64,000 nt of DNA from a virus. Numbering within the stretch: the first letter of the stretch is position 1; each line of letters begins with the position of its first letter. The position numbers and the translations under genes were made by a program. This document shows, in pieces, positions 1 to 64,000 of this stretch. The notes beneath the pieces were generated by a model, which worked only from the letters and a program-made list of their open reading frames with translations, was not told the origin of the DNA and did no database searches. The stretch spans positions 32,001 through 96,000 of IMG/VR virus record IMGVR_UViG_3300007609_000008; one strand, given 5' to 3'.

Positions 1-2
1 GC

Positions 3-266
3 CATACCCTAAGCTCAGATGGTCGTCTGGAGACCATCACTAAGGAATTCCGTACAGTGGAAAAGTTTACGGAAACCACACTCGGTACGGTTCTAGTCGG
101 ACAGTCCTTCCTTAAGTATGACCTGCTCGCTAGGAATGTGGCCAAGTATGAGAAGCTGCCCCTATCGTCAAAGGTCAAGGTAGGATTCAATGGTAAACAG
201 AAGGAAATCCACTTCGACGGCAAGCGATTTGTCCAGATTGGTACTGATTACCATGGGGAAGTGTAA
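3..266 (+). CDS. hypothetical protein, 5' partial
   Basis: Frame is open from base 3 (HTLSSDGRLETITKEFRTVEKF...) to TAA 264-266; codon style matches neighbouring early genes. Confidence 0.7.
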   Translation, partial: HTLSSDGRLETITKEFRTVEKFTETTLGTVLVGQSFLKYDLLARNVAKYEKLPLSSKVKVGFNGKQKEIHFDGKRFVQIGTDYHGEV

Positions 267-283
267 AAAAGTTAAAAAAAGGG

Positions 284-312
284 TTGACAAATAGGAAAAA
301 GCCTGTCATAAT
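284..312 (+). promoter_or_regulatory. sigma70-type early promoter cassette 1
   Basis: TTGACA 284-289, 17 bp, CATAAT 307-312; A-tract upstream; GAGGA RBS before ATG 348. Confidence 0.85.
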
Positions 313-347
313 AGCTCTACAAACTGAAAAAAACGAGGAAAATCATC

Positions 348-713
348 ATGGCATATGTATCACAAGCGGACAAAAAAGCACTGGCTCCTGAAATCAAGCG
401 AGTCCTCAATAAGTACGGCATGAAAGGTACCCTAGCAGTCCGCAACCACATGACCCTAGTCTGTAATATCAAGTCTGGCAAGCTGGATTTCACTGAAGGC
501 ACTCACGGTGACGGCTACACTCAGGTAAATCCTTATTGGATCGACCGTACTTACACTGGTGAGAAGGAAGCCTTCCTCACTGAGCTCCTAGGAGCGATGA
601 AAGGTCCAGACTTCTATGATCGCTCGGATGTTATGACCGATTATTTCGATATTTCCCATTATACTGATATTAATATCGGCGACTGGAACAAGCCTTACAC
701 CAAAGTTTCATAG
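348..713 (+). CDS. conserved phage early protein, possibly LPD25/LPD29-like
   Basis: 121 aa with own promoter and RBS; C-terminal RSDVMTDYFDISHY resembles the D-x-MTDYF motif recalled for these domains. Confidence 0.6.
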   Translation: MAYVSQADKKALAPEIKRVLNKYGMKGTLAVRNHMTLVCNIKSGKLDFTEGTHGDGYTQVNPYWIDRTYTGEKEAFLTELLGAMKGPDFYDRSDVMTDYFDISHYTDINIGDWNKPYTKVS

Positions 714-785
714 TTTCCTCTGGGGGGAGTGGTTACCCCCCAAACTCTCGGGCAGGGTTACTCCTTTTCTCCCTGCCCACTTTAT

Positions 786-810
786 AGCCCCCGTTTTGGG
801 GGCTTTTTTT
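786..810 (+). terminator. intrinsic terminator, last of three tandem hairpins
   Basis: AGCCCCC stem pairing with GGGGGCT, followed by a T run. Confidence 0.85.
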
Positions 811-815
811 GTCTA

Positions 816-888
816 TAAACCCTTGATTTTGAACTAAAAAACATCTTTTTTTAACTTTTTTTAAAAGGTTTTGTAAATCAAGGGGTTA
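816..888. repeat. inverted repeat of the AAATCAAG-NNN-TTA motif
   Basis: TAAACCCTTGATTT (816-829) faces AAATCAAGGGGTTA (875-888) across an A/T-tract spacer. Confidence 0.75.
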
Positions 889-913
889 GCACCAGTAAAA
901 AAGTAGAAAAAGG

Positions 914-941
914 TTGACAAAACCGAAAAACCATGTATAAT
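914..941 (+). promoter_or_regulatory. sigma70-type early promoter cassette 2
   Basis: TTGACA 914-919, 16 bp, TATAAT 936-941. Confidence 0.85.
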
Positions 942-975
942 GTAACCATAAACTGAAAAAAACGAGGAAATAACC

Positions 976-1266
976 ATGATCGTATATAAAATCCCAAGTG
1001 AAACCACAGCCATCCGCTATAAAAAGGTAGTAAATGCCAGGGGCAAATATGCATTCGGTGGATTAAAGCGGGCAGGGTCGAAGGAATCCTATAACATAGA
1101 TCAGGCCATCGCCATTCTGAATAGGTACTCTGGTAAGGCAATCCCACGAGAGAAGCTCCTTCAGGCCTTCTCCAAGAAGTTTAATGCCACCGAGGCATCC
1201 AAGAATATCAAGGCAGCCTATATGACCTTGTGGTTCACCAAGAACAAATTAATTAAGGAAATATAA
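976..1266 (+). CDS. hypothetical basic early protein
   Basis: 96 aa ORF with promoter cassette and GAGGA RBS. Confidence 0.8.
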   Translation: MIVYKIPSETTAIRYKKVVNARGKYAFGGLKRAGSKESYNIDQAIAILNRYSGKAIPREKLLQAFSKKFNATEASKNIKAAYMTLWFTKNKLIKEI

Positions 1267-1274
1267 AAAAAAGG

Positions 1275-1302
1275 TTGACAAATCGGATTTTTAGTGTATA
1301 AT
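1275..1302 (+). promoter_or_regulatory. sigma70-type early promoter cassette 3
   Basis: TTGACA 1275-1280, 16 bp, TATAAT 1297-1302. Confidence 0.85.
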
Positions 1303-1334
1303 GTAACCACAAATCAGAGAAAAAGGAAATAATC

Positions 1335-1526
1335 ATGACCAAGACTAACCACAGAGAAATGGCAGATAAGCTAATCCAAGAATTCCTAAAGAATGGCGGT
1401 ACTATCACCAAGGTACCAGCTAAGCCAGTACGGGTACGCCATATTGCCGGGCTCAAGTGGGCAAGTATCGCTCACACAGGCCGTAAGCAAATCACCGTGG
1501 CCAGAATGTTATCTCAGGGAGTGTAA
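1335..1526 (+). CDS. small conserved phage protein
   Basis: 63 aa; IQEFLKNGGTITKVP is a motif type common in small phage proteins; AGGA RBS. Confidence 0.8.
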   Translation: MTKTNHREMADKLIQEFLKNGGTITKVPAKPVRVRHIAGLKWASIAHTGRKQITVARMLSQGV

Positions 1527-1534
1527 AAAAAGGG

Positions 1535-1562
1535 TTGACAAATCCAAAAAACCCTGTATAAT
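1535..1562 (+). promoter_or_regulatory. sigma70-type early promoter cassette 4
   Basis: TTGACA 1535-1540, 16 bp, TATAAT 1557-1562; 38 bp identical to cassette 3. Confidence 0.85.
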
Positions 1563-1594
1563 GTAACCACAAATCAGAGAAAAAGGAAATAACC

Positions 1595-2296
1595 ATGAAA
1601 TACCTATCTATCGGTTCAAACGCTAAGACAATCAAGTCGGACAAGGGCGGCGAGTACCTAACCGCTATCATGTACATGGCTCCAGCAGATACAGTGGACG
1701 GTATCAACGTCTGCCCTACGGCTGAATTAGCTGGTTGTAAGTCTGCCTGCCTATACAAGGCTGGCATGGGCTCATTTTCGAACGTCCAGAAAGCCCGTAT
1801 GGCCAAGACTATCGCATTCCGTGACAATCCAGTGGCTTTCGTGGACCAGCTGGCAGATGATATCCAAAAAGGTATCAAAAAAGCCACCAAGAAGGGTGTC
1901 CAGCTAGTCGTCCGTCTCAATGGCACCTCAGATATCGCTTGGGAGAACCAGAAAGGCTCAAATGGCCTAAACCTCATGGACACCTTCCCTGATACCCAAT
2001 TCTATGACTACACCAAACTCCCTGGCCGTAAAGTGCCAGCCAACTACCACCTCACTGTATCTTACTCAGAGGCCAACCTAGCCTACGCTTCTAAGGCTAA
2101 CCGTACCACTCACAACCTAGCAGTGGTATTCCGCAAGGATCTCCCAGAAGTCTTCCTAGGACGTAAGGTTATCAATGGCGACAAGGACGACCTTCGCTTC
2201 CTAGATCTGGCCAACGTGGTCGTCGGTCTAATCGCTAAGGGCCCAGCCAAGAAGGATACCTCTGGCTTCGTAATCGACGGTCACGCAAGTATCTGA
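1595..2296 (+). CDS. GP88-family Cys-cluster (radical SAM-like) protein
   Basis: CPTAELAGCKSACLY Cys triad, VRLNGTSDI and FYDYTK motifs as recalled for the gene-product-88 family. Confidence 0.75.
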   Translation: MKYLSIGSNAKTIKSDKGGEYLTAIMYMAPADTVDGINVCPTAELAGCKSACLYKAGMGSFSNVQKARMAKTIAFRDNPVAFVDQLADDIQKGIKKATKKGVQLVVRLNGTSDIAWENQKGSNGLNLMDTFPDTQFYDYTKLPGRKVPANYHLTVSYSEANLAYASKANRTTHNLAVVFRKDLPEVFLGRKVINGDKDDLRFLDLANVVVGLIAKGPAKKDTSGFVIDGHASI

Positions 2297-2327
2297 TTCC
2301 ATTAAGGTAAATAATTACAAAAAAGGG

Positions 2328-2356
2328 TTGACAAATACCAAAACCCTGTGTATAAT
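2328..2356 (+). promoter_or_regulatory. sigma70-type early promoter cassette 5
   Basis: TTGACA 2328-2333, 17 bp, TATAAT 2351-2356. Confidence 0.88.
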
Positions 2357-2388
2357 GTACTTACAAACTGAAAAAAAGAGGAAAAACC

Positions 2389-2604
2389 ATGCAACCAATA
2401 ACTAAGCAATTCGTCAAAATGTATAACGAGGCAGATATCATGGCCTCACGCTCTAATCAGATGATCGCTTGGATGATCGAAACCCTAGAGCAACAATCGG
2501 CTGAAGGCAACCTAGATCGTAACGGTCAGGTACACCTAGCCCTAGGTAAAGAGTTTAAGGAAGAGCTTGAGGCTTATCTAGCCAAGCCCATCGGAGGAGA
2601 ATAA
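2389..2604 (+). CDS. hypothetical protein
   Basis: 71 aa ORF with promoter cassette and GAGGA RBS. Confidence 0.8.
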   Translation: MQPITKQFVKMYNEADIMASRSNQMIAWMIETLEQQSAEGNLDRNGQVHLALGKEFKEELEAYLAKPIGGE

Positions 2605-2605
2605 G

Positions 2606-2695
2606 ATGATGGCAATCCTTAAGGAACTCCTAATCTGTACCGCAGTCGGCCTAGCTCTAGCTCTCCTATTAGGCTGGCAGCTCCTCCTAGCTTAG
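2606..2695 (+). CDS. 29-aa hydrophobic membrane peptide (not in ORF track)
   Basis: MMAILKELLICTAVGLALALLLGWQLLLA*; GGAGGAGA RBS just upstream. Confidence 0.6.
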   Translation: MMAILKELLICTAVGLALALLLGWQLLLA

Positions 2696-2910
2696 ACCAG
2701 AGAGCGTCCCTAAATCCCAGAATCCGAGGTAGGGTTTTGGTACCAGGGACGCTTCTATATAACGGTATATACCCACCAGCCATGTTTCAAGGTCACAGGG
2801 TTCCTTCACAGAGATTCCCTATATAAAAAAATTGCAGAAAATTTTTCGCAGCCAAAAAAGTCGGCACAGAACTCGGCAACCAACGGCGGGCAAAAAAGAG
2901 CAAATAATGG

Positions 2911-2939
2911 TTGACAGCCCAGTACAACCCTGTTATAAT
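2911..2939 (+). promoter_or_regulatory. sigma70 promoter with extended -10
   Basis: TTGACA 2911-2916, 17 bp, TGtTATAAT ending 2939. Confidence 0.8.
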
Positions 2940-2996
2940 TGGACATGTCCCCTTTAAGAATAGATCTATTGGAGTGTATTAGATCTATAATAACGC

Positions 2997-3025
2997 TTGA
3001 CAATACCCCAAGAATTTTGTATAAT
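2997..3025 (+). promoter_or_regulatory. sigma70 promoter, tandem with the previous one
   Basis: TTGACA 2997-3002, 17 bp, TATAAT 3020-3025. Confidence 0.8.
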
Positions 3026-3056
3026 GTCTATACACAATGAGAAATGGAGAACAGCA

Positions 3057-4580
3057 ATGTCAGCAATGGCTACAGAGAATTATGAGAATCCTGAGAATCC
3101 CGATATTACGACTGTTAAGACATGGAAAAGAGGCATGAGTTCCGTTAAACTGAAAGCAGAGAAAAAGGCAACTACAACACTCACTGAGGCTATTGATGCA
3201 CTTAAGCCTATGCCTAAATTCACTAAGGTTAATATGTCTATTGCTGAGTTTGTTAATGATCTGTTACCCGATACAGACTGCAACCCTATTGGACAGCGTC
3301 CCCCTATTTCTTCAGATACAGACAATGAGAAGTCGAGAGGCATTGTTGATTCTATCATGAAGAACTATGATATTGGCTTAATTACGCTTGTCGATGTAAA
3401 AGACGTAGATAAGACACCTTACAAGTGGGAGTCTGTAGACGGTGGTCATCGCAAGCGTAGTATTAGAGACTTCCTGAATAATCTTGTTAAATGGAATGGT
3501 AGATACTATTCTCAATTGTCTAAAGCAGAACAGAATCACTTTAAGTCTTATCCCTTGTCATTTACTCTTTATGAGAATATGCCTGCATACATCATAGGCG
3601 ATATCTTCCGCACTACTAATAAGACTACTGATGTAAATGATCAAGAGACTTTGAACTCTTACGGCGATCACCCTGTTGCGAATGCGATTAGGGAAACAGT
3701 CCGAATGGTTGCAAGCAGCAACGGCAAGGCTACCGTGATCCATGATCTCTTTGAGGTTTCTGTTGGGGGCCGTTTCAGATGGATCAGCGGCGATAATCTG
3801 CGGCTACGCCAAGAGGAGTTTGTGGCTCGTATCTACTACTCTTTCTATGAGAAGGGCAATAATGCTACGCTAGGGTCAAGAACATCTAAGCAGATAGCGC
3901 ATCTGTATAATGATCCCTCTGTTAATATAAAGCAGTTGAAGAAGAAAGTTGATAAGTGTTTGGACTTCTTGTTTGAGATGGCTAAAGTACGAAAGCAGAC
4001 AGTGGGTGACGGACTGGGTAACAGCGAGAAGAATGCGTTGCTGAATCTGTACTTGTATCTGTCGGACAGCTATAACAGCGACCTAGAATGTAATGACTAT
4101 GTGAGCTGGTACAAAGCGTTTTCAGTTGTCTATAACGACCTGTCTAGAGATCCAAAAGGCATTTGGTCAGAAGTGCCTGATCTAGATTTTGAGTCTAAAG
4201 ATTCTACAATCTCTCAGTTGTTCAAAGACTATTGTCGCAACCATGATAACAAAGACAAGCTAACACAGTCTGTTATCTGGATGACGCAACACGAGAAGTG
4301 GTCACTTGTTAATGAATACACCTTGTTTAAAGATCGTAATCGTTCTTTTCCTAAGTGGATGAAAGAAGTCAAGCTCCAAGAACAAGGTTATGTCTGTGCG
4401 ATTGACGGACTACCGTTAGACTGGAAAGACGCAGAAGCTGGACACATTATTGCTCATGTTAAGGGTGGTCCTACAGTGTACGACAATCTCGCTATGATTC
4501 GCAAGTCTCATAATCGTGACATGGGTACAATGGACGTCAATGAGTATCTTGAACACTACAACAAGACAAAGGCAGCGTAA
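3057..4580 (+). CDS. GmrSD-like DUF262 (ParB-like) plus C-terminal HNH nuclease
   Basis: ESVDGGHRKRSI resembles the DUF262 DGQQR motif; the C-terminus (CAIDG...GHIIAHVKGGPTVYDNLAMIRKSHN) is HNH-like; start set at ATG 3057 after GGAGA RBS. Confidence 0.75.
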   Translation: MSAMATENYENPENPDITTVKTWKRGMSSVKLKAEKKATTTLTEAIDALKPMPKFTKVNMSIAEFVNDLLPDTDCNPIGQRPPISSDTDNEKSRGIVDSIMKNYDIGLITLVDVKDVDKTPYKWESVDGGHRKRSIRDFLNNLVKWNGRYYSQLSKAEQNHFKSYPLSFTLYENMPAYIIGDIFRTTNKTTDVNDQETLNSYGDHPVANAIRETVRMVASSNGKATVIHDLFEVSVGGRFRWISGDNLRLRQEEFVARIYYSFYEKGNNATLGSRTSKQIAHLYNDPSVNIKQLKKKVDKCLDFLFEMAKVRKQTVGDGLGNSEKNALLNLYLYLSDSYNSDLECNDYVSWYKAFSVVYNDLSRDPKGIWSEVPDLDFESKDSTISQLFKDYCRNHDNKDKLTQSVIWMTQHEKWSLVNEYTLFKDRNRSFPKWMKEVKLQEQGYVCAIDGLPLDWKDAEAGHIIAHVKGGPTVYDNLAMIRKSHNRDMGTMDVNEYLEHYNKTKAA

Positions 4581-4741
4581 TGGAAAGAGAAACACTAGAG
4601 TTAGTGATCGGGTCGTTTGCCTTGCTGTCATTCTGTTATATGGGATTTGCTCTCACACTGTATTACAAAGCAAGTAAGCCTACAAAGCGAAGAGTGTACG
4701 ATAAGCACAGTGTTAAGTATCGTGACGGGGACAATACCTAA
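4580..4741 (+). CDS. 53-aa single-TM protein (not in ORF track)
   Basis: MERETLELVIGSFALLSFCYMGFALTLYYK...KYRDGDNT*; TAATG overlaps at both ends. Confidence 0.7.
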   Translation: MERETLELVIGSFALLSFCYMGFALTLYYKASKPTKRRVYDKHSVKYRDGDNT

Positions 4742-5061
4742 TGAATGAATATAACCCAGACAATTGGGTCGTTCTGAAAATTGTTAATGAAGGCGAGACA
4801 CTCTATAAAGTGCTTGCTGGATGGAGCGGTGGCTATCTAGACGGCGATTCTTGGCGATTGAACTCAGGTATCACCGAAGTCAAAGGCGACAGTGATGGCA
4901 GCCTATTCTTCTACGGTCATTCAGGCAGTTGCTATACATGTCACCCAGAAAGATATCGCTTGACAATGGCTATTGCTGGAGTGTATAATCAGCTTAAAGA
5001 AAAGTTTGGTGATGCAATTGAAATGATGCCAGAAGACACTGATTGGAGGGAGATTGTGTGA
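4741..5061 (+). CDS. conserved phage hypothetical protein
   Basis: YKVLAGWSGGYLDGDSWRLNSGI motif, a family recalled from T4-like phages. Confidence 0.8.
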   Translation: MNEYNPDNWVVLKIVNEGETLYKVLAGWSGGYLDGDSWRLNSGITEVKGDSDGSLFFYGHSGSCYTCHPERYRLTMAIAGVYNQLKEKFGDAIEMMPEDTDWREIV

Positions 5062-5357
5062 TGAGTGATAAAGAAGAGTTGTTTGAGGCACTCAGAGAGA
5101 TCAGAGAATCACAACGGCAAGCAAAGGCAGAATATGAAACCAAGAACGATGCTTGGTGGAACGGTCTAACAGAAGAAGAGCGTGAAGATGCGTTCTATGC
5201 TGTGTGCAAACGTATACACAAAGCAGAGTTTGTAGATCAGGCTTCTTATCGTGGAACATTGTATGATGTGTTTGGTTTTGATGAGAGTATGTATGGTCGT
5301 GGTATAGACTGTGGGTATGGAGATATCCATAACTCTATCTTTTTACTTGAGGAGTAA
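5061..5357 (+). CDS. hypothetical protein
   Basis: ATG 5061 overlaps the upstream stop; 98 aa. Confidence 0.75.
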   Translation: MSDKEELFEALREIRESQRQAKAEYETKNDAWWNGLTEEEREDAFYAVCKRIHKAEFVDQASYRGTLYDVFGFDESMYGRGIDCGYGDIHNSIFLLEE

Positions 5358-5363
5358 TTTATT

Positions 5364-5600
5364 ATGAATTGGCATTATGCAGCAAAGAAGTTCAGTTCCG
5401 AAATTGAAGAATGGTACGGTCTTGTTGAAGTCTTTGATGAAGACATGCACACAGAGAATGAAGTCACTGTCAATGGAGCTTCTCCAGAAGAGTTAGCTAT
5501 GTGGCTACGACAAGCAGCAGATGATGTTGAAAAGTATGGTGTTGTAAATGATACTGATGATGGAAAGAAAATGTGTGACAAGCCATTATTGGAGAAGTAA
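5364..5600 (+). CDS. hypothetical acidic protein
   Basis: 78 aa; GAGGAG RBS. Confidence 0.7.
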   Translation: MNWHYAAKKFSSEIEEWYGLVEVFDEDMHTENEVTVNGASPEELAMWLRQAADDVEKYGVVNDTDDGKKMCDKPLLEK

Positions 5601-5601
5601 T

Positions 5602-5832
5602 ATGACCATGCCAACAGAAAGAACACAAGCAGTATTACGAGTGGAACGATTTCTGCTGGATCTGCGTAACCCCAAGAAATATCCCCGTATTCCCAAAGCA
5701 GTGCGTGAAGAAGCCAGTCGATTGTTGAAACACTATCCGTCACAGTACGATATGATGTACATCGATGAAAGTTTTGAGCCGTTGGAGGCAATAGATTATG
5801 AACGAGACCTTGTTGGAAGAGGTGGGCAATGA
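5602..5832 (+). CDS. BPSL0761-family-like protein
   Basis: MTMPTERTQAV...FLLDL.NPKKYPRIPKAVREEASRLLKHYP as recalled for this family; GGAGA RBS before ATG 5602. Confidence 0.7.
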   Translation: MTMPTERTQAVLRVERFLLDLRNPKKYPRIPKAVREEASRLLKHYPSQYDMMYIDESFEPLEAIDYERDLVGRGGQ

Positions 5833-5854
5833 AGAAACGATTGGTTAGACACTC

Positions 5855-6103
5855 TTGAAACTGATGATGATTAATTCAAAGACTATAAGTATCACTAAGT
5901 GGTTAGCTACGATTCTAGTGATTACGGCGACTGCCTTTAACAGTTTGGGCTACTACCCAATAGGACCTATCATTAATGCGTTTGCTGGTCTGCTATGGTG
6001 TGCAGTATCAATAGCGTGGAACGACAAGGCATTAATGGTAACGAATTTTACGATAACTTTTGTTTGTATTGCCGGGTTGGCATTTAATTTTGGAGCATTG
6101 TGA
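5855..6103 (+). CDS. small multi-pass membrane protein
   Basis: Three hydrophobic segments in ~80 aa; start uncertain (5855-5867). Confidence 0.7.
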   Translation: MKLMMINSKTISITKWLATILVITATAFNSLGYYPIGPIINAFAGLLWCAVSIAWNDKALMVTNFTITFVCIAGLAFNFGAL

Positions 6104-6306
6104 TGGAATCAGTAGTAGAGGCACTTCGTGAAAAGACAGTTGGCTTTCAGCCGCATACGTATTATCTGAACGGTGCTGGTAAGTGTGTAGCGTATAAGAA
6201 GAACGGCGAAGACAGTGTTAAGGTCTTTATCAAGCCTTTGTCGTTTAGTAAGAGTTATCGTAAGTTTGAGAAATTACCCGTTGATGAACAAGGAATAGTA
6301 CTATGA
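6100..6306 (+). CDS. hypothetical protein
   Basis: 68 aa; coupled overlaps on both sides. Confidence 0.7.
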   Translation: MMESVVEALREKTVGFQPHTYYLNGAGKCVAYKKNGEDSVKVFIKPLSFSKSYRKFEKLPVDEQGIVL

Positions 6307-6437
6307 GCGATGAAGATTTCAGTAAAGTAGAATTACGCCACGATGAAGGCAAGGCAGTCATGGGCGTTGTAGCTCTTTGTGTGACTATCGTAGGAACGTT
6401 TTGTTTCTTTGCACTTAAAGCTGTAGGAGTGCTATAA
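6303..6437 (+). CDS. 44-aa single-TM peptide (not in ORF track)
   Basis: MSDEDFSKVELRHDEGKAVMGVVALCVTIVGTFCFFALKAVGVL*; ATGA overlap. Confidence 0.65.
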   Translation: MSDEDFSKVELRHDEGKAVMGVVALCVTIVGTFCFFALKAVGVL

Positions 6438-6445
6438 TACTGTTA

Positions 6446-6464
6446 GGATGGCCAATGGCCATCC
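6446..6464. terminator. hairpin between convergent transcription units
   Basis: GGATGGCC-AAT-GGCCATCC perfect stem; no strong U tract. Confidence 0.55.
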
Positions 6465-6473
6465 ATTTACAGC

Positions 6474-6977
6474 TTATTCAGAATCGTTGAGCGGGTTGTC
6501 TAAGATTCGCTCAATCTTTTCCTCTATCTCGTCACGCATTTCACGTAACTCTTCGTCTAACTCTCTTAGACGGTCATTCAAAGATGTTTCCATAGCGTAC
6601 ACATCGTTACGCAAATCTCTCTGAGTCTCGTTTGTAGACTCATCAATAGTACGGACAAAAGTATCAACCTCATCTGCGTCTTCACGCACACGGTCTAAGT
6701 CTTCACGCATACTTTCGAGTAGAGTCGTTACAGTTTCAAACTGCTGACCAACATCTTCTTGTAGTGAAGCTACTGTTTCTGCTTGTACGGCTAACTGCTG
6801 ATTGATACCAGACATGTCAGGTGCGACATATTCTGTCACTGCTTGTTCTGCATCAAGCAACCGCTGATACAATTCAAAGCCGCCCCATAAGCCGCCAATG
6901 ATTGTACCGAGTAATGGAATGAGCACAAGTGCTTTACCACCTGATACTTTCATTTCTCCTATTTCTACCTCAGCCAT
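6474..6977 (-). CDS. membrane-anchored coiled-coil protein
   Basis: N-terminal TM segment (ALVLIPLLGTIIGGLWGGF) then an acidic heptad-rich tail; AAGGAG RBS. Confidence 0.8.
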   Translation of the reverse strand: MAEVEIGEMKVSGGKALVLIPLLGTIIGGLWGGFELYQRLLDAEQAVTEYVAPDMSGINQQLAVQAETVASLQEDVGQQFETVTTLLESMREDLDRVREDADEVDTFVRTIDESTNETQRDLRNDVYAMETSLNDRLRELDEELREMRDEIEEKIERILDNPLNDSE

Positions 6978-6990
6978 TTATTTTCTCCTT

Positions 6991-8124
6991 TTATGGTCTT
7001 GCTATGAAATTAGGTACTTCTGGGTCGTACGGATCTGGTAAAACATCTAATTCAGCATTTCTAGCATCATACCAAGACTCTGGTTGGAATGTTACTGAAC
7101 TTGTTTTCGTCCAACCATTGCTTCCGCTTGAATATGTAACAGTATCACCTGTAACTGAAGTGATTAGAACATCTTGTAAAAAATTATATTCAGCTACTAT
7201 ATCTGACTTACAGTTAGATGCAGCAGCTATAATCTCAGGCCCGTATGCAGCTATAATAGGTGCTTTATAATCCATTTCACTGGCGACTTCTAGCTCACCG
7301 TCTTCATTAAAATCTGCGTCTCTAGCTGATAAAGCGTCTATTGTGTCAGACAACGAGCCCGACCCATTAGGTACGCCATGATTAAATGTAATTGATTTAA
7401 GTTTTGTTGTTATGTCTAAACTCTGTGCAAACTCTGCCCATTTTCCTATCTTGTTCAACACTGTCAGCGCATAACCACTGTTAGTAATTATTTCTTGATT
7501 ATCATTATTTAATTTATACTCCCCAACTATGTAATCCGCATCTGCTTCTGGCTGTACATCTTCTTCTACTAATGATCCTACTGAAATATTGCAATCGTAT
7601 CTAGATGCTAATGTTCCGGTAACTAGTTGTGTAAACTGAGTATTGAGTTGTCCTATGATTGAGTTTGCATCAGTCCTAAGTTCATCGATTTCGTCTTGTT
7701 TAGTTTGTCTATGACTTTCAGCAGTATTGGCCTGAGATGTCGCATTACTGTAATCTGTAGCGTAATCTGGATCTAATGGATCTAAATTATCTCTATGTGT
7801 TAGCCATTCATCTCTTATATTTGCATGCGTGTCTCTTGCATCACACTGCGCTATTAATTTTGCATCTATATTGTTCTTATGTCCAACCGCAGTAGTGTAT
7901 AGCGGTTTTGCCGTATATTTAATTCTTGCTATTTCATCTGCCATAGAATACATAGAGGCTTCAGAGATATCGTTGTTTGCGACAATTGTACTTTCTAGGT
8001 ATACGTCTTCTAAGTTAGTTAAAAGACCCATGTTGTTTTTTAAATCTAACATCCAGTCAAGAATTTGATGTTCAAGCCTTTCTTCTACGTCATTTACATC
8101 AGCGGTAATCGGACAGTCAGCCAT
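6991..8124 (-). CDS. hypothetical acidic protein
   Basis: 377 aa ORF; AGGAG RBS; own TATAAATA late promoter; no family recognised. Confidence 0.8.
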   Translation of the reverse strand: MADCPITADVNDVEERLEHQILDWMLDLKNNMGLLTNLEDVYLESTIVANNDISEASMYSMADEIARIKYTAKPLYTTAVGHKNNIDAKLIAQCDARDTHANIRDEWLTHRDNLDPLDPDYATDYSNATSQANTAESHRQTKQDEIDELRTDANSIIGQLNTQFTQLVTGTLASRYDCNISVGSLVEEDVQPEADADYIVGEYKLNNDNQEIITNSGYALTVLNKIGKWAEFAQSLDITTKLKSITFNHGVPNGSGSLSDTIDALSARDADFNEDGELEVASEMDYKAPIIAAYGPEIIAAASNCKSDIVAEYNFLQDVLITSVTGDTVTYSSGSNGWTKTSSVTFQPESWYDARNAELDVLPDPYDPEVPNFIARP

Positions 8125-8148
8125 TATAATCTCCTAATCAATAATGTA

Positions 8149-10416
8149 CTATTTATATTGTAAACTAATCAGTTCTTCGTGCTTGTTATCTGTGCCCATC
8201 ATTCTGAGCATAGAGTTTCTGTCATTCTGTACACTGCCTCCTGGCATACCTCTGTCAGTGTAGAAGCTAACATCTTGTAACTGTCCGCTGTACTGAGAGA
8301 AGGCGCTGTTTCTGCCCATAAGAAAGACTGTCATGCTCTGATCTGTGAAACCGCCTGAGTCTTGTAACGTGTCTGCGAACTCATCAAGATTCTCTTCTAA
8401 CTGTTCATCACTCATGTTGTCTGCTTGCGACTCAGCCTTAGCTGTTGTCTGTTGTTCTTGTTGACTTGGAGGCGCAACATCAAAGCGTGAGAAGTTAGGC
8501 TGCACGTTGTTAAGAACAGCCGATATACTTTGTCCTGTACTGAACGATTGATTCTGTTGACTTGCAAATCCACCACCTTGTTGTGTCGCAGATGATTCCA
8601 TCTGAAAATCAGCAGTTTGTTGTTCTTCTTGTGACTGTTCAGCGACTACAACTACTGCCGGATTAACCACGGCTGAGAATGTAGCGTTCTCGAAGAAAGA
8701 ATCTTGAGAATCGAATGAAAACTCGTCCTTCATGTGTAATTCTGACTGATTATTACTCATATCATCCGTACTATTGAGTAAATTGTTAGATGAATTACTC
8801 ATGTTATCCTGAGGAGATGATTCATATGATTTACTTTGTGTATTATATGAAACAAATGCAGAGGTTTCTTGTGATAGTGTATTATTCATCGGTGTAGTGT
8901 TAGTTGTCAATGCATTACTGATAGAACTGGAAAAATTTTGTTCACTTAGATTTGTTGCATTGAAAGCAGAAACGCTATCAGATGATGTATAACTTTGAGT
9001 TGACTGGTAGCTTGCAGTTTGTATAGCATTGTCTTGAGCTGAAGCCGCAGTATCGAGAGCTAGACCAATCGCATCTACCCTTACCGGATTGACTCTCTCC
9101 TGTGTCAAGTTTTCGGGAGGCGATACACTTTCTTGCGGTTGAGGAATTTCTTCTGCTACAATCACTTCTTCTACAGGAGAGATTTCTTCTCGTGGTTCGA
9201 TTCTTTCTTCTGCTGGAACACTTTCTTCTATCGGCTCTTCAATTTCCTGAACCGGTTCTCTTCTAGCAGGCCGTGTGTTCACAGGTTCGACATAAACTTC
9301 TTCTTGAAAGGGTTCCTGTTCAAAAACCTGTGGTTCTTCGACATATGCAGGTGGAGTCTCTTGATACATAGGCTCTGGTTCTGCAAACATCTCTGGTGCA
9401 TTGTTGTCCTGATTAAATATATCTGGTGCATTGGTGTTAGGTGGAGGAGGCGGAGGAGGAAACATATTCGGGTCTTCGACTACCGGCTCATAGAAGTCTG
9501 ATATATCATCACCGAATATAAAGTCTGTACCCGATGCATTCTGTACTAATATAGCGTTATCGTAACCAGGACAAGCAGGATCATAAAGTTCATCGTATGT
9601 ACACTGTTGATCTAGATATGCCTGTTCGTATCCTTGACAGCCGTAATCATAAAGAGGATCACTAGAGCATTGTTGGTCGTAGTACGCTTCTTCGTAACCA
9701 GGACAGCTAGAATCATTCAGTGCGTTGCTACAATCAGGCCCGTTAGCTTGATATCCGCCATCCTGCCCGTACCAAGCCCTTCCCCCATTAAATGTTTCAC
9801 TAATAAAGTCCAGTTGAAACTCGTCAATACTACCCTGTGCATACTGTAACTGATTAAGTTCACCAGCAGCTAAGTTGCCCGTGTTTCCTATAAAAACATT
9901 GTGATAAGTAATGTCTACTTCGTCATACAAAAAATCAAACGAGCCATCTGGCCACATGTTTACTTGGAATGTATTTGTGTTCGTAGTTGCATATTCAGTA
10001 ATATTCTTCCAAAGAAATGACGATACTTCTTCGTTTGTTTTATAGAAGTAACCCGAGTCAGCAATACTAGTATCGTGTCTCAGATCAGTCCACAATGGAG
10101 CAATCATAAATGAATAATATCCAGACCCAGCATTTGATCCAGCCAAGTCTATACCATTGCAACACATGGAGTTGTTAGTGTTGGGATTACCGAACTGAGA
10201 CACAGGATCGTACAGCATAATGACCCCATTAGAACTCATCCATGCATCAGTAAAAACTCCGCCATAATAAGGAAAATTATGCTCAAGTGGAACGTGAAAG
10301 GTGCCGTCGTCAACACCGTTCATAACTTGAGTCATACCAGCAGAGGACAGCCAATCGGACTGTCCATACACAGTACTACTGAATAATGCTAATAGTGCAA
10401 AGACTAGATTTTTCAT
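8149..10416 (-). CDS. secreted protein with NIDO (nidogen-like) domain, Cys/Tyr repeats and low-complexity stalk
   Basis: Signal peptide MKNLVFALLALFSSTVYG; IAPLWTDL and NTFQV NIDO-like motifs; three Cys/Tyr repeats; Pro/Glu then Ser/Gln/Asn-rich segments. Confidence 0.7.
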   Translation of the reverse strand: MKNLVFALLALFSSTVYGQSDWLSSAGMTQVMNGVDDGTFHVPLEHNFPYYGGVFTDAWMSSNGVIMLYDPVSQFGNPNTNNSMCCNGIDLAGSNAGSGYYSFMIAPLWTDLRHDTSIADSGYFYKTNEEVSSFLWKNITEYATTNTNTFQVNMWPDGSFDFLYDEVDITYHNVFIGNTGNLAAGELNQLQYAQGSIDEFQLDFISETFNGGRAWYGQDGGYQANGPDCSNALNDSSCPGYEEAYYDQQCSSDPLYDYGCQGYEQAYLDQQCTYDELYDPACPGYDNAILVQNASGTDFIFGDDISDFYEPVVEDPNMFPPPPPPPNTNAPDIFNQDNNAPEMFAEPEPMYQETPPAYVEEPQVFEQEPFQEEVYVEPVNTRPARREPVQEIEEPIEESVPAEERIEPREEISPVEEVIVAEEIPQPQESVSPPENLTQERVNPVRVDAIGLALDTAASAQDNAIQTASYQSTQSYTSSDSVSAFNATNLSEQNFSSSISNALTTNTTPMNNTLSQETSAFVSYNTQSKSYESSPQDNMSNSSNNLLNSTDDMSNNQSELHMKDEFSFDSQDSFFENATFSAVVNPAVVVVAEQSQEEQQTADFQMESSATQQGGGFASQQNQSFSTGQSISAVLNNVQPNFSRFDVAPPSQQEQQTTAKAESQADNMSDEQLEENLDEFADTLQDSGGFTDQSMTVFLMGRNSAFSQYSGQLQDVSFYTDRGMPGGSVQNDRNSMLRMMGTDNKHEELISLQYK
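8150..8157 (-). promoter_or_regulatory. T4-type late promoter TATAAATA
   Basis: Forward TATTTATA at 8150-8157, 26 bp upstream of the minus-strand ATG at 8124. Confidence 0.7.
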
Positions 10417-11660
10417 TGAGGCATATTAGGAGATGTAGTGACTCTACCTTTCTTTACATCTCTTTCTTTTATACCAGGTATGTCAGCAAGATTCTCTTCC
10501 CACTCAGCTCCTGCTTCGTCACCGATCTTGCCTTGGAACGGACATGGAGTACCTGCCATCTTCATCGCAGTCCATACACGCTCGTCTTGACACATCAATG
10601 ATACAGCAGCGACACGCATACCCATATCGTACAGAGTCTTGCTCAGTTTGATTCGCTCACAGTTAGTGTCAGTAATAGATTTACCACCTGAGATACCGAA
10701 TATCTGAGTTTGAACTGCACCACTTACACCTGTTGTACACAAGTCTTGTGAAAACGAGCTACCAATACTAGGAGCGATTGCAGAAGGAGGAGGAGACTCA
10801 ATCTTTTGATTGATAGTCTGATTCTGTTTGCTCTCACTGACACTTCTGTTTTCGTTTACATTGTTATTAGTATTTGTATTTGTAGACTCACTCACACTCT
10901 CAGATATATTGGTGTTTGTGTTTTCACTTACACTATTGTTGTTATTAGTGTTAGTGTTCACTGAAGTGCTGCTACTTTCCATTGTACTAATATTGGTGTT
11001 TGTGTTGTCACTAGTAGACGTATTCACATTAGTATTATTATTTGTAGCATTAATAGTAGTGTCGTTCACATTAGTATTATTATTAGTATTATTAGTAGTA
11101 CTAATGCTTTCACTGTAATTATTATTTGTATTATTACTAGTTGTATTATTAGTATTTAAATTGGTATTGGTGTTATTACTAGTCGTTGTGTTTACATTGT
11201 TGTTGTTATTTGTAGAAGTACTAGTGCTAACATTATTATTGTTGTTAGTGTTCGTATTGTTTGTCCCACCGGACAGAACATTATTGTTAGTGTTCACATT
11301 AGTGCTTGTACTAGTACTAACATTTGTGTTATTATTAGTATTAGTATTATTAGTACCACCAGACAATATATTATTGTTAGTGTTGGTGTTTGTACTAGTA
11401 TTCACATTAGTGTTGTTATTCGTATTCGTACTAACATTTGTGTTATTATTATTGTTAGTATTTGTAGAAGTGCTTGTGTTTGTGTTCACATTATTGTTAT
11501 TGTTGGTTGCAGTCGAAGTCACAGTAGACGCCGAGTTTGTGGTCCCGTTCGTTTCTACATAGGTAGACGAATCGAAAAGACCGTCAGCATCGTTTTCGAC
11601 TTGTGCATTTGCAATATAGGGAATCATCAGAAGCATAATAAAGGATCCAATTCTTTTCAT
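10413..11660 (-). CDS. secreted Asn/Thr-rich protein with Cys-rich C-terminal domain
   Basis: Signal peptide MKRIGSFIMLLMIPYIANA; ~250 aa of N/T/S low complexity; C-terminal PPPSAIAP...DLC...NCERIKLSK...MCQD...GTPCP domain; AAGGA RBS before ATG 11660. Confidence 0.8.
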   Translation of the reverse strand: MKRIGSFIMLLMIPYIANAQVENDADGLFDSSTYVETNGTTNSASTVTSTATNNNNNVNTNTSTSTNTNNNNNTNVSTNTNNNTNVNTSTNTNTNNNILSGGTNNTNTNNNTNVSTSTSTNVNTNNNVLSGGTNNTNTNNNNNVSTSTSTNNNNNVNTTTSNNTNTNLNTNNTTSNNTNNNYSESISTTNNTNNNTNVNDTTINATNNNTNVNTSTSDNTNTNISTMESSSTSVNTNTNNNNSVSENTNTNISESVSESTNTNTNNNVNENRSVSESKQNQTINQKIESPPPSAIAPSIGSSFSQDLCTTGVSGAVQTQIFGISGGKSITDTNCERIKLSKTLYDMGMRVAAVSLMCQDERVWTAMKMAGTPCPFQGKIGDEAGAEWEENLADIPGIKERDVKKGRVTTSPNMPQ

Positions 11661-11692
11661 TGTCGGTCCTTTAAAGGGGGGATATGTCATGT

Positions 11693-11700
11693 TATTTATA
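11693..11700 (-). promoter_or_regulatory. T4-type late promoter TATAAATA
   Basis: Forward TATTTATA at 11693-11700, upstream of the minus-strand module. Confidence 0.72.
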
Positions 11701-11731
11701 AGCTATTGATATTCCTCAATAAAATTATTGC

Positions 11732-11760
11732 TTGACATATCCGCAAAAATCTGTCATAAT
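11732..11760 (+). promoter_or_regulatory. sigma70 promoter heading the radical SAM operon
   Basis: TTGACA 11732-11737, 17 bp, CATAAT 11755-11760 (same CTGTCATAAT as cassette 1). Confidence 0.8.
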
Positions 11761-11790
11761 AGTAGTATATTTACAGTGAGGACTAGTATA

Positions 11791-12099
11791 ATGTATATGA
11801 ATCTTGGCAACTCTTTAAACTATACCACTTCTGGTCGTAAGCGGGCCAAGCTGCCAACCAAGAAGGCTGTCAAGCGTAAGTTCGAACCTTATGTGCCTTC
11901 TAAGACATATATAAGAGAGACACCTGATTATCCTAGTGTCACTACATCGCCTGCTGCTGACTCATGCAGCAAGCCTACGAGAACAGAATACACAGGCACG
12001 CTTGTTAAGGGCATCGCTACTATGCATAAGTCTAATGCAGTGCCTATCATCAACGACCAAGAAGCAAAAGATATTTCAAACATGAGGCGTGGTTCGTGA
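11791..12099 (+). CDS. conserved T4-like hypothetical protein
   Basis: YTGTLVKGIATMHKSNAVPI...AKDISNMRR motif; GAGGA RBS before ATG 11791. Confidence 0.8.
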   Translation: MYMNLGNSLNYTTSGRKRAKLPTKKAVKRKFEPYVPSKTYIRETPDYPSVTTSPAADSCSKPTRTEYTGTLVKGIATMHKSNAVPIINDQEAKDISNMRRGS

Positions 12100-12704
12100 A
12101 AATAGACTTTGATCTAGTATCTAGATGGATGTATGAGATACGAGAAAATTCTAGAATGTTAGATTGCTTCTGGCCGAGTCAGTTGCAAAGCAAGAAGTGG
12201 ATAATTGACACCCTAGTCAAAGAAGCATATTGGCGTGGTAGCATGGGTGACATTGTTATCTTTGGCGGCTGGTATGGCGTTCTTGCACAGATGCTACATC
12301 AAGAATTTGGCGGTAAATATATCAGTGTCGATAATGACCCTTCTTGCAAGGAAGTCTTTGATAGAATCAATACTAGCAACAAAATAGTGTTTAAAGATGG
12401 CTGTATGTCCGAATACGACTACAGTGATTCAATATTTTTAGACATGGTGATAAACACTAGTAGCGAACATGTATCTCAAGAAGTGTATTCTCAATGGTGG
12501 AACAACATTCCTAAAGGTACTAAATATGTAGTACAGGGCAATAATTTTTTTGAGACAGATGAACATGTGAGATGTACTGACACTCTTGAAGAATTTATCA
12601 CTATTAATTATCTAGAAAGCGCAAAGATTAAAGAATCTTTGAATTGCGGCATGAGACCAGATGGTTCTCCTTTCTATCGTTTTATGGCAATAGGCGTTAA
12701 ATAA
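12096..12704 (+). CDS. class I SAM-dependent methyltransferase
   Basis: IVIFGGWYGVL motif I, ISVDND acidic motif, VINTSSEH. Confidence 0.8.
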   Translation: MKIDFDLVSRWMYEIRENSRMLDCFWPSQLQSKKWIIDTLVKEAYWRGSMGDIVIFGGWYGVLAQMLHQEFGGKYISVDNDPSCKEVFDRINTSNKIVFKDGCMSEYDYSDSIFLDMVINTSSEHVSQEVYSQWWNNIPKGTKYVVQGNNFFETDEHVRCTDTLEEFITINYLESAKIKESLNCGMRPDGSPFYRFMAIGVK

Positions 12705-14161
12705 TGAAACTTAAGCACGGTGGTGAATCTAACTCTAATAACATAAGAGTTCTTGAAGACAAGCGAGACTATATTAATAATATTAGTCCTTCTTTTTGTT
12801 CTGCTAAGTGGTTGCAGACTACACTTTATTTACAGAATGGATACAATCATTCTTGTCACCACCCTTCACCTCACAAAATTCCTTTAGAAGAAGTACAGGC
12901 TAATCCTGCTGCCTTGCACAACAGTGCATTTAAAAAAGAACAGAGAGCTAAAATGCTCAAAGGCGAGAGACCAGCCGAGTGTGATTACTGTTGGAATATT
13001 GAAGATTTGGGAAAAGGTTACTTCTCAGATAGACACTACAAAACTTCTGATTATTGGGCATGGCATAGAGTAGATGAACCCGCTGAATCTGATCCGTATG
13101 ATGATATCTTTCCTTCTTACTTAGAGATTTCATTTTCTAACGCTTGTAACTTCGCATGTGCATATTGTACACCCGAAGCAAGCTCTAAATGGATGAAAGA
13201 CATAAAATCACATGGTGCATATCCTGTTGAGTTTGGTAGCCATTCTCTAGATAGTCTTAGAGATTTACAAAAAATTCCTTATAAAACTGATGAACATAAT
13301 CCTTATGTAGAAGCATTTAACAAGTGGTTTCCAGATGCTCTTCCTCATCTCAAGGTTTTCCGCATAACTGGCGGCGAACCTACAATGAGCAAAGACTTTT
13401 GGAAATCATTAGATTATATTTTACAAAATCCGAGAGATGATTTAGAAATTTCCATTAATACAAATCTTGGTGTACCAAAAGAACTAATTGACAGGTTGAT
13501 TGAGTATGCTAAAAGACTTGATACCGCATGTAAAGAGTGTGTTATATTTACAAGTTGCGAGGCATACGGTGAACAAGCAGAATATGTCAGAGACGGTTTA
13601 GACTATGATTATTGGTATGGCAATGTAAAAAGAATTCTAGAAGAGACTGAATGCAAAGTAGTTACTATGACTACTATAAATGCGTTGAGTCTTCCTTCTT
13701 TTACTCGCTGGTTAAAAGACATGATGGATCTCAGAATCGAATATAATCAGTTAGGTTTTATGAACAGAACTCCTATTAGTTTTAACTACTTGAGATTTCC
13801 TCCCCATCTGCAAGTATCAATACTTCCTGATTATATACGAGACAAATATGCTTCCGATATTGAAGAATATGTTTTGTCATGGGGAGAACTCGTTACTCCT
13901 TTGCCGAATGCAAAGTTTTACTTGGAAGAGATTGATCAGGTAAAAAGATTTTGTGACTACATGAGACAGGATACGACATCTGGTCCAAAATACAGAGAAA
14001 ACTTTATGCAGTTTATACAACATTATGATCTTCGCAGAGACAAAGATTTTATTTCTACTTTCCCTGAATATGAAGATTTTTATGAAGAATGGGCAATCGA
14101 GTATGCCCCTAAACTTAAAGCAGATTATATGGATTTGATAGAAGTTATTGAAGTAAAATGA
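12704..14161 (+). CDS. radical SAM protein 1 (subfamily A)
   Basis: CNFACAYC and ITGGEP; N-terminal FCSAKW...SCHHP...CDYCW auxiliary ligands. Confidence 0.92.
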   Translation: MKLKHGGESNSNNIRVLEDKRDYINNISPSFCSAKWLQTTLYLQNGYNHSCHHPSPHKIPLEEVQANPAALHNSAFKKEQRAKMLKGERPAECDYCWNIEDLGKGYFSDRHYKTSDYWAWHRVDEPAESDPYDDIFPSYLEISFSNACNFACAYCTPEASSKWMKDIKSHGAYPVEFGSHSLDSLRDLQKIPYKTDEHNPYVEAFNKWFPDALPHLKVFRITGGEPTMSKDFWKSLDYILQNPRDDLEISINTNLGVPKELIDRLIEYAKRLDTACKECVIFTSCEAYGEQAEYVRDGLDYDYWYGNVKRILEETECKVVTMTTINALSLPSFTRWLKDMMDLRIEYNQLGFMNRTPISFNYLRFPPHLQVSILPDYIRDKYASDIEEYVLSWGELVTPLPNAKFYLEEIDQVKRFCDYMRQDTTSGPKYRENFMQFIQHYDLRRDKDFISTFPEYEDFYEEWAIEYAPKLKADYMDLIEVIEVK

Positions 14162-15588
14162 GCAAAGATTTAATAGACTATCGTAAGAGAGTTCTTGACT
14201 CAAAGTCTCCTTCTTTCTGTGGCGCAAAGTGGTACAATGCTACAACTTGGTTAGGCAGCGGCACTACTGCTTCTTGCCATCACCCAACTGCACATAAAAT
14301 TCCTCTCGTTGAATTGCGAGACGATTACACTGCCATACACAACACAAAACACAAGAAAGCCACTCGCAAGATGATGCAAGAGGGTGAACGTCCTCTTGAG
14401 TGTGAATATTGTTGGCGCATGGAAGACATGGGCAAAGATGCTGTCTCAGACCGTGTTTTTAAATCTCAGATATACAGTGAAGAAGATTTGCAGTCGGCAT
14501 ACGACAAGTCTTGGGAAGATAGTGTAGACTTAAAAACTTTTGAGATTGCATTTGACAGAACTTGTAACCTTGCCTGTTCGTATTGTAACCCTTCGTTCTC
14601 TACTACATGGGCTAGAGACATTAAGAAGTATGGTCCTTATCAAAACTTGTTGTCAGATGGAGCAGGTGCATTTGAGCAAGACGGTTCTTGGACTGAGCCA
14701 TACGGTAGAGACGAAGAGAATCCATACATCGAAGCATTCTGGAAGTGGTGGGACAATGGTCTGTCTGAAAGTCTAGAAGAGCTACGAGTTACTGGTGGTG
14801 AACCTCTTATGTCAGGCAATACTTGGAAACTGTTCGATTGGTTTGAAGAGCAAGATAGCGATATGCGCTTTTCAATTAATAGTAATCTAATTGCCAAAGA
14901 CGAGATTATTGATAAACTAATTGAAAAATCTCATCGTGTTAAAAACTTTGAGCTTTACACTAGCGCAGAGTGTTTTGGTGTACATCAAGAATATTTGAGA
15001 GATGGCTTTGATTGGGAAGTCTGGCACAACAACATGCTAAGATTTGCGAAAGAAGGCAACTACAATAGTCTTAACATTATGATGACTATTACCGGATTGT
15101 CTTTGTTCAGCACTGCCGAGTTTTTAGACGAAGTTTACGAAATGAAGAAACACAGCAAATCAGGACATCATCCTGTTGTAAGTGTGAACATACTTCGCTT
15201 TCCTAGTTTTCAGAACATTCTTACATTACCAAAAGAGATTCGTGAGCATTGTAGACAAGAACTTGCTTTGTGGTTTGAAGAAAATAGAAACAAACCACAG
15301 TGGCTAGAATTCGAACTTGCAAGCATTGAAAGATTGATTGAATATCTTGCAACAGACGAAACACCACACCGTAAAGCGAGTAATCGTGATACTTTATGGC
15401 AGGACATGAAAGCCTTCTACACACAGTATGATCAGAGACGCAACAAAGATATTAATGTGTTTCCAGAAATATTTACTAAATGGTATGACACTATAAATAG
15501 TGGTTACAAGAAAGCTGAACTACACTCAGGTGACAACACTATATTTTTAGACGATGACAGATTAATAGAATTAACGGATATATTATGA
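14158..15588 (+). CDS. radical SAM protein 2 (subfamily A)
   Basis: CNLACSYC and VTGGEP; FCGAKW...SCHHP...CEYCW. Confidence 0.92.
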   Translation: MSKDLIDYRKRVLDSKSPSFCGAKWYNATTWLGSGTTASCHHPTAHKIPLVELRDDYTAIHNTKHKKATRKMMQEGERPLECEYCWRMEDMGKDAVSDRVFKSQIYSEEDLQSAYDKSWEDSVDLKTFEIAFDRTCNLACSYCNPSFSTTWARDIKKYGPYQNLLSDGAGAFEQDGSWTEPYGRDEENPYIEAFWKWWDNGLSESLEELRVTGGEPLMSGNTWKLFDWFEEQDSDMRFSINSNLIAKDEIIDKLIEKSHRVKNFELYTSAECFGVHQEYLRDGFDWEVWHNNMLRFAKEGNYNSLNIMMTITGLSLFSTAEFLDEVYEMKKHSKSGHHPVVSVNILRFPSFQNILTLPKEIREHCRQELALWFEENRNKPQWLEFELASIERLIEYLATDETPHRKASNRDTLWQDMKAFYTQYDQRRNKDINVFPEIFTKWYDTINSGYKKAELHSGDNTIFLDDDRLIELTDIL

Positions 15589-16628
15589 GCAAACATGTAA
15601 TATTAACACTACAAAATCCTCTAGATGAGAGCGACACGTTAGACATAAAATTTAATGTCATGGATACAGATATTGGCAATGATTGGTTTGATTTCGCTTC
15701 TTCTGCTCTTAAAAACAATCCTAGATTAGAAAAAAACTTTTGCTGGTTAGGTTGGCCAGATCCCAATCGTACTGTTGATTACTTAGCAAATCGTTTAGAA
15801 GAGTGTGTTGACGGTATAAATGATTTTGCAGATAACAATGTCGAACTCTGGGAAGGGTATCGTATTGATAAAAACTGGGACGATATTACTAGCGAAGATG
15901 CTTTGAACCAGTTACATCATCATTTTGAGATTCTTATGGGACAAGTGTGGGATGTCGCTAAGTACATGATACGTTCAGATGATGCTACTTCTTACAATAT
16001 CAGACAGCTTAATAATCTAGTACACGAACTTGCAGCAAGAAAAGTAGCAACTACTAACAAAGGTATGACTATTGGAAGTTATTTGAATCCGGTTAGAGAA
16101 CTATTCAAAGAAGATTACTACGACAATTTCTCTCTGAATAGAGATTTTGGAGATGTGTTTCTGCATTACGCTCAGACTGGTAAAACTCCAATAGAAGCAT
16201 TTGAAGACAACGATGATTATGTTTTCAATAACAATATTAATGCTTTGAGATATATGTCCGGCGAATTTAATATTTGGTGGTGTAATTCAATTTCAGAAAG
16301 CGAAAATGCAAAAAGAAAAGAAGAACTGAAAAAATGGCTACAAGATAGAGATGTAATATTTCAAGAACATGATGATTTTTGTTACTATGTTGATCCAGAT
16401 GAAAACAAGCAAGGCATAGGTTGGTTAGTTGTTGCTAAATTGGAAAATCAGTTTGATAGCAATTCTAAACTTGCTGAAGAAATTGCAAAAAGATTAAACA
16501 TATATAGTATGTCGTGTTTTGAAAATGAAGAGTTAGTAAGTTCCTATGTTTGGGATTATAAATGGACTGATTCTGATTATATTGAAAACGAAATTAACTT
16601 TTTAAGTCCACTTTTCCCGAGAGCATAA
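15585..16628 (+). CDS. hypothetical protein, paralogue of 26323-27165
   Basis: LNQLHHHFE, RQLNNLVHEL and YAQTGKTPIEAF motifs. Confidence 0.8.
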   Translation: MSKHVILTLQNPLDESDTLDIKFNVMDTDIGNDWFDFASSALKNNPRLEKNFCWLGWPDPNRTVDYLANRLEECVDGINDFADNNVELWEGYRIDKNWDDITSEDALNQLHHHFEILMGQVWDVAKYMIRSDDATSYNIRQLNNLVHELAARKVATTNKGMTIGSYLNPVRELFKEDYYDNFSLNRDFGDVFLHYAQTGKTPIEAFEDNDDYVFNNNINALRYMSGEFNIWWCNSISESENAKRKEELKKWLQDRDVIFQEHDDFCYYVDPDENKQGIGWLVVAKLENQFDSNSKLAEEIAKRLNIYSMSCFENEELVSSYVWDYKWTDSDYIENEINFLSPLFPRA

Positions 16629-18025
16629 TGACAGTACACAGTTACAATTTATTAGACTTAAAAGATGTCACTGAAGAATTGAATACAGTTGGTAAAGGCT
16701 TCTGTCTTGCCAAGTGGTATCATGTCAGTATGCATCTTCATACCGGACAGAATCATAGCTGCTATCATCCAGCTCCTCACAAGATTCCTCTAGACTTAGC
16801 GAAAGAAGACGCCAATGTTCTTCACAATAGTCCTTTCAAGAAAAAAGTACGCAAAGAAATGCTTGAAGGTGGAAGACCGGCAGAGTGTAGTTACTGCTGG
16901 AATGTTGAAGACCTGGGAGACGATCAAATATCAGATAGAATGCTTCGTTCATCTGAGCCTTGGGCATTGCCATTAATTCAAGAGACTAAAGATATTGATT
17001 GGCAAGCAGATGTTTATCCTCGCTATCTAGAACTAAACTTTAGTAATCGCTGTCAACTGAAATGTAGTTACTGTGCTCCTATGGCAAGCTCTAGTTGGTT
17101 AAAAGAAACTGAGAAGTGGGGCAACTGGCCCTTAGAAAATCGTATCAATGTTAGACAATACGATAATGACACCTTCAAAAACGAAGGCTCCATTTACGGC
17201 GAAGAAGACACAAACCCATACATCAAAATCTTTTGGGAGTGGTTCCCTGATGCATATCCACACTTACACACACTAAGATTTACTGGAGGTGAGCCTTTAC
17301 TTAGTCCTAACGTATTTAAGGTTCTCGACTATGTTGGCGCCAATCCTAAACCAGACTTAGAGTTTGCTGTAAACAGTAACATGATGATTCCAGAAAGAAA
17401 CATTATTCGTTTTATTCAGACAGCAAATGATTTGACTGTGAACAATAAAATTAAAGGATACTCGCTGTTTACTAGTGTTGATACTTGGGGCAAACAAGCA
17501 GAATGGATTCGTAACGGACTCGAAATAAAAAAATATGAAAGTAATCTTCACTACTACATGGAACATTCTGAATCAAAGTATTTCAGTTTTATGGTGACTT
17601 TCTGTTTGCTTGCTATTCCTAACTTTACTGAGTTTTTAGACAAGGTGTTAGAGTTTAGAGAAAAATATAATGTAGATGACAGTTATCAGCGTGTTAATTT
17701 TGATACCCCGTATACTATTGAACCGCCTCATCTGACTGCTCGTATTGCTGATGATTGGATGATCGAACGATTAGAATATACTTGTAATTACTTAGAAGAA
17801 AGAGTAGACGATAGTGATATCAAAATGTTCTCATCTGTTGAACATAAGAAACTGTTACGTGTTCTTGAATGGGTAAAACAAAACAGATATGAGGGCGAAG
17901 AGCTTGCTATGAATAGAAGAGATTTCGCTAAGTTTGTAGACGAGCATGACAGAAGAAGAGGCACAGATTTCCATGCTGCCTTTCCTGAACTAAGAAATTT
18001 TTACGATATGTGTAAGGAGTCATAA
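16628..18025 (+). CDS. radical SAM protein 3 (subfamily A)
   Basis: CQLKCSYC and FTGGEP; FCLAKW...SCYHP...CSYCW. Confidence 0.92.
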   Translation: MTVHSYNLLDLKDVTEELNTVGKGFCLAKWYHVSMHLHTGQNHSCYHPAPHKIPLDLAKEDANVLHNSPFKKKVRKEMLEGGRPAECSYCWNVEDLGDDQISDRMLRSSEPWALPLIQETKDIDWQADVYPRYLELNFSNRCQLKCSYCAPMASSSWLKETEKWGNWPLENRINVRQYDNDTFKNEGSIYGEEDTNPYIKIFWEWFPDAYPHLHTLRFTGGEPLLSPNVFKVLDYVGANPKPDLEFAVNSNMMIPERNIIRFIQTANDLTVNNKIKGYSLFTSVDTWGKQAEWIRNGLEIKKYESNLHYYMEHSESKYFSFMVTFCLLAIPNFTEFLDKVLEFREKYNVDDSYQRVNFDTPYTIEPPHLTARIADDWMIERLEYTCNYLEERVDDSDIKMFSSVEHKKLLRVLEWVKQNRYEGEELAMNRRDFAKFVDEHDRRRGTDFHAAFPELRNFYDMCKES

Positions 18026-18687
18026 TGAATATAGTTATTGTAGGACCTGGAAATGATCCAAAAAGATTTGGAACACACTTTGTCAATCTTTGTGAAAGTA
18101 AAGGACATTCTGTCACTAAGTTTTCATATAGACTAGAAAATGAATCATTTGAAGATGTAGTAGAAAGATATAAAACAGAAATTTCACATCTAGACAGGGT
18201 AGATCTTTTTTTATATAACTCTATTGGTGGATTTTATCCAGGTCAAGCCTTTCACTATCACACCGGTCATGAAGTAGAATACAAGAGATGGCAAGAAGGT
18301 ATTATGATAAATGGTGCAATGCCTCATGCATTATCTCTTAAGACTCTTGAAAAAATGGATGAGCAATCTTCAATAGTTTTCATGACATCTTCTGGCTCAT
18401 ATCTAGTCAATAGAGACAACTACTTAGAGCTTGCTGGCTACTTTGGAACAAAAGGTGCATTAAATCATCTATCAAGAGCACTCGCTGAATGTAATGATGC
18501 TGGTGCTAAAGTTTGTATCATGGCTCCTCATATTCCGTACGATGATGGTGATGATGAAATAACAGAAAGAATAATGAATATACTCACAGAAAAAATGTTA
18601 AATATTTTACCTGAAGACAACGGCAAAGTATTACAATGCTTCCCTCCAGAAGGTAGGCTACATTATTATCCGCATGGTAAACACTAA
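18025..18687 (+). CDS. short-chain dehydrogenase/reductase-like protein
   Basis: N-terminal Rossmann strand IVIVGPG, VFMTSS, and YFGTK (YxxxK). Confidence 0.7.
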   Translation: MNIVIVGPGNDPKRFGTHFVNLCESKGHSVTKFSYRLENESFEDVVERYKTEISHLDRVDLFLYNSIGGFYPGQAFHYHTGHEVEYKRWQEGIMINGAMPHALSLKTLEKMDEQSSIVFMTSSGSYLVNRDNYLELAGYFGTKGALNHLSRALAECNDAGAKVCIMAPHIPYDDGDDEITERIMNILTEKMLNILPEDNGKVLQCFPPEGRLHYYPHGKH

Positions 18688-19949
18688 TGATAAGTAAAGA
18701 CAGCAAGTCGTTTTGTATTTTGCCCTTTGTGCATTCTCATCTAAACACAGAAGGAGATGTTTTCCCTTGTTGTATAAGCTGGGACGCTCAAAGGTCTACT
18801 CAAATAGGTTATTTGAAAGACAATACATTAGAAGAGCTTTTCAATAGTGATAAGATGAAACAGCTTCGTCTCGACCTTGCAGCAGGTAAGAGAAGACCTG
18901 ATTTTTGTGATGCATGTTACAAACGAGAAGACAACGGTTTTGTTAGTGCAAGGCACGGAAACAATTTAGATTATCTTGATGTTGAAGATGATATTGTTGC
19001 TAGTATGCACGAAGACGGATATCTAGAACCAATCATTAAAAGTTGGGACATAAGATTTAGCAATCTGTGCAATCTAAAATGTAGAACATGTGGTAGCGTA
19101 TATAGTACCACTTGGGCACAAGAAGATGCTAAATTTAATGGGTTTTCAGAGTATAAACAGATAAACTCAATACCAGAAGGGGATCCCGATCCTCTAGATA
19201 ATCAATACGATAATGTTGATAAAATTTACTTTGCAGGTGGCGAACCTCTTATCATGCCTGAGCATTTTCGTGTTCTACAGAAAATAATTGATAGTGGCAG
19301 AGCACATAAAGTAAAATTATTGTATAACACAAACATGACAAAATTAAATTATAATAAGCACGATCTTATTGAATACTGGAAAGAATTTAAAGTGGTCGTT
19401 CTTGGTGCCAGCATTGATGCAATGGGTGACAGAGCGGATTACATAAGAAATGGAGTTAAGTGGTCTAATATTGAGAAAAATTTAAAAACGCTTTCTGAAG
19501 CTATTAAAAAGTATCCTAATATTAACATTCACATGGCACCTACAGTAAGTATTCTTAATGTACATTCTCTTGCGGATACTCACAGGTATTTTGTAGAGAA
19601 TGAATACATACCTAGTACTTCTTCAATTGTGTTGAACATGCTTCTAGGCCCCACTTGGTTTGAAATACGCAACTTGCCAAATGTACTAAAAGAAGAAGTA
19701 AAAGAAAAATTAAGAGATCACATATCGTGGTTAATTGAAAAAGATACTCGTCAAGATGTTGTTGAAAGTTTTGAAAGCATTTTAACTTATATTGATAATG
19801 ATGCTTCGGAAACAGACGTAATGAAATTTGTGCAAGAGACGAGACGAGTAGATGCAAGAAGAGATCAAAATTTTCCTGATACTTTTCCTGAGTATGCTGA
19901 ATGGTGGGATTCTTTAGATAAATCTTTAATAAGCGTATCAAATATATGA
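18687..19949 (+). CDS. radical SAM protein 4 (subfamily B, twitch/SPASM-like N-terminus)
   Basis: CNLKCRTC and FAGGEP; FCILPF...PCC...CDACY. Confidence 0.92.
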   Translation: MISKDSKSFCILPFVHSHLNTEGDVFPCCISWDAQRSTQIGYLKDNTLEELFNSDKMKQLRLDLAAGKRRPDFCDACYKREDNGFVSARHGNNLDYLDVEDDIVASMHEDGYLEPIIKSWDIRFSNLCNLKCRTCGSVYSTTWAQEDAKFNGFSEYKQINSIPEGDPDPLDNQYDNVDKIYFAGGEPLIMPEHFRVLQKIIDSGRAHKVKLLYNTNMTKLNYNKHDLIEYWKEFKVVVLGASIDAMGDRADYIRNGVKWSNIEKNLKTLSEAIKKYPNINIHMAPTVSILNVHSLADTHRYFVENEYIPSTSSIVLNMLLGPTWFEIRNLPNVLKEEVKEKLRDHISWLIEKDTRQDVVESFESILTYIDNDASETDVMKFVQETRRVDARRDQNFPDTFPEYAEWWDSLDKSLISVSNI

Positions 19950-21244
19950 GTAATAAAATAGAAGAACCTTCAAAAACTTTTTGTGTCATGCCTTGGATAC
20001 ATTTACACGCTTGGCCAGAAGGAAAGGCTATGTTGTGCTGTAAAGCTCATGGCGGTGAAAACGGAGGAGACGTAGGCGACTTTTCTGTAAATACATATGA
20101 AGAAATAATGAACAGCGACAAGATGAAGCAAATTCGTCTTGATATGCTTGAAGGGAAGACGGTAGAGCAATGTATTGCCTGCACTAATGATGAAAAACTA
20201 GATAAGAAAAGTTTTAGACACGACATGAATAATTCTTATCGTGATTTGATTCCCTCGCTTTTGACAGATGACAAAACTTTATCTGACGGCACACTTACTG
20301 ATCCTAAGATGTATTATATGGATTTCAGATTTAGTAACTTGTGTAATTTAGGATGTCAAACATGTGGAAGTCCTCTAAGTAGTACAATTGCAAATAATCG
20401 CCCAAACAACGATAGCGAAAATGCATTCTTAAAGAAAAAAAATGTTTTGTCTGAAAGAGGCACAATTACTTCTTTTGTTTATGCTCGTCCAGATTTTTTT
20501 GAAGTCGATGTTTTGCCGCATATTGATACAGTAACTAATTTTTACTTTGCTGGTGGTGAACCCTTGATGCATCAAGAGCATCTTGATATTTTAAGATATA
20601 TGGATGACAATAAACTTTACGACAAGCATATAACTTACAGTACAAACTTATCTCTATTGAAATGGAAAGGAACAGATTTTCTTGATATATGGAAAAACTT
20701 TGACAACATTTTATTTTTTTGTAGTATTGACGGTGATAATGAAAGATTAGAATATATTAGAGAATTTTCAAAACATAAAGTAATATTTAATAATTTGAAA
20801 AAACTAATACAATTAAAAAAAGAAAATCCTCTTAAAAGATTTAAAATTTGCATTTGTTATACTCATAGCATTTATAATTGTTATTACACTAAAGAGTTTT
20901 TTGCTGCATTAATAAATGAAGGTGTGATAGAAGATTTAGATCATTTAGAATTTAATTATTCTTATGGCGAAAGAAATCATCCTGCGATTTTGCCAAATTT
21001 TGCAAAAAAAGAACTTATAGAGAAGAGACACGAAGATAGATCATCAGAAGAACTTCAAAAGGCTTTTTCTTTATTTCCTGATTTGAGACATTATTTTGAT
21101 AGCATCGATAATATCTTACATGAAACTATGCCTGCAAATGAGTTTGACAAATTGATCAGCCACGATCTTTTACCAAAAATAGATAAAATAAAAATTGCAC
21201 TTCCTTGGTTACACAGTGTAATTGATAGACACAGGGTATTATAA
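19946..21244 (+). CDS. radical SAM protein 5 (subfamily B)
   Basis: CNLGCQTC and FAGGEP; FCVMPW...LCC...CIAC. Confidence 0.92.
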   Translation: MSNKIEEPSKTFCVMPWIHLHAWPEGKAMLCCKAHGGENGGDVGDFSVNTYEEIMNSDKMKQIRLDMLEGKTVEQCIACTNDEKLDKKSFRHDMNNSYRDLIPSLLTDDKTLSDGTLTDPKMYYMDFRFSNLCNLGCQTCGSPLSSTIANNRPNNDSENAFLKKKNVLSERGTITSFVYARPDFFEVDVLPHIDTVTNFYFAGGEPLMHQEHLDILRYMDDNKLYDKHITYSTNLSLLKWKGTDFLDIWKNFDNILFFCSIDGDNERLEYIREFSKHKVIFNNLKKLIQLKKENPLKRFKICICYTHSIYNCYYTKEFFAALINEGVIEDLDHLEFNYSYGERNHPAILPNFAKKELIEKRHEDRSSEELQKAFSLFPDLRHYFDSIDNILHETMPANEFDKLISHDLLPKIDKIKIALPWLHSVIDRHRVL

Positions 21245-22458
21245 TGACCAGATGCGTCAACACAGATAAATCATTAAGATATACAAACAGTGGAGATGTA
21301 GCTCTTTGCTGTAAGAGTGAGTTATGGTTAAATGACGAGAACGGCAATAAGTGTAATATATCAACACATGATTTTAATGCGCCGCTCAATGGAAAACTAG
21401 CAACTGAAATTCGTAATGACCTGAACAACGGGGTCCGTCATGCAAATTGCAAAAAGTGTTGGGACGAAGAAGATGCAGGAATAGCAAGCAAAAGAATTCT
21501 TGACAACTCCAGAGCAGTAGATTACTGGGGCAAAGATTTTTTGACTGATGGCAAAATTGAGCCAGCCATTGTTGAATTGAACTTAGGAACACTGTGCAAT
21601 CTTAAGTGTAGGATCTGTGGTCCATGGTCAAGCAGTAACTGGGTAAATGAGCACTATGCTGTAAACACTTCGCCCGAAAAGCAAACAAGAGAAAACAAAA
21701 AAAAGTATATGCAGCAGGTGAAGCAATGGCAAGGCAATTTTGAAGATGACAGTCCTACTTGGAAAAACATAGAAGACAGTTTGCCTCATTTGAAACAAAT
21801 TGATATATATGGTGGCGAGCCATTCATGGTAGAAAAGCAATGGGAAGTATTGCAAAAAAGCATAGACAGGGGGTATAGTAAAGACCAGACCCTACACTTT
21901 AACACAAATACTACCATATACTCTGAGAAGCATGTTAAAATTTTGAAACAATTCAAAACAGTTCTTATTAGTCTTTCGTTAGATGACATAGAAGATAGAT
22001 TTGAGTTTCAGCGTCATCCAGCTAAATGGGATCTGGTATCCGAAAATATACAAAAATTTTTACAGTTAAATGCAGATAATGAAAATATAACTGTTGTTGC
22101 TTGTGTAACTATCAATAACTTGAATGTATATTACTTACCTGAAATACTAGAATATTATGATAGTATTGGTTTAGGGTATTATACTAATATTTTACACGGG
22201 CCACCACATTATAATATTAAAAACATTCCGCAAAATTTAAAAGAAGTTATTACTAATAAATATAAAGAAGACATGAAGACTTCTAATGAATATAAGACGG
22301 AAAGACTGCGACAGGTAATGGAATTTATGAATTCATTTATTACTACAAATAATGAATGGACAAATTTTATAGAGTATACTAAAAAGAAAGACGAATACAG
22401 AAAAGAAAACTTCAATGAGGTTTTTCCTGAGTGGAGCGATGTAATTGAAAATAACTAA
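21244..22458 (+). CDS. radical SAM protein 6 (subfamily B)
   Basis: CNLKCRIC and IYGGEP; RCVN...LCC...CKKCW. Confidence 0.92.
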   Translation: MTRCVNTDKSLRYTNSGDVALCCKSELWLNDENGNKCNISTHDFNAPLNGKLATEIRNDLNNGVRHANCKKCWDEEDAGIASKRILDNSRAVDYWGKDFLTDGKIEPAIVELNLGTLCNLKCRICGPWSSSNWVNEHYAVNTSPEKQTRENKKKYMQQVKQWQGNFEDDSPTWKNIEDSLPHLKQIDIYGGEPFMVEKQWEVLQKSIDRGYSKDQTLHFNTNTTIYSEKHVKILKQFKTVLISLSLDDIEDRFEFQRHPAKWDLVSENIQKFLQLNADNENITVVACVTINNLNVYYLPEILEYYDSIGLGYYTNILHGPPHYNIKNIPQNLKEVITNKYKEDMKTSNEYKTERLRQVMEFMNSFITTNNEWTNFIEYTKKKDEYRKENFNEVFPEWSDVIENN

Positions 22459-23053
22459 GCCGTTAGAGGGCGTAAGATATCAAAATACTACAGAAGAAAT
22501 GCCTATTTGGTTTTTTGAAGGAGTAGAACTTCCAGAAATTGATTTTGATTCTTTGAACTGGAAAAATTCACATGGCAGACAGTTATACGAGGACGATAGA
22601 TACAAAAAAAGAGAAGTTGCTGAATGGACTAGTAATAATAAAAATCCGGCAGCGATTGCAATTTTTAATGCAATAGAAAGTGTCGTGACAGAGATAGAAA
22701 AAAATTATCCAGCAGAAAACTTAGAATTGATTTGGCCAATTGATACATGGAAAAGATCCTCCTATGTAGATATCAAAAATGATCATGATGGATTTTGGAT
22801 GGGCGAGCATCTAGATAATAGAAATGTCAAGTGGACATGTATAATGAATTTAGAAGATAATGAAGATTCTACTAGATTTCACTTAGATTATTTTAACGAA
22901 GATGCGGTTGAAGGAAGAGAAAAAGAATTCTACGCACCTACGAAGAAAGGTAGCGGAGTTTTCTATTTCAATCATCATGCTTTATTACATAGCATAGGCC
23001 CGACTTCTGGTAAAGATAGATACATAGCATTTCAGATGAATTTGGTGAAATAA
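22445..23053 (+). CDS. 2OG-Fe(II) oxygenase-like protein
   Basis: EHLDN (HxD), distal HSIG His, then RYIAF Arg; TTG start. Confidence 0.7.
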   Translation: MKITKPLEGVRYQNTTEEMPIWFFEGVELPEIDFDSLNWKNSHGRQLYEDDRYKKREVAEWTSNNKNPAAIAIFNAIESVVTEIEKNYPAENLELIWPIDTWKRSSYVDIKNDHDGFWMGEHLDNRNVKWTCIMNLEDNEDSTRFHLDYFNEDAVEGREKEFYAPTKKGSGVFYFNHHALLHSIGPTSGKDRYIAFQMNLVK

Positions 23054-24279
23054 TGAGCAAGGATACAATCTGCACTCTTCCATGGAATGGCATTCACTTA
23101 AATGCTAATATAGGAGTTTGTTGCAACTCTCTTAGAGCACTCAATTCTAATAACGGAGAACTCAGTACGGCTGAAGACTTGTTGTCCCTAGAAGAAAACA
23201 ATGATTTAATTCAGCTAAAAAAAGATTTGCTCGCAGGCGTAAAAAATCCTATTTGTGATCGATGCTGGAATATGGAACCAAGTAGTTTCAGAAAAACATT
23301 TAACCAGTCTTATCCAGAAACTTATCAGAAAATATTAACAGAATCACCTGAAAGTCTTCCTCTAGAACATATTTTCATTTCAATAGGAAATACTTGCAAT
23401 CTAAATTGTAGAATGTGTGGTCCACATAGCAGCTCTATGATAACAAAAGAGTGGTCTGATCCTGAACGTCCTCATCCAGTTAGACCAAGCAATATAGGAA
23501 AATCTATTATTGCAACAGATTATGATAATACACGCTCTAGTCACTTGAGTAATCCTAATTTTATAGAATATGTAAAAAATAATTACAAAGAGCTAAAAAC
23601 AATTTATATCTATGGTGGAGAGCCATTTATTATAATTGAAGAACATCTAAATTTTTTACAACTTTTAGTTGATTTAGGCGTATCTAAAAATATAAAGTTA
23701 CAATATTCTACTAACGGAACTAACACAACGTTGAGAAGATTTATTGATCTTTGGAAAAATTTTAAAGAAATATCAATCTCTGTCAGTTGCGATGGTATGG
23801 AAGAAGTGTATGATTTTATTAGATGGCCTAGTACTTGGTCAAAGATGAAGAAGAGCTTAGATTATTATTATGATTTTAGTAACAAAAATGATAATATAGC
23901 ATTACATGTTGCTTGCACTCTGCAAATCGCAACTTTAGAGCAAATAAAAAAATTTGAAAATTTTCTAAAAACAACTTATCCAAAATTATCTGGAAGCTAT
24001 TATATACCGGTAGATTATCCTGAAGAGTTTTCTTTAAAATGTGTTCCACTGCCAGTGTTGAAGGAGTATAATAATGATCCAAACTTGTCAGAAAGAGTAC
24101 AATCTATAATAAAACAAACAATTGATTCGTATAATCATGAAGAAAGTTTTAAGTACTTTGACAATTTTTTAAAAACCGCAGAGTGGCAAGACAAATACAG
24201 AAATCAGAATGTATACGATTACTTGCCTCAGATAAAAAAATGGAAAAAGATTCATGAAGACGATCAAGTATCAAAATAA
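23053..24279 (+). CDS. radical SAM protein 7 (subfamily B)
   Basis: CNLNCRMC and IYGGEP; ICTLPW...VCC...CDRCW. Confidence 0.92.
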   Translation: MSKDTICTLPWNGIHLNANIGVCCNSLRALNSNNGELSTAEDLLSLEENNDLIQLKKDLLAGVKNPICDRCWNMEPSSFRKTFNQSYPETYQKILTESPESLPLEHIFISIGNTCNLNCRMCGPHSSSMITKEWSDPERPHPVRPSNIGKSIIATDYDNTRSSHLSNPNFIEYVKNNYKELKTIYIYGGEPFIIIEEHLNFLQLLVDLGVSKNIKLQYSTNGTNTTLRRFIDLWKNFKEISISVSCDGMEEVYDFIRWPSTWSKMKKSLDYYYDFSNKNDNIALHVACTLQIATLEQIKKFENFLKTTYPKLSGSYYIPVDYPEEFSLKCVPLPVLKEYNNDPNLSERVQSIIKQTIDSYNHEESFKYFDNFLKTAEWQDKYRNQNVYDYLPQIKKWKKIHEDDQVSK

Positions 24280-25120
24280 TGTAATCAGTTTTGATAAAAT
24301 TATTGGATTTGGTTGTAGCTATACTGCAGGAACTGAATTAGTAGATCATAGTGTTCTTAATATTAGTGCAGAAAAAAGCGATGAGTTAAAAAGAAAAATG
24401 CCTATAGCAGACTACTATGGTGAAATTTCATCCAAGTTTGCAATTGGAGGGCTGTCTTCAGTTTTCGATCTACAAAAAAAATATGCATACATTGCACATC
24501 TTGCAAAAAAGTTTGAAGTGCCTTGGGAAAATTATGCATATGGCGGAAGTAGTTTAGAATATGTTTGCTGGCTTCTAACAAAAAAGATTTATAACAAAGA
24601 AATTAGAGACACCGATTTAATTGTAATAGGAGTAACTTGTCCCAATAGGGCGTTCTATGTGAAGAACAAAGAAGAAGTTATGCACTTACAACTGTCTAGA
24701 AATGTAAGATGGCCAAATGATGAATTTTTTGAAGATTATCTGATGACTTTTGGCAACGAAGATACTACAATATGGAAATATTTTCATCAATTGCAGTATC
24801 TTTCTTCTTTAAATGAAAAGCTAAATAATCGTATTGTACTGTTGCCTATGTCATTTCCTTGTCATGAATGGGTTAAAATATTATTTAATAGAAGGGATCA
24901 AGATAGAAAAAAGGAAGAACAATATTATATCGATGAATTAAAATCTATTAGGGGTATGATGACTGACGATTTAGAGCCTCTAATGTTAGGCGCATTTGAA
25001 AACCAGACGGTGGGTAGAACAATTGCACCGGAGGATTTACATGGTTATGGTCACTGTAATATGAAAATTCATGAGCAGTATGCAGAAAGATTGTATAAAA
25101 AACTTACAGGAGAATCATAA
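24254..25120 (+). CDS. SGNH/GDSL hydrolase-like protein
   Basis: FGCSYTAG block I, YAYGGSS, and C-terminal YGHC..KIHEQYA. Confidence 0.6.
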   Translation: MKTIKYQNNVISFDKIIGFGCSYTAGTELVDHSVLNISAEKSDELKRKMPIADYYGEISSKFAIGGLSSVFDLQKKYAYIAHLAKKFEVPWENYAYGGSSLEYVCWLLTKKIYNKEIRDTDLIVIGVTCPNRAFYVKNKEEVMHLQLSRNVRWPNDEFFEDYLMTFGNEDTTIWKYFHQLQYLSSLNEKLNNRIVLLPMSFPCHEWVKILFNRRDQDRKKEEQYYIDELKSIRGMMTDDLEPLMLGAFENQTVGRTIAPEDLHGYGHCNMKIHEQYAERLYKKLTGES

Positions 25121-25224
25121 TGATCAAAAAAATAAAAGATTGGTATAAAGACTGGAAAAAGAAAAAAGAAATTAAAAAGAAACTTAAAAAATTAAGAGAA
25201 GAAGACCCTTTTATATATGACTAA
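25120..25224 (+). CDS. 34-aa Lys-rich peptide ending DPFIYD (not in ORF track)
   Basis: MIKKIKDWYKDWKKKKEIKKKLKKLREEDPFIYD*; TAATG overlap upstream, 8-nt overlap downstream. Confidence 0.8.
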   Translation: MIKKIKDWYKDWKKKKEIKKKLKKLREEDPFIYD

Positions 25225-26326
25225 ATTAGCTGATACTTTTTGCATTGTTCCTTGGATAGGCGCAGTAGTTGCTCCCGATAAGGAAAATTTAATTTGCTGT
25301 AGAGCTAATGATAAGCCCACTGAGTATACCTTAGATTCTGTAAATACTGAAACACATAAACATCTGAGAGATGCTTTGGGAAATGGAGTAAAGGATCCTA
25401 TTTGTAAGAGATGTTGGTCTGATGAAAAATCAGGAATAGAAAGTTATAGACAAAGTTATAATAAACACTACAAAGACCTCATTGCATCCGACTCATATTC
25501 TCCCGCTAAACTTAGATTTTTAGAACTGACTCCAAGTAATGTATGTAATCTTGCATGTAGAATGTGTTCTTCTAGATATTCCTCTAAAATTGTTGCAAGG
25601 GAAAAGTATCTTTCTGAACTTAATTTATTTCATGAAAGAGAAAAAGCTCACTTTACAGATTGGAGAAACTTAGATTTATCACACTTAGAAGAGCTGAAAC
25701 TAATGGGCGGTGAGCCTATGTATCTAAAAGAGCATCTTGAAATATTAGAGCACCTAGACACAATTGGTGTACTTGAAAATTTAAATTTGATGGTGATTAC
25801 AAATTGCACTCATTCGATAAATGAAAAATGGAAATATTTTTTAACAAAAGCCAGACGAGTTCATATTGCTATAAGCATTGACGCAGTTGGTAAATTAAAT
25901 GAATATATTAGACAATATTCAAATTGGAATGAAGTTGAAAAAAATCTGCATGAGATAAACGAATTTTCTTTGTCTTTAAAAGATGTTTGGCTCAGTGTAA
26001 ACTGTACAGTTGGAATTTATAATGTAAACAAAACAAAAGAATTTGAAGATTATATGAAAAAACGAAATATTCATTATTATTTTAATCCTTTAGTGTATCC
26101 TAATTATCAAAGTTTGCATTACTTATCTGAGGATCATAAAAATTATCTTTTGAATCATGAGAATGTATCAAAAAAATTACATCATGTTTTGCAAGAAAAA
26201 GAAACACATGTTGTTAGTGCAGAAAAATTCATGGAAGAGACAACCGCAGTCGATAAATTTTATAATAAATATCTAAAGGATTACAACGAGGAGATATATA
26301 ATTTATTATATATGAAAAGATTATGA
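25217..26326 (+). CDS. radical SAM protein 8 (subfamily B)
   Basis: CNLACRMC and LMGGEP; FCIVPW...ICC...CKRCW. Confidence 0.92.
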   Translation: MTKLADTFCIVPWIGAVVAPDKENLICCRANDKPTEYTLDSVNTETHKHLRDALGNGVKDPICKRCWSDEKSGIESYRQSYNKHYKDLIASDSYSPAKLRFLELTPSNVCNLACRMCSSRYSSKIVAREKYLSELNLFHEREKAHFTDWRNLDLSHLEELKLMGGEPMYLKEHLEILEHLDTIGVLENLNLMVITNCTHSINEKWKYFLTKARRVHIAISIDAVGKLNEYIRQYSNWNEVEKNLHEINEFSLSLKDVWLSVNCTVGIYNVNKTKEFEDYMKKRNIHYYFNPLVYPNYQSLHYLSEDHKNYLLNHENVSKKLHHVLQEKETHVVSAEKFMEETTAVDKFYNKYLKDYNEEIYNLLYMKRL

Positions 26327-27165
26327 GAATAACATTTCATAGAGATGACAAAGAAGTAGGGTACATTAATTTTTTGACGTATGATAATTTAGCGTTTAAA
26401 TACTTCAAAGAAAATATTCTGCAAACGACAATGAAAACAAAAACTACTGGTGTTAGTTTTGAAAAATCTAAGCTAGAAATAATAAACAATTATATTGAAT
26501 ATAAAGATGTTATAGAAAAAATAAATCAATATGATTACAGCGAGAAGATAGAAACTGATGTCTCCAAAGACATGAGTTTACAAAAGTTGTTTGACACTCA
26601 TGAATATTTTGAAGTTCTAGGTGAAGTTAGAAGAAAAGGACTTTTACCAGACACACAAGAAATGGACGATATGTTCAACTTAGCGTGTAGGATGAATACT
26701 TTGATTCATAAAATGGAAGGCTCTGCTACTTTAGAAGGCTCTCAATGGTTTCAAGCCCTTTTTGATAAGCCAACTATATACAGAACAGATTTAGATGATG
26801 CTCTATTAGCAGAAGCAGTCGAAGATTTTGAAGAACATAAAATTTATATAGGATACGGCGAAACAGGGAAAAATTTGCATCATTGTTTCCAATTCAATGA
26901 AACTGATTTAGTGCATAGAAAAATGGTACAACCTCAACGCTCAATTTTAACTGAAATATTTCTTGTGTTGAATGGAGAGATGCCTCTAAGATGGGAAAAA
27001 TTTGAGGAGTGGTGTATAGAAAATGATGTAGAATCGTATGGGTATGATTATAAAAATCCAAAATATTATGGCAAGTGGGCAATAGGTGAAATAGAATCAA
27101 AATCTTTTGAGACTCTGACAGCTTTTCCAGTTTATGATGAGGTTAGAATAACTTTTAATGATTAA
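26323..27165 (+). CDS. hypothetical protein, paralogue of 15585-16628
   Basis: LFDTHEYFE, RMNTLIHKME and YGETGKNLHHCF motifs. Confidence 0.8.
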   Translation: MRITFHRDDKEVGYINFLTYDNLAFKYFKENILQTTMKTKTTGVSFEKSKLEIINNYIEYKDVIEKINQYDYSEKIETDVSKDMSLQKLFDTHEYFEVLGEVRRKGLLPDTQEMDDMFNLACRMNTLIHKMEGSATLEGSQWFQALFDKPTIYRTDLDDALLAEAVEDFEEHKIYIGYGETGKNLHHCFQFNETDLVHRKMVQPQRSILTEIFLVLNGEMPLRWEKFEEWCIENDVESYGYDYKNPKYYGKWAIGEIESKSFETLTAFPVYDEVRITFND

Positions 27166-28582
27166 GTGGGGCATATCTGCCGGTACACATGATGCAGCTT
27201 TGACAGTAGTCAAGGACAATAAAATTCTTTTTTCTTCTCATGCAGAAAGATACAGTGGCATAAAAAATGACAAAGACTTGAATGCAGATTTGATTGCAGA
27301 GGCTTTATCATTTGGCACACCTGAAATTATCTTTTGGTATGAGAATCCCTATACAAAGGCAGCTAGAAAAATTTATGCTGGTCAGCCTAATGCTTGGATG
27401 AGTCCTAAGAAGTATCTAAATAAATACGGACTAGGTTGCATACCCATTGAGTATGGCAATCATCACGCTAGTCACATGGCAGCAGGTTACTACACATCTC
27501 CATTTGCGTCTGCTGCTACTCTTGTCATTGATGCAATAGGCGAGTTCAACACTGTGTCTATTTGGAAAGACAAGAAGAAAGTATGGACTGCTAACTATCC
27601 TTCATCACTAGGTCTTTTCTATTCTGCAATGACGGCACGAGTAGGACTAAAGCCTAACGAAGACGAATACATTCTCATGGGCATGGCAGCATACGGTAAT
27701 CCTGATCGATTCTATTCTGACATGAAAGAACTATGTCTTGATGGCACAAACTTTCATCGAGGCTGTTCTTGGTGGAAGCCTGAACTCACAGAAGACGATT
27801 ACTTTGATATAGCAGCAGCAACTCAAAAACTTTACGAGAAATACTTTGTGAGTCTTTTGCGACTCACTAAAGACATGACAGGATCAGATAATCTAGTCTT
27901 CATGGGCGGATGTGCATTGAACTGTCTCGCAAACAGAATCATACCTCAGCACTTTGAAAATCATTGGATCATGCCGAATCCTGGAGACGCAGGATCATCT
28001 CTAGGTGCTATTCTTTCGCATACTAAGCAGAAAGTGAAATTTGACAATGCATTTTTAGGTGAAGAGATAAAAGGCAAATATCCAGTTGACAAAGCACTCA
28101 AAGAACTGTTACAATGTGGTATAGTTGGAGTTGCAAGTGGTCGTGCAGAGTTTGGTCCAAGAGCATTGGGCAATCGTAGTTTATTAGCTGATCCTCGTGG
28201 TCAAGAGATGAAAGACAAAGTGAATGCAATCAAGAAGAGACAAGAGTTTAGACCTTTTGCTCCCGTGATATTGCAATCAGATGTGAATGAGTATTTCAAC
28301 GTCAATAAGAGTTTTTCTTCACCCTACATGCAGCAAATAGTTAGGTGTAAGTATCCTAAAGATTATCCTGCTATTGTTCACGAAGACGGCACAAGTAGAG
28401 TACAAACAGTGACAAAAGAGTCACATCCTGGACTATTTGAGTTACTTACTGAGTGGAAGAAAGAGACAGGATGCCCTATGTTACTCAATACGAGTCTAAA
28501 CATCAAAGGGAAACCTATTGTCAATAATTTACAAGATGCTAAAGATTTTCAGAATAAGTACAAGGTTAAAGTCGTAAGTTAA
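27158..28582 (+). CDS. carbamoyltransferase (NodU/CmcH family)
   Basis: THDAA, AERYSGIKND, HHASHMAAGY, VIDAIGE, GGCALNC, EFGPRALGNRS, RPFAP and LNTSLN motifs. Confidence 0.93.
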   Translation: MIKWGISAGTHDAALTVVKDNKILFSSHAERYSGIKNDKDLNADLIAEALSFGTPEIIFWYENPYTKAARKIYAGQPNAWMSPKKYLNKYGLGCIPIEYGNHHASHMAAGYYTSPFASAATLVIDAIGEFNTVSIWKDKKKVWTANYPSSLGLFYSAMTARVGLKPNEDEYILMGMAAYGNPDRFYSDMKELCLDGTNFHRGCSWWKPELTEDDYFDIAAATQKLYEKYFVSLLRLTKDMTGSDNLVFMGGCALNCLANRIIPQHFENHWIMPNPGDAGSSLGAILSHTKQKVKFDNAFLGEEIKGKYPVDKALKELLQCGIVGVASGRAEFGPRALGNRSLLADPRGQEMKDKVNAIKKRQEFRPFAPVILQSDVNEYFNVNKSFSSPYMQQIVRCKYPKDYPAIVHEDGTSRVQTVTKESHPGLFELLTEWKKETGCPMLLNTSLNIKGKPIVNNLQDAKDFQNKYKVKVVS

Positions 28583-28594
28583 ATAAATAACAGT

Positions 28595-28903
28595 ATGGGA
28601 CAAATCGTACAGTTTAAACAGAAAGAAAATACAGAGCCAGAAGTTAAGATTATAGGGCATCGTATTTCTTTCTATACAGAAGAAGAGCTAGACATTACGC
28701 TGATGGCGTTGAATGTGTATGGCTTTGAAGAAGTCAGATTCACTCGTAAGAATCTGAAAGACCTCGACCCACTTTACATTAAAAGATGTCTGATTAAGAT
28801 GAGAGATTCTGATCTTATTTCGACACTAGGATATAGAGTGATAAATATGATTATAGAAAACATTGAAGAAGTAACGGAGAATGATTATGCCAATGAAATT
28901 TAA
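28595..28903 (+). CDS. hypothetical protein
   Basis: 102 aa ORF in operon context. Confidence 0.75.
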   Translation: MGQIVQFKQKENTEPEVKIIGHRISFYTEEELDITLMALNVYGFEEVRFTRKNLKDLDPLYIKRCLIKMRDSDLISTLGYRVINMIIENIEEVTENDYANEI

Positions 28904-29066
28904 ACCATCATCTTACACACGAGTAGGCGGCATCAAGAAAGGCAGCCACACGTATATGTCAGGCGCATCTAATGCTACGCTACAAGAAGCACTAGAATCT
29001 AGCCTATCAAAGCCAAAATTCAAAGACAAGATTCGCAAAGAACTTGTTCGCCGAGGCGTTGCATAG
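28887..29066 (+). CDS. small basic conserved T4-like protein
   Basis: MPMKFKPS...KPKFKDKIRKELVRRG; GGAGA RBS favours ATG 28887. Confidence 0.7.
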   Translation: MPMKFKPSSYTRVGGIKKGSHTYMSGASNATLQEALESSLSKPKFKDKIRKELVRRGVA

Positions 29067-29383
29067 TGCCTACATACAACTTTGAGAATACTGAGACAGG
29101 CGAGATCACTCAACAGATCATGAAAATTTCTGAGAGAGATGCATTCCTCGAAGAAAATCCTCATATGAAAAGCATCATGTTGTCTGCGCCTGGAACAGTG
29201 AAAGCCACTGGTGACAGAACAAAAGCTCCCAATGGCTTCAAAGAAGTCTTATCAAAAATCAGTGAATCGAATCCGACAAGTGCGTTGGCGTCAGACTATG
29301 GTCACAAAGATCACAAGTCAGTCACTACTCGGAATATAGTCCAAAAACACAGAGATAAAGCAGGAGGTAATATCACAGAGTAA
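29066..29383 (+). CDS. conserved T4-like protein of the type found before phoH
   Basis: MPTYNFENTETGE...FLEENPH...GFKEVLSKI motif; GTG start. Confidence 0.75.
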   Translation: MPTYNFENTETGEITQQIMKISERDAFLEENPHMKSIMLSAPGTVKATGDRTKAPNGFKEVLSKISESNPTSALASDYGHKDHKSVTTRNIVQKHRDKAGGNITE

Positions 29384-29430
29384 GTTTTATATTATGGTTC
29401 TTTAACTTTAACCAACCATAGGAATTTTCT

Positions 29431-30180
29431 ATGCCAAAGAAGAATCTTCAGTTAGTACAAAACGAAAAAAATGAAAGACGCCCCTCAAACAGTCTCAAGA
29501 TTACTCTTGACGACATGATTACGATTTCAGCAAAGACCGAAAATCAAGGCCAGTTTATGTCCCAATACAGACATAACCCGGCCTTTTTATTGCATGGCTG
29601 TGCTGGAACGGGAAAAACTTTCATTGCCTTATATCGTGCGTTAGAAGAAGTGTTAGATAAACAAAACGGTTATGGTAAAGTAGTTGTTGTGCGATCCGCA
29701 GTACCTAGCAGAGACATTGGTCACTTACCTGGAAGCGAGGAGGAGAAAACAGAAGTTTACAGTGCGCCTTATCAATCTATGTGTCAGGAATTTTTTCCCA
29801 CAAAAGATAAGCCGTATCAACGATTAGTGGAGCAGAAACATTTAGAGTTTATGTGTACATCTTATGTAAGAGGCATTACATTAGACCACGCAATCGTTAT
29901 TGTTGATGAGTGTCAGAACTTGAATGACATGGAACTTAATAGTATAATGACACGAGTAGGCGTTAATACAAAGATTATTTTTTGCGGAGACTTCCGACAA
30001 ACAGATTTGTCTAAACGCTACGATATGTCAGGCATGCGTCAGTTTATGATTACAACCGAAGCTATGCCGTCATTCTGCTCAGTTGAGTTTGGCCCGGAAG
30101 ATATTGTCAGATCCGAGCTAGTCAAAGAGTATATCTTAGCCAGAATGCAGTATGAGGACGACTATGGCGTAAGTATCTGA
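29431..30180 (+). CDS. phoH: PhoH-family ATPase
   Basis: GCAGTGKT Walker A, GHLPG, RGITL, IVDECQN and GDFRQTDL. Confidence 0.95.
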   Translation: MPKKNLQLVQNEKNERRPSNSLKITLDDMITISAKTENQGQFMSQYRHNPAFLLHGCAGTGKTFIALYRALEEVLDKQNGYGKVVVVRSAVPSRDIGHLPGSEEEKTEVYSAPYQSMCQEFFPTKDKPYQRLVEQKHLEFMCTSYVRGITLDHAIVIVDECQNLNDMELNSIMTRVGVNTKIIFCGDFRQTDLSKRYDMSGMRQFMITTEAMPSFCSVEFGPEDIVRSELVKEYILARMQYEDDYGVSI

Positions 30181-30201
30181 TTTAATTGAAGTAATTAATT
30201 T

Positions 30202-30243
30202 AGAGTCCCTAAGGAAATCAAGTACTTAGGGACTCTTTTTTTG
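30202..30243 (+). terminator. 12-bp stem hairpin with T tract
   Basis: AGAGTCCCTAAG pairs with CTTAGGGACTCT, then a T run; AAATCAAGTACTTA spans the loop and 3' arm. Confidence 0.8.
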
Positions 30244-30244
30244 C

Positions 30245-30273
30245 TTGACATTTAGGCAAACACTTGCTATAAT
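30245..30273 (+). promoter_or_regulatory. sigma70 early promoter
   Basis: TTGACA 30245-30250, 17 bp, TGcTATAAT ending 30273. Confidence 0.85.
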
Positions 30274-30302
30274 AGCTATACAAAATGAAAAAGGAGATTG
30301 AC

Positions 30303-30518
30303 ATGTGGAATTTAGAAGGTATGCGAGTTACAGGCACTTACCTAGACGTAGTAGAAGTCTCTGGTAAAGTCACTCACAGCCGAGTAGCATACGGTGGTGG
30401 TGTTGAGCATCATGTTAAAATTGATGAGGGATTCACCGCAGTAAATGGTCGCTTGACACGACCCGCAGGTGATGTTATAATTATTCATCACAAACACATT
30501 ACGGGAGTGCGTGACTAA
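30303..30518 (+). CDS. small conserved phage protein
   Basis: MWNLEGMRVTGTYL...SRVAYGGGVEHHV; AAGGAG RBS. Confidence 0.75.
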   Translation: MWNLEGMRVTGTYLDVVEVSGKVTHSRVAYGGGVEHHVKIDEGFTAVNGRLTRPAGDVIIIHHKHITGVRD

Positions 30519-30661
30519 TGATTATTTTAAGCAATGGCCAGTCACAACAATTCTTTTCTTGTTATGCAGAAATTATAGATTTCATTGGCAACAGTGAGTT
30601 CAATTCAGTGATGAGTGGTGATCATCCACAGTACACATTGTCGTATGTGTCAATAACTTAA
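30518..30661 (+). CDS. 47-aa hypothetical protein (not in ORF track)
   Basis: Fills the gap exactly, with TAATG overlaps at both ends. Confidence 0.6.
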   Translation: MIILSNGQSQQFFSCYAEIIDFIGNSEFNSVMSGDHPQYTLSYVSIT

Positions 30662-31509
30662 TGAAAATATTCATTCCAACAGTAAATAGACCTGACAACC
30701 AGATTACTTACAATAATCTTCCAGATTCTTTGAAGAAAAATGTAACCATGGTTGTTCAAGCATGGGAAAGAGATAAGTATAATTACGATTGTGATTATCT
30801 TGTTCTTCCAGACACTGAAGAATTTCATTTCAGTCACTACTACTGTATATCAAAAACTCGCAAATTTATTTACGAAGCGGGTAAAGATATAAAGTATGCT
30901 GTATTAGACGATGACTTGTTGTTTGGCAGAAGAAATGCAAAATACTGGACAGGCATTTCTAATATGGAAATGTCAAAAAGAAAGTCTACCGAGCAAGATG
31001 TTTTAGACATGTTTGCGATGTATGAAAAATGGTTAGATGAAGAAGAAGTCACTGTTTGTGGTTGTTCACATTCAGAAAATCCTCCTGGCAACAAAGCGTT
31101 TACTCGTAACAGTTCTTTAGGCAGTGCATTGTGGATCAATGGTAAAGACTTCAAAGATGAGTTGCCAGAACTTGATCTTACTTCTGTTAAAGTTATGGAA
31201 GATACCTACTTTTTACTTCAGTTATTGAGTAGAGGTTATGGAAATAAAGTCAGCCAAGAATTTGTATTCTTTAATCAAAGTGTGCATAAGAAGAGTATGC
31301 AGTCTACTATATGGGACGAGCAGACGTTTCAGAATACACTGAAAGATCATAAAATAGTAGAAGCAGCCTTTCCTGGCATATTTACTATATTATACGATGA
31401 AAATGGTGAAAGAGTTAAAGGCGGCTTCAGAGATTTTGGTAAAGTTCGTGTACAGTGGAGTAAGGCATACAATAAAAAGTATGATTCATTGGACCACTTG
31501 TTTGATTAA
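30661..31509 (+). CDS. GT-A fold glycosyltransferase, TAGT/GREB1-related-like
   Basis: KIFIPTVNR N-terminus, VLDDDL (DxD) and late EDTYFLLQLLSRG motif. Confidence 0.7.
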   Translation: MKIFIPTVNRPDNQITYNNLPDSLKKNVTMVVQAWERDKYNYDCDYLVLPDTEEFHFSHYYCISKTRKFIYEAGKDIKYAVLDDDLLFGRRNAKYWTGISNMEMSKRKSTEQDVLDMFAMYEKWLDEEEVTVCGCSHSENPPGNKAFTRNSSLGSALWINGKDFKDELPELDLTSVKVMEDTYFLLQLLSRGYGNKVSQEFVFFNQSVHKKSMQSTIWDEQTFQNTLKDHKIVEAAFPGIFTILYDENGERVKGGFRDFGKVRVQWSKAYNKKYDSLDHLFD

Positions 31510-31510
31510 T

Positions 31511-31585
31511 GCGCTTGTGGTGAAAGGGATATCACAGGAGCCTTCTAAGCTCTTATTCCAGGTTCGAATCCTGGCAGGCGTACCA
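31511..31585 (+). tRNA. tRNA-Arg (anticodon UCU)
   Basis: Full cloverleaf: acceptor GCGCTTG/CAGGCGT, D stem GTGA/TCAC, anticodon loop CT-TCT-AA, T loop TTCGAAT, encoded CCA. Confidence 0.95.
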
Positions 31586-31599
31586 AATTTAGGAATATT

Positions 31600-32262
31600 A
31601 TGAAAAATTTTATACACATTGAAGCTCCAACATTACCATCTCTGTCTCGTAAAAACATAGACGGCAAGAGAGTATATGTAAATGGAGATGGAGATAAATA
31701 TCCATCTGTCACTTCAGTTCTTTCTGTTCGTGGTAAGAAAGGTATATTTGAGTGGCGCCAACGAGTTGGTGCAGAAGAAGCAGATAGAGTTTCACGTAAA
31801 GCCTCTACTCGAGGCACAAGAATACATAAATTGTGTGAAACATACTTGCTTAACGAAGAACTACCTGAATTGTTGCCACTAGACTTAGATACTTGGAAAA
31901 AATTTCGACCTATTGTTGAGCGCATAGATAATATTCATTACGTTGAACCATTTCTGTATAGTAATCATTTAGGAATGGCAGGTCAGTGTGACTGTATTGC
32001 AGAGTTTGATGGTAAGTTGTCGGTCATTGACTTTAAGACTTCACGCCGTCTCAAAAAGCATGAAGGCATTTCAGGTTACTTTGCTCAATGTGCTGCATAT
32101 GCTGTTATGTATGAGGAACTAACTGGAATCGCTATAAATAGAACAGTTGTCCTTATTGCAGTAGATGGTGAAGAGCCACAAATCTTTATAGAGAAGCGTG
32201 ACAATTACACTGACTATCTTTTAGAGTCAAAAAGAATGTTTGAAAATGGCGAATACGACTAG
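31600..32262 (+). CDS. PD-(D/E)XK (Cas4-like) exonuclease
   Basis: YPSVTSVL, RGTRIH, AGQCDCI...IDFKTS, Q..AYA motifs. Confidence 0.88.
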   Translation: MKNFIHIEAPTLPSLSRKNIDGKRVYVNGDGDKYPSVTSVLSVRGKKGIFEWRQRVGAEEADRVSRKASTRGTRIHKLCETYLLNEELPELLPLDLDTWKKFRPIVERIDNIHYVEPFLYSNHLGMAGQCDCIAEFDGKLSVIDFKTSRRLKKHEGISGYFAQCAAYAVMYEELTGIAINRTVVLIAVDGEEPQIFIEKRDNYTDYLLESKRMFENGEYD

Positions 32263-32271
32263 GAGAAACAT

Positions 32272-32661
32272 ATGAGAGCATTACTTTTTATAGCAGCACT
32301 AGTACCATCAATCGCATTTGCTCAGATTGAGATAGTTTCAAAGCGACCTTACTATGTTATGGTTACTCAGCAAGAATGTGAGATACGAGAAGTCTATGTT
32401 GAGAATACTACAGGCGCATCAATCGTAGGTGGTGTCATCGGAGCAGCTATCGGCAATGAGATTGGCGGCGGTTCGGGTAGAAAGATTGCTACTGTAGTCG
32501 GTGCAATTACTGGCGCTAATGTTGGACGCACTCGTGCCCAGAACAATGGCAGAATAGAACAACGACAGATTTGCCGTGATGTGCAAGTGCAAGAGCAGCG
32601 TGGTGAATATGTCACAATGCGATACAACGGCAAGTTGTTTACACAATTATTTAATTTTTAG
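32272..32661 (+). CDS. secreted glycine-zipper 2TM protein (YcfJ-like)
   Basis: Signal peptide, then GGVIGAAIGNEIGGGSGRKIATVVGAITGANVG. Confidence 0.85.
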   Translation: MRALLFIAALVPSIAFAQIEIVSKRPYYVMVTQQECEIREVYVENTTGASIVGGVIGAAIGNEIGGGSGRKIATVVGAITGANVGRTRAQNNGRIEQRQICRDVQVQEQRGEYVTMRYNGKLFTQLFNF

Positions 32662-32950
32662 AATTCGTTGAAGCATGTAATAGGAAGTTTGGACAGGGGT
32701 GCAACTCCCCTCGCCTCCACCATAAGCACATTGGCTTATGTTCGTATCAAGACCGTAAGTGGAACAATACGATCCCAGTGTGTTTATGATGGGGGCGATT
32801 TAGATTCGACAGACAACTGAAAGCATGTGGAGAATAGGTGCGGGAGCTACCTTAAATGCAACAAACTTAATAAATGCCAACGATGAAGCATTTTCTCTAG
32901 CCGCTTAGGTTAGATGAGGTATGGGTACCGCCTTATAACCAAATGGGCCC
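32661..32950 (+). ncRNA. ssrA: circularly permuted (two-piece) tmRNA
   Basis: T-arm and CGCCTCC-A-CCA end at 32722, BEFORE the 5' strand GGGGGCG at 32791 (G3:U70 pair); tag frame 32876-32908 encodes ANDEAFSLAA*; outer boundaries approximate. Confidence 0.92.
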
Positions 32951-32969
32951 ACAACTAAGGAAGACAATC

Positions 32970-33566
32970 ATGAATCTAGTAAGAGAAACACTTCCTATGA
33001 TTGCAGCAGTAGTAGTGCTCGTCATAGTAAGTAAGTTAGCTTATAATGAAAATGATGTTCAAGCGGCACCTGTAGCTAAAGACACTACAAGTGTAGCTAG
33101 ACCTAATTCGTTCTATCAAGTAGCACAAAAAGAGACTCACTGTCTTGCTACTAATATGTATTTTGAAGCACGAGGTGAATCATTTGAAGGCAAGAAAGCA
33201 GTCGCCTTCGTGACTCTCAATCGTGTAGACAGCGATAAATTCCCAAACAACATTTGTGATGTAGTGTATCAAGCACAACACTCTTATTGGTGGAAGACCC
33301 AGAGAGATCGTCTTGTGCCGATTCGTCACAAGTGTCAGTTCAGTTGGTATTGTGATGGCAAATCAGATACTATCAGAAACACGCATGAATATGAATCACT
33401 ATATAGATTAGCAAGTGAAATTATTGTTGGCAAACACCAAGACAACACAGGCGGTGCTGATTACTATCATGCAACACATGTAAAGCCTAAGTGGCGCACA
33501 GCTTTTAATCAGACTACACAAATAGATGAGCACATATTCTATTCCTCGCTTGACAAGAAAATCTAA
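32970..33566 (+). CDS. SleB-like cell wall hydrolase (Hydrolase_2)
   Basis: CLATNMYFEARGE, VTLNRV, ICDVVYQ, CQFSWYCDG, YYHA and HIFY; N-terminal TM anchor. Confidence 0.9.
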   Translation: MNLVRETLPMIAAVVVLVIVSKLAYNENDVQAAPVAKDTTSVARPNSFYQVAQKETHCLATNMYFEARGESFEGKKAVAFVTLNRVDSDKFPNNICDVVYQAQHSYWWKTQRDRLVPIRHKCQFSWYCDGKSDTIRNTHEYESLYRLASEIIVGKHQDNTGGADYYHATHVKPKWRTAFNQTTQIDEHIFYSSLDKKI

Positions 33567-33577
33567 TAGTGTATAAT
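33550..33577 (+). promoter_or_regulatory. sigma70 promoter
   Basis: TTGACA 33550-33555, 16 bp, TATAAT 33572-33577. Confidence 0.7.
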
Positions 33578-33584
33578 AAAATAT

Positions 33585-34439
33585 ATGAGTGAAAAAGCAA
33601 GAATTGTTGTTACAGGTGGATGTGGATTTATTGGTTCACATTTAGTGCAAAGATTAGCCGAAATTGGTTTCTATGTTTATGTAGTAGACGACATGAGGCA
33701 AGGAGATTATGTGTTTGATCTTCCTAATGTCGAGTATTTTTTTGAAGATGTTGCTACGTGTCAACTAACAGAAAAAATAAAACGTCCACTTGGAATTATT
33801 CACCTAGCAAATAGTCCTCGTGTTCGGCGTTCTTTTGAAGAGCCTAGAGACACTATAAATAATAATATAACTACAACGACTGCTGTTTGTGATTGGGCAA
33901 GATACTGGCAAACTTTTCTGTTCTTCGCCACATCTTCAAGCACACAGTATAAAGATTCGGTCAATCCTTATACTTGGAGCAAAGCAGCGTGTGAAGGAAT
34001 ATTGGACTTGTACAAAGAACTTTATGATTTAAAATTCATGAAAATGTTCTTCTACAATGTTTACGGACCTGGTGAAGCAGATTATGGTCCATACAGTACA
34101 GTAATAAGAAAGTTTAAGAAAGATTATTTGAAAGGTAATTCTCTTACTATTTTTGGAAACGGAAGCAAAGAAAGAGACTTTACTCATGTTGATGATGTTG
34201 TACAAGGCATATTGCAATTATTAGTAGATCCTAGGCACTTAGAAGAAGTACACTTCGGTAAAGGTGATCCTAAGACTATACTATCAATTGCTCAAGCATT
34301 TAATACCTCAATCGTTCACAGTTTTGATAAACCAGGAGAAGCGCAGACAACACTCTGTACAAATCCTTATATAGAATGTCCTAATGATGTATTCAGTTAC
34401 ATAGATAACTGGATTAAGGAGAACAAGATTGACAATTAG
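33585..34439 (+). CDS. NAD-dependent epimerase/dehydratase
   Basis: VTGGCGFIGSHL, YTWSK (YxxxK), FYNVYGP and RDFTHVDD. Confidence 0.9.
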   Translation: MSEKARIVVTGGCGFIGSHLVQRLAEIGFYVYVVDDMRQGDYVFDLPNVEYFFEDVATCQLTEKIKRPLGIIHLANSPRVRRSFEEPRDTINNNITTTTAVCDWARYWQTFLFFATSSSTQYKDSVNPYTWSKAACEGILDLYKELYDLKFMKMFFYNVYGPGEADYGPYSTVIRKFKKDYLKGNSLTIFGNGSKERDFTHVDDVVQGILQLLVDPRHLEEVHFGKGDPKTILSIAQAFNTSIVHSFDKPGEAQTTLCTNPYIECPNDVFSYIDNWIKENKIDN

Positions 34440-34719
34440 AGTAGTAAACGAATTTATGGCGAACTTAGATAAACTTACCGACGTTTTTATCATAACAAAA
34501 AAGTTTAATACGCCCGCAGAATTTTCTCAGCATATAGAAAGACGAGCTGTTCATACAAAATCAAGTTGCATGGATATTTTAATAGAATATTGTATGAGTA
34601 ATGATATTGAAATTGAAAGTGTCAATAAACTGCTGAGTTCTAGTCTCAAAGAAAAACTTGAGGCAGAGGCGCAAGAATTAAATCTTCTTAAGGTGAAATC
34701 AAATAAACTACCTTTTTAA
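34429..34719 (+). CDS. gp33: late transcription coactivator gp33
   Basis: F...IE...MDILIEYC..NDIEIESV.KLLS.SLKEKLEAEA..LN.LK; T4-like synteny with gp59 and gp32. Confidence 0.88.
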   Translation: MTIRVVNEFMANLDKLTDVFIITKKFNTPAEFSQHIERRAVHTKSSCMDILIEYCMSNDIEIESVNKLLSSSLKEKLEAEAQELNLLKVKSNKLPF

Positions 34720-34720
34720 T

Positions 34721-35317
34721 ATGGAACCATTTGAAGTATATAGATTATACTTAGCTCTAAAGTTGCACTTCACTACAAAGGGCTACGATATAACCAAAAC
34801 TCTTGGTGCTGTTACTGGTAAAAAAGAAACTTTTCTAAAACGTAAAGACTTAACATCGATACGTAAGTTAGCACGGGATCATAAAAGATCTGAAATTATT
34901 GATATTCTAGTAGCAAACTTTGCAAGTGGAGACAAATGGGGCGGAGTATTCGACTCAGAATGTGTAGAAACTTACAAAAAATGGTTGACAACCAAGCAAA
35001 GAATGTTATATAATTTTAGTACAGACTTAGATAATATTCTGTTTCGAATGGAAAAAGATGAAGTCAAGTCTGCTATACAAGAAGGCGCACATCCTCTGAT
35101 ATTTAGAATGTACATGGGTCGTGATATTAATCTAGAAACATTAGTAATGCTAGAAAAAATAAGACCCTTTGTTGACAAGTATAGTGGTGATTTTGTACTT
35201 GAGGATATATGTCTTCTTATAACGAAGTATAAGCCCTTTGTCAGATTTGACAAAGAGAAAGTTAATTTACAACACATGGAGAAATTGATTTCAATTTACG
35301 GTCATGAGCAAATCTAA
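34721..35317 (+). CDS. gp59: helicase loader gp59
   Basis: MEPFEVYRLYLALKLHFT..YD, INLETLV and KYKPF motifs. Confidence 0.9.
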   Translation: MEPFEVYRLYLALKLHFTTKGYDITKTLGAVTGKKETFLKRKDLTSIRKLARDHKRSEIIDILVANFASGDKWGGVFDSECVETYKKWLTTKQRMLYNFSTDLDNILFRMEKDEVKSAIQEGAHPLIFRMYMGRDINLETLVMLEKIRPFVDKYSGDFVLEDICLLITKYKPFVRFDKEKVNLQHMEKLISIYGHEQI

Positions 35318-35456
35318 CAAATATAAGCCACAAGAAAAGCGCATCAAGCGTGTGGAGAAGAAGCCTGGCAAGAACATTGACAGGGAATTAAAGCGTATAA
35401 ATAAGATGGATACATCAAAGCTAGACGATGTATTTGAAGACCTTTATACAAAGTAA
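35304..35456 (+). CDS. 50-aa basic protein (not in ORF track)
   Basis: MSKSNKYKPQEKRIKRVEKK...DDVFEDLYTK*, between gp59 and gp32. Confidence 0.65.
   Translation: MSKSNKYKPQEKRIKRVEKKPGKNIDRELKRINKMDTSKLDDVFEDLYTK
35396..35403 (+). promoter_or_regulatory. T4-type late promoter TATAAATA upstream of gp32
   Basis: Exact octamer ~110 bp before the gp32 ATG, inside the small ORF. Confidence 0.55.
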
Positions 35457-35498
35457 TATAACGCAATATAACGCAATACAAACTATACAACGCATACA
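35456..35498 (+). repeat. C/A-rich short direct repeats in the gp32 leader
   Basis: AACGCAATA twice, plus an AACGCATA variant, directly before the AGGAG RBS. Confidence 0.7.
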
Positions 35499-35512
35499 CA
35501 GGAGATATCTAT

Positions 35513-36433
35513 ATGTCGTTTAACTCACTATCCGAGCTACGTAATGCACGTGGCAACTTTGACTCTCTAATGAAAGAAGTAGAGAAACTTGATTCACCAC
35601 AGCAAGGCAACAAAGGTGATGACAGAGAATGGAAGCCTACAGTAGACCAAGCAGGTAATGGTTATGCTGTCATTCGCTTCTTGCCAGCACCTCAAGGTGA
35701 AGACATGCCTTGGGCTCAACTTTGGAATCATGGCTTCCAAGGTCCAACAGGTAAGTGGTACATTGAAAACTCACTTACAACTCTCAAGCAAACTGACCCT
35801 GTATCAGAACTCAACTCCGAGCTTTGGAATAGCGGCGTAGAAGCTAACAAAGAAATCGCTCGTAAGCAAAAGCGCCGTCTCTCTTATTACGCTAACATTC
35901 TAGTCGTAGAAGATTCGGGCAATCCTGCTAACAATGGCAAAGTCTTTCTTTACAAGTTCGGTAAGAAAATCTTCGACAAGATCAAGGACGCTATGCAGCC
36001 TGAGTTCCAAGATGAAGCTCCAATGAATCCATTCGACTTCTGGGACGGTGCTAACTTCAAGCTGAAGATTCGTCAAGTAGAAGGCTATCGTAACTACGAC
36101 AAGTCAGAGTTTGCAGCTCCTAGTGCTGTAGCTGAATCAGACGAAGCTATCGAGGCTATCTGGAAGCAGCAACACTCACTTGCTGAAATCATTGCTCCTT
36201 CTAACTTCAAGTCATACGATGAACTCAAGAAGAAGCTAGACTTTGTACTTGGTTCAGGTGCTAAAGTAGGTACAGCAGAGAGCATCTCAGCTACTACTGG
36301 TGATTCATCTGATGATGACTTTCTAAAAGATGTCACAGCAGCAGTTGAGAGTCGGCAAGACACTTCTACCGCTGTTGCTGACGATGAAGATGATACAATG
36401 TCATACTTCGCTAAACTAGCTCAAGATGACTAG
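35513..36433 (+). CDS. gp32: single-stranded DNA-binding protein gp32
   Basis: GNGYAVIRFLP, GKWYIENSLTTL, FKFGKKIFDKI-type and NYDKSEF motifs; acidic tail YFAKLAQDD. Confidence 0.97.
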   Translation: MSFNSLSELRNARGNFDSLMKEVEKLDSPQQGNKGDDREWKPTVDQAGNGYAVIRFLPAPQGEDMPWAQLWNHGFQGPTGKWYIENSLTTLKQTDPVSELNSELWNSGVEANKEIARKQKRRLSYYANILVVEDSGNPANNGKVFLYKFGKKIFDKIKDAMQPEFQDEAPMNPFDFWDGANFKLKIRQVEGYRNYDKSEFAAPSAVAESDEAIEAIWKQQHSLAEIIAPSNFKSYDELKKKLDFVLGSGAKVGTAESISATTGDSSDDDFLKDVTAAVESRQDTSTAVADDEDDTMSYFAKLAQDD

Positions 36434-36447
36434 TAATTTTATTTAAG

Positions 36448-36474
36448 AAAAAGGGGCCTCTAGCCCCTTTTTTT
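36448..36474. terminator. bidirectional intrinsic terminator
   Basis: A-tract, GGGGC-CTCTA-GCCCC, T-tract, between convergent genes. Confidence 0.85.
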
Positions 36475-38293
36475 ATCTCGTATTTTGGCCATTCTGATAG
36501 AATCTAAACGAGCTATCGTTATTCCTCACAGAGCTAGGAGATACTAGAATAGGAGTCGATTGATTGCCTGAAGTATTGTTAGTAGTATTATTAAATATAT
36601 TCGTTACGTTATTCACTACTTGATTGAACGCTTCTGTCATATTTCCTACAGCGTCAGCAGTTGGAGTTACTTGAGGATCAATACCTTGAGCATCCAAAGT
36701 CTTGACACCAGAACCAGGAATAGTTAGCATATCTGGTTCTGTGCTTTCGTTGTATCCATTTTCTAGTGCTGGTACTATAACGGCTGAACGCATGTGTGGA
36801 TTTTGTTCTAAAAATACTTCTCTCTGTTGTGGATTCATGTTTTTAACAGCTTGTATCAAAGCAGGATTATTTTTTTGCTTTTCTTGAATTTCTGTTTTTG
36901 ATAACTGTGTTGTTGGACTAGACGCAACAACATCTGGTTCAGTATATCCTGCTCTTTCCATTTGTATTTTTTGTATTTCTTCACGATCAATTGTTCCATA
37001 TTCTTCCATGTTTCGTCTTTCTACTGAACTCAATGGGGCAGTTGTAGTAGTTTCTTTTCCGCCCGCTGTTCTTCTAGTTCTTTCTGGTCCATCAGGGAGA
37101 GAATTCTCTCCTATAGGATTTTCAATCAATATGTTTGCTGCTGCTGCGAGTAATCCACCCACAACTATAAGTGGAGCAGCAACCGCCGCCGTTGTTCCAG
37201 TTGCTCCGGCTGCTACAGCAGTTCCAACCAGTGATGCACCAGTTACCAATGCTCTGGCAGCTCTACGAAATAAACCTGGCTTTGGCTTTTTATTATTAGG
37301 TCTTCTATTATTTCCGCCATTTCTATTTGAGTTTACATTATTTAAATCCATATCCATATCAGGCATAAAACCGTTCATACCACCACTCGAATTGAAAGAC
37401 TCCATCTCCTTCAATTGCGCTAGAATCTGCTCTAGTAATTCTACCTGTTGATTGGCTAATGATTCTCTGTCAGTGCCAGATACAAAAGTCTCACCTCCTT
37501 CAGCATTTTGTTGAGATATAGTAGCTTTAGAAGTATTAGTAGCTTTAGAAGTATTAGTAGATGGGTTCTTTTCAATTTTTTCAATTACAGTATTTTCTGA
37601 TTTTGTGTTCTCTGACAAGCCTGTCATTTGTGCGACTTCTGATAACGCTGCCATTTGAGATGCTCTTAGATTTTCATCCTCTAGATCTCTTCTTTCTTTT
37701 TTTATTATACTGTTAGCGGTGGGCTTCAATCCAAACATTTTTTCCAAGGTAAACGCTTGTTTCAATGAATCTTTGACGCCAAGTCCTTCGTCTGTTTTCA
37801 TAAATTTACGAAAAACACTTCCGGTTATACTTCCTCTTCCTGCATCTTTTGCTAGAGTTTTCTGTGCCTTATCTAGACCTAAATTTTTAACAAGAGCATC
37901 GCCCTGATCTCCTGCAGAGAGTTTTATTTTTTCAATTTGTTTTACTAAATCTTTAATCGCTCTAACATTTGACTTACCTGTTTTTTCCTGAGCTTCTGCC
38001 ATTTTTTTGATGAGAAGGCTCAATTCTTTTTTTGTATCATCGTCTGAATCTTCTAATATACTTTGTACTGCTTCTGTGTTATCTCCTAAATTTTTTGCCA
38101 TAATAGAAGATGCAGATGAAATTTTGTTTTTTGCGGACAGAGAAGATTTACCAGGATTGATGGCAGTTCTAATAGTTTCAACAAGTGCCGTTTTACCATC
38201 TTTAGTAAAGCGATTATTATTCTCAGTATCTTGCACATTAGCACCAGAAAATCCTTCGTCTAATATGTTTTTGCCTGATATTTTATATGACAT
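36473..38293 (-). CDS. putative baseplate hub / tail-length protein (gp29-like)
   Basis: 606 aa, helical and low-complexity; follows gp26-gp51; assignment by synteny and size only. Confidence 0.55.
   Translation of the reverse strand: MSYKISGKNILDEGFSGANVQDTENNNRFTKDGKTALVETIRTAINPGKSSLSAKNKISSASSIMAKNLGDNTEAVQSILEDSDDDTKKELSLLIKKMAEAQEKTGKSNVRAIKDLVKQIEKIKLSAGDQGDALVKNLGLDKAQKTLAKDAGRGSITGSVFRKFMKTDEGLGVKDSLKQAFTLEKMFGLKPTANSIIKKERRDLEDENLRASQMAALSEVAQMTGLSENTKSENTVIEKIEKNPSTNTSKATNTSKATISQQNAEGGETFVSGTDRESLANQQVELLEQILAQLKEMESFNSSGGMNGFMPDMDMDLNNVNSNRNGGNNRRPNNKKPKPGLFRRAARALVTGASLVGTAVAAGATGTTAAVAAPLIVVGGLLAAAANILIENPIGENSLPDGPERTRRTAGGKETTTTAPLSSVERRNMEEYGTIDREEIQKIQMERAGYTEPDVVASSPTTQLSKTEIQEKQKNNPALIQAVKNMNPQQREVFLEQNPHMRSAVIVPALENGYNESTEPDMLTIPGSGVKTLDAQGIDPQVTPTADAVGNMTEAFNQVVNNVTNIFNNTTNNTSGNQSTPILVSPSSVRNNDSSFRFYQNGQNTR
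37520..37560. repeat. perfect 18-bp tandem repeat (two and a part copies)
   Basis: AGTAGCTTTAGAAGTATT repeated; encodes TNTSKATNTSKAT in the gp29-like protein. Confidence 0.85.
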
Positions 38294-38451
38294 TACTGTT
38301 TACTCTGTTGTTTATCTGCTTTCTTTTTTAGATGTGTTATTAGCATACCAACATAAACTTCTCTTTCCCAAGGCATCATATTTTCCAATTCAGTTAAGCT
38401 ATAATGATGCTCTTGCATTAACAAAAAATTCGTTTTGTAATAGTTTTCCAT
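38293..38451 (-). CDS. gp51: baseplate hub assembly protein gp51 (not in ORF track)
   Basis: MENYYKTNFLLMQEHHYSLTELENMMPWEREVYVGML, the typical gp51 motif; may be made as a frameshift fusion to gp26. Confidence 0.9.
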   Translation of the reverse strand: MENYYKTNFLLMQEHHYSLTELENMMPWEREVYVGMLITHLKKKADKQQSKQ

Positions 38452-38468
38452 CGAATCTTGAGAAAGAG

Positions 38469-39161
38469 TTAGGCGAAAAAATGATCATATCCGTTGATCA
38501 TTATTTTATTTCTAGTGTTACACTCTGAGCATTCATAATCTACTTCATGTATTAACGCCGGAATATTTTTAAAAAATTCTGATGCTTTGTTAATTACTTC
38601 AACTGGCAAATTGTCAATAAATTCTATCATTTCCTCTGATGTTTCATCTGCAGGGTTTATAACTTCTTCGCCTTGGTAGATATAAGAAATAGAATTTAGC
38701 AATATTTCTATATCATCTAATTCATTTTCTTTCATTTGAATTTCAGCAGAAGGATACTTCAGTACAATGCCCGTTGTCTCTGATAGTTCTATTTTTGTTT
38801 CGGTATTTTCTTGATCTCCTACTACCTCAAACTCAGATACGTCCATCTCATAATTTATTTGATTGTTGCAGTTTCCACAGCTCAATACAAAAGACTGTTC
38901 GTTGCCAATAGATTTTGTTCTTAATTGCAAGAAAGTCCATTGCAATTGATACATTGCTAATTTTCTTGCATCTATCTCGCCAAAAGAACAATTTTCTACT
39001 ACTTGGCAACAGGCAGAATACATATCTTCCATGACTTCTGATGCTGCTGCCAGTGTCAAAATTTTATTTTCTTTCACTAAGAAAGGTCTAAATTTAATTT
39101 TATCTTTTATGCCTGGTATTACTAAATCAAATGTTGGCACATCAATTACGGGTAAAGCCAT
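38469..39161 (-). CDS. gp26: baseplate hub assembly chaperone gp26
   Basis: MALPVID.PTF, IKFRPFLVKENKIL, FLQLRTKSIG, CGNC and CSEC; GGAGA RBS. Confidence 0.92.
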   Translation of the reverse strand: MALPVIDVPTFDLVIPGIKDKIKFRPFLVKENKILTLAAASEVMEDMYSACCQVVENCSFGEIDARKLAMYQLQWTFLQLRTKSIGNEQSFVLSCGNCNNQINYEMDVSEFEVVGDQENTETKIELSETTGIVLKYPSAEIQMKENELDDIEILLNSISYIYQGEEVINPADETSEEMIEFIDNLPVEVINKASEFFKNIPALIHEVDYECSECNTRNKIMINGYDHFFA

Positions 39162-39182
39162 TATAATCTCCAATAATTTACA

Positions 39183-39824
39183 TTAACTTGACTGTGAAAT
39201 TCTTCTCACAAATTCTTCTAATACTGTTAATTCTGTTGTTTCGTCTGTCACTTCTTGTTCCCGAACAACAGTTGTTCCTACTTCATCGTAAACTCTTTCC
39301 CAATACTTAGCTGAAAAGGAAACAGACATACGTAAAAACCCAGAATTACTCCATGATACTGGTGTTATATTTATTAGCTTTGGTATAGCTTCGTATATTT
39401 TCCATTTAGCTATTACGTTGTCTCTGATATTTAGAGATCTTACTTCTAGATCTGCAACAGAGTTTTCATAGAACGCAATTTCTTTTGATCTAGGGTTTAC
39501 ACTTGCTTTTATCCAATTTTCAAAAAGTTCTCTGCCCTTCCAGTCCTCGTCAATCAAAAAAGTAAAAACAATATCAGTTGACAAGAACTCAAGATTTTGT
39601 GTTCTGTATTCTGTCCATGCACCTATTTTTATGGGCAAATTAGTTGCAGAAAATCCTGGTATCTGTGCTTCTTCGCAAAATAAAGATAGTCTTCTTATAT
39701 CTCCGCCATCTGGTTTGTAATTTCGGGGAAAAGAAAAGGTTGCCTCAAATCTATCAGAACGAGGCGTATGTTGTTTTCTTATATCAGAGATAAAAGTTTT
39801 TAGATTTGATTGGGAATTAGCCAT
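39183..39824 (-). CDS. gp54: baseplate tail-tube initiator gp54 (tube-fold)
   Basis: RSDRFE...LSLFCEEAQIPG...FENW motifs; sits between gp2 and gp26. Confidence 0.7.
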   Translation of the reverse strand: MANSQSNLKTFISDIRKQHTPRSDRFEATFSFPRNYKPDGGDIRRLSLFCEEAQIPGFSATNLPIKIGAWTEYRTQNLEFLSTDIVFTFLIDEDWKGRELFENWIKASVNPRSKEIAFYENSVADLEVRSLNIRDNVIAKWKIYEAIPKLINITPVSWSNSGFLRMSVSFSAKYWERVYDEVGTTVVREQEVTDETTELTVLEEFVRRISQSS

Positions 39825-40392
39825 TGATTATGTCTCTACTGTCTCTGTATACTTTTTGTAGTGAAGCGCCTTCGAAGTTATGTGTCGGCAAAAATATTGC
39901 TGCTTTCCAATGTTCTGGATTAATTTTAAAAAATCTACTGTTCACTTGGCTATACAAATATTTTTTAACAGATGGCTGAACTTGAGGAAACTTGCCAAAG
40001 TTTTTCAGCAAGCTCCAACTCACTTCTATCTTACTTTTTTCTGATATATTTTTATCAGTGTAATTTAGAAGTTCGCCTAATAGTTTTGCTCGCTGTAGAT
40101 AAGGTAAGTAATGCATGTTGATGCCCACAAACCCTCCTGATATATCATCGAAGGGCAAGCAAAGTGGAAATTGATCCCAATAAGGAAGAGTGTTTTTGTG
40201 TTTAGGATCATAGACATACATGTACATGTTGCCTGGTTCAAGCCTAGTTACAAATTCTCCCAAGTCTGTTTTAGACGCATCGCTGAATGAGTCTATGTTG
40301 CTCGCAACTTTACGAACATTATCTTGATACCACCTAAACGACCTGTCTTGATCGCCAGCGTTGGTTCTTATATTTTCAAAAGGATTAGCCAT
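39817..40392 (-). CDS. gp2: DNA end protector protein gp2
   Basis: PGNMYMYVYDPKHKNTLPYWDQFPL, GINMHYLP and VKKYL. Confidence 0.93.
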   Translation of the reverse strand: MANPFENIRTNAGDQDRSFRWYQDNVRKVASNIDSFSDASKTDLGEFVTRLEPGNMYMYVYDPKHKNTLPYWDQFPLCLPFDDISGGFVGINMHYLPYLQRAKLLGELLNYTDKNISEKSKIEVSWSLLKNFGKFPQVQPSVKKYLYSQVNSRFFKINPEHWKAAIFLPTHNFEGASLQKVYRDSRDIING

Positions 40393-40397
40393 ACTCT

Positions 40398-40405
40398 TAT
40401 TTATA
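40398..40405 (-). promoter_or_regulatory. T4-type late promoter TATAAATA
   Basis: Forward TATTTATA directly upstream of the gp2 start. Confidence 0.7.
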
Positions 40406-40406
40406 A

Positions 40407-40853
40407 TCAGATTCCAAGTTCTTTCTCAGTAATAATCATAAATTCCCAGTTTCTATCAAGACAGAATTCTTTAGCTGCTTCCCACTTTGCTAGATTTACG
40501 CCCCACTGTTTGACTTCGTTGATGAATCTTTTTGTAGTTCTTTTAGGTTTTTTGGGTTCTTGTGTAAATCGTTTAGGCTTTACTTCAACTAAACAATATC
40601 TAACCTTGTCTTTGCTTCTGACTTTCACAAAGAAGTCAACGAAATATCTGTGTACTTTGTTGTCTAATGGTGAACGATAAGGAATCACAATTTCTTCTGA
40701 TCCCCACTCTAAAACTGAGCCACTAATATCACACCAATTCATGAACTTGAGTTCGTAGCTAGAACGATAAATAATTTGTGTTACATTGCCTTTGTACTTT
40801 GCAGGATTTCTTGGCTGAAATCTGCCCGAATAAACTTCTTTTGAATATGTCAT
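40407..40853 (-). CDS. gp4: head completion nuclease gp4
   Basis: YSGRFQPRNPAKYKGN, YRSSYE, WGSEE, HRYFVDF, VEVKP and NLAKWEAA. Confidence 0.95.
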   Translation of the reverse strand: MTYSKEVYSGRFQPRNPAKYKGNVTQIIYRSSYELKFMNWCDISGSVLEWGSEEIVIPYRSPLDNKVHRYFVDFFVKVRSKDKVRYCLVEVKPKRFTQEPKKPKRTTKRFINEVKQWGVNLAKWEAAKEFCLDRNWEFMIITEKELGI

Positions 40854-40872
40854 CTACTGAATCTTTTTCTGT

Positions 40873-40880
40873 TATAAATA
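40873..40880 (+). promoter_or_regulatory. T4-type late promoter TATAAATA
   Basis: Exact octamer 41 bp upstream of ATG 40922. Confidence 0.75.
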
Positions 40881-40921
40881 AATAAAAATAATACACTATT
40901 TATCAAATAGGAAATTAAAAA

Positions 40922-41449
40922 ATGGCCACTATAGTTACAAGAGCGAGTCTTCCAAGAGCCCTTACCACTGAGGAAATGGATGCTAACTTTACTAATTTGA
41001 ATGATGAACTGGCAGCAGTCGATTCTGCTGGTAAACTTGATGCAGCAGACGGCACTGCAACAGGAACATTGACCGCAGAAGATATCGTTGCAGATAATGT
41101 GACTGCTGATCTTAAAGGCTACGGCGAAGCAATGCTGACTACTAGCTCCGCTTCAGGTGCAATCAGTCTAGATTTATCTGCTGCTAATATATTTAAACTA
41201 GAATTGGCCGGAGATGTCACTGTAACATTTACAAATCCTCCTGAAGCAGGTTCTACTTCTGTAGCAACAATTATCGCAATTCAAGATGGCTCTGGTGGAC
41301 ACTCAATTACATGGACAGATGGAATTTTTGCAGGCGGCGTTGCTCCTCCTGATTCTACAGGAGCAAACGAAGTCGATATATGGACTGCTTTCACATATGA
41401 TCAAGGCACTTCATATGTGGTTTCTTTATCGATGAAGGATGTTAGCTAA
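40922..41449 (+). CDS. virion structural / tail-fibre-associated protein
   Basis: N-terminal TRA...LT.EEMDANF motif and C-terminal SLDLS...QDGSGG.SITW...DI beta domain, both recalled from phage tail proteins; late promoter. Confidence 0.7.
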   Translation: MATIVTRASLPRALTTEEMDANFTNLNDELAAVDSAGKLDAADGTATGTLTAEDIVADNVTADLKGYGEAMLTTSSASGAISLDLSAANIFKLELAGDVTVTFTNPPEAGSTSVATIIAIQDGSGGHSITWTDGIFAGGVAPPDSTGANEVDIWTAFTYDQGTSYVVSLSMKDVS

Positions 41450-43014
41450 TGCCAATTGGTAAGTTTGGATTAGAAAAAACCTGGAGAGCTAGTGGTACTG
41501 GTACTACTACTGTTAATACTTCTGGTAATTTTGATGTGCCATTCGGAAAACATGATATCACAGTAGAGGGTAAAGGTGGCTCAGGTACTGCCGCTGTTCC
41601 CTCTAACGTTGCATCTTATAATGCCCCAACACCGGGCAACGTAGCGTCTTATAATGCCCCAACACCGGGCAACGTAGCGTCTTATAATGCAGAGTCTGGT
41701 GGTAACGTTGCTACTTACAATTCAGAAGTAGCCGGCAATCCTGCAACTTACAATCCTGAGTCAGGTGGAAATGCTGCAACTTACAATGCTGACACGCCTG
41801 GTAACCCAGCAACTTACAATCCTGAAACGCCTGGTAACCCAGCAACATACAATGCTATAACTTACAATGCACCGACTTTTGAGCCTGGAAATGAGTCTGG
41901 TGGCGGCAATGTAGCGTCATTTAATTTAGCATTCTTTAGTCCAGGAAATCCGACTTATAATTCAATAAGTTACAATGCACCGACTTTTGAACCTGGCAAT
42001 GTGTCTGGTGGTGGTAATGTTTCTGGTGGTGGTGATGTTGCATTTAGTAATCCACCTACGTACAATGCTGTAACGTATAATGCACCATCGTTCGAACCTG
42101 GCAATGTGTCTGGTGGTGGTAATGTAGCGTCTTATAACTCTCCTACTAACACTCCGGGCAATGCGGCATCGTATAATGCACCATTGTTTGTTCCGGAGAT
42201 TATATATGGCCCAGGATCTGGAATACCAAACGATCCATCAGTATATGAGCCTGGTAATCCGACAAGTTATAATCCACCAACATCAACACCTGGCAACCCA
42301 GCATCATACAATCCTATAACGTATAATGCACCATCGGTAACACCTGGTAACGTATCTGGTGGTGGTAATGTTGATTCGCCTGGGACAACAAACTACACTC
42401 CGACAACTTATAATCCAATAACATATAATGCACCTAGCGTAGTGCCTGGCAACCAAGTAGGCGGAAATTTTGCTGGAAACAATTCAGGAACCTTTTCCCC
42501 AAGCAATCCAGCAACGTACAATCCTATAACTTATAATGCACCATCGATAGAGCCTGGTAACGTATCTGGTGGTGGTAATGTTGCGTCAAATAATTCTCCT
42601 ACTCCAGGTACTGTTGCAACTTATAACTCACCAATAGCTGGAAATGTGGCATCATATAACCCACCTACCGGAGGGAATGTAGCGACATATAATACAGGAG
42701 CGAGTAGTAATCCTGCGACATATAACCCAGAGATACCAGGAAATCCTGCTACATATAATGCAGAGGTAACAGGAAATCCTGCAACTTACAATGCGCCTGA
42801 TGGTGGAAACATAGCGACATACAACGCTGCTCAGCCAGCTGTACCTGGAGAACCAGCAACTGCTATGGGAGTAACTTTACCTGGATCTAATGTCGGAGGA
42901 ACAGATGCTCCGTTCACTCCTCCACAAAAAGTATCTTATTATGACTATCCAGATTCAGAAACATATCCAGTTACTGTGCCTGATGGAGGCAATGTAGTCA
43001 TAAAAAGTAATTGA
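41449..43014 (+). CDS. Pro/Tyr/Asn/Gly repeat protein, putative fibre
   Basis: Non-repetitive ends flank ~430 aa of xA(S/T)YN...GN 11-mers and TYNAP..EPGN.SGGGN modules; TAATG-coupled to the upstream gene. Confidence 0.8.
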   Translation: MPIGKFGLEKTWRASGTGTTTVNTSGNFDVPFGKHDITVEGKGGSGTAAVPSNVASYNAPTPGNVASYNAPTPGNVASYNAESGGNVATYNSEVAGNPATYNPESGGNAATYNADTPGNPATYNPETPGNPATYNAITYNAPTFEPGNESGGGNVASFNLAFFSPGNPTYNSISYNAPTFEPGNVSGGGNVSGGGDVAFSNPPTYNAVTYNAPSFEPGNVSGGGNVASYNSPTNTPGNAASYNAPLFVPEIIYGPGSGIPNDPSVYEPGNPTSYNPPTSTPGNPASYNPITYNAPSVTPGNVSGGGNVDSPGTTNYTPTTYNPITYNAPSVVPGNQVGGNFAGNNSGTFSPSNPATYNPITYNAPSIEPGNVSGGGNVASNNSPTPGTVATYNSPIAGNVASYNPPTGGNVATYNTGASSNPATYNPEIPGNPATYNAEVTGNPATYNAPDGGNIATYNAAQPAVPGEPATAMGVTLPGSNVGGTDAPFTPPQKVSYYDYPDSETYPVTVPDGGNVVIKSN

Positions 43015-43039
43015 CAATTAACTAAATATGTTATAGAAT
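43011..43039 (+). promoter_or_regulatory. sigma70 promoter overlapping a late-type CTAAATA
   Basis: TTGACA 43011-43016, 17 bp, TAGAAT 43034-43039; CTAAATA at 43022-43028. Confidence 0.6.
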
Positions 43040-43065
43040 TGTATATTATTTAAAAGTGAAAAATT

Positions 43066-43656
43066 ATGACTGCAATAAACAAGTATGTTGGTGAGTTACA
43101 GTGTTACGCTCACATGAATCGAGCTTTCACAGAAGAAGAAGTCGAAAAAATTCGAGAAATCGAAGAGCTTCAATCATTTCAAAAAGGCACAGTTGGTGGC
43201 AAACTAACTGGTGCTGCATTAAAAAAAGCCAGAGATTCTGACGTATTCTTTATGGACCATGACGATAATACGGATTGGTTATATCAAAGAATGTCTTATC
43301 TAATAGCACAAGCTAATAAAGACCACTTTTTATATAATGTAGATGATTTTGGTCCAATGCAGTATACTAAATATCAGATAGATGGTCATTATACATGGCA
43401 CTGGGATGTTTTCTTTGGCTGGCAGAAAAACACAAGAAAAATATCAGTTGTAGTATTTCTCAACGAACCTGAAGATTATGAAGGCGGAGAATTTGAAATA
43501 GTCACTAATGGAAATCTAGATGAAATCAAACAGTTAAAGCCTTTGAAGGGCGATGTATTGTTTTTTGCATCTTGGATGCCACATCGAGTTTTGCCTGTAA
43601 CTTCAGGCGAAAGAAATACACTTGTTACTTGGGTAACTGGTCCTAGAGAATCGTAA
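43066..43656 (+). CDS. prolyl-4-hydroxylase-like 2OG-Fe(II) oxygenase
   Basis: HYTWHWD (HxD), RKISVVVFLN, YEGGEF, GDVLFFAS..PHRV.PVTSGERNTLVTW. Confidence 0.92.
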   Translation: MTAINKYVGELQCYAHMNRAFTEEEVEKIREIEELQSFQKGTVGGKLTGAALKKARDSDVFFMDHDDNTDWLYQRMSYLIAQANKDHFLYNVDDFGPMQYTKYQIDGHYTWHWDVFFGWQKNTRKISVVVFLNEPEDYEGGEFEIVTNGNLDEIKQLKPLKGDVLFFASWMPHRVLPVTSGERNTLVTWVTGPRES

Positions 43657-44384
43657 TGTTTAATTTTTTGAAAAGAAAAGAAAAGCCAATAATTGAATTT
43701 TATTGTCATCCAAATGTTGAGGGTACTATTCCAACTCCTAGGCCAGCGAGCAAACATGTACCAGACTGGTTTAAAAGTATACCACCTACAATGCCTGGGC
43801 GTGATGCTAGAAATAGAAAAGGACTCACTGCAAAAAAATGTATGCCAATGCTGGATGCAATGACACTAGGTTATGTTATACCTCTGTGCGGCGATCTTGG
43901 ACTGAAGTCTTCTGAAGACTGTAATACAATTGAAGTTTTTAATCCTGATGAGCTTAAATTGGCAGAGTTTCATGACCTCAATCAGTTGGGGCCAAAAGCT
44001 CCAGGAATGCCAGCACCACCTGTAAAATTTATTAATCATTGGGTGATAAAAACAGCACCAGGCTGGAGCACCCTAATAATACCTCTAGTCAATAATAGTC
44101 TTGCAAATCCTCACTTTACTTGTTTAGGAGGTCTAGTAGACACTGACACCTATCCAAAAGAAATCAACTTTCCTGCTGTCTGGCACACTCCTAATTTTGA
44201 TGGTTTTCTACCTGCAGGCACTCCATTGGTTGTAGCTATACCTATAAAAAGATCTTCTGTTCCGAGAGAATGTGTGACTAGACCAATGACGGATAAAGAA
44301 TTTAAAGACATTGATATCATACATCGAAAACAATGTAATAAATTGCATGTGTATACCGATGAATTGAGAGAGAAAAGAAAATAA
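43656..44384 (+). CDS. DUF6065-like protein
   Basis: KKCMPMLDAMTLGYVIP, KFINHWVIKTAPGWS, GLVDTD and GTPLV..IP; family call from recall. Confidence 0.6.
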   Translation: MFNFLKRKEKPIIEFYCHPNVEGTIPTPRPASKHVPDWFKSIPPTMPGRDARNRKGLTAKKCMPMLDAMTLGYVIPLCGDLGLKSSEDCNTIEVFNPDELKLAEFHDLNQLGPKAPGMPAPPVKFINHWVIKTAPGWSTLIIPLVNNSLANPHFTCLGGLVDTDTYPKEINFPAVWHTPNFDGFLPAGTPLVVAIPIKRSSVPRECVTRPMTDKEFKDIDIIHRKQCNKLHVYTDELREKRK

Positions 44385-45106
44385 TGTTTTCAATATTTAA
44401 GAAAGAAAAAGATATCGAGTTTGTAGACGTAACTAGAAATGCGTATTTAGATTTTCCTGTTATGATGGCTAAAGATGTTCCTGTGCTAGGAAAAGACGAA
44501 AGAATAGAGAAGTTTGGAGTAAATAAATTTGTACATTGTCCTGGTATGGTAGATTATGCTAAACTAGGTTACGTAATACCTGCTTGGTGCGATATGCGAA
44601 TTAAAGCAAATAAAGCAGGAGTAGTGGCTACTATTGGAGACAACAGAAGAGGCACAAGAGGATTTCATTTACCTAAAAAAATGGATCAAACTATTGTCGA
44701 TGGAATAATAGAACCAGAAGACGGTGTTCCCTTGACAGTTCTTCATATAGGCGCCCCTTGGAATATTTTTGTAAATAAAAATATATCTGCATTACTGATG
44801 CCTGCAGTTTATCATTCGAAGGTTTTTGATGATTTACATGTCTGGCCAGGAGTAGTTGATTACAAAAATTTTACTACTGCTAATTTAATTTGTACTCCGA
44901 AGCGCAAGTGTGAATTTACAATTAAAGCAGGCGAGCCACTCATACATGTGATACCTTTTCTAAATACTCATTTAGAAGCTGGATATGGTCCAGGAACTGA
45001 ACAACAGGTAGATAAGAGTAGAAATACTATACTAGGAGGAGACAGTCAATATTACAGAAAGTTTCTTTCTGTAAAAAAAATATTTAGACTGGAAAAAGAA
45101 GAATGA
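44384..45106 (+). CDS. DUF6065-like protein, paralogue of the previous gene
   Basis: HCPGMVDYAKLGYVIPAW, APWNI, GVVDY and GEPLIHVIP align with the previous gene. Confidence 0.6.
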   Translation: MFSIFKKEKDIEFVDVTRNAYLDFPVMMAKDVPVLGKDERIEKFGVNKFVHCPGMVDYAKLGYVIPAWCDMRIKANKAGVVATIGDNRRGTRGFHLPKKMDQTIVDGIIEPEDGVPLTVLHIGAPWNIFVNKNISALLMPAVYHSKVFDDLHVWPGVVDYKNFTTANLICTPKRKCEFTIKAGEPLIHVIPFLNTHLEAGYGPGTEQQVDKSRNTILGGDSQYYRKFLSVKKIFRLEKEE

Positions 45107-46053
45107 AAATATTTGTTAGCATAGTATCTTTTAGAGATCCCTTATTAAAATACACTGTTAAAAGCCTGTTAGAAGAACAGTCAGGCGACAATGAAATTAT
45201 AATAGGCATATTCGAACAGACAAAATTAGAAGACAGTCTTGTTACTATCGATAAAGAGCTAACAGAGAAGCATAATATTAGATATAAGCGAATTGATCCT
45301 GAGTATGCAGCAGGAGTAGTTTGGGCCAGAAAAATAAATGCAACTCAAATTGAAGATGAAGACTTCTTCTATCAAGTAGATTCACACATTCTATACGATA
45401 GAAACTGGGACAGATACTTGTTGCAAGATTGGGAACTCGCTAGACAAAAAGCAGAAAGTAGTAGAGTAATTTTGACTGCGGCATGTTATATTTACACGCT
45501 CGATGAGGACGGCATTCCTAATAAAGTAACACATAAAGATAATCCATACACCACTTCTTCTAAGTATTTTACTTTCCAAAGACACAATAGATTACCTGCT
45601 GCTCATGGTGAATGGATACCTAAGACTGATGAGGTCATGCCAGCAATTCATATTTTTGCAGGCAATTTTTTTGCTCCTGTAAAGTGGGTTGATGATGTAG
45701 GGTATGACGCTAGAATATTCTTCGAAGGCGAAGAGCAATATATGGTATTAAAATCTTTCATACAAGGTTGGAATTTATATCATTCACGAGAAATGCATTG
45801 TTATCATTATGCAGAAGCGCACAATCACGTAACAAAGCACTGGATAGATCCTGTTTCAAACAATTACACTACCATGATGGCAAAGGGACTCTTGTATTGG
45901 AAGAAATTTTTAGAGAGCATATCCGAAGAAGACTTAAAAAAATATTATGAATATTCTGGTGTTGATTATATAAATGGTATAATTGAAGAAAGAGCATTCA
46001 CCCGCCAAATCATAGATCCTAACGCAACTGGTACTCCAGACTCAGAAGACTAG
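45103..46053 (+). CDS. Gnt1/GT60-like hydroxyproline GlcNAc-transferase
   Basis: IFVSIVSFRD, A.G..WAR, QVDSH...WD, VILT and FFEGEE match the motif series recalled for Dictyostelium Gnt1. Confidence 0.8.
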   Translation: MKIFVSIVSFRDPLLKYTVKSLLEEQSGDNEIIIGIFEQTKLEDSLVTIDKELTEKHNIRYKRIDPEYAAGVVWARKINATQIEDEDFFYQVDSHILYDRNWDRYLLQDWELARQKAESSRVILTAACYIYTLDEDGIPNKVTHKDNPYTTSSKYFTFQRHNRLPAAHGEWIPKTDEVMPAIHIFAGNFFAPVKWVDDVGYDARIFFEGEEQYMVLKSFIQGWNLYHSREMHCYHYAEAHNHVTKHWIDPVSNNYTTMMAKGLLYWKKFLESISEEDLKKYYEYSGVDYINGIIEERAFTRQIIDPNATGTPDSED

Positions 46054-46072
46054 TCTAACTTTATAATTCTGT

Positions 46073-46080
46073 TATAAATA
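46073..46080 (+). promoter_or_regulatory. T4-type late promoter TATAAATA
   Basis: Exact octamer upstream of gp48. Confidence 0.75.
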
Positions 46081-46113
46081 AACAAGAAGTCATATTTAAA
46101 AACAGGAATTATA

Positions 46114-47385
46114 ATGCCAGATTTTTTCACCAATCTAGTAGGTCAATTCGGAGATGCTCTTGAAAGTGGAGCTGAGGCTGTTTCGAATGCTGTTTCGGAT
46201 ATTGCGGATGAGGCATTCGACAAAGCTAGAGCATTAGGCAGTAAACTAGACGGAGAAAATGTCTGGGAAGACGATCAGCCTCTGACTGGTGACGAAAAAA
46301 ATAGACTAGACAAGTATATTTTCTCATCTGCAACTTCGCTTGAATATCCTTTAAAAGTAGGCGAAGAAGATTCAAGAGCGCCAGAACAACTTCACAGCGT
46401 CCGTTTTAGTATTCTTGCAAGAGAAAATAGTAGAGTTGCTCAAGAAACTACCGGTCTTGGTCAAGATCTGGAACGAGAATGGGCAGGACCAGTTGCACCA
46501 AGTACGACTCTCGCAGAATCAGCACCTGTAGATGACACTGATCGAAACAGGCTATCAGCAGATCAAAGACGAGCAGTTGCCCTTCTGAGTTCTGGTGTAG
46601 CAGGCGCAGCTCTTGGACTTTCTGTCGTAGGATCAAAAGGAAATCTACCAGGAAAGGCTGTTTCTGGCTTACTAGGCGGCACATTGGCAGCTGGAGGCGG
46701 AGCTGCCGTGATAGAGAGTGTAAGAACTGTCAGAACCCTTGGTCAAATCAATCTTTTCATATCTCAGCCACCTATCTCTAAGTACAGCGCAAACTGGGAA
46801 AACAAAGAATTAGGAGCACTTGCAGGACTAAGTGACACTGAATTCAATATTTCTGATCTTTTGAAGGGCGCTGGAGGAGTTGGAGAATTAGGAATAAGAG
46901 GCGCAATTAAAGCAGCAGCTAACTTGCCTTCACAATTTGGTTTAACAGGAGAACTAGGAGCGGCTGTTGATTTAGCTTCTGCTAAGGTCGCTAACCCATA
47001 CAAAGAACAACTATTTACTAGTATGGGATTTCGTCAATTCGCATTTAATTATAAATTTGCTCCCAAAAATTTACCAGAATATGAAAATGTAAAAAGGATT
47101 ATTGATCTGTTTAAGTATCATATGCATCCTGAAAATGATCCTACCGGTCTATTCTTAGAATATCCTTCTGAATTTGAAATAGAATATTGCTATAAAGGAA
47201 ACAGAAACAAACATCTAAATAAAATATCTGCGTGTGCTTTAACAGACATAAAAATAACATATGGCAATCAAGATGCTTTTACTACATTTATGGGAACAGA
47301 TGGTGCACCAGTAGAAATTAATTTAGAGTTAGCATTTACCGAACTTGAAACCCTAACCAATAATAGAATAGCGGATGGATTCTAA
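46114..47385 (+). CDS. gp48: baseplate tail-tube cap gp48
   Basis: NPYKEQLFTSMGFRQFAFNYKFAPKN...IIDLFKYHMHP, YPSEFEI and F.ELE.LT. Confidence 0.88.
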   Translation: MPDFFTNLVGQFGDALESGAEAVSNAVSDIADEAFDKARALGSKLDGENVWEDDQPLTGDEKNRLDKYIFSSATSLEYPLKVGEEDSRAPEQLHSVRFSILARENSRVAQETTGLGQDLEREWAGPVAPSTTLAESAPVDDTDRNRLSADQRRAVALLSSGVAGAALGLSVVGSKGNLPGKAVSGLLGGTLAAGGGAAVIESVRTVRTLGQINLFISQPPISKYSANWENKELGALAGLSDTEFNISDLLKGAGGVGELGIRGAIKAAANLPSQFGLTGELGAAVDLASAKVANPYKEQLFTSMGFRQFAFNYKFAPKNLPEYENVKRIIDLFKYHMHPENDPTGLFLEYPSEFEIEYCYKGNRNKHLNKISACALTDIKITYGNQDAFTTFMGTDGAPVEINLELAFTELETLTNNRIADGF

Positions 47386-47891
47386 TGTTTTTTAAAGCAA
47401 TGCCACGATTATCTTATAAAGCTGGCGATAAAACAATACTATCAAAAGATATATTCAGACGAGTTGGTCTGGATAGAAGAATAAATAGTAAATTAGCATT
47501 ACAAGCATATTATGTAAAAGACGGCGAGACGCCTGAAATGTTGGCGAACAACTTTTACAGCACCTCTAAATATCATTGGATATTATTAACGGTCAATGAT
47601 ATTGTAAATGTAAACGAAGAGTGGCCTAAAAGCCAGGCGCTACTTTATGATTATGCCCAACTAAAATATGGAACAGAGAACATTCTCAATGATCACCATT
47701 ATCGACTTACTGCTAACACTTCGATTACAGTAGATTATGATGCAACTGCAATTAATGACGGAACAATACAAGCAGTTTCAAATTTAGATTATGAGATAGA
47801 TGAGAATGAAAAAAAGAGACAGATATATATTTTGAAGCCAGAATTTTTGGCACAGTTTGTTACTAATTATAAGAGTTTGATGGCACAATAA
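47385..47891 (+). CDS. gp53: baseplate wedge protein gp53
   Basis: YYVKDGETPEMLA..FY....YHWILL.VN...EEWP; KRQI.ILKPE. Confidence 0.9.
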   Translation: MFFKAMPRLSYKAGDKTILSKDIFRRVGLDRRINSKLALQAYYVKDGETPEMLANNFYSTSKYHWILLTVNDIVNVNEEWPKSQALLYDYAQLKYGTENILNDHHYRLTANTSITVDYDATAINDGTIQAVSNLDYEIDENEKKRQIYILKPEFLAQFVTNYKSLMAQ

Positions 47892-47892
47892 A

Positions 47893-49254
47893 ATGGAAGA
47901 AGAAGTTCTCATACATGCGGGTGACTTTAAGTTAGAAAAGTTAATCATCTCAAGTCTTAGCACTGAAACATCTGCTGATATTACAGATTTTATGATGGAG
48001 ATAAATCTCTATGAGGACTTATTTTCGCCCTGCATGACTGGCAACTTAATTATAGCAGACGCAGCTAATCTAATATCAAACCTTCCTATTTTAGGAAACG
48101 AATACATCACAATAAAACTTAGAACTCCTTCACTTGAAGATAGTCCAGAAAATGTGATAGAAAAAACTTTTCAGATATATGCTATCTATGATAGAATCTT
48201 GAATGATGATAGATCTCAATATTATAACATTTCATTCATGTCTATTGAAGGATATGAACAGCAAACAACTACGATAACAAAGTCTTACAGCGGTACAACT
48301 GATGCTGTCGCACAGAGCATATATGAAGAATACTTAGAACTCGACAGACCTTTGGTAATTCTTGATACTCCTCATACAAGAAAAGTTAAGTATGTTTCTA
48401 ATCATTGGTCTCCTTTTAAAAATATGAATTTTATAGCAAAAAAAGCAAAAGGATCTTCGTTATTAGGATCTGATTATCTTTTCTTTGAATCAAATAAGGC
48501 ATTTTATTTTACAAGCATAGAAAGTTTAATATATGCACAGAGAAATGAATCAGTCTTTGATGAATATGTTTTAGAAAGAGATGGTGCAAAGATGCCAAGA
48601 AGAATAAGTGATTTAGGTTTTGTTGGCAATAAAATGCCAGATGATATGACTCGGATTGAAAATCTAAAAATGCTTACCTCTGTTGATGTTATGGATGGAA
48701 ACAACAAAGGAGCATTTTCTTCTAGTCTAGATGGTTATGATTTGTACACAAAAAAAATTGTGAGTAAAACATTTGACTTTACAAAAGACATGAACAAATT
48801 TTACAAGACTGGTCCTACAAACATAGTACCATCAAATATAAAAAGAAATCCATTAGCAAAAAAAGATTTTTACTCTTTAAACACTGGTCTATATAACGAT
48901 TACGGACTAACAGACGAAGAAGATTTGCCTGATGGATCTACAGCAAACTATACAGTAGACAGAATTCTTTTTAGACAAAGCTATCTTAATTCGTTTGAAA
49001 ACAATAAATTTTTAATGACGATTCCTGGTAGAACTGACATACAAGTAGGCAACTTAATAAGTCTATTGCATCCGTCTCCTGAGCCACCATCTGATGATTT
49101 GACTGCGGTTTTAGATCCTATGTTGTCTGGTCTTTATATTATTTCAGCTATTCGACACAAGATAACTTCTGATAGACATGTGATGGAAACAGAATTGATA
49201 AAGAATGGATTATCTTCTTCCCCTGAAAATGGTAATCTTGAAGGAGAAGAATAG
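47893..49254 (+). CDS. baseplate hub protein (gp27-like)
   Basis: INLYEDLFSP.MTG, YLFFE..K.F.F.S.E, and IPG...I.VG...G.Y.IS.I.H; sits before gp5. Confidence 0.7.
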   Translation: MEEEVLIHAGDFKLEKLIISSLSTETSADITDFMMEINLYEDLFSPCMTGNLIIADAANLISNLPILGNEYITIKLRTPSLEDSPENVIEKTFQIYAIYDRILNDDRSQYYNISFMSIEGYEQQTTTITKSYSGTTDAVAQSIYEEYLELDRPLVILDTPHTRKVKYVSNHWSPFKNMNFIAKKAKGSSLLGSDYLFFESNKAFYFTSIESLIYAQRNESVFDEYVLERDGAKMPRRISDLGFVGNKMPDDMTRIENLKMLTSVDVMDGNNKGAFSSSLDGYDLYTKKIVSKTFDFTKDMNKFYKTGPTNIVPSNIKRNPLAKKDFYSLNTGLYNDYGLTDEEDLPDGSTANYTVDRILFRQSYLNSFENNKFLMTIPGRTDIQVGNLISLLHPSPEPPSDDLTAVLDPMLSGLYIISAIRHKITSDRHVMETELIKNGLSSSPENGNLEGEE

Positions 49255-50775
49255 ATGTATCCTAATTTTAAATGGTGGATAGGTGTAGTAGAAGATAGAG
49301 CTGATCCCGCTCAGTTGGGTAGATGTAAAGTAAGAATCATAGGTTATCACACCAATAATACAACTGATTTACCAAAGAGCGAATTGCCCTGGGCAGTTCC
49401 TATGATGCCTATGACATCTGCCAGTATCTCTGGTGTAGGAGAAACTCCTTCTTATGTCGAAGGATCTACCGTAGTCGGTTTTTTTAGTGATGGAGATGAC
49501 GAACAAGTTCCTATAATTTTTGGCACTCTTCCTGGAAAGCCAAGAAACAAAAGAGATCCATCAGAAGGATTTGCTGATCCTCATGGAGTATTTCCTAGAG
49601 AAGGCGAAAATGGTCTTAACGGTCTTCAAGAATCAGACATGTCAAGACTTGCTAGAAATGCAGTTGCAGAAGGTCATTTAACGCTAGTTAATAAAAGAGC
49701 AACTCGTCTAGGTGAAAAGAAACAACCAGACCCTGAAGCAAATGAAGTGCCAAGAGCAACTGCTCCTCGTGTAACGTCTATCAGTGAAGATATACCAGGG
49801 GCAGTTTATGATCGAGAGATGTGGGAAGAGCCTCATCCAAGATTTGGAGATACAGATACTGGTGATTATAATGCGCCGAATCAAGTACCAAATCTGAATG
49901 GCAAGACCTCGGCATATCCTTATAACAAAGTAACTGAAACTGAAACTGGCCATGTTTTTGAAGTAGATGACACACCCAACAATGGTAGAATACACGAATA
50001 TCATAATGCAGGTACTTTTTATGAGATACAGGCAGATGGATCTAAAATTACAAAAGTTGTCGGTGATGAATACGAGATAACTCTGCTGGACAAAAAAGTT
50101 TATGTTAAGGGTACATGTGATGTTACTATTGGAGGCGATGCTAGACTTCTAGTGACCGGAGACATGTATCAAGAAATTGGCGGCAATTTATATACAACAG
50201 TAGGAAAAAACCGAGTTACTAAAATTGTAGGAAATGATTTGACAGAAGTTTTGTCAGGACAGAGCACCAACGTCACTCGGGATTCTTCTTTTAAAACTAC
50301 TGGCAATCATACAGTAAATATATCAAAAGATTATACAGAAACAACTGTCGGTAATAAATTTTCTTTTGTGGCAGAAAGCAGCAGATCACATGTACTGAAA
50401 AGCACAAGTATTGTCTCGGGACTAGGAGTTAAAATTCTTAGTGCAACTGGCAATCTGAAACTACTAGCGCCGATTGGAACATTAAAGGCTATTAGTTTAA
50501 ATATGTCACTTAAGGCTACTTTAAATCAATCTATCACCGGTTCTGTGCAGCTAGTAGAAGCAAAGTCGTTGCAGACTCTATCTTCATTAGGAGCACAAGT
50601 ATTGACATCAACGGCACAGCAGACAGTAGCACCTGCTAGAAGTATTATAGGCAACACAACCCACACAGGAAACTATACTGTGATTGGTGTTGCTAGTGGC
50701 ACTATAGTTAGACAAGGCGCAATTGTACTAGGAACACATAGACATCCAGCTAACATGACACCACCGGTACCGTAG
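49255..50775 (+). CDS. gp5: baseplate central spike gp5, no lysozyme domain seen
   Basis: WWIGVVEDR.DP..LGRCKVRIIGYH OB fold; YPYNKV.ETETGHVFEVDDTP..RIHEYH; beta-helix repeats; terminal THRH. Confidence 0.9.
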   Translation: MYPNFKWWIGVVEDRADPAQLGRCKVRIIGYHTNNTTDLPKSELPWAVPMMPMTSASISGVGETPSYVEGSTVVGFFSDGDDEQVPIIFGTLPGKPRNKRDPSEGFADPHGVFPREGENGLNGLQESDMSRLARNAVAEGHLTLVNKRATRLGEKKQPDPEANEVPRATAPRVTSISEDIPGAVYDREMWEEPHPRFGDTDTGDYNAPNQVPNLNGKTSAYPYNKVTETETGHVFEVDDTPNNGRIHEYHNAGTFYEIQADGSKITKVVGDEYEITLLDKKVYVKGTCDVTIGGDARLLVTGDMYQEIGGNLYTTVGKNRVTKIVGNDLTEVLSGQSTNVTRDSSFKTTGNHTVNISKDYTETTVGNKFSFVAESSRSHVLKSTSIVSGLGVKILSATGNLKLLAPIGTLKAISLNMSLKATLNQSITGSVQLVEAKSLQTLSSLGAQVLTSTAQQTVAPARSIIGNTTHTGNYTVIGVASGTIVRQGAIVLGTHRHPANMTPPVP

Positions 50776-50784
50776 GAATAATAT

Positions 50785-51414
50785 ATGAGTTTATGCGGCG
50801 CAACTGAAAAACTAGTAGAACTTACTGATAGTTTTTTGACACAAGACGAACTGATAGATAAAGTTATCGATGAGCTTCCTATCACTCCTGCACAAGGCCA
50901 GTCTATTCAAGATGCAATTGAAATCGCTCTTATTGCAACCGATGCAGCGGCTTTGCAGTCTTTAGTCACTGCAAAAATAAAAGAACATCTTCCAGAAATA
51001 GAAGTGCCAGAAGAAATAAAAGGACTTCAATCTGATATTCAGTCTTTTGCTTCTGACATTTTAGCAGCCAAACTGGCAGCGGAAGATATTGCAAACGAAG
51101 TCAATAATTTAAAAACAAAATACAGCGGATTAGATTTAGGAGATGTTGATATTCAAGATATTCCTAAACTCTTAAAACAAGGTGCTCTTGATCTGAATAA
51201 TCTTTGTAAAAAGATACCTAACTTCGAAGAGGACGGTGCTGGATTTGTCTTGAAAGGTACTCCAATAACTACACCAAATTCTAGTCCTGTGTTCGATCTA
51301 TTAGGAATAGAAATACCAGAAATACAAGATTTTGTTTATAGAATACAAGAAGTAAAACAAGCGAAAGAAGAATCTTTTATTGACGTAGAACTCCCAGAAT
51401 CTATAGGACTATAA
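50785..51414 (+). CDS. hypothetical protein
   Basis: 209 aa acidic ORF between gp5 and gp25. Confidence 0.8.
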   Translation: MSLCGATEKLVELTDSFLTQDELIDKVIDELPITPAQGQSIQDAIEIALIATDAAALQSLVTAKIKEHLPEIEVPEEIKGLQSDIQSFASDILAAKLAAEDIANEVNNLKTKYSGLDLGDVDIQDIPKLLKQGALDLNNLCKKIPNFEEDGAGFVLKGTPITTPNSSPVFDLLGIEIPEIQDFVYRIQEVKQAKEESFIDVELPESIGL

Positions 51415-51424
51415 CAAAAAGAGT

Positions 51425-51432
51425 TATAAATA
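51425..51432 (+). promoter_or_regulatory. T4-type late promoter TATAAATA
   Basis: Exact octamer just upstream of gp25. Confidence 0.7.
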
Positions 51433-51437
51433 CTAAA

Positions 51438-51842
51438 ATGGCAAACGACACTCTTAAAGTATCTAGACTATATAAAGATTTGGACTTAGCATTTAGTGCT
51501 AATCCACTGACCAGTGATGTCTCCAAAAAAATAGATGCAAATGCAGTAAAGCAAGCAATCAAAATATTAATGCTTACTAATTTCTATGAGCGCCCATTTG
51601 CTCCTCAAAAAGGAGCTAATTTAAGAGGGCTCTTGTTTGAGCCAATGAGTGCAAACTTTGCCAGCGTAATTGAAAGAACTATAACTGATTTAATTGGAAA
51701 TTACGAACCAAGAGCTAGAATTCAGTCTTTAATAGTAACTCCCAATTTTGATACAAATGCGTATGAAGTAACTTTGACATTTTTTATTGTAGGTATAACC
51801 AGACCTCAAACACTTACGGCCAACTTAAAAAGATTAAGGTAG
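51438..51842 (+). CDS. gp25: baseplate wedge subunit gp25
   Basis: YKDLDLAF..NP, AVKQAIK.L..TN.YERPF, LLFEP and YEPR. Confidence 0.93.
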   Translation: MANDTLKVSRLYKDLDLAFSANPLTSDVSKKIDANAVKQAIKILMLTNFYERPFAPQKGANLRGLLFEPMSANFASVIERTITDLIGNYEPRARIQSLIVTPNFDTNAYEVTLTFFIVGITRPQTLTANLKRLR

Positions 51843-51846
51843 AACA

Positions 51847-53769
51847 ATGGCACAACTCAATGTAACAGAATTAGATTTCGATCAAATAAAACAGTCTTTA
51901 AAAACTTTCATGCAAGCGCAAGATGAATTTAGAGATTACGATTTTGAGGGTTCTGCGCTGTCTGTTTTATTGGATACGTTAGCTTACAATACTCATTACA
52001 ATGCTGTCCTTGCTCACATGATTGCAAACGAATCTTTTTTAGATTCCGCCATAAAAAGAAATTCAGTAGTCTCTATTGCAAAGTCTCTCGGGTATACTCC
52101 AAGGTCGAATAGAGCTGCTACAGCATATGTTGATTTTTCTGTAAAGCCTGCTTCATCTTATACTAATATTAACTTTACTCTTTCTAGAGATACTGTTTTT
52201 ACTTCACGTAATGGCACTACTTCTTTTAATTTTTACCCAGAGTCAGATGTCACTGCCGTGCTAGAGACTGTTGATGGGGTAGATAAATTTGTCTTCAATA
52301 ATCTTGCTTTAAAAGAAGGCACAAGAGTTACAAACAGATTCTTTATAGACTTAAATACTGTTTCGGGACCTCTTACTATACCAAATGAATCCATAGATAC
52401 CAGTTCTTTGCGTGTTAGAGTTCAAACTTCTAATACAGATCTATCTATTCAAACATACACGTTGTCTACGGGCCTTCTAGATTTAAAAAGCGACACCCGA
52501 GCATATTTTGTAGAAGAGGGACACGATGGAAAATATATCATTAGATTTGGTGATGATGTATTTGGCAAAAAGCTAGAACCAGGAAATATTGTAATTGTAG
52601 ATTATCTGGTCTCATCGGGCGAAGCTGCCAACGGAGCTAGATCTTTTAGTGTCGCAGGGACATTGACTGCTGATGATGGAGCCGAGCTAGACAAAGAATT
52701 GAAGTTTTTTGAAAACACAGTTAGAGCTGCAGGCGGATCTGCTAGAGAAAGTATCGATAGCATAAGAAAAACAGCTCCAATCTATAACCAGACAAAAGAA
52801 AGAGCGGTAGCAGCATCAGACTATAGAAGTCTTATCCTCGCAGAAAATCCTAGCGTTCAGTCGTGCTCTGTATGGGGAGGAGAAAATAATGATCCTCCTA
52901 TTTATGGTAAAGTTTTTATTTCGTTGGATCCTGTTCAAGGCCAAATCATTACCGATGAGCTAAAAGACAACATTATAAACACTCTGATTTCTCCAAGAGC
53001 TCCCGTTGCTGTATTGCCAGAGTTTGTTGATCCTGAATATACCTATATAGGTTTAAGAGCTGGTATTGTTTACGATCCATCAAGAACATCTTTGACTTCT
53101 GGGCAAATATCTCAAGCAGCTAATACTGCAATTATAAACTATTTTAATACTGATTTGAATCAGTTGAATAAAAACTTTTACTACTCTGCTGTACATAATG
53201 TAGTTAAAGCTGTATCAGAATCTATTGTTTCTGTAAATATAACTCCAACTTTACAAAAAAGAATTACTGCAATACTTGGAGAGAAAAGTAATTACAATTT
53301 TACATTTAATAGCAGAATACAACCCAGAGAACTGCATAGTACATGGGCAAATATTAAAGTAACAGATACAATATATAAAGTTAAATTTCAAGATGTTCCA
53401 AATTCAGGTGTTGTACCTCCTGCTTACAATGGCACGGGAACGGTTTTCCTTGTAGATACAAGTGGAACTAGAATAGCAAATGTGGGTACAATAGACTACA
53501 GCACAGGAAAATTATCTTTAAATGGAGTCAATGTAACTTCATTGTATGGTAATGAGAGTGAGTTAAAATTTAGAACTAGACCGCATGATGATTCGAAAGA
53601 TATTGTAACTAGTACATTAACACGCCAATCTGACGTATCAAACGAAGCAGTGGTTGCAAAGCCTTCAAAAAATACAATTCTTACTCTTGACAATAGTGTA
53701 TTTGACAGCACTGTAGGATTAAGAAAAGGATTGGAAATAGTAGTAACGACTGAAACCGAAGGTTATTAA
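51847..53769 (+). CDS. gp6: baseplate wedge subunit gp6
   Basis: [47 protein letters not shown] and WGGE.N.PP.YGKVFIS. Confidence 0.95.
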
Positions 53770-56441
53770 TGGCACATCAAATACCAGAACATTTAAAATA
53801 TGTATCTAGTATCACTATTGTAGATGGTGGTTCTAGTTACAGTAACAACAGCGATACTCCGCCAACCATAACAATTACTGGCGGAGGTGGTTCTGGTGCT
53901 ACTGCTACGGCTTCGGTTTTTGATGGAGTAATAAACGCAGTAAATATAACAAACATAGGCACAGGTTATACAAGTATTCCTACTGTAACAGTAACGGATA
54001 CAGAAGGAGGATCAGGATCTGGGGCTGTGCTTGAAGCTGTTCTTGCTTCTGCTATTGCAACACCAACAGAATATGAAGAGAAGAGCAGTGTTGGTGCAAA
54101 ATATACTGTACCAGAATTTATCCGTGAAGAATATTCTAAATTTGTTTCGTTTATTGAAAAGTATTACGAGTATATGGATTCAGATGGCAATCCTGCAAAT
54201 CTTCTTTTAAATAAAAAGTATTCAGATTTAGATGATATTAATGATGAAGAACTTAATCAAAGAGCACTTGAACTAGCTAAAGATTTTCCTCAGATACTAC
54301 AAGCTGACAGAAAAAGTTTACTCAAGAATATAAAAAGTATATATGAATCTAAAGGTTCTGCTAGATCAATTAAAGCATATTTTAAACTTATATACAATGA
54401 AGAAATCGAAGTTATTTATCCCAGTAAAAATATACTACGTGCTTCAGATGGTATATGGCTGCAAGATTCATATGTTTTTGCTTCTACGGGTTATAACAAT
54501 TTTGAAGTTCAAAATTTAAATGGAACAATTGCTGATTTAAAATATCATGAAACGGTGGGCTCGTTAGATTTAATCAGAACAATTCCCATAACTATTCCTC
54601 AAGTTTCTAAAATATCATACACTTCTCCGCAAGTTTATTCTCTTCAAATAAAATTGCCAGAAGGAATAACTTCTATTCCCGGTCCAGGAGTAGGAGCAGA
54701 AGCAACAGCAACAGTATCCGGTGGTAAAGTCACAAATATAGAAGTGACGAATGGTGGCTTACAGTATTCAGCAGCTCCTGCTGTAGTGTTGTCTGGTGCT
54801 GGCAGCGGCGAAGATTTCTCAGCAAGAGCAGTTTTGACTGATGGAGTTATAACCTCAGTTGTTATACTCGATGCTGGTTCGGGTTATACAGATGGAACTT
54901 ATTCTCTTACATTCGATACTTCTAATCTTCGTACAGTTATTGTTGACAGAGGAGCAAGCACTGATCTAGAAAATATTAAAGCCTATGTAGATCGTTGCTT
55001 GACGTCCGTATCTGCTGCTCCGTATACGGGCATAATAATAGCTACTAGAATTGTTGTTGGTAGAGAATATAGAATTGTTACTTCAGGATCAAGCGACTTT
55101 ACTTTGATCGGCGCTGAAGACAATGACATAGGAACAGTTTTTACAGCAACAGCATCAGGTAGCGGCTCGGGTACAGTTATTCGTACTGGAACTCTAGATG
55201 CAGGATTTTCTATAGGACAAATCTATAGAATCAACGAAATAGATGGCAACAACAATGCTATAATTCGAATTCAATCTATTGATAATAGAAATGCTCCCAC
55301 TGCATTTTCAATTATAAATCCTGGAAGACAATTTACCGAAGCAGAATTTAACGTAGGAATAGGCTCTAATTTACGAGAATCTGTTATTCTAACATTAAAC
55401 ACTGGATATCTGTATGCAGAAGAAGGTAAGTTTAAAGACGATAGAGGCAAACTTTCAGACGCCAACCGTATACAAGACAATTTTAGATATCAAAGTTATT
55501 CTTATATAATTAAGTCCACCCTGCCTGAAAGCACTTGGAAAAAAAGATTTAAAGACATAATGCATCCTGCTGGCATGGAAGTGTTTGGTGATCTAATTAT
55601 CAAACATAATGTTGGTTTTGGTCAATTCTTTACAATAGAAGCTGAAGGATTACATTTACACGAGTTTAAGACTGAAGACATCGTTACTTCACCAGATGTC
55701 GTAACAATTGTTGTTCAATGGGTAAGAGCATTCCCAAATCTTGATGATAACGGATTTGATCCAGTAGATCCAGACAGCGAAACAGTATATACAACAGATG
55801 CAGAATCATTCAATTTTGGTAAAAACCCTGTAGACATAGCTACTACGAGTGATGATTACGCAGACGATTTATATGTAGAATCAGACTATTTACCTTTTGC
55901 ATATCATGGTCCAGGTGTATTCAAACTGATCAATAAAGTGTTGACATCACAGGCAGAAGCGTCAGAGTTGTTGAGTATAGCAATGGATTATTCTAGGTCA
56001 TTTGCAGATACTTTTACTGCGACCGAATCTTTTTCTGCGCTAGTTGAAAAGCCTTTCACTGAGGTTGTAAATATATCTGAAGTATTTGATTATTCATATT
56101 TATTACAAAGATTCTTCTCAGACACGGTAGGAACGTCTGACGAGTATGACAACTCTCTATATGTTGAGCTAGGGTATTTACCAGATTTATACCATGGTCC
56201 AGGTGTGTTTAAACACGTGGATAAAGTCTTTTCTAATAATCTTACAGCAGGTTCAACATCTGTTATAAATACAACTAAGCTATTTACAGAAACAAAAACA
56301 ATTAGTGAAGAAGTAGTCAAAACAATTTCTTTACCAAATTCAGAAGATATTACTGCATCAGATTCTGGTGTAGCAACCATACAAGACTATGCGCCAACAT
56401 ACTTTGCTGAAGATTATGTTGGAGCAAGTTACTCTTTTTAA
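53769..56441 (+). CDS. gp7: baseplate wedge initiator gp7-like
   Basis: [31 protein letters not shown] and IQDN..YQ.YSY.IKS...MHPAG; inserted G..A.ATA beta repeats. Confidence 0.8.
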
Positions 56442-56457
56442 ACAACGGAGAAACAAA

Positions 56458-56901
56458 ATGATCACAAATGAAAAAACTAAGGCCACTGGAATGGTTAACA
56501 TTGTTGTGTCTGACAGCAATGGTAAAGTAAAGCAAGAAGTTACTGTTCCAAATCTAGTAGTTACTACTGGACTGAATTTTATTGCATCGAGAATGGAAGG
56601 CACTGATGCTGACATTATGTCTCACATGGCAGTAGGCACAGACGATACTGCTGCTGCTGTTTCTGATACAGCTCTCTTAAACGAAGAAGCACGAGTTTCA
56701 TTAGATAGTGGAGAGGCTACTGGCAATGATATGGTATATACAGCTACTTATCCTGCCGGAACAGGAACCGCTTCATTGACTGAAGCAGGTATCTTCAATG
56801 ATGCTACAGCTGGCACTATGCTTTGCCGTACCGTATTTGCAGTAATCAACAAAGGTGCAGCAGATTCAATGACCGTCACCTGGACCATTACAATCTCTTA
56901 A
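56458..56901 (+). CDS. tail/baseplate structural protein
   Basis: NLVVTTG..FIASRM, HMAVGT, TEAGIFN...GTMLCRTVF, VTWTIT; GGAGA RBS. Confidence 0.8.
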   Translation: MITNEKTKATGMVNIVVSDSNGKVKQEVTVPNLVVTTGLNFIASRMEGTDADIMSHMAVGTDDTAAAVSDTALLNEEARVSLDSGEATGNDMVYTATYPAGTGTASLTEAGIFNDATAGTMLCRTVFAVINKGAADSMTVTWTITIS

Positions 56902-56913
56902 TAGGTAAACATA

Positions 56914-58671
56914 GTGGCTATTTTATTAACTAGACTGGCTAGAGTTGAACTAGCGAGATCATTTGTTCGAGAAGTTAAAAATGTAATAGACTCGGAGACT
57001 AATAAGCTCTATGACTATTATAATTTTGCACTTGCCAGAACTACTGCCTGGACAGATGAAGACGCTCCAGAGACGGCATATGATTCTCAGAAGTATATTA
57101 ATCAGTTTAGAAATAATATTTTGTTTACACAAAAAGTTAATCCTTCAGATGTATGTAACTTAATTGAAAAAAAAGAATGGGATACGTCAGGTACCACAGT
57201 ATACGATCCGTATGATGATGACTATTCTATTGCTAATCCAGCTCCTTCTGGAGCAACTACTTTAGCAGATGCTGACTTTTATGTTTACAACGAAGCAAAC
57301 TTTAGCGTGTATAAATGCATAGACAATAATGGCGGGGCTTTTAGTACAGATGCCCCTGTCCTTACTACAGATGTTATTTTTTCTACCGACGATGGTTATA
57401 AATGGAAATTTATGTATCAAGTATCGGAAGCAGATCGAAATAAGTTTGTAGATTCTAGATATATTCCCGTCAGAAAACTTACCACAGATAGTCCATCATA
57501 CGGAACTCTTGTGGGTGAAGTAAAGTCTATTACAGTCACAGATGGTGGGGCAGGTTACACGGCAGCTCCTAATGTTTACATACAGGGTGACGGCACAGGT
57601 GCCGCCGCTACTGCAACGATCAATGAAAGCGGCGAGGTTGTCTCTATAGATATTGATGTCACTGACGGAGAAACCTTTGAAGGACTAGGTTATACTTTCG
57701 CATTTATTCAATTCGACAACGGAGACGATGCGGAAAACGAAGGCTTTCGAAGTGCTGAAGCAATTGTTAATTTAGGAGATGCTGATCCAGAGAATACTGT
57801 TTTACAAAAAGCGGTAGAAGATGCAGCTATTGAAGGAACAATAGATAGAATAATCATTCCACCTGGCGGCGGAGGTAACGACTATGTTATTGGAGACACT
57901 TTTGTTAAAATAACAGGTGACAGTGTTCTAGAAGAAGATCAAGCAGCAGCTACAGTTAATATAGCAGAAAATTCTGGTTCTATAACGTCAATTGATGTTG
58001 CTGATGTAGGCGCAAACTACACATATGCAGACATAACTTTTGTTGACTCAAACGGCGATGAAATTCATACTGCTGAAGATGATCTTAGCAAAAAAGCGAC
58101 AGCCAGGGCAATCATTTCTCCTATACACGGTCACGGAAGTAATCCTGTAAAAGAACTTTTTAGTACAACAGTAGCAATAGTATCTTCTCTATCTGACAAT
58201 ACCAATAGAGATTTGATGGTAGATAATGATTTTAGACAAGTGGGACTGATTAAAAATATTTATGACTATGATGAGCAAAATATATGGAGAGAAGCGACAG
58301 CTACATCTTGTTTCATAGTAAACATAAATAGTGCTGACTCAAATAAATATGATATTGATGACATAATAGTTACAGATTTAGGCGATTCTGATGAAGGTAG
58401 ATTTAGAGTAATACAAGTTGTCGAATCAAATCGTTCAGATATTGTTGACGAAGGAACTTTTGATGTATACTTACAGTCAATAGTACCAAATATAAAAAAT
58501 GCAAGCGTATTGACTAACATCACACAAGACATATCGTCACTCGGTATAAATAGATATGATCAACCAGAGATAAGCACTTCATATGGCGAAGTTGTTTACA
58601 TTGAAAATAGAACGTCTATAACTAGAACGGCAGATCAAGTAGAAACAATTAAAGCAATAGTACAATTTTAG
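56914..58671 (+). CDS. gp8: baseplate wedge subunit gp8
   Basis: W...TVYD.YDD, FYVYN...VYKCIDNN, DGYKWKFMY, NDFRQVGLIKN and YIENR.SITR..DQVE.IK...F; GTG start. Confidence 0.88.
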   Translation: MAILLTRLARVELARSFVREVKNVIDSETNKLYDYYNFALARTTAWTDEDAPETAYDSQKYINQFRNNILFTQKVNPSDVCNLIEKKEWDTSGTTVYDPYDDDYSIANPAPSGATTLADADFYVYNEANFSVYKCIDNNGGAFSTDAPVLTTDVIFSTDDGYKWKFMYQVSEADRNKFVDSRYIPVRKLTTDSPSYGTLVGEVKSITVTDGGAGYTAAPNVYIQGDGTGAAATATINESGEVVSIDIDVTDGETFEGLGYTFAFIQFDNGDDAENEGFRSAEAIVNLGDADPENTVLQKAVEDAAIEGTIDRIIIPPGGGGNDYVIGDTFVKITGDSVLEEDQAAATVNIAENSGSITSIDVADVGANYTYADITFVDSNGDEIHTAEDDLSKKATARAIISPIHGHGSNPVKELFSTTVAIVSSLSDNTNRDLMVDNDFRQVGLIKNIYDYDEQNIWREATATSCFIVNINSADSNKYDIDDIIVTDLGDSDEGRFRVIQVVESNRSDIVDEGTFDVYLQSIVPNIKNASVLTNITQDISSLGINRYDQPEISTSYGEVVYIENRTSITRTADQVETIKAIVQF

Positions 58672-58680
58672 GAAAAAATA

Positions 58681-61600
58681 ATGGCCCTCAATTTAAGTTC
58701 TTCACCTTATTATGACGATTTTGATCCACAAAAGAACTATCATCGTGTTCTTTTTAAGCCTGGCGTTGCGGTTCAAGCTAGAGAGCTTACTCAACTTCAA
58801 ACAGTGCTTTCTGATCAATTATCTCAGCTGGGTAGCTTTAGCCTTAAAGAAGGCGCAGTCATCAGTGGCTGTGAGCAAAAAATTGAAAACTTTAAATTTA
58901 TCAAAATTCTTGATGAAGATGCCAATGAAGATCCTGTAGCTAATGCAGATCTAGCTTCGTATGAGGGTGCGATTCTAGTTGGACAAACAACTGGACTACG
59001 AGCAAAGATTCTTACACACAAAACTGGTCAAATAACAGTAAGCGATACTATCAACGCAAAAGCCTTATATATTGTGTATGTAGATGAAAATGCACAAGCA
59101 GCAGACTTGACTGTAAATCAATACAAAAGATTTTCTCAGGGGGAAACACTTACTGTAGAATCTGTGAACCCTAATTTAAATGGTAAGACATTCGTAACTC
59201 AAACTACACCTAGCGGATCATATGGAAAAAGAAATTTCTATGCGGGCGTAGCTCCTCACTTAACCATGACACCTGGTATAATATATGCACTAGGTAACTT
59301 TATCAGAACTAAAAACTTGTCAGTATTCATTGATAAGTTTAGTCCATCAACTGATAAAAAAATAGGCTTTATAGTAAATGAAGCTATAAAACAAGCATCA
59401 GTAGATGGTACGTTGTACGATAATGCCAGAGGCACATTCAATCAAGGAGCTCCGGGCGCAGATAGACTGGAGCATACTGTATCGCTCATTTCTTATAATA
59501 AAGATACACAGGTAGCGGATAACTATTTTCAGATTGCAACCTATTCTAATGGTAGAATTATAAGGTCTGATATTAAAAATGATCCTCTAGGAAATCTTAG
59601 AGATATATTAGCACGAGAAACATATGATCGTCATGGTAATTATGTTTCAAAAGGTATGCAAGTATATTTCAAAGAGCATCTCCGTTCTGCTAAAGGCAAA
59701 AATGGTGGAATATTGCCTCCTGCTGCGGGTGGTGATGCAAGTAAACTTGTTCTAGGAGTCAAGGCTGGTGTAGGAAGCGTTTCTGGTTATCCTATAGAAT
59801 TGTTACAAGATATTGAAACTTCTTTTGACAAACCAAGCGCAACACAGACAGAAGAAACTGTATCACAATCTACTACGTTTGGTAATTATGTAATTGTCGA
59901 TGACGTTTGTGGTGCATGGGACACAGATGGAGCTGACGAAAACGCTAATGGCATAGTAAATTTACATAGCGTTGAATCTAATGGAGTTTCAGGTGCTGCA
60001 TATTCTAATACTTCTGTGCCTAGCGGTATCATAGGAACTGCAAAAGTCAGACACATCTCTTTGCAATCAGGCACTCCTGGCTCTGCATCTGCTCAATATA
60101 GGCTTTATCTTTTTGACATTAAAATGTTTGATGGCGACTTCAGTACAGTCAAATCTATTTCATATGAAAATTCTAAAGCAAATGCGTTTGCAGATATTGT
60201 TTTAAATGATGCTGGTGTCGCTCAAGTTTATGAAAAAAATTCAAACAAATTACTCTGGAATCTTCCTTATCGTTTCTTAAAAACTTTAAAAGCAAATGAA
60301 GGTGCATATAGATATAATTTTAAATTCATAAAAGAATTTGATGTATCTTCTGCTGCTGCTGAGACTGGAGAAATTAATCTTAATTCTACTTCATCAGATC
60401 AAACTTTCTTTTTTAGCACTGAAACAATTGGTGGTGTTGAAGACAGCGTTTCTGAATCTGATGTAAGAAATCACATAAAACTAGTAGCAACTGAAACTTT
60501 TGATATAGATGGCACTACAGTAGAAAAAGGAGAGTTTATTGATGTTGTCGGCAAGGTAAGAAAAACCAGTGAAGATCGTTTAACTATAACTCTAGGAGCT
60601 TTAACAGGCGCCGGTCCTTATAGTGTTAGAGCATATATAAATATGCAAGTAGAAAATACTGCTCCTTTTTCCAAGTCTTTCGTAAAAAGTAAATATGTCA
60701 AAATAAAGGCAGACGAGAATGAGAATTTTGGCTCTAATAAGTTTTGTCTAGGTGTACCTGATGTATTTAGAGTAACAAGTATAACAGCGACATCGAATTC
60801 TGATTATACAACAAATGCAAGAAACGTCTCTGAATCATTCAAACTTGACAATGGTCAACGAGATAATTTCTATGGGTTATCATATATTGTAAAAAATTCT
60901 AGCAGCACAATAGACCTTACAGTAGAAAAATATATTACTGTGAAGTTTGATTACTTTGACAACGAAACTATCACAGGACCATCTTTTGCTTGTTTAGATT
61001 CTTATCCTGTTGATGACACCGGAGACGAGGGAATCAGAACAGAAGAGATTCCTCTTTACGTGTCTGCTTCATCTGGACAAGTTTTTGATTTAAGAAATGC
61101 TATTGACTTTAGACCTTTTATGAGATCTACAGTCACTCCTTCTTCTACGGTTGCAGGTGCACCTGAGAACCCAAGTGCATTTGAAGAAGTTAATAGACCA
61201 GAAGTAGGTTTGACTAATCCTATTCCTACAGCGACATTTACAACTGATTTAGAGTTTTACTTAGCTGAAGCATATAGAGTAGTTGTTACTCCGTCTAGAG
61301 CAGTAAAAATTATTAAAGGTCTTCCTTCTGTATCTCCTAAAACACCTTCTTCTCCTGAGGGTGCTATGACGTTGGCTACTGGCGTATTGCCTCCATATCC
61401 TTCTCTTTCAAAAACAGCTGGAAGAAATTTTGGACGTGAAGATTTATCAATGTCAATTGTGCCTGTCAAAAATAAAAAATACACGATGAAGGATATTGGA
61501 GCACTAGAACAAAGAATATCAAATCTAGAGTACTATACTACTCTTACTCTTTTAGAGAAAGAGGCAGGAAAAGTAGTTATTGCAGACTCAGATGGTATTG

Positions 61601-64000
61601 ATAGATTCAAAAATGGTTTTCTTGTTGACTCTTTCTCTAACTTTAGTGTCAATCATGTCAATAATCCTGACAATAAGTGCTCTATTGATACCAGAAAACG
61701 AGAATTGAGAGCTGCCTTTAGAACTTCACAGATAGGCTTTAAACCTATAGCTACAGGATCTACTGCTGGACAGTCTGGTTATTTCTGGCATGTTCCTTAT
61801 AATGAAACAATATACACACAACAAACTCAAGCAAGTTCATATAGAAATGTCGTGGGTGAATTGTTCATAACTCCTCCTCCTGCTACAGAACAAGAAGCAG
61901 AAGAAGTTGCTACTGAAAATGGTGGGACTGGCGAAGACGTAACAGAAACAGAGCCATCTACGAATGACACAGAATCAACTCAGCAAGGAACTACTCCAAC
62001 TGCTCCTAGCTATTATCTCATTAGATCAAAAACAACTGCAAATGAAGGCGATACATTTACTATAACTTTAGAAACTACCAATGTACCGGAAGGCACAGAA
62101 TTAGGATATACTGTATTTGGTACTGGTATCACAAACGCAGACTACACTACAGTTCCTACTACAGCCAGTGACGGTACAGGAACACTTACAGTAGACGCAA
62201 CCGGTTCTGCTTTTTTGACAGTTACTTTATCAAGTGATTTGAGCACTGAAGGACAAGAAACCTGGGGTATTACACTTTCTGACATAGGAATATCTGCAAG
62301 CACTTCTGTAGTGATTAATGATACTTCTATCACTCCAGGAGAAGAAGAAGAAGTTGAAGACACTACTCCTGTTGTTCCTGTCGCAACAGGACCGTGGACG
62401 GGAAGTTTGAATATAGATCCTCCTGTTTCTAATTTCATAGATACCAATTATAATGGCGAGCCACTTCAAAACGTAAACGGTGAATATGATCATCTGGTTC
62501 AGGGTGATGTTTTTGATGACGATGGAATTCGTTCTGGGTGGGAATTGGAATGGTCTAACTGGGAATATGCAACTAGTACTATAGGCGGACAAGATCCTGG
62601 TGAAAACTTTGGAGATTCCGCAGATATAAACAATGCAGTAGAAACTCCCGACGGGCTCTACATTCCAGAATATGGTGGCACTTGGGTTAATCCAGGCACT
62701 TTGCCTCCTAGCTCTTCTACCGTGTGGGAAACAAGAGAGCTTGATTATGTATGGAAAGGAAGCGAAACAGTAGAAGATCTCGTAACTATTCCAGTCGATA
62801 CATTAGCAAGGGAAGAAAATCTTGTTCTACAAGTATGGGGTCTTAAGCCCAACACTCTTCATACTATTCTAGTTGATGGTAGACCATTTAAAACCAGCAC
62901 TAGCTTTCCTAACGGAAGATTTTCTACGGGATTGATATTACCTGCAGGACAATTTAATACCGGCGCCATAAAAATTGAGATTACAAATCACAATGATGTA
63001 TCTCAAGCAGATTCATATGCGGTTAATTATTTTTTATCCGCTCATTCGGTACAAAAAACTGTTGTAACAAATTTAACTACTAGAGCACCAAAACCCTCTT
63101 ATTCAGTAGAAACTCAAATTAAAAGCAACACATATTATACGAATAGCAATAGAGAAGAACAACAGCGTCAAGAAGAGGCTGCTAACCGAGCAAAATTAGC
63201 CAGTGGCAACAAAGATCCCTGGGTTCAAGTTCATACTCTAGATAATCAATCTCTAGTCCGGGCAGATAGAGTTCCTATTGAGCAGCTGGACATTAGTGAT
63301 GAAGTTCTTGGTGTAGAATGTGGTATACCAGCCGGCTTAGATGGATTAACTACTGGTATTTCTAGGGCTGTGCTACAGAGACCAGACGGTAGTAGATACA
63401 GTGTGGAAACAGACGATCCTGGCTGCGCTACTTATAACGATTACTTGCAGAATCAAGCTCCTGCCTCTGTAAAAGATCAGCGTGAAGTGTATACTGAAAT
63501 AGATACTACAGTTACAGGCACCGTTCAGGCTGCTACTACAAATGTAATTCTTGTAGACGATAGCGGAACTATTGATACAGATACTGGTTCAGTTCAGGTT
63601 ATTGATGCTACGTTATACACACATGAAGATGCAGATGAAGATGCTCCTGTAATCAACACAAGTACAGAGACAAATAGCATAGGCGAAACTAATATAAGAT
63701 TAGATTCTTCTACCACTAATAGCGATTTAGAAACTACAGAAGTTATTAACATTCCTAATGCTGTTACTGTAACTGGAATAAACGATCTAGGAATAGATTT
63801 GGCAGCGATTGCAGCTCTTGATTTTAATATTTCAGAAATAGATTTATTCTGTGGTAGTCCTGGTCAAGATCCATTAGCACAATCTTTCTTGGTAGAGGGT
63901 TTACCTGGTGGTATGTTTACAACCTCTGTCGATGTCTTCTTTAGAAATAAGTCTTCAGAAGAAAATAACAGCGGCATCACTCTACAGCTTAGAGAGATGA
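58681..64000 (+). CDS. large VrlC/DUF4815-type virion structural protein, 3' partial (not in ORF track)
   Basis: Starts MALNLSSSPYYDDFD...VLFKPG..VQARELTQLQ; DRFKNGFLVDSF near 61600 and DPLAQSF...SVDVFF near 63870 are in the same frame (spot-checked); no stop seen. Confidence 0.88.
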   Translation, partial: MALNLSSSPYYDDFDPQKNYHRVLFKPGVAVQARELTQLQTVLSDQLSQLGSFSLKEGAVISGCEQKIENFKFIKILDEDANEDPVANADLASYEGAILVGQTTGLRAKILTHKTGQITVSDTINAKALYIVYVDENAQAADLTVNQYKRFSQGETLTVESVNPNLNGKTFVTQTTPSGSYGKRNFYAGVAPHLTMTPGIIYALGNFIRTKNLSVFIDKFSPSTDKKIGFIVNEAIKQASVDGTLYDNARGTFNQGAPGADRLEHTVSLISYNKDTQVADNYFQIATYSNGRIIRSDIKNDPLGNLRDILARETYDRHGNYVSKGMQVYFKEHLRSAKGKNGGILPPAAGGDASKLVLGVKAGVGSVSGYPIELLQDIETSFDKPSATQTEETVSQSTTFGNYVIVDDVCGAWDTDGADENANGIVNLHSVESNGVSGAAYSNTSVPSGIIGTAKVRHISLQSGTPGSASAQYRLYLFDIKMFDGDFSTVKSISYENSKANAFADIVLNDAGVAQVYEKNSNKLLWNLPYRFLKTLKANEGAYRYNFKFIKEFDVSSAAAETGEINLNSTSSDQTFFFSTETIGGVEDSVSESDVRNHIKLVATETFDIDGTTVEKGEFIDVVGKVRKTSEDRLTITLGALTGAGPYSVRAYINMQVENTAPFSKSFVKSKYVKIKADENENFGSNKFCLGVPDVFRVTSITATSNSDYTTNARNVSESFKLDNGQRDNFYGLSYIVKNSSSTIDLTVEKYITVKFDYFDNETITGPSFACLDSYPVDDTGDEGIRTEEIPLYVSASSGQVFDLRNAIDFRPFMRSTVTPSSTVAGAPENPSAFEEVNRPEVGLTNPIPTATFTTDLEFYLAEAYRVVVTPSRAVKIIKGLPSVSPKTPSSPEGAMTLATGVLPPYPSLSKTAGRNFGREDLSMSIVPVKNKKYTMKDIGALEQRISNLEYYTTLTLLEKEAGKVVIADSDGIDRFKNGFLVDSFSNFSVNHVNNPDNKCSIDTRKRELRAAFRTSQIGFKPIATGSTAGQSGYFWHVPYNETIYTQQTQASSYRNVVGELFITPPPATEQEAEEVATENGGTGEDVTETEPSTNDTESTQQGTTPTAPSYYLIRSKTTANEGDTFTITLETTNVPEGTELGYTVFGTGITNADYTTVPTTASDGTGTLTVDATGSAFLTVTLSSDLSTEGQETWGITLSDIGISASTSVVINDTSITPGEEEEVEDTTPVVPVATGPWTGSLNIDPPVSNFIDTNYNGEPLQNVNGEYDHLVQGDVFDDDGIRSGWELEWSNWEYATSTIGGQDPGENFGDSADINNAVETPDGLYIPEYGGTWVNPGTLPPSSSTVWETRELDYVWKGSETVEDLVTIPVDTLAREENLVLQVWGLKPNTLHTILVDGRPFKTSTSFPNGRFSTGLILPAGQFNTGAIKIEITNHNDVSQADSYAVNYFLSAHSVQKTVVTNLTTRAPKPSYSVETQIKSNTYYTNSNREEQQRQEEAANRAKLASGNKDPWVQVHTLDNQSLVRADRVPIEQLDISDEVLGVECGIPAGLDGLTTGISRAVLQRPDGSRYSVETDDPGCATYNDYLQNQAPASVKDQREVYTEIDTTVTGTVQAATTNVILVDDSGTIDTDTGSVQVIDATLYTHEDADEDAPVINTSTETNSIGETNIRLDSSTTNSDLETTEVINIPNAVTVTGINDLGIDLAAIAALDFNISEIDLFCGSPGQDPLAQSFLVEGLPGGMFTTSVDVFFRNKSSEENNSGITLQLREM

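Follow-up and report, generated by a model that had tools for sequence, protein, structure and literature searches.

Aminoglycoside tailoring (BtrN, AprD4/AprD3, TobZ) relies on twitch-type radical SAM enzymes that act on a carbohydrate ring, together with a reductase dependent on NAD(P) and an O-carbamoyltransferase of the TobZ type; AprD4 works together with its reductase AprD3. The same types of enzymes appear to be assembled in an operon of an uncultured T4-like phage. Here the chemistry is assumed, because neither the family catalogue nor the literature search revealed a member of the radical SAM family concerned (NCBIfam NF033640, N_Twi_rSAM) with an assigned substrate or reaction. There are clear differences: the twitch domain is C-terminal in BtrN but N-terminal in the phage proteins, BtrN is its only sequence match in the PDB and a weak one (E 0.005), the aminoglycoside core genes are absent, and the bearer is a phage and not an actinomycete or Bacillus.

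Two further systems resemble only the carbamoylation part. In the saxitoxin set the carbamoyltransferase SxtI is accompanied by the small proteins SxtJ and SxtK and the GDSL-type SxtL, so that the architecture shared with the phage locus consists of an O-carbamoyltransferase, a very small protein with no assigned role and a protein of GDSL/SGNH-like type (PMC2679770). However, no SxtJ-like protein was identified here, the phage micropeptide gave no match to SxtK/DUF5989 (PF19451) at E ≤ 10 (hmmscan of five peptides and six-frame search of five records), and the remainder of the saxitoxin pathway is absent. From uncultured phages the MetaGPA study described a 5-hydroxymethylcytosine carbamoyltransferase (PMC8670742) that is phage-encoded and has the same Pfam architecture as the enzyme g17 of our operon, but travels with a thymidylate-synthase-like hydroxymethylase that is missing here and rare in the relatives.

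Operon layout and promoter

The analysed window comprises 64,000 nucleotides of the IMG/VR record IMGVR_UViG_3300007609_000008, the whole of which has 125 kb and is 76% complete. In the ORF listing 17 plus-strand genes (Table 1) run in one direction from 11728/11791 to 28582 and overlap at every junction by 1, 4, 8, 14 or 26 nt; the sole apparent gap is occupied by a 34-codon gene (25120–25224). The promoter in Table 1 is the top plus-strand match within the upstream intergenic region, and promoter-like sites are in total no more numerous there than expected by chance. Both the listing and this match agree with the preliminary description, which had reported one sigma70 promoter followed by 17 overlapping genes.

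The genes are coupled in translation. Purifying selection acts on every gene that was compared with an ortholog in the related viral contigs L002 or L003 (dN/dS 0.02–0.38; the set omits g13 and g16, which have no ortholog there), and L002, L003 and L004 share the gene order of the operon and also the genes that follow it, PhoH among them. The multi-step pathway operon postulated beforehand is supported by these three observations and, judged from sequence, the interpretation as one co-transcribed tailoring operon of 17 genes holds. PhoH and further perfect sigma-70-like promoters are found in the same strand block, and a GalE-like epimerase is encoded 5 kb downstream of the operon in the same phage.

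The promoters of the operon and of a divergently transcribed gene at 10413–11690, which codes for an Asn/Thr-rich exported protein, are located back to back, and this neighbour is also found beside the operon in L003 (83% identity over the matched part). This would fit an operon that decorates a phage or host protein such as the exported one. We consider such a role highly improbable, however: in L002 other genes precede the operon and there is no minus-strand module, the neighbour has a late-type TATAAATA promoter in contrast with the early-type promoter of the operon, and nothing ties the enzyme families of the operon to an Asn/Thr-rich exported protein.

Table 1. Positions of the promoter and the 17 operon genes in the window.
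Feature	Position	Strand	Remarks
Sigma-70-like early promoter	11732–11760	+	TTGACA, 17 nt, CATAAT, TG extension
g1, 102-aa conserved early protein (phrog_27048)	11791–12099	+	ATG behind GAGGA site
g2, methyltransferase-like Rossmann protein	12096–12704	+	absent from Pfam
g3, N-twitch radical SAM, subfamily A	12704–14161	+	
g4, N-twitch radical SAM, subfamily A	14158–15588	+	
g5, family absent from Pfam	15585–16628	+	
g6, N-twitch radical SAM, subfamily A	16628–18025	+	
g7, short-chain dehydrogenase/reductase (SDR)	18025–18687	+	marginal Pfam score; YxxxK
g8, N-twitch radical SAM, subfamily B	18687–19949	+	best NF033640 match, 387 bits
g9, N-twitch radical SAM, subfamily B	19946–21244	+	
g10, N-twitch radical SAM, subfamily B	21244–22458	+	
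g11, 2OG-Fe(II)-oxygenase-like protein	22445–23053	+	sub-threshold Pfam score
g12, N-twitch radical SAM, subfamily B	23053–24279	+	in variable part of operon
g13, DUF6071/SGNH-like protein	24254–25120	+	GCS replaces GDS; first gene of carbamoylation set
g14, 34-aa basic micropeptide ending DPFIYD	25120–25224	+	behind AGGAG site
g15, N-twitch radical SAM, subfamily B	25217–26326	+	in L003; not in L002, L004
g16, divergent second g5-family member	26323–27165	+	
g17, O-carbamoyltransferase, NodU/CmcH/TobZ type	27158–28582	+	Kae1-like and YrdC-like domains

Radical SAM enzymes and accessory proteins

The eight CxxxCxxC/GGEP proteins of the preliminary description are confirmed by their motifs and by their scores. 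All of them possess CxxxCxxC and an invariant GGEP and match NF033640 over the full length with 244–387 bits (curated cut-off 170 bits). In their alignment the cluster cysteines C128, C132 and C135 as well as G184–P187 are invariant, and so are four twitch cysteines (C10, C29, C74 and C77) that precede the core, an N-terminal arrangement shared with the family; Pfam SPASM matches cover residues 10–78 of g8 and 13–80 of g9. Identity among the paralogs is only 21–31%, other phages contain a separate group of orthologs for each of them, most of these groups also take in members from contigs binned with bacterial genomes, and dN/dS ranges from 0.02 to 0.22 across the genes. Redundancy or inactivity of the paralogs, named beforehand among the objections to a pathway, does not agree with these values: as far as alignment and selection can indicate, the eight enzymes are intact, anciently diverged and non-redundant members of NF033640. 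The most conserved paralog is g4, which is 93% identical to its L002 counterpart; the homolog in Ralstonia phage RsoM2USA has 54% identity and adjoins a carbamoyltransferase. In a literature search no phage array of eight distinct N-twitch paralogs was found to be described.

Among the accessory proteins g5 has a predicted model with a cyclophilin-like barrel, into which a helical bundle is inserted, and His/Glu/Lys as invariant residues; the barrel resembles cyclophilins with Z 9–10 (model-based), and the cyclophilin fold is best known for peptide binding. The g5 family comprises 454 representative clusters. Some of its members are fused to a domain of the GT-A nucleotide-sugar-transferase fold (Z 9–10 over 145–175 aligned residues), for which the top structural rows are all glycosyl- or nucleotidyl-transferases, and one (P0231) is fused to an N-twitch radical SAM. 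Comparison of g16 with the g5-family profile (94.5% probability, E 8e-8) corroborates the kinship of the two proteins formerly listed as paralogous unknowns.

Further functions suggested earlier for the accessory genes could be retained to different degrees. The SDR g7 stands marginally, with 27.2 bits where the cut-off is 27 (adh_short / adh_short_C2 test); it has YFGTK and an atypical N-terminal dinucleotide loop. In the putative 2OG-Fe(II) oxygenase g11 the HxD...H motif is visible as HLD...H, but the match reaches 18.2 bits at a cut-off of 27 (E 0.005). A methyltransferase function of g2 is suggested by its best PDB profile matches, which are methyltransferases at only E 0.17–0.22, and by the conserved motif GGWYG...D(L/N)DP, but not by any Pfam match; homologs occur in L002, L003 and four further loci with the DPFIY peptide (L112, L143, L152, L171). 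The leader gene g1 is present but probably not a member of the pathway, because this conserved early gene is found away from such clusters too. Homologs of phrog_27048 are encoded by Delftia phage PhiW-14, Acidovorax phage ACP17, phage C48C1 and Synechococcus phage BUCT-ZZ01. The sole neighbourhood examined was that in C48C1, where the gene is separate from the carbamoyltransferase and no radical SAM array is annotated close by.

The carbamoylation set and its micropeptide

That g17 is a carbamoyltransferase, as previously assigned, is verified by Carbam_trans_N (130.8 bits) and Carbam_trans_C (182.6 bits), both above their cut-offs; it also matches phrog_1601 at E 2e-103. NovN, GdmN and TobZ are its nearest solved relatives in the PDB, and H102, H106, D125 and D277, which may be the counterparts of the TobZ metal ligands in the Kae1-like domain, are invariant in 23 relatives. 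Orthology with NodU was rejected (NF041651, 143.7 bits versus an equivalog cut-off of 1000 bits), and both belong to the same superfamily only. The SGNH-like nature claimed for g13 is suggested by hhalign (95–96% probability to two DUF6071-type clusters whose representatives match PF19547) but by no Pfam match, and GCS is found where these clusters have the block I GDS.

The micropeptide g14 is a member of a very large phage family travelling with carbamoyltransferase. DPFIY is invariant at its C-terminus, the N-terminal half is variable, and purifying selection on the gene is strong (pN 0.07, pS 0.85). These features would also suit a RiPP or cofactor-like precursor comparable with PqqA or MftA; the radical SAM enzymes would cross-link its C-terminal core or alter it in another way, and carbamoylation would follow. 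Peptide maturation is indeed a frequent role of twitch/SPASM radical SAM enzymes, those of the operon show weak NCBIfam side-matches to cyclophane-forming and sactipeptide maturases, and the cyclophilin-like barrel of g5 would be in line with a peptide as well. Nevertheless, we rate this origin of the product as quite unlikely. In 25 testable viral loci (those with 2.5 kb on both sides) a carbamoyltransferase lies within 2.5 kb of the peptide in 22 cases and a family radical SAM in only five; the peptide is found in every cluster with a carbamoyltransferase of this type, and radical SAM arrays without this enzyme have no such peptide. Moreover, the DPFIY tail is fused to whole proteins, namely to a DUF6071 protein in L107, mirroring the adjacency of g13 and g14, to a Cys-rich protein and to one resembling S-adenosylmethionine decarboxylase (by eye), and no PqqD/RRE, peptidase or exporter family was among the Pfam matches of the operon proteins. 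Because it tracks the carbamoyltransferase and not the radical SAM enzymes, g14 is probably no RiPP substrate of the latter; of the earlier proposal the basic peptide remains and its RiPP role is weak.

Relatives, substrate and proposed pathway

Related clusters vary in their gene content. The L003 operon carries an inserted GT2 glycosyltransferase, and L004 has two additions, a dehydrogenase of the UDP-glucose/GDP-mannose type and a B12 radical SAM. L006–L016 contain three-enzyme arrays (three to four family members each) without carbamoyltransferase; in L014, the only annotated one, a 746-aa protein that contains an epimerase/GDP-mannose-dehydratase domain is encoded next to the array. Around single-copy bacterial homologs GT2 is the commonest neighbour family, with only 5 of 81 proteins. 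The substrate, originally declared unreadable from sequence, remains so as regards the actual product, but the gene content of relatives and the domain fusions may narrow its class somewhat, to carbohydrate-type. Listed as carbohydrate clues are the insertions in L003 and L004, the L014 neighbour, the fusions of the g5 family to a GT-A-like domain and once to a family radical SAM, the bacterial GT2 neighbours, the BtrN match, the nearness to NovN, GdmN and TobZ, and the GalE-like epimerase downstream. These clues are weak and all of them indirect, being drawn from neighbouring genes, fusions and fold similarities with middling Z. Counted against a sugar are the cyclophilin-like barrel of g5 and the early promoter, which would also fit modification of DNA or the nucleotide pool. 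No GT2 glycosyltransferase or sugar-activating enzyme was detected in the operon or the 76%-complete record, and the operon itself encodes neither a glycosyltransferase nor a nucleotidyltransferase.

Alternatively, the enzymes could build a modified base on phage DNA or a dNTP precursor, with the carbamoyltransferase capping a hydroxyl group. The early promoter and the strand block shared with PhoH are compatible with this, the carbamoyltransferase–peptide pair of other viral contigs has a primase-like and a DnaB-helicase-like protein among its most frequent neighbours, and formation of 5-carbamoyloxymethylcytosine by a phage-type carbamoyltransferase has been demonstrated experimentally (PMC8670742). 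In that study, however, the DNA-modifying enzymes co-occur with a hydroxymethylase partner within 3 kb. Here the 125-kb record gave no PF00303 match, and only one of five long contigs with the pair has a thymidylate-synthase-family gene (full-length match to the family model, E 1e-100), which may encode a hydroxymethylase or a true thymidylate synthase. DNA modification is weakened because no thymidylate-synthase-like hydroxymethylase was found, and we hold it to be unlikely; DNA glycosyltransferases or base-exchange enzymes were not seen either, in records so incomplete (76% or less) that absence is no proof.

We tentatively prefer, with a confidence that falls somewhat short of even, an early-transcribed phage tailoring pathway of two modules with a substrate that is most likely of carbohydrate-type. 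Gene content, family membership, conservation, selection, the domain fusions and the linkage of peptide and carbamoyltransferase are observed here; the type of reactions, a sugar as substrate and the part played by the peptide are what we infer. The host would supply a nucleotide-sugar or a sugar that is already linked to another molecule. In module A (g2–g12, g15 and g16) each of the eight radical SAM enzymes would take a different hydrogen atom by means of the 5'-deoxyadenosyl radical, helped by the two g5-family proteins, the SDR, the 2OG-oxygenase-like and the methyltransferase-like protein. Module B (g13, g14 and g17) would act last and O-carbamoylate the product using ATP and carbamoyl-phosphate, and in it the DPFIY micropeptide would assist the carbamoyltransferase and the esterase-like DUF6071 protein as a docking partner or accessory and would not be a radical SAM substrate.

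N-twitch arrays and the carbamoylation set (carbamoyltransferase with DPFIY peptide and DUF6071 protein) are each also found without the other. Judged by this distribution the cluster is not a one-off but two widespread modules joined, and it represents an unstudied yet widespread gene set.

Layout of the operon and its phage

The genes g1–g17 constitute a genuine tailoring operon of the phage, early and conserved, that is built of two widespread modules, namely an array of radical SAM enzymes with helper proteins and a carbamoylation set comprising g13 (DUF6071/SGNH-like), the micropeptide gene g14 and the O-carbamoyltransferase gene g17. The window represents bases 32001–96000 of a 125-kb IMG/VR record estimated to be 76% complete. 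Since the baseplate and tail genes match T4-like PHROG families and the closest cultured relatives reach only ~25% identity in one tail protein, the source is a distant, uncultured T4-like myovirus (G+C content ~36%). No match was obtained when the whole operon was compared by megablast with 50,697 phage records.

A single promoter followed by 17 overlapping genes, as proposed in the preliminary description, was found again: the promoter is sigma-70-like and in the ORF listing every junction overlaps by 1–26 nt. The coordinates of these and further features are collected in the table.

Coordinates of the features discussed (positions in the window)
Feature	Position	Strand	Remarks
Minus-strand module	6474–11700	−	T4-type late-promoter motifs TATAAATA at 11693 and 8150
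Sigma-70-like promoter	11732–11760	+	sequence motif TTGACA-17-CATAAT with TG extension; intergenic
Operon, 17 genes	11728/11791–28582	+	
True start of g1	11791	+	ATG with GAGGA site ahead
T4-type late-promoter motif TATAAATA	15492–15499	+	within g4 end, 93 nt upstream of g5
Region of mosaic divergence from L002	18025–24279		
tRNA-Arg(tct)	31511–31585		
Permuted (two-piece) tmRNA	32630–32999	+	ARAGORN; tag peptide ANDEAFSLAA
GalE-like NAD-dependent nucleotide-sugar epimerase/dehydratase	33585–34439	+	5 kb downstream of the operon; homolog on L002 contig
Baseplate and tail genes	46–60 kb		

The late-promoter motif within the last part of g4 may serve as an internal late promoter or may have arisen by chance; the remaining plus-strand copies are mostly located ahead of structural genes. 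The minus-strand module is missing beside the operon in the related viral contig L002, and a part of it encoding an Asn/Thr-rich protein is kept in a second one, L003. This neighbouring protein might be regarded as the target of modification, but the loss of the adjacency in L002 weakens such a role and it was set aside as substrate. Permuted tmRNAs encoded by phages are unusual, and the one present here may hint at the host group.

The order g3-g4-g5-g6-g8-g9-g10 ahead of the carbamoyltransferase gene is kept in three viral contigs (L002, L003 and L004), which also possess an SDR and an oxygenase-like gene at differing positions and the same downstream gene set including PhoH. The genes g1 and g2 occur in L002 and L003 but not in L004, and the stretch g12–g16 varies. 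For all 15 operon genes with an ortholog in L002 or L003, including the gene of only 34 codons, dN/dS ranges from 0.02 to 0.38 with synonymous sites near saturation. In comparison with L002 the products of g4 and g6 are ~93% identical (86–93% if g17 is included) whereas g7, g9, g11 and g12 reach only 44–52%. This mosaic, together with a PhoH dS of 0.75 that is far below the dS of the operon genes, suggests recombination or exchange inside the operon.

More distant clusters differ in their composition. L017 contains eight to nine radical SAM genes and a carbamoyltransferase, while L006–L016 have three to four family members without a carbamoyltransferase. The jumbo Ralstonia phage RsoM2USA shows a minimal form with a g4-type enzyme (54% identity), a carbamoyltransferase (49% identity), three DUF6071 proteins and an unannotated micropeptide. 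Two copies of a related cluster are located on two contigs of one Haliscomenobacter MAG binned as bacterial (L022 and L024), each with five family radical SAM genes, a g5-like gene, a micropeptide and a carbamoyltransferase, and in L022 also with a DUF6071 gene; for nearly all other genes tested there Pfam gave no family.

Radical SAM array and accompanying enzymes

All eight radical SAM proteins announced in the preliminary description carry the -C-x-x-x-C-x-x-C- motif and an invariant -G-G-E-P- motif, and all exceed the curated cut-off of NF033640, the NCBIfam family of N-terminal twitch radical SAM proteins. Four auxiliary cysteines ahead of the core are likewise invariant across the eight. 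They divide into two subfamilies (g3/g4/g6 and g8/g9/g10/g12/g15), with pairwise identities among the paralogs of only 21–31%. A tree that includes relatives places each paralog with its respective orthologs on other viral contigs, from which we conclude that the eight copies are old and non-redundant. Most of these ortholog groups also take in members from clusters on contigs binned as bacterial (Haliscomenobacter, Bacteriovoracaceae).

The family comprises at least 5,960 metagenome proteins at E ≤ 1e-10 in a search limited to 8,000 candidates, and relatives at 30–37% identity are found in Bacteroidota, Bdellovibrionota, Paenibacillus and others. Literature searches on twitch domain-containing radical SAM proteins returned no reported reaction for the family, and a search combining radical SAM, carbamoyltransferase and phage gave nothing relevant. 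Four consecutive, distantly related radical SAM genes (24–31% identity) lie amid unannotated genes at 161.5–168.3 kb in the cultured Vibrio phage K566.

The accompanying enzymes had been named from their sequences as well, and the assignments differ in firmness. That of g17 as carbamoyltransferase is solid. The SDR (g7) just reaches its Pfam cut-off (27.2 versus 27 bits) and thus is marginal, and the 2OG-Fe(II) oxygenase (g11) shows visible motifs but a Pfam score below the threshold. In the putative methyltransferase g2 a -GGWYG...D- motif is conserved, but profile matches in the PDB reach only E ~0.2. The SGNH-like nature of g13 is based on hhalign probabilities of 95–96% to DUF6071-type clusters. 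The suggested paralogy of g5 and g16 was borne out by profile comparison (94.5% probability, E 8e-8). The leader gene g1 was rejected as a pathway member: its homologs occur in PhiW-14, ACP17, C48C1 and BUCT-ZZ01. The one neighbourhood examined, that in C48C1, has the homolog away from any radical SAM/carbamoyltransferase cluster, so that g1 is probably a bystander.

The g5 family has 454 representative relatives. For g5, whose AlphaFold model is of high confidence (pLDDT 94.9), Foldseek found no match in the PDB and the ESM Atlas gave no usable one. A wide structural search (VIA) yielded a cyclophilin-like barrel with Z 9–10, modestly above the stated background of the tool (130–145 residues aligned, rmsd ~3.5 Å). 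In the model this barrel is interrupted at about residues 58–159 by an inserted helical bundle. The family has invariant residues (His, Glu, Asn, Lys) that suggest an active or binding site. In one representative (P0231) the g5-like domain is fused to an N-twitch radical SAM domain, and in at least 11 representatives it follows an N-terminal part of ~410 residues that has neither a sequence relative among the comparison loci nor a Pfam annotation. With residues 1–215 of one such fusion (P0136, model pLDDT 84) only GT-A glycosyltransferases and nucleotidyltransferases align, for example LH3, mannosylglycerate synthase, GlmU, ArnC, hyaluronan synthase and KfiA (Z 9–10, Foldseek probability up to 0.99).

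Micropeptide and KDPFIY tail

The micropeptide ORF (33–42 residues) has its own ribosome-binding site, ends with DPFIY(D/K) and is found in every cluster with this type of carbamoyltransferase. At least 120 stretches of the viral collection contain K-DPFIY-x-stop. The 80 examined ones comprise 66 micropeptides and 14 tails on larger proteins, the latter being a 289-aa DUF6071 protein, a ~162-aa protein resembling S-adenosylmethionine decarboxylase by eye and a 70-aa Cys-rich protein. The tail gives the impression of a portable docking motif; the literature search found DPFIY in no paper. A weak similarity of the micropeptide to the C-terminus of DUF2400 (E 0.006), which did not reach the cut-off, was treated as chance.

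Among the 25 micropeptide loci that are flanked on either side by 2.5 kb of sequence, a carbamoyltransferase lies within 2.5 kb in 22 and a family radical SAM gene in only five. Arrays without carbamoyltransferase show no DPFIY tail, DUF6071 proteins often accompany the carbamoyltransferase–peptide pair, and in L107 the tail is fused to a DUF6071 protein, which mirrors the adjacency of g13 and g14. For these reasons we assign the micropeptide, from its gene neighbourhoods, to the carbamoyltransferase and the DUF6071 protein. The same counts weaken the idea that it is a RiPP precursor with DPFIY as invariant core, which was demoted from leading reading to a minor rival.

The grouping assigned here is similar to that of SxtI, SxtJ, SxtK and SxtL in saxitoxin clusters (PMC2679770) but the micropeptide does not match the SxtK family model, and membership in that family was rejected. 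Whole proteins ending with KDPFIY(K/E) are encoded on the viral contigs L103, L106, L107, L117, L128, L137, L144, L157, L159, L163 and L180, mostly with no carbamoyltransferase in view.

Putative substrate and biological meaning

Several lines of evidence, independent of each other though indirect, point to carbohydrate chemistry. The operon counterpart in L003 includes a GT2 glycosyltransferase, that in L004 a UDP-sugar dehydrogenase and a B12 radical SAM protein, and the array of L014 (without carbamoyltransferase) adjoins an epimerase/dehydratase domain. GT2 ranks first among the families found next to single-copy bacterial homologs, albeit with only 5 of 81 neighbours. The sole sequence relative of the twitch domain in the PDB is BtrN, and the nearest solved carbamoyltransferases are NovN, TobZ and GdmN. 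The GT-A-like fusions of the g5 family and the GalE-like epimerase downstream of the operon point in the same direction. We therefore consider a sugar-type substrate of the operon the most likely of the readings, with a confidence somewhat short of even. Against it, neither the operon nor the 76%-complete record yielded a GT2 glycosyltransferase, Pfam scans of the operon proteins revealed no sugar-activating enzyme, and BLAST searches started from the glycosyltransferase of L003, the dehydrogenase of L004 and DUF6071 proteins found no match elsewhere in the record; hence such a substrate would have to be supplied by the host.

Modification of DNA by the operon enzymes would be consistent with the early promoter and has a precedent in the known carbamoyltransferase of 5-hydroxymethylcytosine (PMC8670742). 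A thymidylate-synthase-type partner is, however, absent in this record and present in only one of five long contigs with the carbamoyltransferase–peptide pair, so that this route is not supported. Of the multi-step pathway in the preliminary description the operon itself stands, being conserved in L002, L003 and L004, and its substrate is tentatively narrowed to a sugar type.

A more far-reaching proposal, which as a whole we regard as unlikely, joins three elements. N-twitch radical SAM arrays would serve large phages and some bacteria as a hitherto unrecognised way to rewrite a sugar in serial radical steps; the invariant KDPFIY tail, free or fused (to DUF6071, decarboxylase-like or Cys-rich proteins), would be a portable tag for docking that recruits different tailoring enzymes to a common hub; and the products of this new phage-encoded enzyme assembly would be glycans or nucleotide-sugars of a new class, carbamoylated and heavily edited.

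Since phages bear the cost of ~17 kb of early genes for it, and these are kept by purifying selection, the product must matter during infection. Both components are abundant, with thousands of metagenome members in the radical SAM family and the DPFIY peptide in many viral stretches, and the minimal module of the cultured phage RsoM2USA offers a tractable experimental entry. Identification of the product would disclose eight new radical SAM reactions together, would give a function to a carbamoyltransferase annotated without a role in many marine cyanophages and pelagiphages, and would probably bring to light a phage strategy not seen before, for example the remodelling of surfaces or nucleotide-sugars, or a novel modification.

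Follow-up and report, generated by a model that had tools for sequence, protein, structure and literature searches.

A probable programmed -1 frameshift joining gp26 to gp51 in an uncultured T4-like phage and its relatives

A -1 frameshift in the tail assembly chaperone genes is conserved in long-tailed phages (Levin 1993; Xu, Hendrix and Duda 2004; reviewed in PMC5009743). It ranks among the most conserved recoding events in viruses, with T4 named as the exception: a 2016 review calls it conserved among long-tailed phages 'except T4' (PMC5009743). The end of gene 26 in an uncultured T4-like phage raises the question of whether such a frameshift carries gp26 into the short reading frame known as gp51. 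A sequence-only reading of this locus had proposed that it does, with gp26 and gp26-51 as the T4-like counterpart of lambda gpG and gpGT. The window that we analysed is a stretch of 64,000 nt from IMG/VR record IMGVR_UViG_3300007609_000008 (record positions 32,001-96,000).

The end of gene 26 and its -1 frame

Read directly on the minus strand, the 3' end of gene 26 is GAT CAT TTT TTC GCC TAA, and the -1 frame after its TGA continues TCA TTT TTT CGC CTA ACT CTT TCT CAA GAT TCG ATG, which translates as F-F-R-L-T-L-S-Q-D-S-M-E-N-Y-Y and runs stop-free into the gp51 domain. Gene end, heptamer, preceding TGA and open -1 frame are thus all as the sequence-only reading had given them (Table 1). Gene 26 and the -1 frame overlap by only 16 nt, with the heptamer inside the overlap, and because the -1 frame is closed by the TGA at 38487-38485, entry into it must fall within 38484-38469. 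TTTTTTC occurs 42 times over both strands of the window, or about 3e-4 per position, so an in-phase copy within a 16-nt overlap would be expected about once per thousand. The locus has what marks a G/GT-type cassette: an in-phase X XXY YYZ heptamer, near the stop of the upstream ORF and within the -1 overlap.

Table 1. Features around the gp26-gp51 junction, in window coordinates
Feature	Position	Strand	Basis
Upstream neighbour, 213-aa tail-tube-like protein, gp19 family paralogue	39183..39824	-	phrog_45 tail tube, E 3.5e-25; weak PF06841 match
Gene 26, 230 aa in the zero frame, hub/tail assembly chaperone of gp26 type	38469..39161	-	PF12322, phrog_150, start context
TGA closing the -1 frame, shortly before the heptamer	38485..38487	-	read directly
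Slippery heptamer T TTT TTC (U UUU UUC)	38475..38481	-	X XXY YYZ phase with gene 26; read directly
Gene 26 zero-frame stop TAA	38469..38471	-	one codon past the heptamer
-1 frame extension, 60 codons and stop: RLTLSQDS, then 52-aa 'gp51' module	38293..38475	-	translation; phrog_634; T4 gp51 alignment
Stand-alone 'gp51' ORF, 52 aa from ATG 38451, the form gene callers would annotate	38293..38451	-	ORF list
Downstream neighbour, 606-aa protein, ATG overlapping the gp51 stop (TAATG)	36473..38293	-	ORF list

The likely start of gene 26 is ATG 39161, with GGAG 7 nt before it, although the program's ORF list begins this ORF at TTG 39173. Its product matches PF12322 (T4_baseplate) at 155.6 bits and E 2e-45 (residues 13-234 against profile positions 2-219 of 219; curated cut-off 24.5 bits) and is the only PF12322 protein in the record, which is estimated to be 76% complete. 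It also matches phrog_150 (E 5e-47) over the first 232 positions of that profile, and the gp51 piece matches positions 242-278 of the same profile. The -1 extension matches phrog_634, 'baseplate hub assembly catalyst', at E 5.8e-23, and the -1 frame product aligns to T4 gp51 residues 200-249 (BLASTP, E 3e-6), an alignment that takes in residues preceding the ATG. Fused after gp26 F229, the extension would give a 289-aa gp26-51, with the predicted junction peptide ...YDHFFRLTLSQDSMENYYK, the join falling between ...HFF and RLTLSQDSMENYYK.

The sequence-only reading had also held that this frame offers no start codon before ATG 38451 and that this ATG lacks a clear ribosome-binding site. Both points are confirmed: the -1 frame has no ATG, GTG or TTG upstream of it, and we found no GGAG-like motif within 20 nt. 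Of the 56 long ORFs in the list for the window, about 20 are preceded by a Shine-Dalgarno-like motif of at least 4 nt; the missing site is compatible with frameshifting and not decisive.

Conservation of the junction across T4-like phages

Alignment of gp26-gp51 junctions across T4-like phages had been set beforehand as a test of the proposal. We collected 94 distinct junctions from other T4-like phages, comprising cyanophages, Vibrio, Caulobacter, Sinorhizobium, Pelagibacter, Acidovorax and Aeromonas phages and uncultured contigs, and including S-PM2, P-HM1, ACG-2014e, Vibrio ValKK3, Caulobacter Cr30, Pelagibacter HTVC008M, Sinorhizobium phiM12, Acidovorax ACP17 and Aeromonas phiWae14; in a 71-sequence alignment gp26 falls to about 26% identity with that of the window. 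Phase and heptamer are constant throughout: the gp51 part lies in the -1 phase in 94/94 junctions, and all carry an in-phase T TTT TTN (T TTT TTC in 79, TTT in 10, TTA in 5). In a non-coding spacer nothing would hold the phase, and its constancy counts for a coding junction. The zero-frame stop falls one codon past the heptamer in 89 of the 94.

From the slip site on, the linker shows conservation at the protein level, the residues ahead of the ATG included, in keeping with the earlier suggestion that the extension looks coding. The particular motif given in its favour, LSxDS before ENYY, holds in close relatives and fails more widely, where the consensus is R-[LI]-x-[LM]-[SF]-[HQ]-[DNE].

The nucleotides of the site appear to be constrained as well. 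The codon preceding the T run is AGT, AAT, CAT, GAT, TCT or GCT (six codons, five amino acids) and its third base is always T, against a control fraction of 0.73 in gene bodies (naive p about 1e-11 over 80 two-fold sites, uncorrected for relatedness). Likewise the first Phe codon of the site is always TTT, compared with 69% TTT in gene bodies. We read this pattern as selection on nucleotides at the slip site, not on residues alone.

RNA folding of the 45 nt past the site, for 90 junctions against shuffles, gave a mean z of -1.15; a hairpin is frequent and not universal, being clear (z < -1.5) in about one third of the 90. The same 45 nt in the window and its nearest relatives showed no convincing stimulatory structure (z about -0.2), and we therefore do not claim a conserved stimulator.

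T4 gp51, the gp26 fold and known frameshift systems

T4 itself offers a comparison for the predicted fusion. T4 gp26 and gp51 are hub assembly chaperones, gp51 being required for assembly and absent from the particle (Leiman et al. 2010, PMC3004832). T4 gp51 (249 aa) begins with an entire gp26-type PF12322 domain (residues 1-201, E 3.9e-52) and ends in a C-terminal tail that is homologous to the -1 extension in the window, the same architecture as the predicted fusion, and T4 gp26 (208 aa) also matches PF12322 in full. In T4, however, the short and long forms are two diverged, divergently transcribed genes with no slippery site, whereas the window has one gene and a predicted frameshift. T4 gp26, for which no shift is needed, keeps the FF motif, spelled GAG TTC TTT; the equivalent place in T4 gp51 reads GTG TTT AAG. 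On a tree of PF12322 domains the N-domains of T-even gp51 group together as a long-branched pair, with T-even gp26 placed among the frameshift-type genes, but because this tree is unrooted and poorly supported we draw from it no order of duplication and frameshift loss. Together with the anatomy of the site and its conservation in 94/94 junctions, the architecture of T4 gp51 supports the proposed correspondence with lambda G and GT.

A further line of comparison comes from the AlphaFold2 model of gp26 (pLDDT 91.8). When the N-terminal domain was folded alone and compared with 48,161 PDB representatives, the top three were 2ob9 (the HK97 tail assembly chaperone gp13; Z 7.4, 84 residues), 3fgx (Z 7.2) and 3klu (YqbN; Z 6.2), with unrelated entries from Z 4.4 down and the PLE tail assembly chaperone 5ir0 at Z 4.3; the whole gp26 model returned the same three at Z 7.0, 7.4 and 6.7, respectively. 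All four structures are called tail assembly chaperones in the literature (PMC9603447, PMC12987554). The top three matches, at Z 6-7.4 and rmsd above 4 Å, lie in a range that according to the tool is common for best chance hits, and Foldseek against the PDB gave no significant match for either the whole model or the N-domain (E-values above 1). The alignments of HK97 gp13 (2OB9), YqbN (3KLU), Rbstp2171 (3FGX) and PLE ORF19 (5IR0) with modelled gp26 residues 1-92 cover two short strands followed by three helices, with 83-85 residues aligned, about 10% identity, rmsd 4-5 Å and Z 4.3-7.4; gp26 has about 140 further residues that all four lack. At the sequence level, gp26 matches PF12322 only, with no match to a Pfam tail assembly chaperone family even when 71 N-domains were scanned at E up to 10, and a profile search of PDB sequences for such a link found nothing relevant. 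In the absence of a Phage_TAC match we do not file gp26 as a sequence-level member of a known tail assembly chaperone family; among solved structures its predicted N-terminal domain comes nearest to tail assembly chaperones, with middling scores.

From the tube-like gene the order runs through gene 26, the shift site and the gp51 part to the gene for the 606-aa protein. By tblastn the tube-like protein matches annotated tail tube proteins. Only its position, its size and a hydrophobic Gly/Ala-rich centre make the 606-aa protein a candidate tape measure: searches of Pfam and PHROGs, a BLASTP comparison with T4 gp29 and tblastn over 50,697 phage records gave no homology, and an Atlas lead to the PF25671 T4_Tape_measure cluster scored 0.87, below the trusted level. 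In Cr30, HTVC008M and phiM12 an annotated tape-measure gene follows, with one small ORF in between.

The definition of a G/GT cassette includes two proteins made in fixed ratio from one mRNA, a body that binds the tape measure, a tail that binds the tube or hub protein, and absence of both from virions. The window resembles lambda gpG/gpGT in having the heptamer a few codons before the chaperone stop, a short -1 ORF with no conserved start of its own, and two products predicted here from sequence to have a common N-terminal body. It would also resemble lambda in placing the cassette between a tube-like gene and a long tape-measure candidate, and possibly in the fold of the N-terminal domain, for which solved tail assembly chaperones are the closest matches. 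It differs in its family (PF12322, about 230 aa, in which the domain compared with these chaperones is followed by a zinc-ribbon-like CxxC...CxxC part), in having no match to a Pfam tail assembly chaperone family, and in its slip site, U UUU UUC where lambda has G GGA AAG. The heptamer U_UU.U_UU.C is also used at transposase frameshift sites of the IS3 and IS1 families (Sharma et al. 2014, PMC4066793), where a -1 shift likewise gives a fusion protein in set ratio; the gene is unrelated, and a pseudoknot or hairpin usually lies downstream of the IS sites, of a kind not evident in the window.

Frameshifting, its alternatives and their consequences

Taken together, these observations make it very probable that a programmed -1 frameshift of the lambda G/GT type yields a gp26-51 fusion. 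Most ribosomes would read CAU UUU UUC GCC UAA and release the 230-aa gp26, while a minority, with P- and A-site tRNAs on UUU UUC, would slip back one base, both tRNA-Phe re-pairing with UUU UUU, and follow the -1 frame via RLTLSQDS into the 52-residue 'gp51' module to complete the 289-aa gp26-51. In E. coli, the organism in which efficiency was measured, heptamers of the H_HH.U_UU.Y class rank with the most efficient (PMC4066793). The two products would share the gp26 body and differ by their C-terminal tail, related to each other as T4 gp26 is to gp51 and lambda gpG to gpGT. Both may act as chaperones while the hub and tape-measure complex assembles, the tail serving as a second binding module and the rare long form providing gp51 activity in a small, 'catalytic' amount.

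The same fusion would result if RNA polymerase added one U at the T6 run, leaving the ribosome to translate an edited mRNA. The site is indeed a homopolymer, which extends to 7-9 T in 10 of the 94 relatives, and A or T runs are known slippage sites (reviewed in PMC5009743). Yet 84 of the 94 junctions have a run of exactly six T, flanked by a non-T on each side. For efficient slippage, bacterial RNA polymerase usually needs a run of about 8-9. The run is moreover always in X XXY YYZ phase, though shared coding constraints could fix the phase too, and its seventh position varies among C, T and A only, never G. We regard transcriptional slippage as unlikely.

Somewhat less likely still is that no recoding occurs, and that an independent 52-aa gp51 is translated from ATG 38451 by termination at the gene 26 stop followed by re-initiation, with the T run encoding a conserved C-terminal Phe-Phe of gp26 and nothing more. 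This would fit the position of the window's ATG, 17 nt past that stop, the separate small gp51 annotated in many database records, and the fact that about one third of the listed window ORFs likewise have no obvious Shine-Dalgarno motif. But the ATG is not conserved: close relatives have CTT, TTA or ATT at this codon, 62 of the 94 junctions have no ATG ahead of the conserved domain, and 44 have no ATG, GTG or TTG there, among them ACG-2014e, whose gp51 part has gone unannotated. Initiation at the window's ATG, which the sequence-only reading had named, if it alone were seen, as grounds for abandoning its proposal, thus cannot be general. The protein-level conservation of the pre-ATG residues and their alignment to T4 gp51, the -1 phase of all 94 junctions, the invariant third-base T whatever the preceding residue, and the T4 gp26 FF motif without a T run all argue in the same direction. 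Under the programmed frameshift that we favour, some stand-alone 52-aa gp51 may also be made in the window by re-initiation at this ATG. That a single T4 gp51-like ORF, an architecture with an existing continuous example in T4, was merely cut by a one-base indel or assembly error is hardly credible, prone as homopolymers are to sequencing and replication indels, since the two-frame arrangement recurs in 94 junctions, finished genomes of cultured phages included, with the zero-frame stop at the same place in 89, and since within this comparison the T-even gp51 genes alone join a gp26 body in frame to a -1 tail.

The sequence-only reading knew of no description of a frameshift in this gene pair, and our full-text literature search (subscription papers outside its scope) and the database records likewise yielded no report of one. 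Of 576 records with a match we inspected 16 annotated ones: none has a joined gp26-gp51 CDS, and gp51 is either called from a chance start codon or omitted. The gp51 calls in T4-like records would accordingly need correction.

On balance we lean, by a modest degree, towards gp26 and gp26-51 being true homologous G/GT chaperones of the whole T4 superfamily, with an ancestral frameshift that the T-evens replaced, through duplication, by a short gene 26 and a fused, long gene 51. The evidence points to the tail-chaperone frameshift being present in most T4-like phages, in the gp26/gp51 gene pair, which would close the stated T4 exception, and to T4 itself carrying the same short and long pair, as two genes.

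Anatomy of the gene 26-gp51 junction

A conserved programmed -1 ribosomal frameshift very probably produces two proteins, gp26 and gp26-51, from this locus. The gp51 frame is -1 relative to gene 26, whose 3' end reads CAT TTT TTC GCC TAA; frames, heptamer and -1 reading are all as the sequence-only reading had described them. Because a TGA closes the -1 frame just upstream, the two frames overlap by only 16 nt, and since the window holds 42 copies of TTTTTTC, both strands counted, an in-phase copy within that overlap is expected about once per thousand. The predicted slip product (...YDHFF-RLTLSQDS-MENYY...) has 289 aa, versus 230 aa for gp26 when started at ATG 39161, the likelier start (GGAG at 7-nt spacing); a mechanical ORF call begins the gene at TTG 39173 (minus strand).

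Features of the locus and of the surrounding window
Feature	Coordinates	Strand	Remarks
gp2-like DNA end protector	40392-39817	minus	
Tail-tube-like gene, 213 aa	39824-39183	minus	phrog_45, E 3.5e-25
Gene 26	39161-38469	minus	PF12322, E 2e-45
TGA closing gp51 (-1) frame	38487-38485	minus	
Slippery heptamer T TTT TTC	38481-38475	minus	X XXY YYZ phase, inside the gene 26/-1 frame overlap
gp51 ORF, 52 codons	38451-38293	minus	phrog_634 ('baseplate hub assembly catalyst'), E 5.8e-23
606-codon gene		minus	directly after gp51, last in this order; ATG overlaps gp51 stop
tRNA-Arg (anticodon TCT)	31511-31585	plus	~1 kb upstream of tmRNA
Phage-encoded permuted (two-piece) tmRNA	32626-32958	plus	ARAGORN tmRNA*, tag peptide ANDEAFSLAA
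Repeat protein, 521 aa	41449-43014	plus	~11-residue repeats (GNxAxYNxxxP type) nearly throughout; DNA tandem period 33; directly after small tail-fibre-like ORF (40922-41449)
Two adjacent paralogous phrog_7084 genes	43656-45106	plus	function unknown; after 2OG-Fe(II) oxygenase-like gene (43066-43656)

Elsewhere in the window, the tmRNA scores 108 bits against RF04321 tmRNA_permuted (gathering 47) and 84.3 bits against RF01850 beta_tmRNA (gathering 84), and the latter, beta-type hit may be a clue to the host group. The repeat protein has no PHROG match.

Conservation of the proposed slip site and the question of independent initiation

Junctions were taken from the annotated cyanophages S-PM2, P-HM1 and ACG-2014e, from 84 IMG/VR contigs found via gp26 or by alignment of the gp51 part, and from distant cultured T4-like phages (Vibrio ValKK3 and D490, Caulobacter Cr30, Pelagibacter HTVC008M, Sinorhizobium phiM12, Acidovorax ACP17, Aeromonas phiWae14, Methylophilales Melnitz and Synechococcus Sf-FS3), giving 94 distinct junctions. 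Every one has the gp51 part in -1 phase and carries an in-phase T TTT TTN (N is C in 79, T in 10 and A in 5); a zero-frame stop follows one codon past the heptamer in 89. From the slip site on, the linker is conserved at the protein level (FFR[LI]x[LM]...). The residue preceding the T run is variable (S, N, H, D, A; six codons), and the third base of its codon is T in 94/94 whatever the residue, compared with a T fraction of 0.73 at comparable control sites in the same genes (naive p ~1e-11 over 80 two-fold sites, relatedness ignored). The first Phe codon of the run is TTT in all 94, versus 69% elsewhere in these genes. In thirteen related sequences (L017, L021-L023, L025, L026, L029, L036, L042, L071, L077, L084, L087) another heptamer in phase, A AAT TTT, lies immediately ahead of T TTT TTC and overlaps it (GAA AAT TTT TTC), making a tandem slip site about 12-19 nt upstream of the gene 26 stop.

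Some additional free gp51 may arise in this phage from independent initiation at ATG 38451, a route that cannot be the conserved one. Contigs with gp26 62-63% identical have CTT at that codon; in the stretch from the upstream stop to the conserved domain, 44 of the 94 junctions lack any ATG, GTG or TTG, and 62 lack ATG. The gp51 homologue of Synechococcus phage ACG-2014e (KJ019054.1, 2500-2693) is without any start and unannotated in its record; in several other records the homologue is named 'hypothetical protein' or is started from an ATG or TTG present by chance. The alignment of relatives proposed with the sequence-only reading, now run, thus contradicts a varying phase, an unconserved heptamer and initiation at ATG 38451 alone, a codon that is not conserved.

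At U UUU UUC both tRNA-Phe would be able to re-pair in the -1 frame, and the shift would join the gp26 body to the gp51 part. Heptamers of the form H_HH.U_UU.Y rank with the most efficient in E. coli, and IS elements use U_UU.U_UU.C (PMC4066793). Folding of the sequence after the site, in the window and its relatives, revealed no conserved downstream stimulator: relatives often have a hairpin 5-10 nt downstream (mean z -1.15), a strong one in S-PM2, P-HM1 and Cr30, and the window has none (z -0.2). A GGN (Gly) codon is conserved 10-12 nt upstream of the heptamer (38491-38493 in the window; 94 junctions), often reading AGGA, GGGA or GGAG with its neighbours. It could be merely a conserved Gly or a Shine-Dalgarno-like stimulator, such as lies upstream of the dnaX slip site, and both this codon, ~10 nt upstream, and the nearby zero-frame stop could contribute to the slip. 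Transcriptional slippage at the T run, which would yield the same fusion protein, is unlikely, given that 84/94 junctions have a run of exactly six T.

T4 gp51 and the likeness to tail assembly chaperones

T4 genes 26 and 51 are transcribed away from each other. T4 gp51 (249 aa) consists of an entire PF12322 domain (residues 1-201, E 3.9e-52) plus a tail that aligns with the window's -1 product, including its pre-ATG residues (FKLLVNPDE... vs FRLTLSQDS...; E 3e-6). Along the phrog_150 profile, gp26 occupies positions 3-232, the window's gp51 piece 242-278, and T4 gp51 13-280. In architecture, T4 gp51 therefore corresponds exactly to the predicted fusion and T4 gp26 to the short form. Together with the phase and heptamer of the 94 junctions and the missing starts, this architecture supports the frameshift interpretation. 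T4 gp26 keeps the family C-terminal motif (...GLKEFFELL; 3' end of gene 26 at 2803-2850 of L004, the T4 sequence) and spells FF as TTC TTT after GAG, with no slippery run; the Phe-Phe motif alone thus does not require a T run. A single PF12322 gene is present in the window's record (125 kb, 76% complete by estimate), and a tree of the domain neither supported nor contradicted lineage-specific duplication as the origin of the T-even pair. PMC3004832 lists T4 gp26 and gp51 as chaperones of hub assembly, with gp51 required for assembly and not in particles.

The gene order resembles lambda V-G-T-H: a tube-like gene, a chaperone gene, a -1 shift near its end, a short extension and a long gene, here the 606-aa tape-measure candidate. 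In lambda, tape-measure binding falls to gpG and to the G portion of gpGT, and tube-protein binding to the T portion; gpG and gpGT are both missing from the virion, and their ratio is ~30:1 (PMC5009743). We regard gp26/gp26-51 as probably the functional counterpart of G/GT; whether the pairs are also homologous is evenly balanced.

AlphaFold2, supplied with 71 sequences, modelled gp26 confidently (pLDDT 91.8, pTM 0.85), with an N-terminal domain of two strands and three helices (residues 1-92) and, beyond it, a mixed domain with CxxC...CxxC. Compared with 48,161 PDB representatives, the whole model and the N-domain alone gave Z of 7.0 and 7.4 for HK97 gp13 (2ob9), 7.4 and 7.2 for Rbstp2171 (3fgx), 6.7 and 6.2 for YqbN (3klu), and 4.8 and 4.3 for PLE ORF19 (5ir0), all treated as tail assembly chaperones (PMC9603447, PMC12987554); the next unrelated row scored 5.5 and 4.4. 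Alignments with 2ob9, 3fgx and 3klu cover 80-85 residues each. With scores at this middling level, and no link to these chaperones from Foldseek or sequence profiles, homology of the modelled gp26 body to them is a supported lead and not a result.

The gp26/gp51 frameshift is undescribed in the freely readable full texts searched, and a joined gp26-gp51 CDS appears in 0/16 annotated records examined. A comprehensive review describes the G-T frameshift as conserved among long-tailed phages 'except T4' (PMC5009743). The gp26/gp26-51 frameshift would place a known type of recoding cassette in the phage group thought to be the sole exception.

What the first reader, a model, noticed from the sequence alone, without database searches (positions are those of the whole stretch)
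40922..46053. Candidate hydroxyproline O-GlcNAc glycosylation system for a virion fibre
Seen: a late-promoter structural gene, then a Pro-rich repeat protein, a prolyl-hydroxylase-like 2OG oxygenase, two DUF6065-like genes and a GT with the Gnt1/GT60 motif series. The last four are coupled by overlaps, and the block lies between gp4 and gp48. Known: in Dictyostelium and Toxoplasma a prolyl 4-hydroxylase and Gnt1 act in sequence to hydroxylate a Skp1 proline and add GlcNAc. Inference: the phage encodes writer enzymes beside their likely substrate, giving an O2- and 2OG-dependent glyco-fibre that could set host range or stability. This is the most coherent enzyme-plus-substrate system in the window.
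Basis: partly seen in the sequence, partly recalled or inferred. Interest (0 to 1): 0.88.

Follow-up and report, generated by a model that had tools for sequence, protein, structure and literature searches.

The report
Phage fibre hydroxylase–glycosyltransferase tailoring cassette
A marine T4-like phage carries, next to a tail-fibre gene and a hypervariable repeat protein, a conserved set of enzymes (a prolyl-hydroxylase-like oxygenase, two unknown dUTPase-fold proteins and a protein-type sugar transferase) that most likely decorate the fibre chemically; the same cassette recurs in dozens of uncultured phages, which would give the abundant but unexplained viral 'prolyl hydroxylase' genes a job.

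Summary
On the + strand between gp4 and gp48 lie a 175-aa fibre-like protein, a 521-aa repeat protein with an 11-aa unit, a catalytically complete PF13640 2OG/Fe(II) oxygenase, two DUF6065 paralogues and a PF11397 (GT60) glycosyltransferase. A T4-type late promoter motif precedes the block, and the last four genes overlap.

The cassette is a widespread phage module. Over 53 distinct DUF6065-A sequences from IMG/VR at 50-94% identity:
- oxygenase upstream in 49/51
- repeat-family protein in 43/44
- fibre gene in 38/39
- DUF6065-B in 48/52
- GT60 in only 32/45
- a sulfotransferase nearby in 7/45

An Undibacterium prophage has the GT-less core. DUF6065 models as a dUTPase-like fold. The GT's nearest solved folds are polypeptide GalNAc-transferases.

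The 'fibre-tailoring enzymes beside their substrate' idea is well supported. The specific Hyp-O-GlcNAc chemistry is not tested. Proline is not conserved in the repeats, and Thr/Ser are equally available acceptors. The oxygenase's closest solved relatives are PiuC/PKHD hydroxylases, whose substrate I could not establish.

No description of the module was found in the literature searched.

Verdict: real, coherent, probably a new variant of hydroxylation-plus-decoration systems. Interest 0.75.

The parts
40873..40880 (+). T4-type late promoter motif TATAAATA (extended CTGTTATAAATAAA) upstream of the block
   Evidence: the identical extended motif precedes gp48 at 46073
40922..41449 (+). 175-aa short fibre-like protein. 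Its C-terminal domain is the one found at the C-end of 230-1900-aa fibre ORFs that precede the module in other phages
   Evidence: phrog_9017, 7760 and 3904 tail fibre hits; fibre upstream in 38/39 loci
41449..43014 (+). 521-aa 'capped repeat' protein: conserved N-cap of about 50 aa, variable core of 11-aa units (x4-G-N-x-A-S/T-Y-N), conserved C-cap of about 55 aa. Proposed substrate and distal fibre component
   Evidence: no Pfam, PHROG or NCBIfam hit
43011..43039 (+). sigma-70-like promoter TTGACA-17-TAGAAT (11/12) in the 51-nt gap before the oxygenase gene
   Evidence: hexamers conserved in L001, L003, L008 and L009, with L008/L009 reading TTGACA-17-TATAAT
43066..43656 (+). 196-aa 2OG/Fe(II) oxygenase of the P4H/PKHD type (PF13640) with invariant H112-x-D114, H173, R183
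43656..44384 (+). DUF6065-A (242 aa), dUTPase/dCTP-deaminase-like fold; the constant neighbour of the oxygenase
44384..45106 (+). DUF6065-B (240 aa), divergent paralogue (26% identity to A) that keeps the family's invariant residues
45103..46053 (+). 316-aa GT60-family (PF11397) GT-A glycosyltransferase with invariant D93-S94-H95 and later invariant His residues
40407..40853 (-). gp4-like head completion protein (left boundary)
   Evidence: phrog_218 8e-61, PF08722
46114..47385 (+). gp48-like baseplate tail tube cap (right boundary), with its own late promoter motif at 46073-46080
   Evidence: phrog_230 2e-49, PF11091

Best explanation
This is a tail-fibre tailoring cassette. A short fibre protein and a 'capped' hypervariable repeat protein are made from a T4-type late promoter. 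The repeat protein is probably the distal, host-facing part of the fibre. Four translationally coupled genes follow, with an extra sigma-70-like promoter of their own, so the enzymes may already be present when the substrate appears.

Proposed mechanism:
1. The P4H-family 2OG/Fe(II) oxygenase works with one or two DUF6065 proteins. DUF6065 has a dUTPase-like, presumably trimeric fold, and is proposed as a substrate-presenting or nucleotide-binding partner.
2. Together they hydroxylate residues of the repeat protein. Proline is the most likely target. Asn or aromatic beta-carbons are not excluded.
3. The GT60 enzyme, a polypeptide-type retaining GT-A, then adds a HexNAc (probably GlcNAc) to the new hydroxyl or to neighbouring Ser/Thr.
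4. In sister cassettes a sulfotransferase takes or shares the decorating role.

Shown here: gene families, intact catalytic motifs, folds, promoter motifs, and conserved synteny. Inferred: the substrate, the modified residue, the sugar, the order of steps, and the role of DUF6065.
For: Families and motifs:
- PF13640 oxygenase with an invariant HxD...H...R in 20 diverse sequences.
- PF11397 in 19/19 diverse GTs with an invariant DxH.
- The GT model (pLDDT 92) is closest to ppGalNAc-T protein glycosyltransferases, Foldseek E 4e-11.

Synteny over 53 distinct DUF6065-A at 50-94% identity: oxygenase 49/51, repeat family 43/44, fibre 38/39, DUF6065-B 48/52, GT60 32/45, sulfotransferase 7/45.

Other context:
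- A reciprocal scan from the repeat protein's N-cap returns the same enzyme set.
- The same core sits behind the fibre gene of an SU10-adaptor-type prophage in Undibacterium.
- Neighbours in variant loci are further fibre, chaperone and tropism genes: Phage_tail_APC, Peptidase_S74, Mtd_N, DUF4376.
- Late promoter motif and gene overlaps; conserved sigma-70-like promoter before the oxygenase.
- The alternative decorating enzymes (GT60 or sulfotransferase) on one constant oxygenase core fit a 'make a hydroxyl, then decorate' logic.
Against: - No biochemical evidence at all.
- Proline is not conserved at any repeat position and falls to about 6% in L081/L084, which keep the full enzyme set.
- Ser/Thr is common next to YN, so the GT may not need the oxygenase.
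- Nine of 45 loci have neither GT60 nor sulfotransferase, so the oxygenase/DUF6065 pair has a function of its own.
- The nearest solved relatives of the oxygenase are PiuC/PKHD hydroxylases, ahead of proven P4Hs, and I found no paper on PiuC's substrate.
- DUF6065 homologues stand alone beside ribonucleotide reductase in haloarchaeal virus HF2 and cyanophage S-RIM4, which hints at nucleotide metabolism.
- The loci are related, so the synteny counts are not independent events.
- The repeat protein is not shown to be in the virion.
Confidence: 0.5

Rival explanations
1. Two independent modifications. GT60 glycosylates Ser/Thr of the repeat or fibre protein directly, in the mucin-type manner of the Thr-specific GT60 enzymes and the GT27 ppGalNAc-Ts. 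The oxygenase/DUF6065 pair separately hydroxylates something else in the fibre, for example for stability. No Hyp-sugar linkage is made.
For: A Ser/Thr often precedes the aromatic-Asn pair, while Pro is variable. The GT's nearest folds are Ser/Thr ppGalNAc-Ts. GT60 is dispensable to the core (32/45), and the oxygenase/DUF6065 pair occurs without it. From my own knowledge, CAZy lists both Thr and Hyp acceptors for GT60.
Against: Where present, GT60 is translationally coupled to the oxygenase/DUF6065 genes, with a 4-nt overlap in the window, and almost never appears with the repeat protein without them. The interchange with a sulfotransferase suggests a shared acceptor hydroxyl.
Confidence: 0.2
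2. The enzymes act on another target, not the repeat protein. Candidates are the conserved C-terminal domain of the preceding fibre protein, another virion protein, or a host protein or envelope component (an 'AMG'/moron that happens to sit in a fibre hot-spot).
For: The fibre C-domain is as constant a neighbour (38/39) as the repeat protein. P4H-like genes are usually filed as AMGs of cryptic role (PMC9301287). Fibre regions are known insertion hot-spots (my knowledge).
Against: The order fibre, repeat protein, oxygenase, DUF6065 is kept across T4-like myoviruses and a podovirus-like prophage, at down to about 35% identity. The repeat protein's caps are conserved while its core is free to vary, as expected for an enzyme-docking or assembly handle.
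Confidence: 0.13
3. A nucleotide or DNA modification module. The dUTPase-fold proteins and the oxygenase act on a pyrimidine nucleotide or on DNA, and the GT glycosylates the hydroxylated base. This would be analogous to the base J or 5hmC-glycosylation pathways.
For: DUF6065 has a dUTPase/dCTP-deaminase-like fold with a motif-III-like GLVDTDxY segment (by eye). Stand-alone homologues lie next to ribonucleotide reductase in HF2 and S-RIM4. The oxygenase gives weak hits to nucleic-acid oxygenase families (PF09859, E 0.007). No canonical dUTPase was found in the held 125 kb.
Against: The oxygenase is PF13640, not a TET/JBP or AlkB family member. The GT is GT60 with polypeptide-GT folds as nearest neighbours. 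DUF6065 gives no sequence match to PF00692. The cassette always sits inside fibre clusters, behind a late promoter, and travels with the repeat protein.
Confidence: 0.06
4. DUF6065 proteins are non-enzymatic trimeric fibre-assembly chaperones. The oxygenase and GT are add-ons of minor importance, so the cassette is chiefly an assembly unit.
For: The position right after fibre genes is typical of assembly chaperones. In L067 a Phage_tail_APC chaperone follows DUF6065-A. Non-enzymatic dUTPase-fold viral proteins exist: herpesvirus pp71 and ORF10 appear among the fold hits.
Against: The oxygenase is the tightest partner of DUF6065 (49/51) and keeps every catalytic residue. DUF6065 has many invariant polar residues (D67, D80, H106, S138, D162), more than a scaffold would need.
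Confidence: 0.06

Closest known systems
Skp1 hydroxyproline glycosylation pathway of Dictyostelium and Toxoplasma (PhyA prolyl 4-hydroxylase plus Gnt1, GT60)
   Same: A P4H-superfamily 2OG oxygenase is paired with a PF11397/GT60 glycosyltransferase. The chemistry would be O2- and 2OG-dependent.
   Different: There is no Skp1-like target. The putative substrate is a hypervariable repeat protein next to a phage fibre gene. Two DUF6065 genes lie between oxygenase and GT. The GT is optional and can be exchanged with a sulfotransferase. The oxygenase is nearer by sequence to PiuC/PKHD hydroxylases than to PhyA/PHD-type enzymes. No later sugar-extending GTs are present.
Chlorovirus PBCV-1 prolyl 4-hydroxylase, which acts on Pro-rich viral repeats (Eriksson et al. 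1999, cited in PMC9301287), and mimivirus L230 collagen lysyl hydroxylase/glucosyltransferase (my knowledge)
   Same: The virus encodes a 2OG hydroxylase, and in mimivirus also a glycosyltransferase, for its own repetitive structural proteins.
   Different: Those are giant eukaryotic viruses whose substrates are collagen-like or (PAPK)n repeats. Here the virus is a tailed phage with an 8-11-aa N/P/G/T/Y-rich repeat and no Gly-X-Y pattern. It also has DUF6065 partners and separate small enzymes.
Polypeptide GalNAc-transferases (GT27) and Thr-specific GT60 alpha-GlcNAc transferases of trypanosomatids
   Same: These are the nearest solved folds, with a GT-A fold, a DxH metal motif and a protein acceptor rich in Thr, Ser and Pro.
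   Different: The phage enzyme has no lectin domain, is about 316 aa and cytoplasmic, and is genetically coupled to an oxygenase.
Mycobacteriophage virion glycosylation by phage-encoded glycosyltransferases (my knowledge; not retrieved here)
   Same: Phage-encoded GTs decorate the phage's own virion proteins.
   Different: The GT families and targets differ (capsid and tail tube C-terminal extensions). No hydroxylase or DUF6065 is involved.
Trimeric dUTPase / dCTP deaminase superfamily (for DUF6065)
   Same: Same fold, with VIA-align Z up to 10.5 and a clear gap below the superfamily. A motif-III-like G-L-V-D-T-D-x-Y and a motif-II-like P-G-W-S-T are visible by eye.
   Different: There is no sequence-level match to PF00692. 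DUF6065 is about 100 residues longer and has no recognisable motif V (Gly-rich C-terminal arm). It is genetically tied to a protein-type oxygenase inside fibre clusters.

Membership tests
GT60 / Pfam PF11397 'GlcNAc' glycosyltransferases | Match to the family HMM above the curated cut-off | tested here: met
   94.5 bits against a cut-off of 21, E 1.2e-26. All 19 diverse cassette GTs match, best E 3.4e-34. Profile positions 2-47 and 92-284 of 352 are covered.
GT60 / Pfam PF11397 'GlcNAc' glycosyltransferases | GT-A fold with a DxH (DxD-like) Mn2+ motif and a downstream His ligand | tested here: met
   Invariant D93-S94-H95 plus invariant H168, H183 and H235. The model has pLDDT 92 and its nearest folds are DxH-type ppGalNAc-Ts. 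Which His is the metal ligand was not determined.
GT60 / Pfam PF11397 'GlcNAc' glycosyltransferases | UDP-GlcNAc donor, retaining alpha-linkage | not testable with these tools
   Needs an enzyme assay.
Gnt1-type (hydroxyproline-specific) subgroup of GT60 | Acceptor is 4-hydroxyproline made by a partner prolyl hydroxylase | not testable with these tools
   Only the genetic coupling to a P4H-family oxygenase is seen. No solved GT60 relative was detectable by sequence. No reference Gnt1 sequence was on hand for a tree.
Skp1 modification pathway | A Skp1 substrate | tested here: not met
   None of the block's proteins has a Skp1 or any related Pfam domain. The only candidate substrate is the repeat protein.
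Prolyl 4-hydroxylase / P4Hc-type 2OG oxygenases (PF13640) | Family HMM above cut-off and a HxD...H Fe(II) triad plus a basic 2OG-binding residue | tested here: met
   PF13640 at 70.7 bits against a cut-off of 27. H112, D114, H173 and R183 are invariant in 20 sequences.
Prolyl 4-hydroxylase / P4Hc-type 2OG oxygenases (PF13640) | Peptidyl-proline as substrate | tested here: inconclusive
   Best solved relatives are PiuC/Sbal_3634 PKHD-type hydroxylases (1e-7). Proven P4Hs, including viral and bacterial ones, come at 3e-4 to 6e-3. The nearest NCBIfam is PRK05467/YbiX-type, below its cut-off. Proline in the candidate substrate is enriched but not positionally conserved.
DUF6065 (PF19541) | Match to the family model | tested here: inconclusive
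   The window proteins give no hit in the held Pfam copy, even at E 10. Homologues at 55-65% identity carry a precomputed PF19541 hit, and one is named DUF6065 by JGI. Both window proteins match phrog_7084 (4e-46 and 3e-21).
dUTPase / dCTP deaminase superfamily | Shared fold | tested here: met
   Foldseek gives probability 1.0 and E 1.5e-4 to dUTPases. VIA-align gives Z 10.5, rmsd 3.0 over 121 residues to 3h6x. Ranks 1-22 are all from this superfamily, then Z drops to 3.8. The model's pLDDT is 80.
dUTPase / dCTP deaminase superfamily | Sequence motifs I-V / match to PF00692 | tested here: not met
   No Pfam hit at E 10 or below. A PF00692 search of the whole record finds nothing at E 1 or below, and the record includes these genes. 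Only motif II- and III-like segments are seen by eye.
Collagen-like (Gly-X-Y) P4H substrates | Gly at every third residue | tested here: not met
   The repeat unit is 11 aa (33 nt) with a G-N-x-A-S/T-Y-N core and no triplet Gly periodicity.

The most novel reading that the evidence does not exclude
Tailed phages of aquatic bacteria carry a dedicated, modular 'fibre-coding' system. A hypervariable low-complexity receptor-binding protein has conserved N- and C-caps that serve as docking handles. It is hydroxylated by a minimal P4H-like oxygenase whose specificity subunit is a new class of dUTPase-fold protein (DUF6065). The new hydroxyls are then glycosylated (GT60) or sulfated, depending on the lineage. 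This would reclassify a large share of the abundant viral 'P4H auxiliary metabolic genes' as virion-maturation enzymes, make phage adsorption O2- and 2OG-dependent, and give the first protein-directed role for a dUTPase-fold family.
Probability: 0.3. Interest if true: 0.88.

Novelty: new variant of a known kind. Interest (0 to 1): 0.75.

Why it matters
P4H-like 2OG oxygenases are among the most frequent 'auxiliary metabolic genes' in pelagic viromes. They occurred at 62% of Baltic water stations, and that paper says how viruses use them 'remains cryptic' (PMC9301287). A second paper notes that PHROG 61 oxygenases resemble EGLN3 structurally and are widespread in marine phages (PMC12774648).

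This cassette links one such oxygenase clade to a specific candidate substrate and to partner enzymes. The open question becomes directly testable with four small genes and one repeat protein in E. coli.

If the reading is true, it would be the first hydroxylation-dependent decoration of a tailed-phage fibre. It would add glycosylation and sulfation as variables in host range for uncultured aquatic phages, and tie adsorption competence to oxygen and 2OG supply. It would also assign a function to DUF6065, a family with a dUTPase-like fold and no literature.

Tried and rejected
Searches that found nothing:
- blastn of the block against INPHARED phages: no match.
- tblastn of the GT: only 23% matches to longer GTs of Xanthomonas jumbo phages in an unrelated context beside a carbamoyltransferase. 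This says nothing about the cassette.
- PDB sequence searches for the GT, single sequence and profile: nothing.
- Pfam, NCBIfam and PHROG scans of the repeat family, 20 members in all: nothing. One incidental DUF4214 hit and one phrog of unknown function.
- ESM Atlas for the repeat protein: only a weak 0.78 lead to 'glycine-rich domain' PF21722. I could not confirm it, and the Atlas's own model has pLDDT 0.38.
- ESM Atlas for DUF6065: no usable hit.
- Literature searches for DUF6065, PiuC substrate, PF11397, and phage prolyl hydroxylase with tail fibre: no description of this module. One search failed on syntax.

- The genome-contig scan gave only two loci, a short MAG contig and one prophage, so no cellular non-phage context for DUF6065 was obtained.
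- Both structure-prediction jobs went to DUF6065-A and the GT, so the oxygenase and the repeat protein were not folded.

Ideas rejected:
- A collagen-like substrate: there is no Gly-X-Y pattern.
- 'Pro-rich repeat' as the defining feature of the substrate family: not conserved.
- YN as a universal repeat motif: absent in the PGNP-type variants L024 and L066.

Full report
**1. What is there**

The window is part of a 125-kb IMG/VR virus record, about 76% complete. It comes from a divergent marine T4-like myovirus. Its gp48 is at best 35% identical to that of Pelagibacter phage HTVC008M, and the block has no DNA match in INPHARED.

Six + strand genes lie between gp4 (40407-40853, minus strand) and gp48 (46114-47385):
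- 40922-41449: 175 aa, with tail-fibre PHROG hits to its C-terminal half.
- 41449-43014: 521-aa repeat protein.
- 43066-43656: PF13640 oxygenase.
- 43656-44384 and 44384-45106: two phrog_7084 paralogues, 26% identical to each other.
- 45103-46053: PF11397 GT.

Gene 1 overlaps gene 2 by 1 nt. Genes 3 to 6 overlap by 1, 1 and 4 nt.

A T4 late-promoter motif (CTGTTATAAATAAA) lies about 40 nt before gene 1. It recurs before gp48 and nowhere in between.

The only sizeable gap, 51 nt before the oxygenase, holds the best sigma-70-like match in the region: TTGACA-17-TAGAAT, 11 of 12. Its hexamers are kept in four relatives even though the spacer differs. L008 and L009 read TTGACA-17-TATAAT.

**2. The individual proteins**

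*Oxygenase.* It matches PF13640 at 2e-19 and phrog_61. H112-x-D114, H173 and R183 are invariant in 20 sequences down to 35% identity, so it should be active. Its nearest solved relatives are PiuC/Sbal_3634 'PKHD-type' hydroxylases (1e-7). Bona fide prolyl 4-hydroxylases follow at 3e-4 to 6e-3. The nearest NCBIfam is the YbiX/PRK05467 group, below its cut-off.

*GT.* It matches PF11397 at 94.5 bits against a cut-off of 21. All 19 diverse cassette GTs match. D93-S94-H95 and several later His residues are invariant. The AF2 model has pLDDT 92. Its best PDB neighbours are polypeptide GalNAc-transferases, at E 4e-11 and TM about 0.6 on the query. That argues for a protein acceptor.

*DUF6065.* The window proteins hit nothing in the held Pfam copy. 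Relatives at 55-65% identity carry PF19541. The model (pLDDT 80) has a dUTPase/dCTP-deaminase-like fold. VIA-align gives Z 10.5, and ranks 1-22 all belong to that superfamily before a drop to Z 3.8. Foldseek gives probability 1.0. By eye, G-L-V-D-T-D-x-Y-P-K-E resembles dUTPase motif III and P-G-W-S-T resembles motif II. There is no HMM-level match to PF00692.

*Repeat protein.* It has no hit in any library. It consists of:
- a conserved N-cap of about 50 aa;
- a core of 11-aa units (33-nt tandem repeats) with the constant part G-N-x-A-S/T-Y-N;
- a conserved C-cap of about 55 aa.

**3. The cassette is widespread**

A profile scan of IMG/VR with DUF6065-A found 142 relatives, of which 80 loci were kept.

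Mapping the window's proteins onto them shows one co-linear order at 30-57% identity: fibre, repeat protein, oxygenase, DUF6065-A, DUF6065-B, GT60.

With proper denominators over 53 distinct DUF6065-A sequences:

| Neighbour | Found / loci long enough to see it |
|---|---|
| Oxygenase within 1 kb upstream | 49/51 |
| Repeat-family protein | 43/44 |
| Fibre gene | 38/39 |
| DUF6065-B | 48/52 |
| GT60 | 32/45 |
| Sulfotransfer_2 gene nearby | 7/45 (3 together with GT60) |
| Neither GT60 nor sulfotransferase | 9/45 |

Further points:
- The reciprocal scan, seeded with the repeat protein's N-cap, returned the same enzyme set for every clear hit that extends far enough downstream.
- Where blastp missed the repeat protein, the slot is still filled by a protein with the same caps and a different low-complexity core.
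- In cellular genomes the only real hit is a prophage in Undibacterium sp., with a capsid and an SU10-type adaptor nearby. It has fibre, capped repeat protein, oxygenase, DUF6065-A and DUF6065-B, and no GT.
- Neighbours in variant loci are fibre chaperones, further fibres and tropism-determinant domains.
- No cultured phage in INPHARED has the cassette. DUF6065 alone occurs in HF1/HF2-type haloarchaeal viruses and, distantly, in a few cyanophages. In the two contexts I examined (HF2 and S-RIM4) it lies near ribonucleotide reductase genes.

These counts come from related contigs. They are not independent events.

**4. What the comparison says about the mechanism**

The constant core is fibre C-domain + capped repeat protein + oxygenase + DUF6065-A. 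The decorating enzyme varies: GT60, a sulfotransferase, both, or neither. This pattern fits an oxygenase that creates a hydroxyl on a fibre component, which different lineages then glycosylate or sulfate.

It does not fix the residue.
- Core proline ranges from about 6% (L081, L084) to 31% (L024).
- No repeat position is reliably Pro.
- The most constant feature is an aromatic-Asn pair, enriched 2-5 fold in most members but absent in PGNP-type cores.
- Ser/Thr frequently precedes it.

Hyp-O-GlcNAc is therefore one of several options. The others are direct Thr/Ser-O-HexNAc, hydroxylation of Asn or an aromatic beta-carbon, or a Pro in the caps (for example the conserved Y-P-D).

The role of DUF6065 is inferred only. 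The oxygenase is a bare catalytic domain of 196 aa, and DUF6065 is its invariable, often overlapping neighbour. I therefore favour a substrate-presenting or cofactor-binding partner. A nucleotide-directed activity cannot be excluded.

**5. Comparison with the known**

The Skp1 pathway shares the enzyme pair but not the substrate, the DUF6065 genes or the modularity. PBCV-1 P4H and mimivirus L230 show that viruses hydroxylate, and in mimivirus also glycosylate, their own repetitive structural proteins. Those are giant eukaryotic viruses with different repeats. Mycobacteriophage virion glycosylation lacks a hydroxylase.

Full-text searches found no description of this cassette or of DUF6065. One paper states that the viral use of P4H 'remains cryptic' (PMC9301287).

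**6. Verdict**

The finding is real, and the cassette is coherent and conserved. I put about 0.5 on 'fibre-tailoring by hydroxylation plus decoration of the repeat protein', and about 0.3 on the specific Hyp-HexNAc linkage within that.

It is best filed as a new variant of known hydroxylation-glycosylation systems, with an unexplained new component (DUF6065). Interest is 0.75.

Noticed in passing
window 43011-43039: Near-consensus sigma-70-type promoter (TTGACA-17-TAGAAT) just upstream of the oxygenase gene, inside a late structural operon. The hexamers are conserved in four relatives despite spacer changes. This suggests the tailoring enzymes may be made earlier than, or independently of, their late substrate.
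   Followed up: partly
L015:7365-7988, L024:7307-8008, L059:6658-7365, L123:9161-9811 and 12802-13674: Sulfotransfer_2 (PF03567) genes are inserted between the oxygenase and DUF6065-A in cassette variants. Most of these lack GT60, and no other GT was seen nearby in the ORFs scanned in L015, L024 and L059. This hints at sulfation as an alternative decoration.
   Followed up: partly
L091 (Undibacterium sp. Rencai35W, NZ_JBMPPC010000001.1 813672-826364): Prophage with a capsid and an SU10-type adaptor, then fibre, capped repeat protein (210 aa), oxygenase, DUF6065-A, DUF6065-B and a DUF4376 protein. It is the only carrier found in a cultured organism, so it is a possible experimental system.
   Followed up: partly
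L085 (Halorubrum phage HF2, HrrHF2_475) and L086 (Cyanophage S-RIM4, RW110999_204): Stand-alone DUF6065 homologues (34% and 21% identity) with no oxygenase or GT annotated in the neighbouring genes. Both lie close to ribonucleotide reductase genes. In HF2 the gene also sits at the end of the tail module.
   Followed up: no
L038-L057 family, e.g. L040:13651-14864 (minus strand): A second, divergent oxygenase + DUF6065 pair (33% and 38% identity) lies about 5 kb downstream of the main cassette on the opposite strand.
   Followed up: no
L078:1474-9540; L128/L130:6989-11866: Duplicated modules. L078 has repeat protein, oxygenase and GT60, followed by repeat protein, oxygenase, DUF6065-A and DUF6065-B. 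L128 and L130 have two tandem repeat-protein genes (748 and 850 aa) before one enzyme set.
   Followed up: no
L003:4485-5909 (IMGVR_UViG_3300017751_000016): In this close relative the repeat-protein gene is split into two ORFs (232 and 176 aa) with a gap of about 200 nt. This is either a frameshift or assembly collapse in the repeats, or a real truncation. The repeat protein is also among the least conserved genes of the block between close relatives (57-64% identity, against 90-93% for the oxygenase and DUF6065; gp48 is similarly low at 59-61%).
   Followed up: no
window 46114-47385: The gp48-like tail tube cap is 423 aa, but only residues ~174-422 match the family profile. The N-terminal ~170 residues are an unmatched Ala/Gly/Ser-rich extension.
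   Followed up: no
L004 (Xanthomonas phage XacN1 ORF334-333): The only isolate-phage relatives of the GT (23% identity) are longer GTs in jumbo phages, immediately followed by a carbamoyltransferase. This is a different context from the cassette.
   Followed up: no
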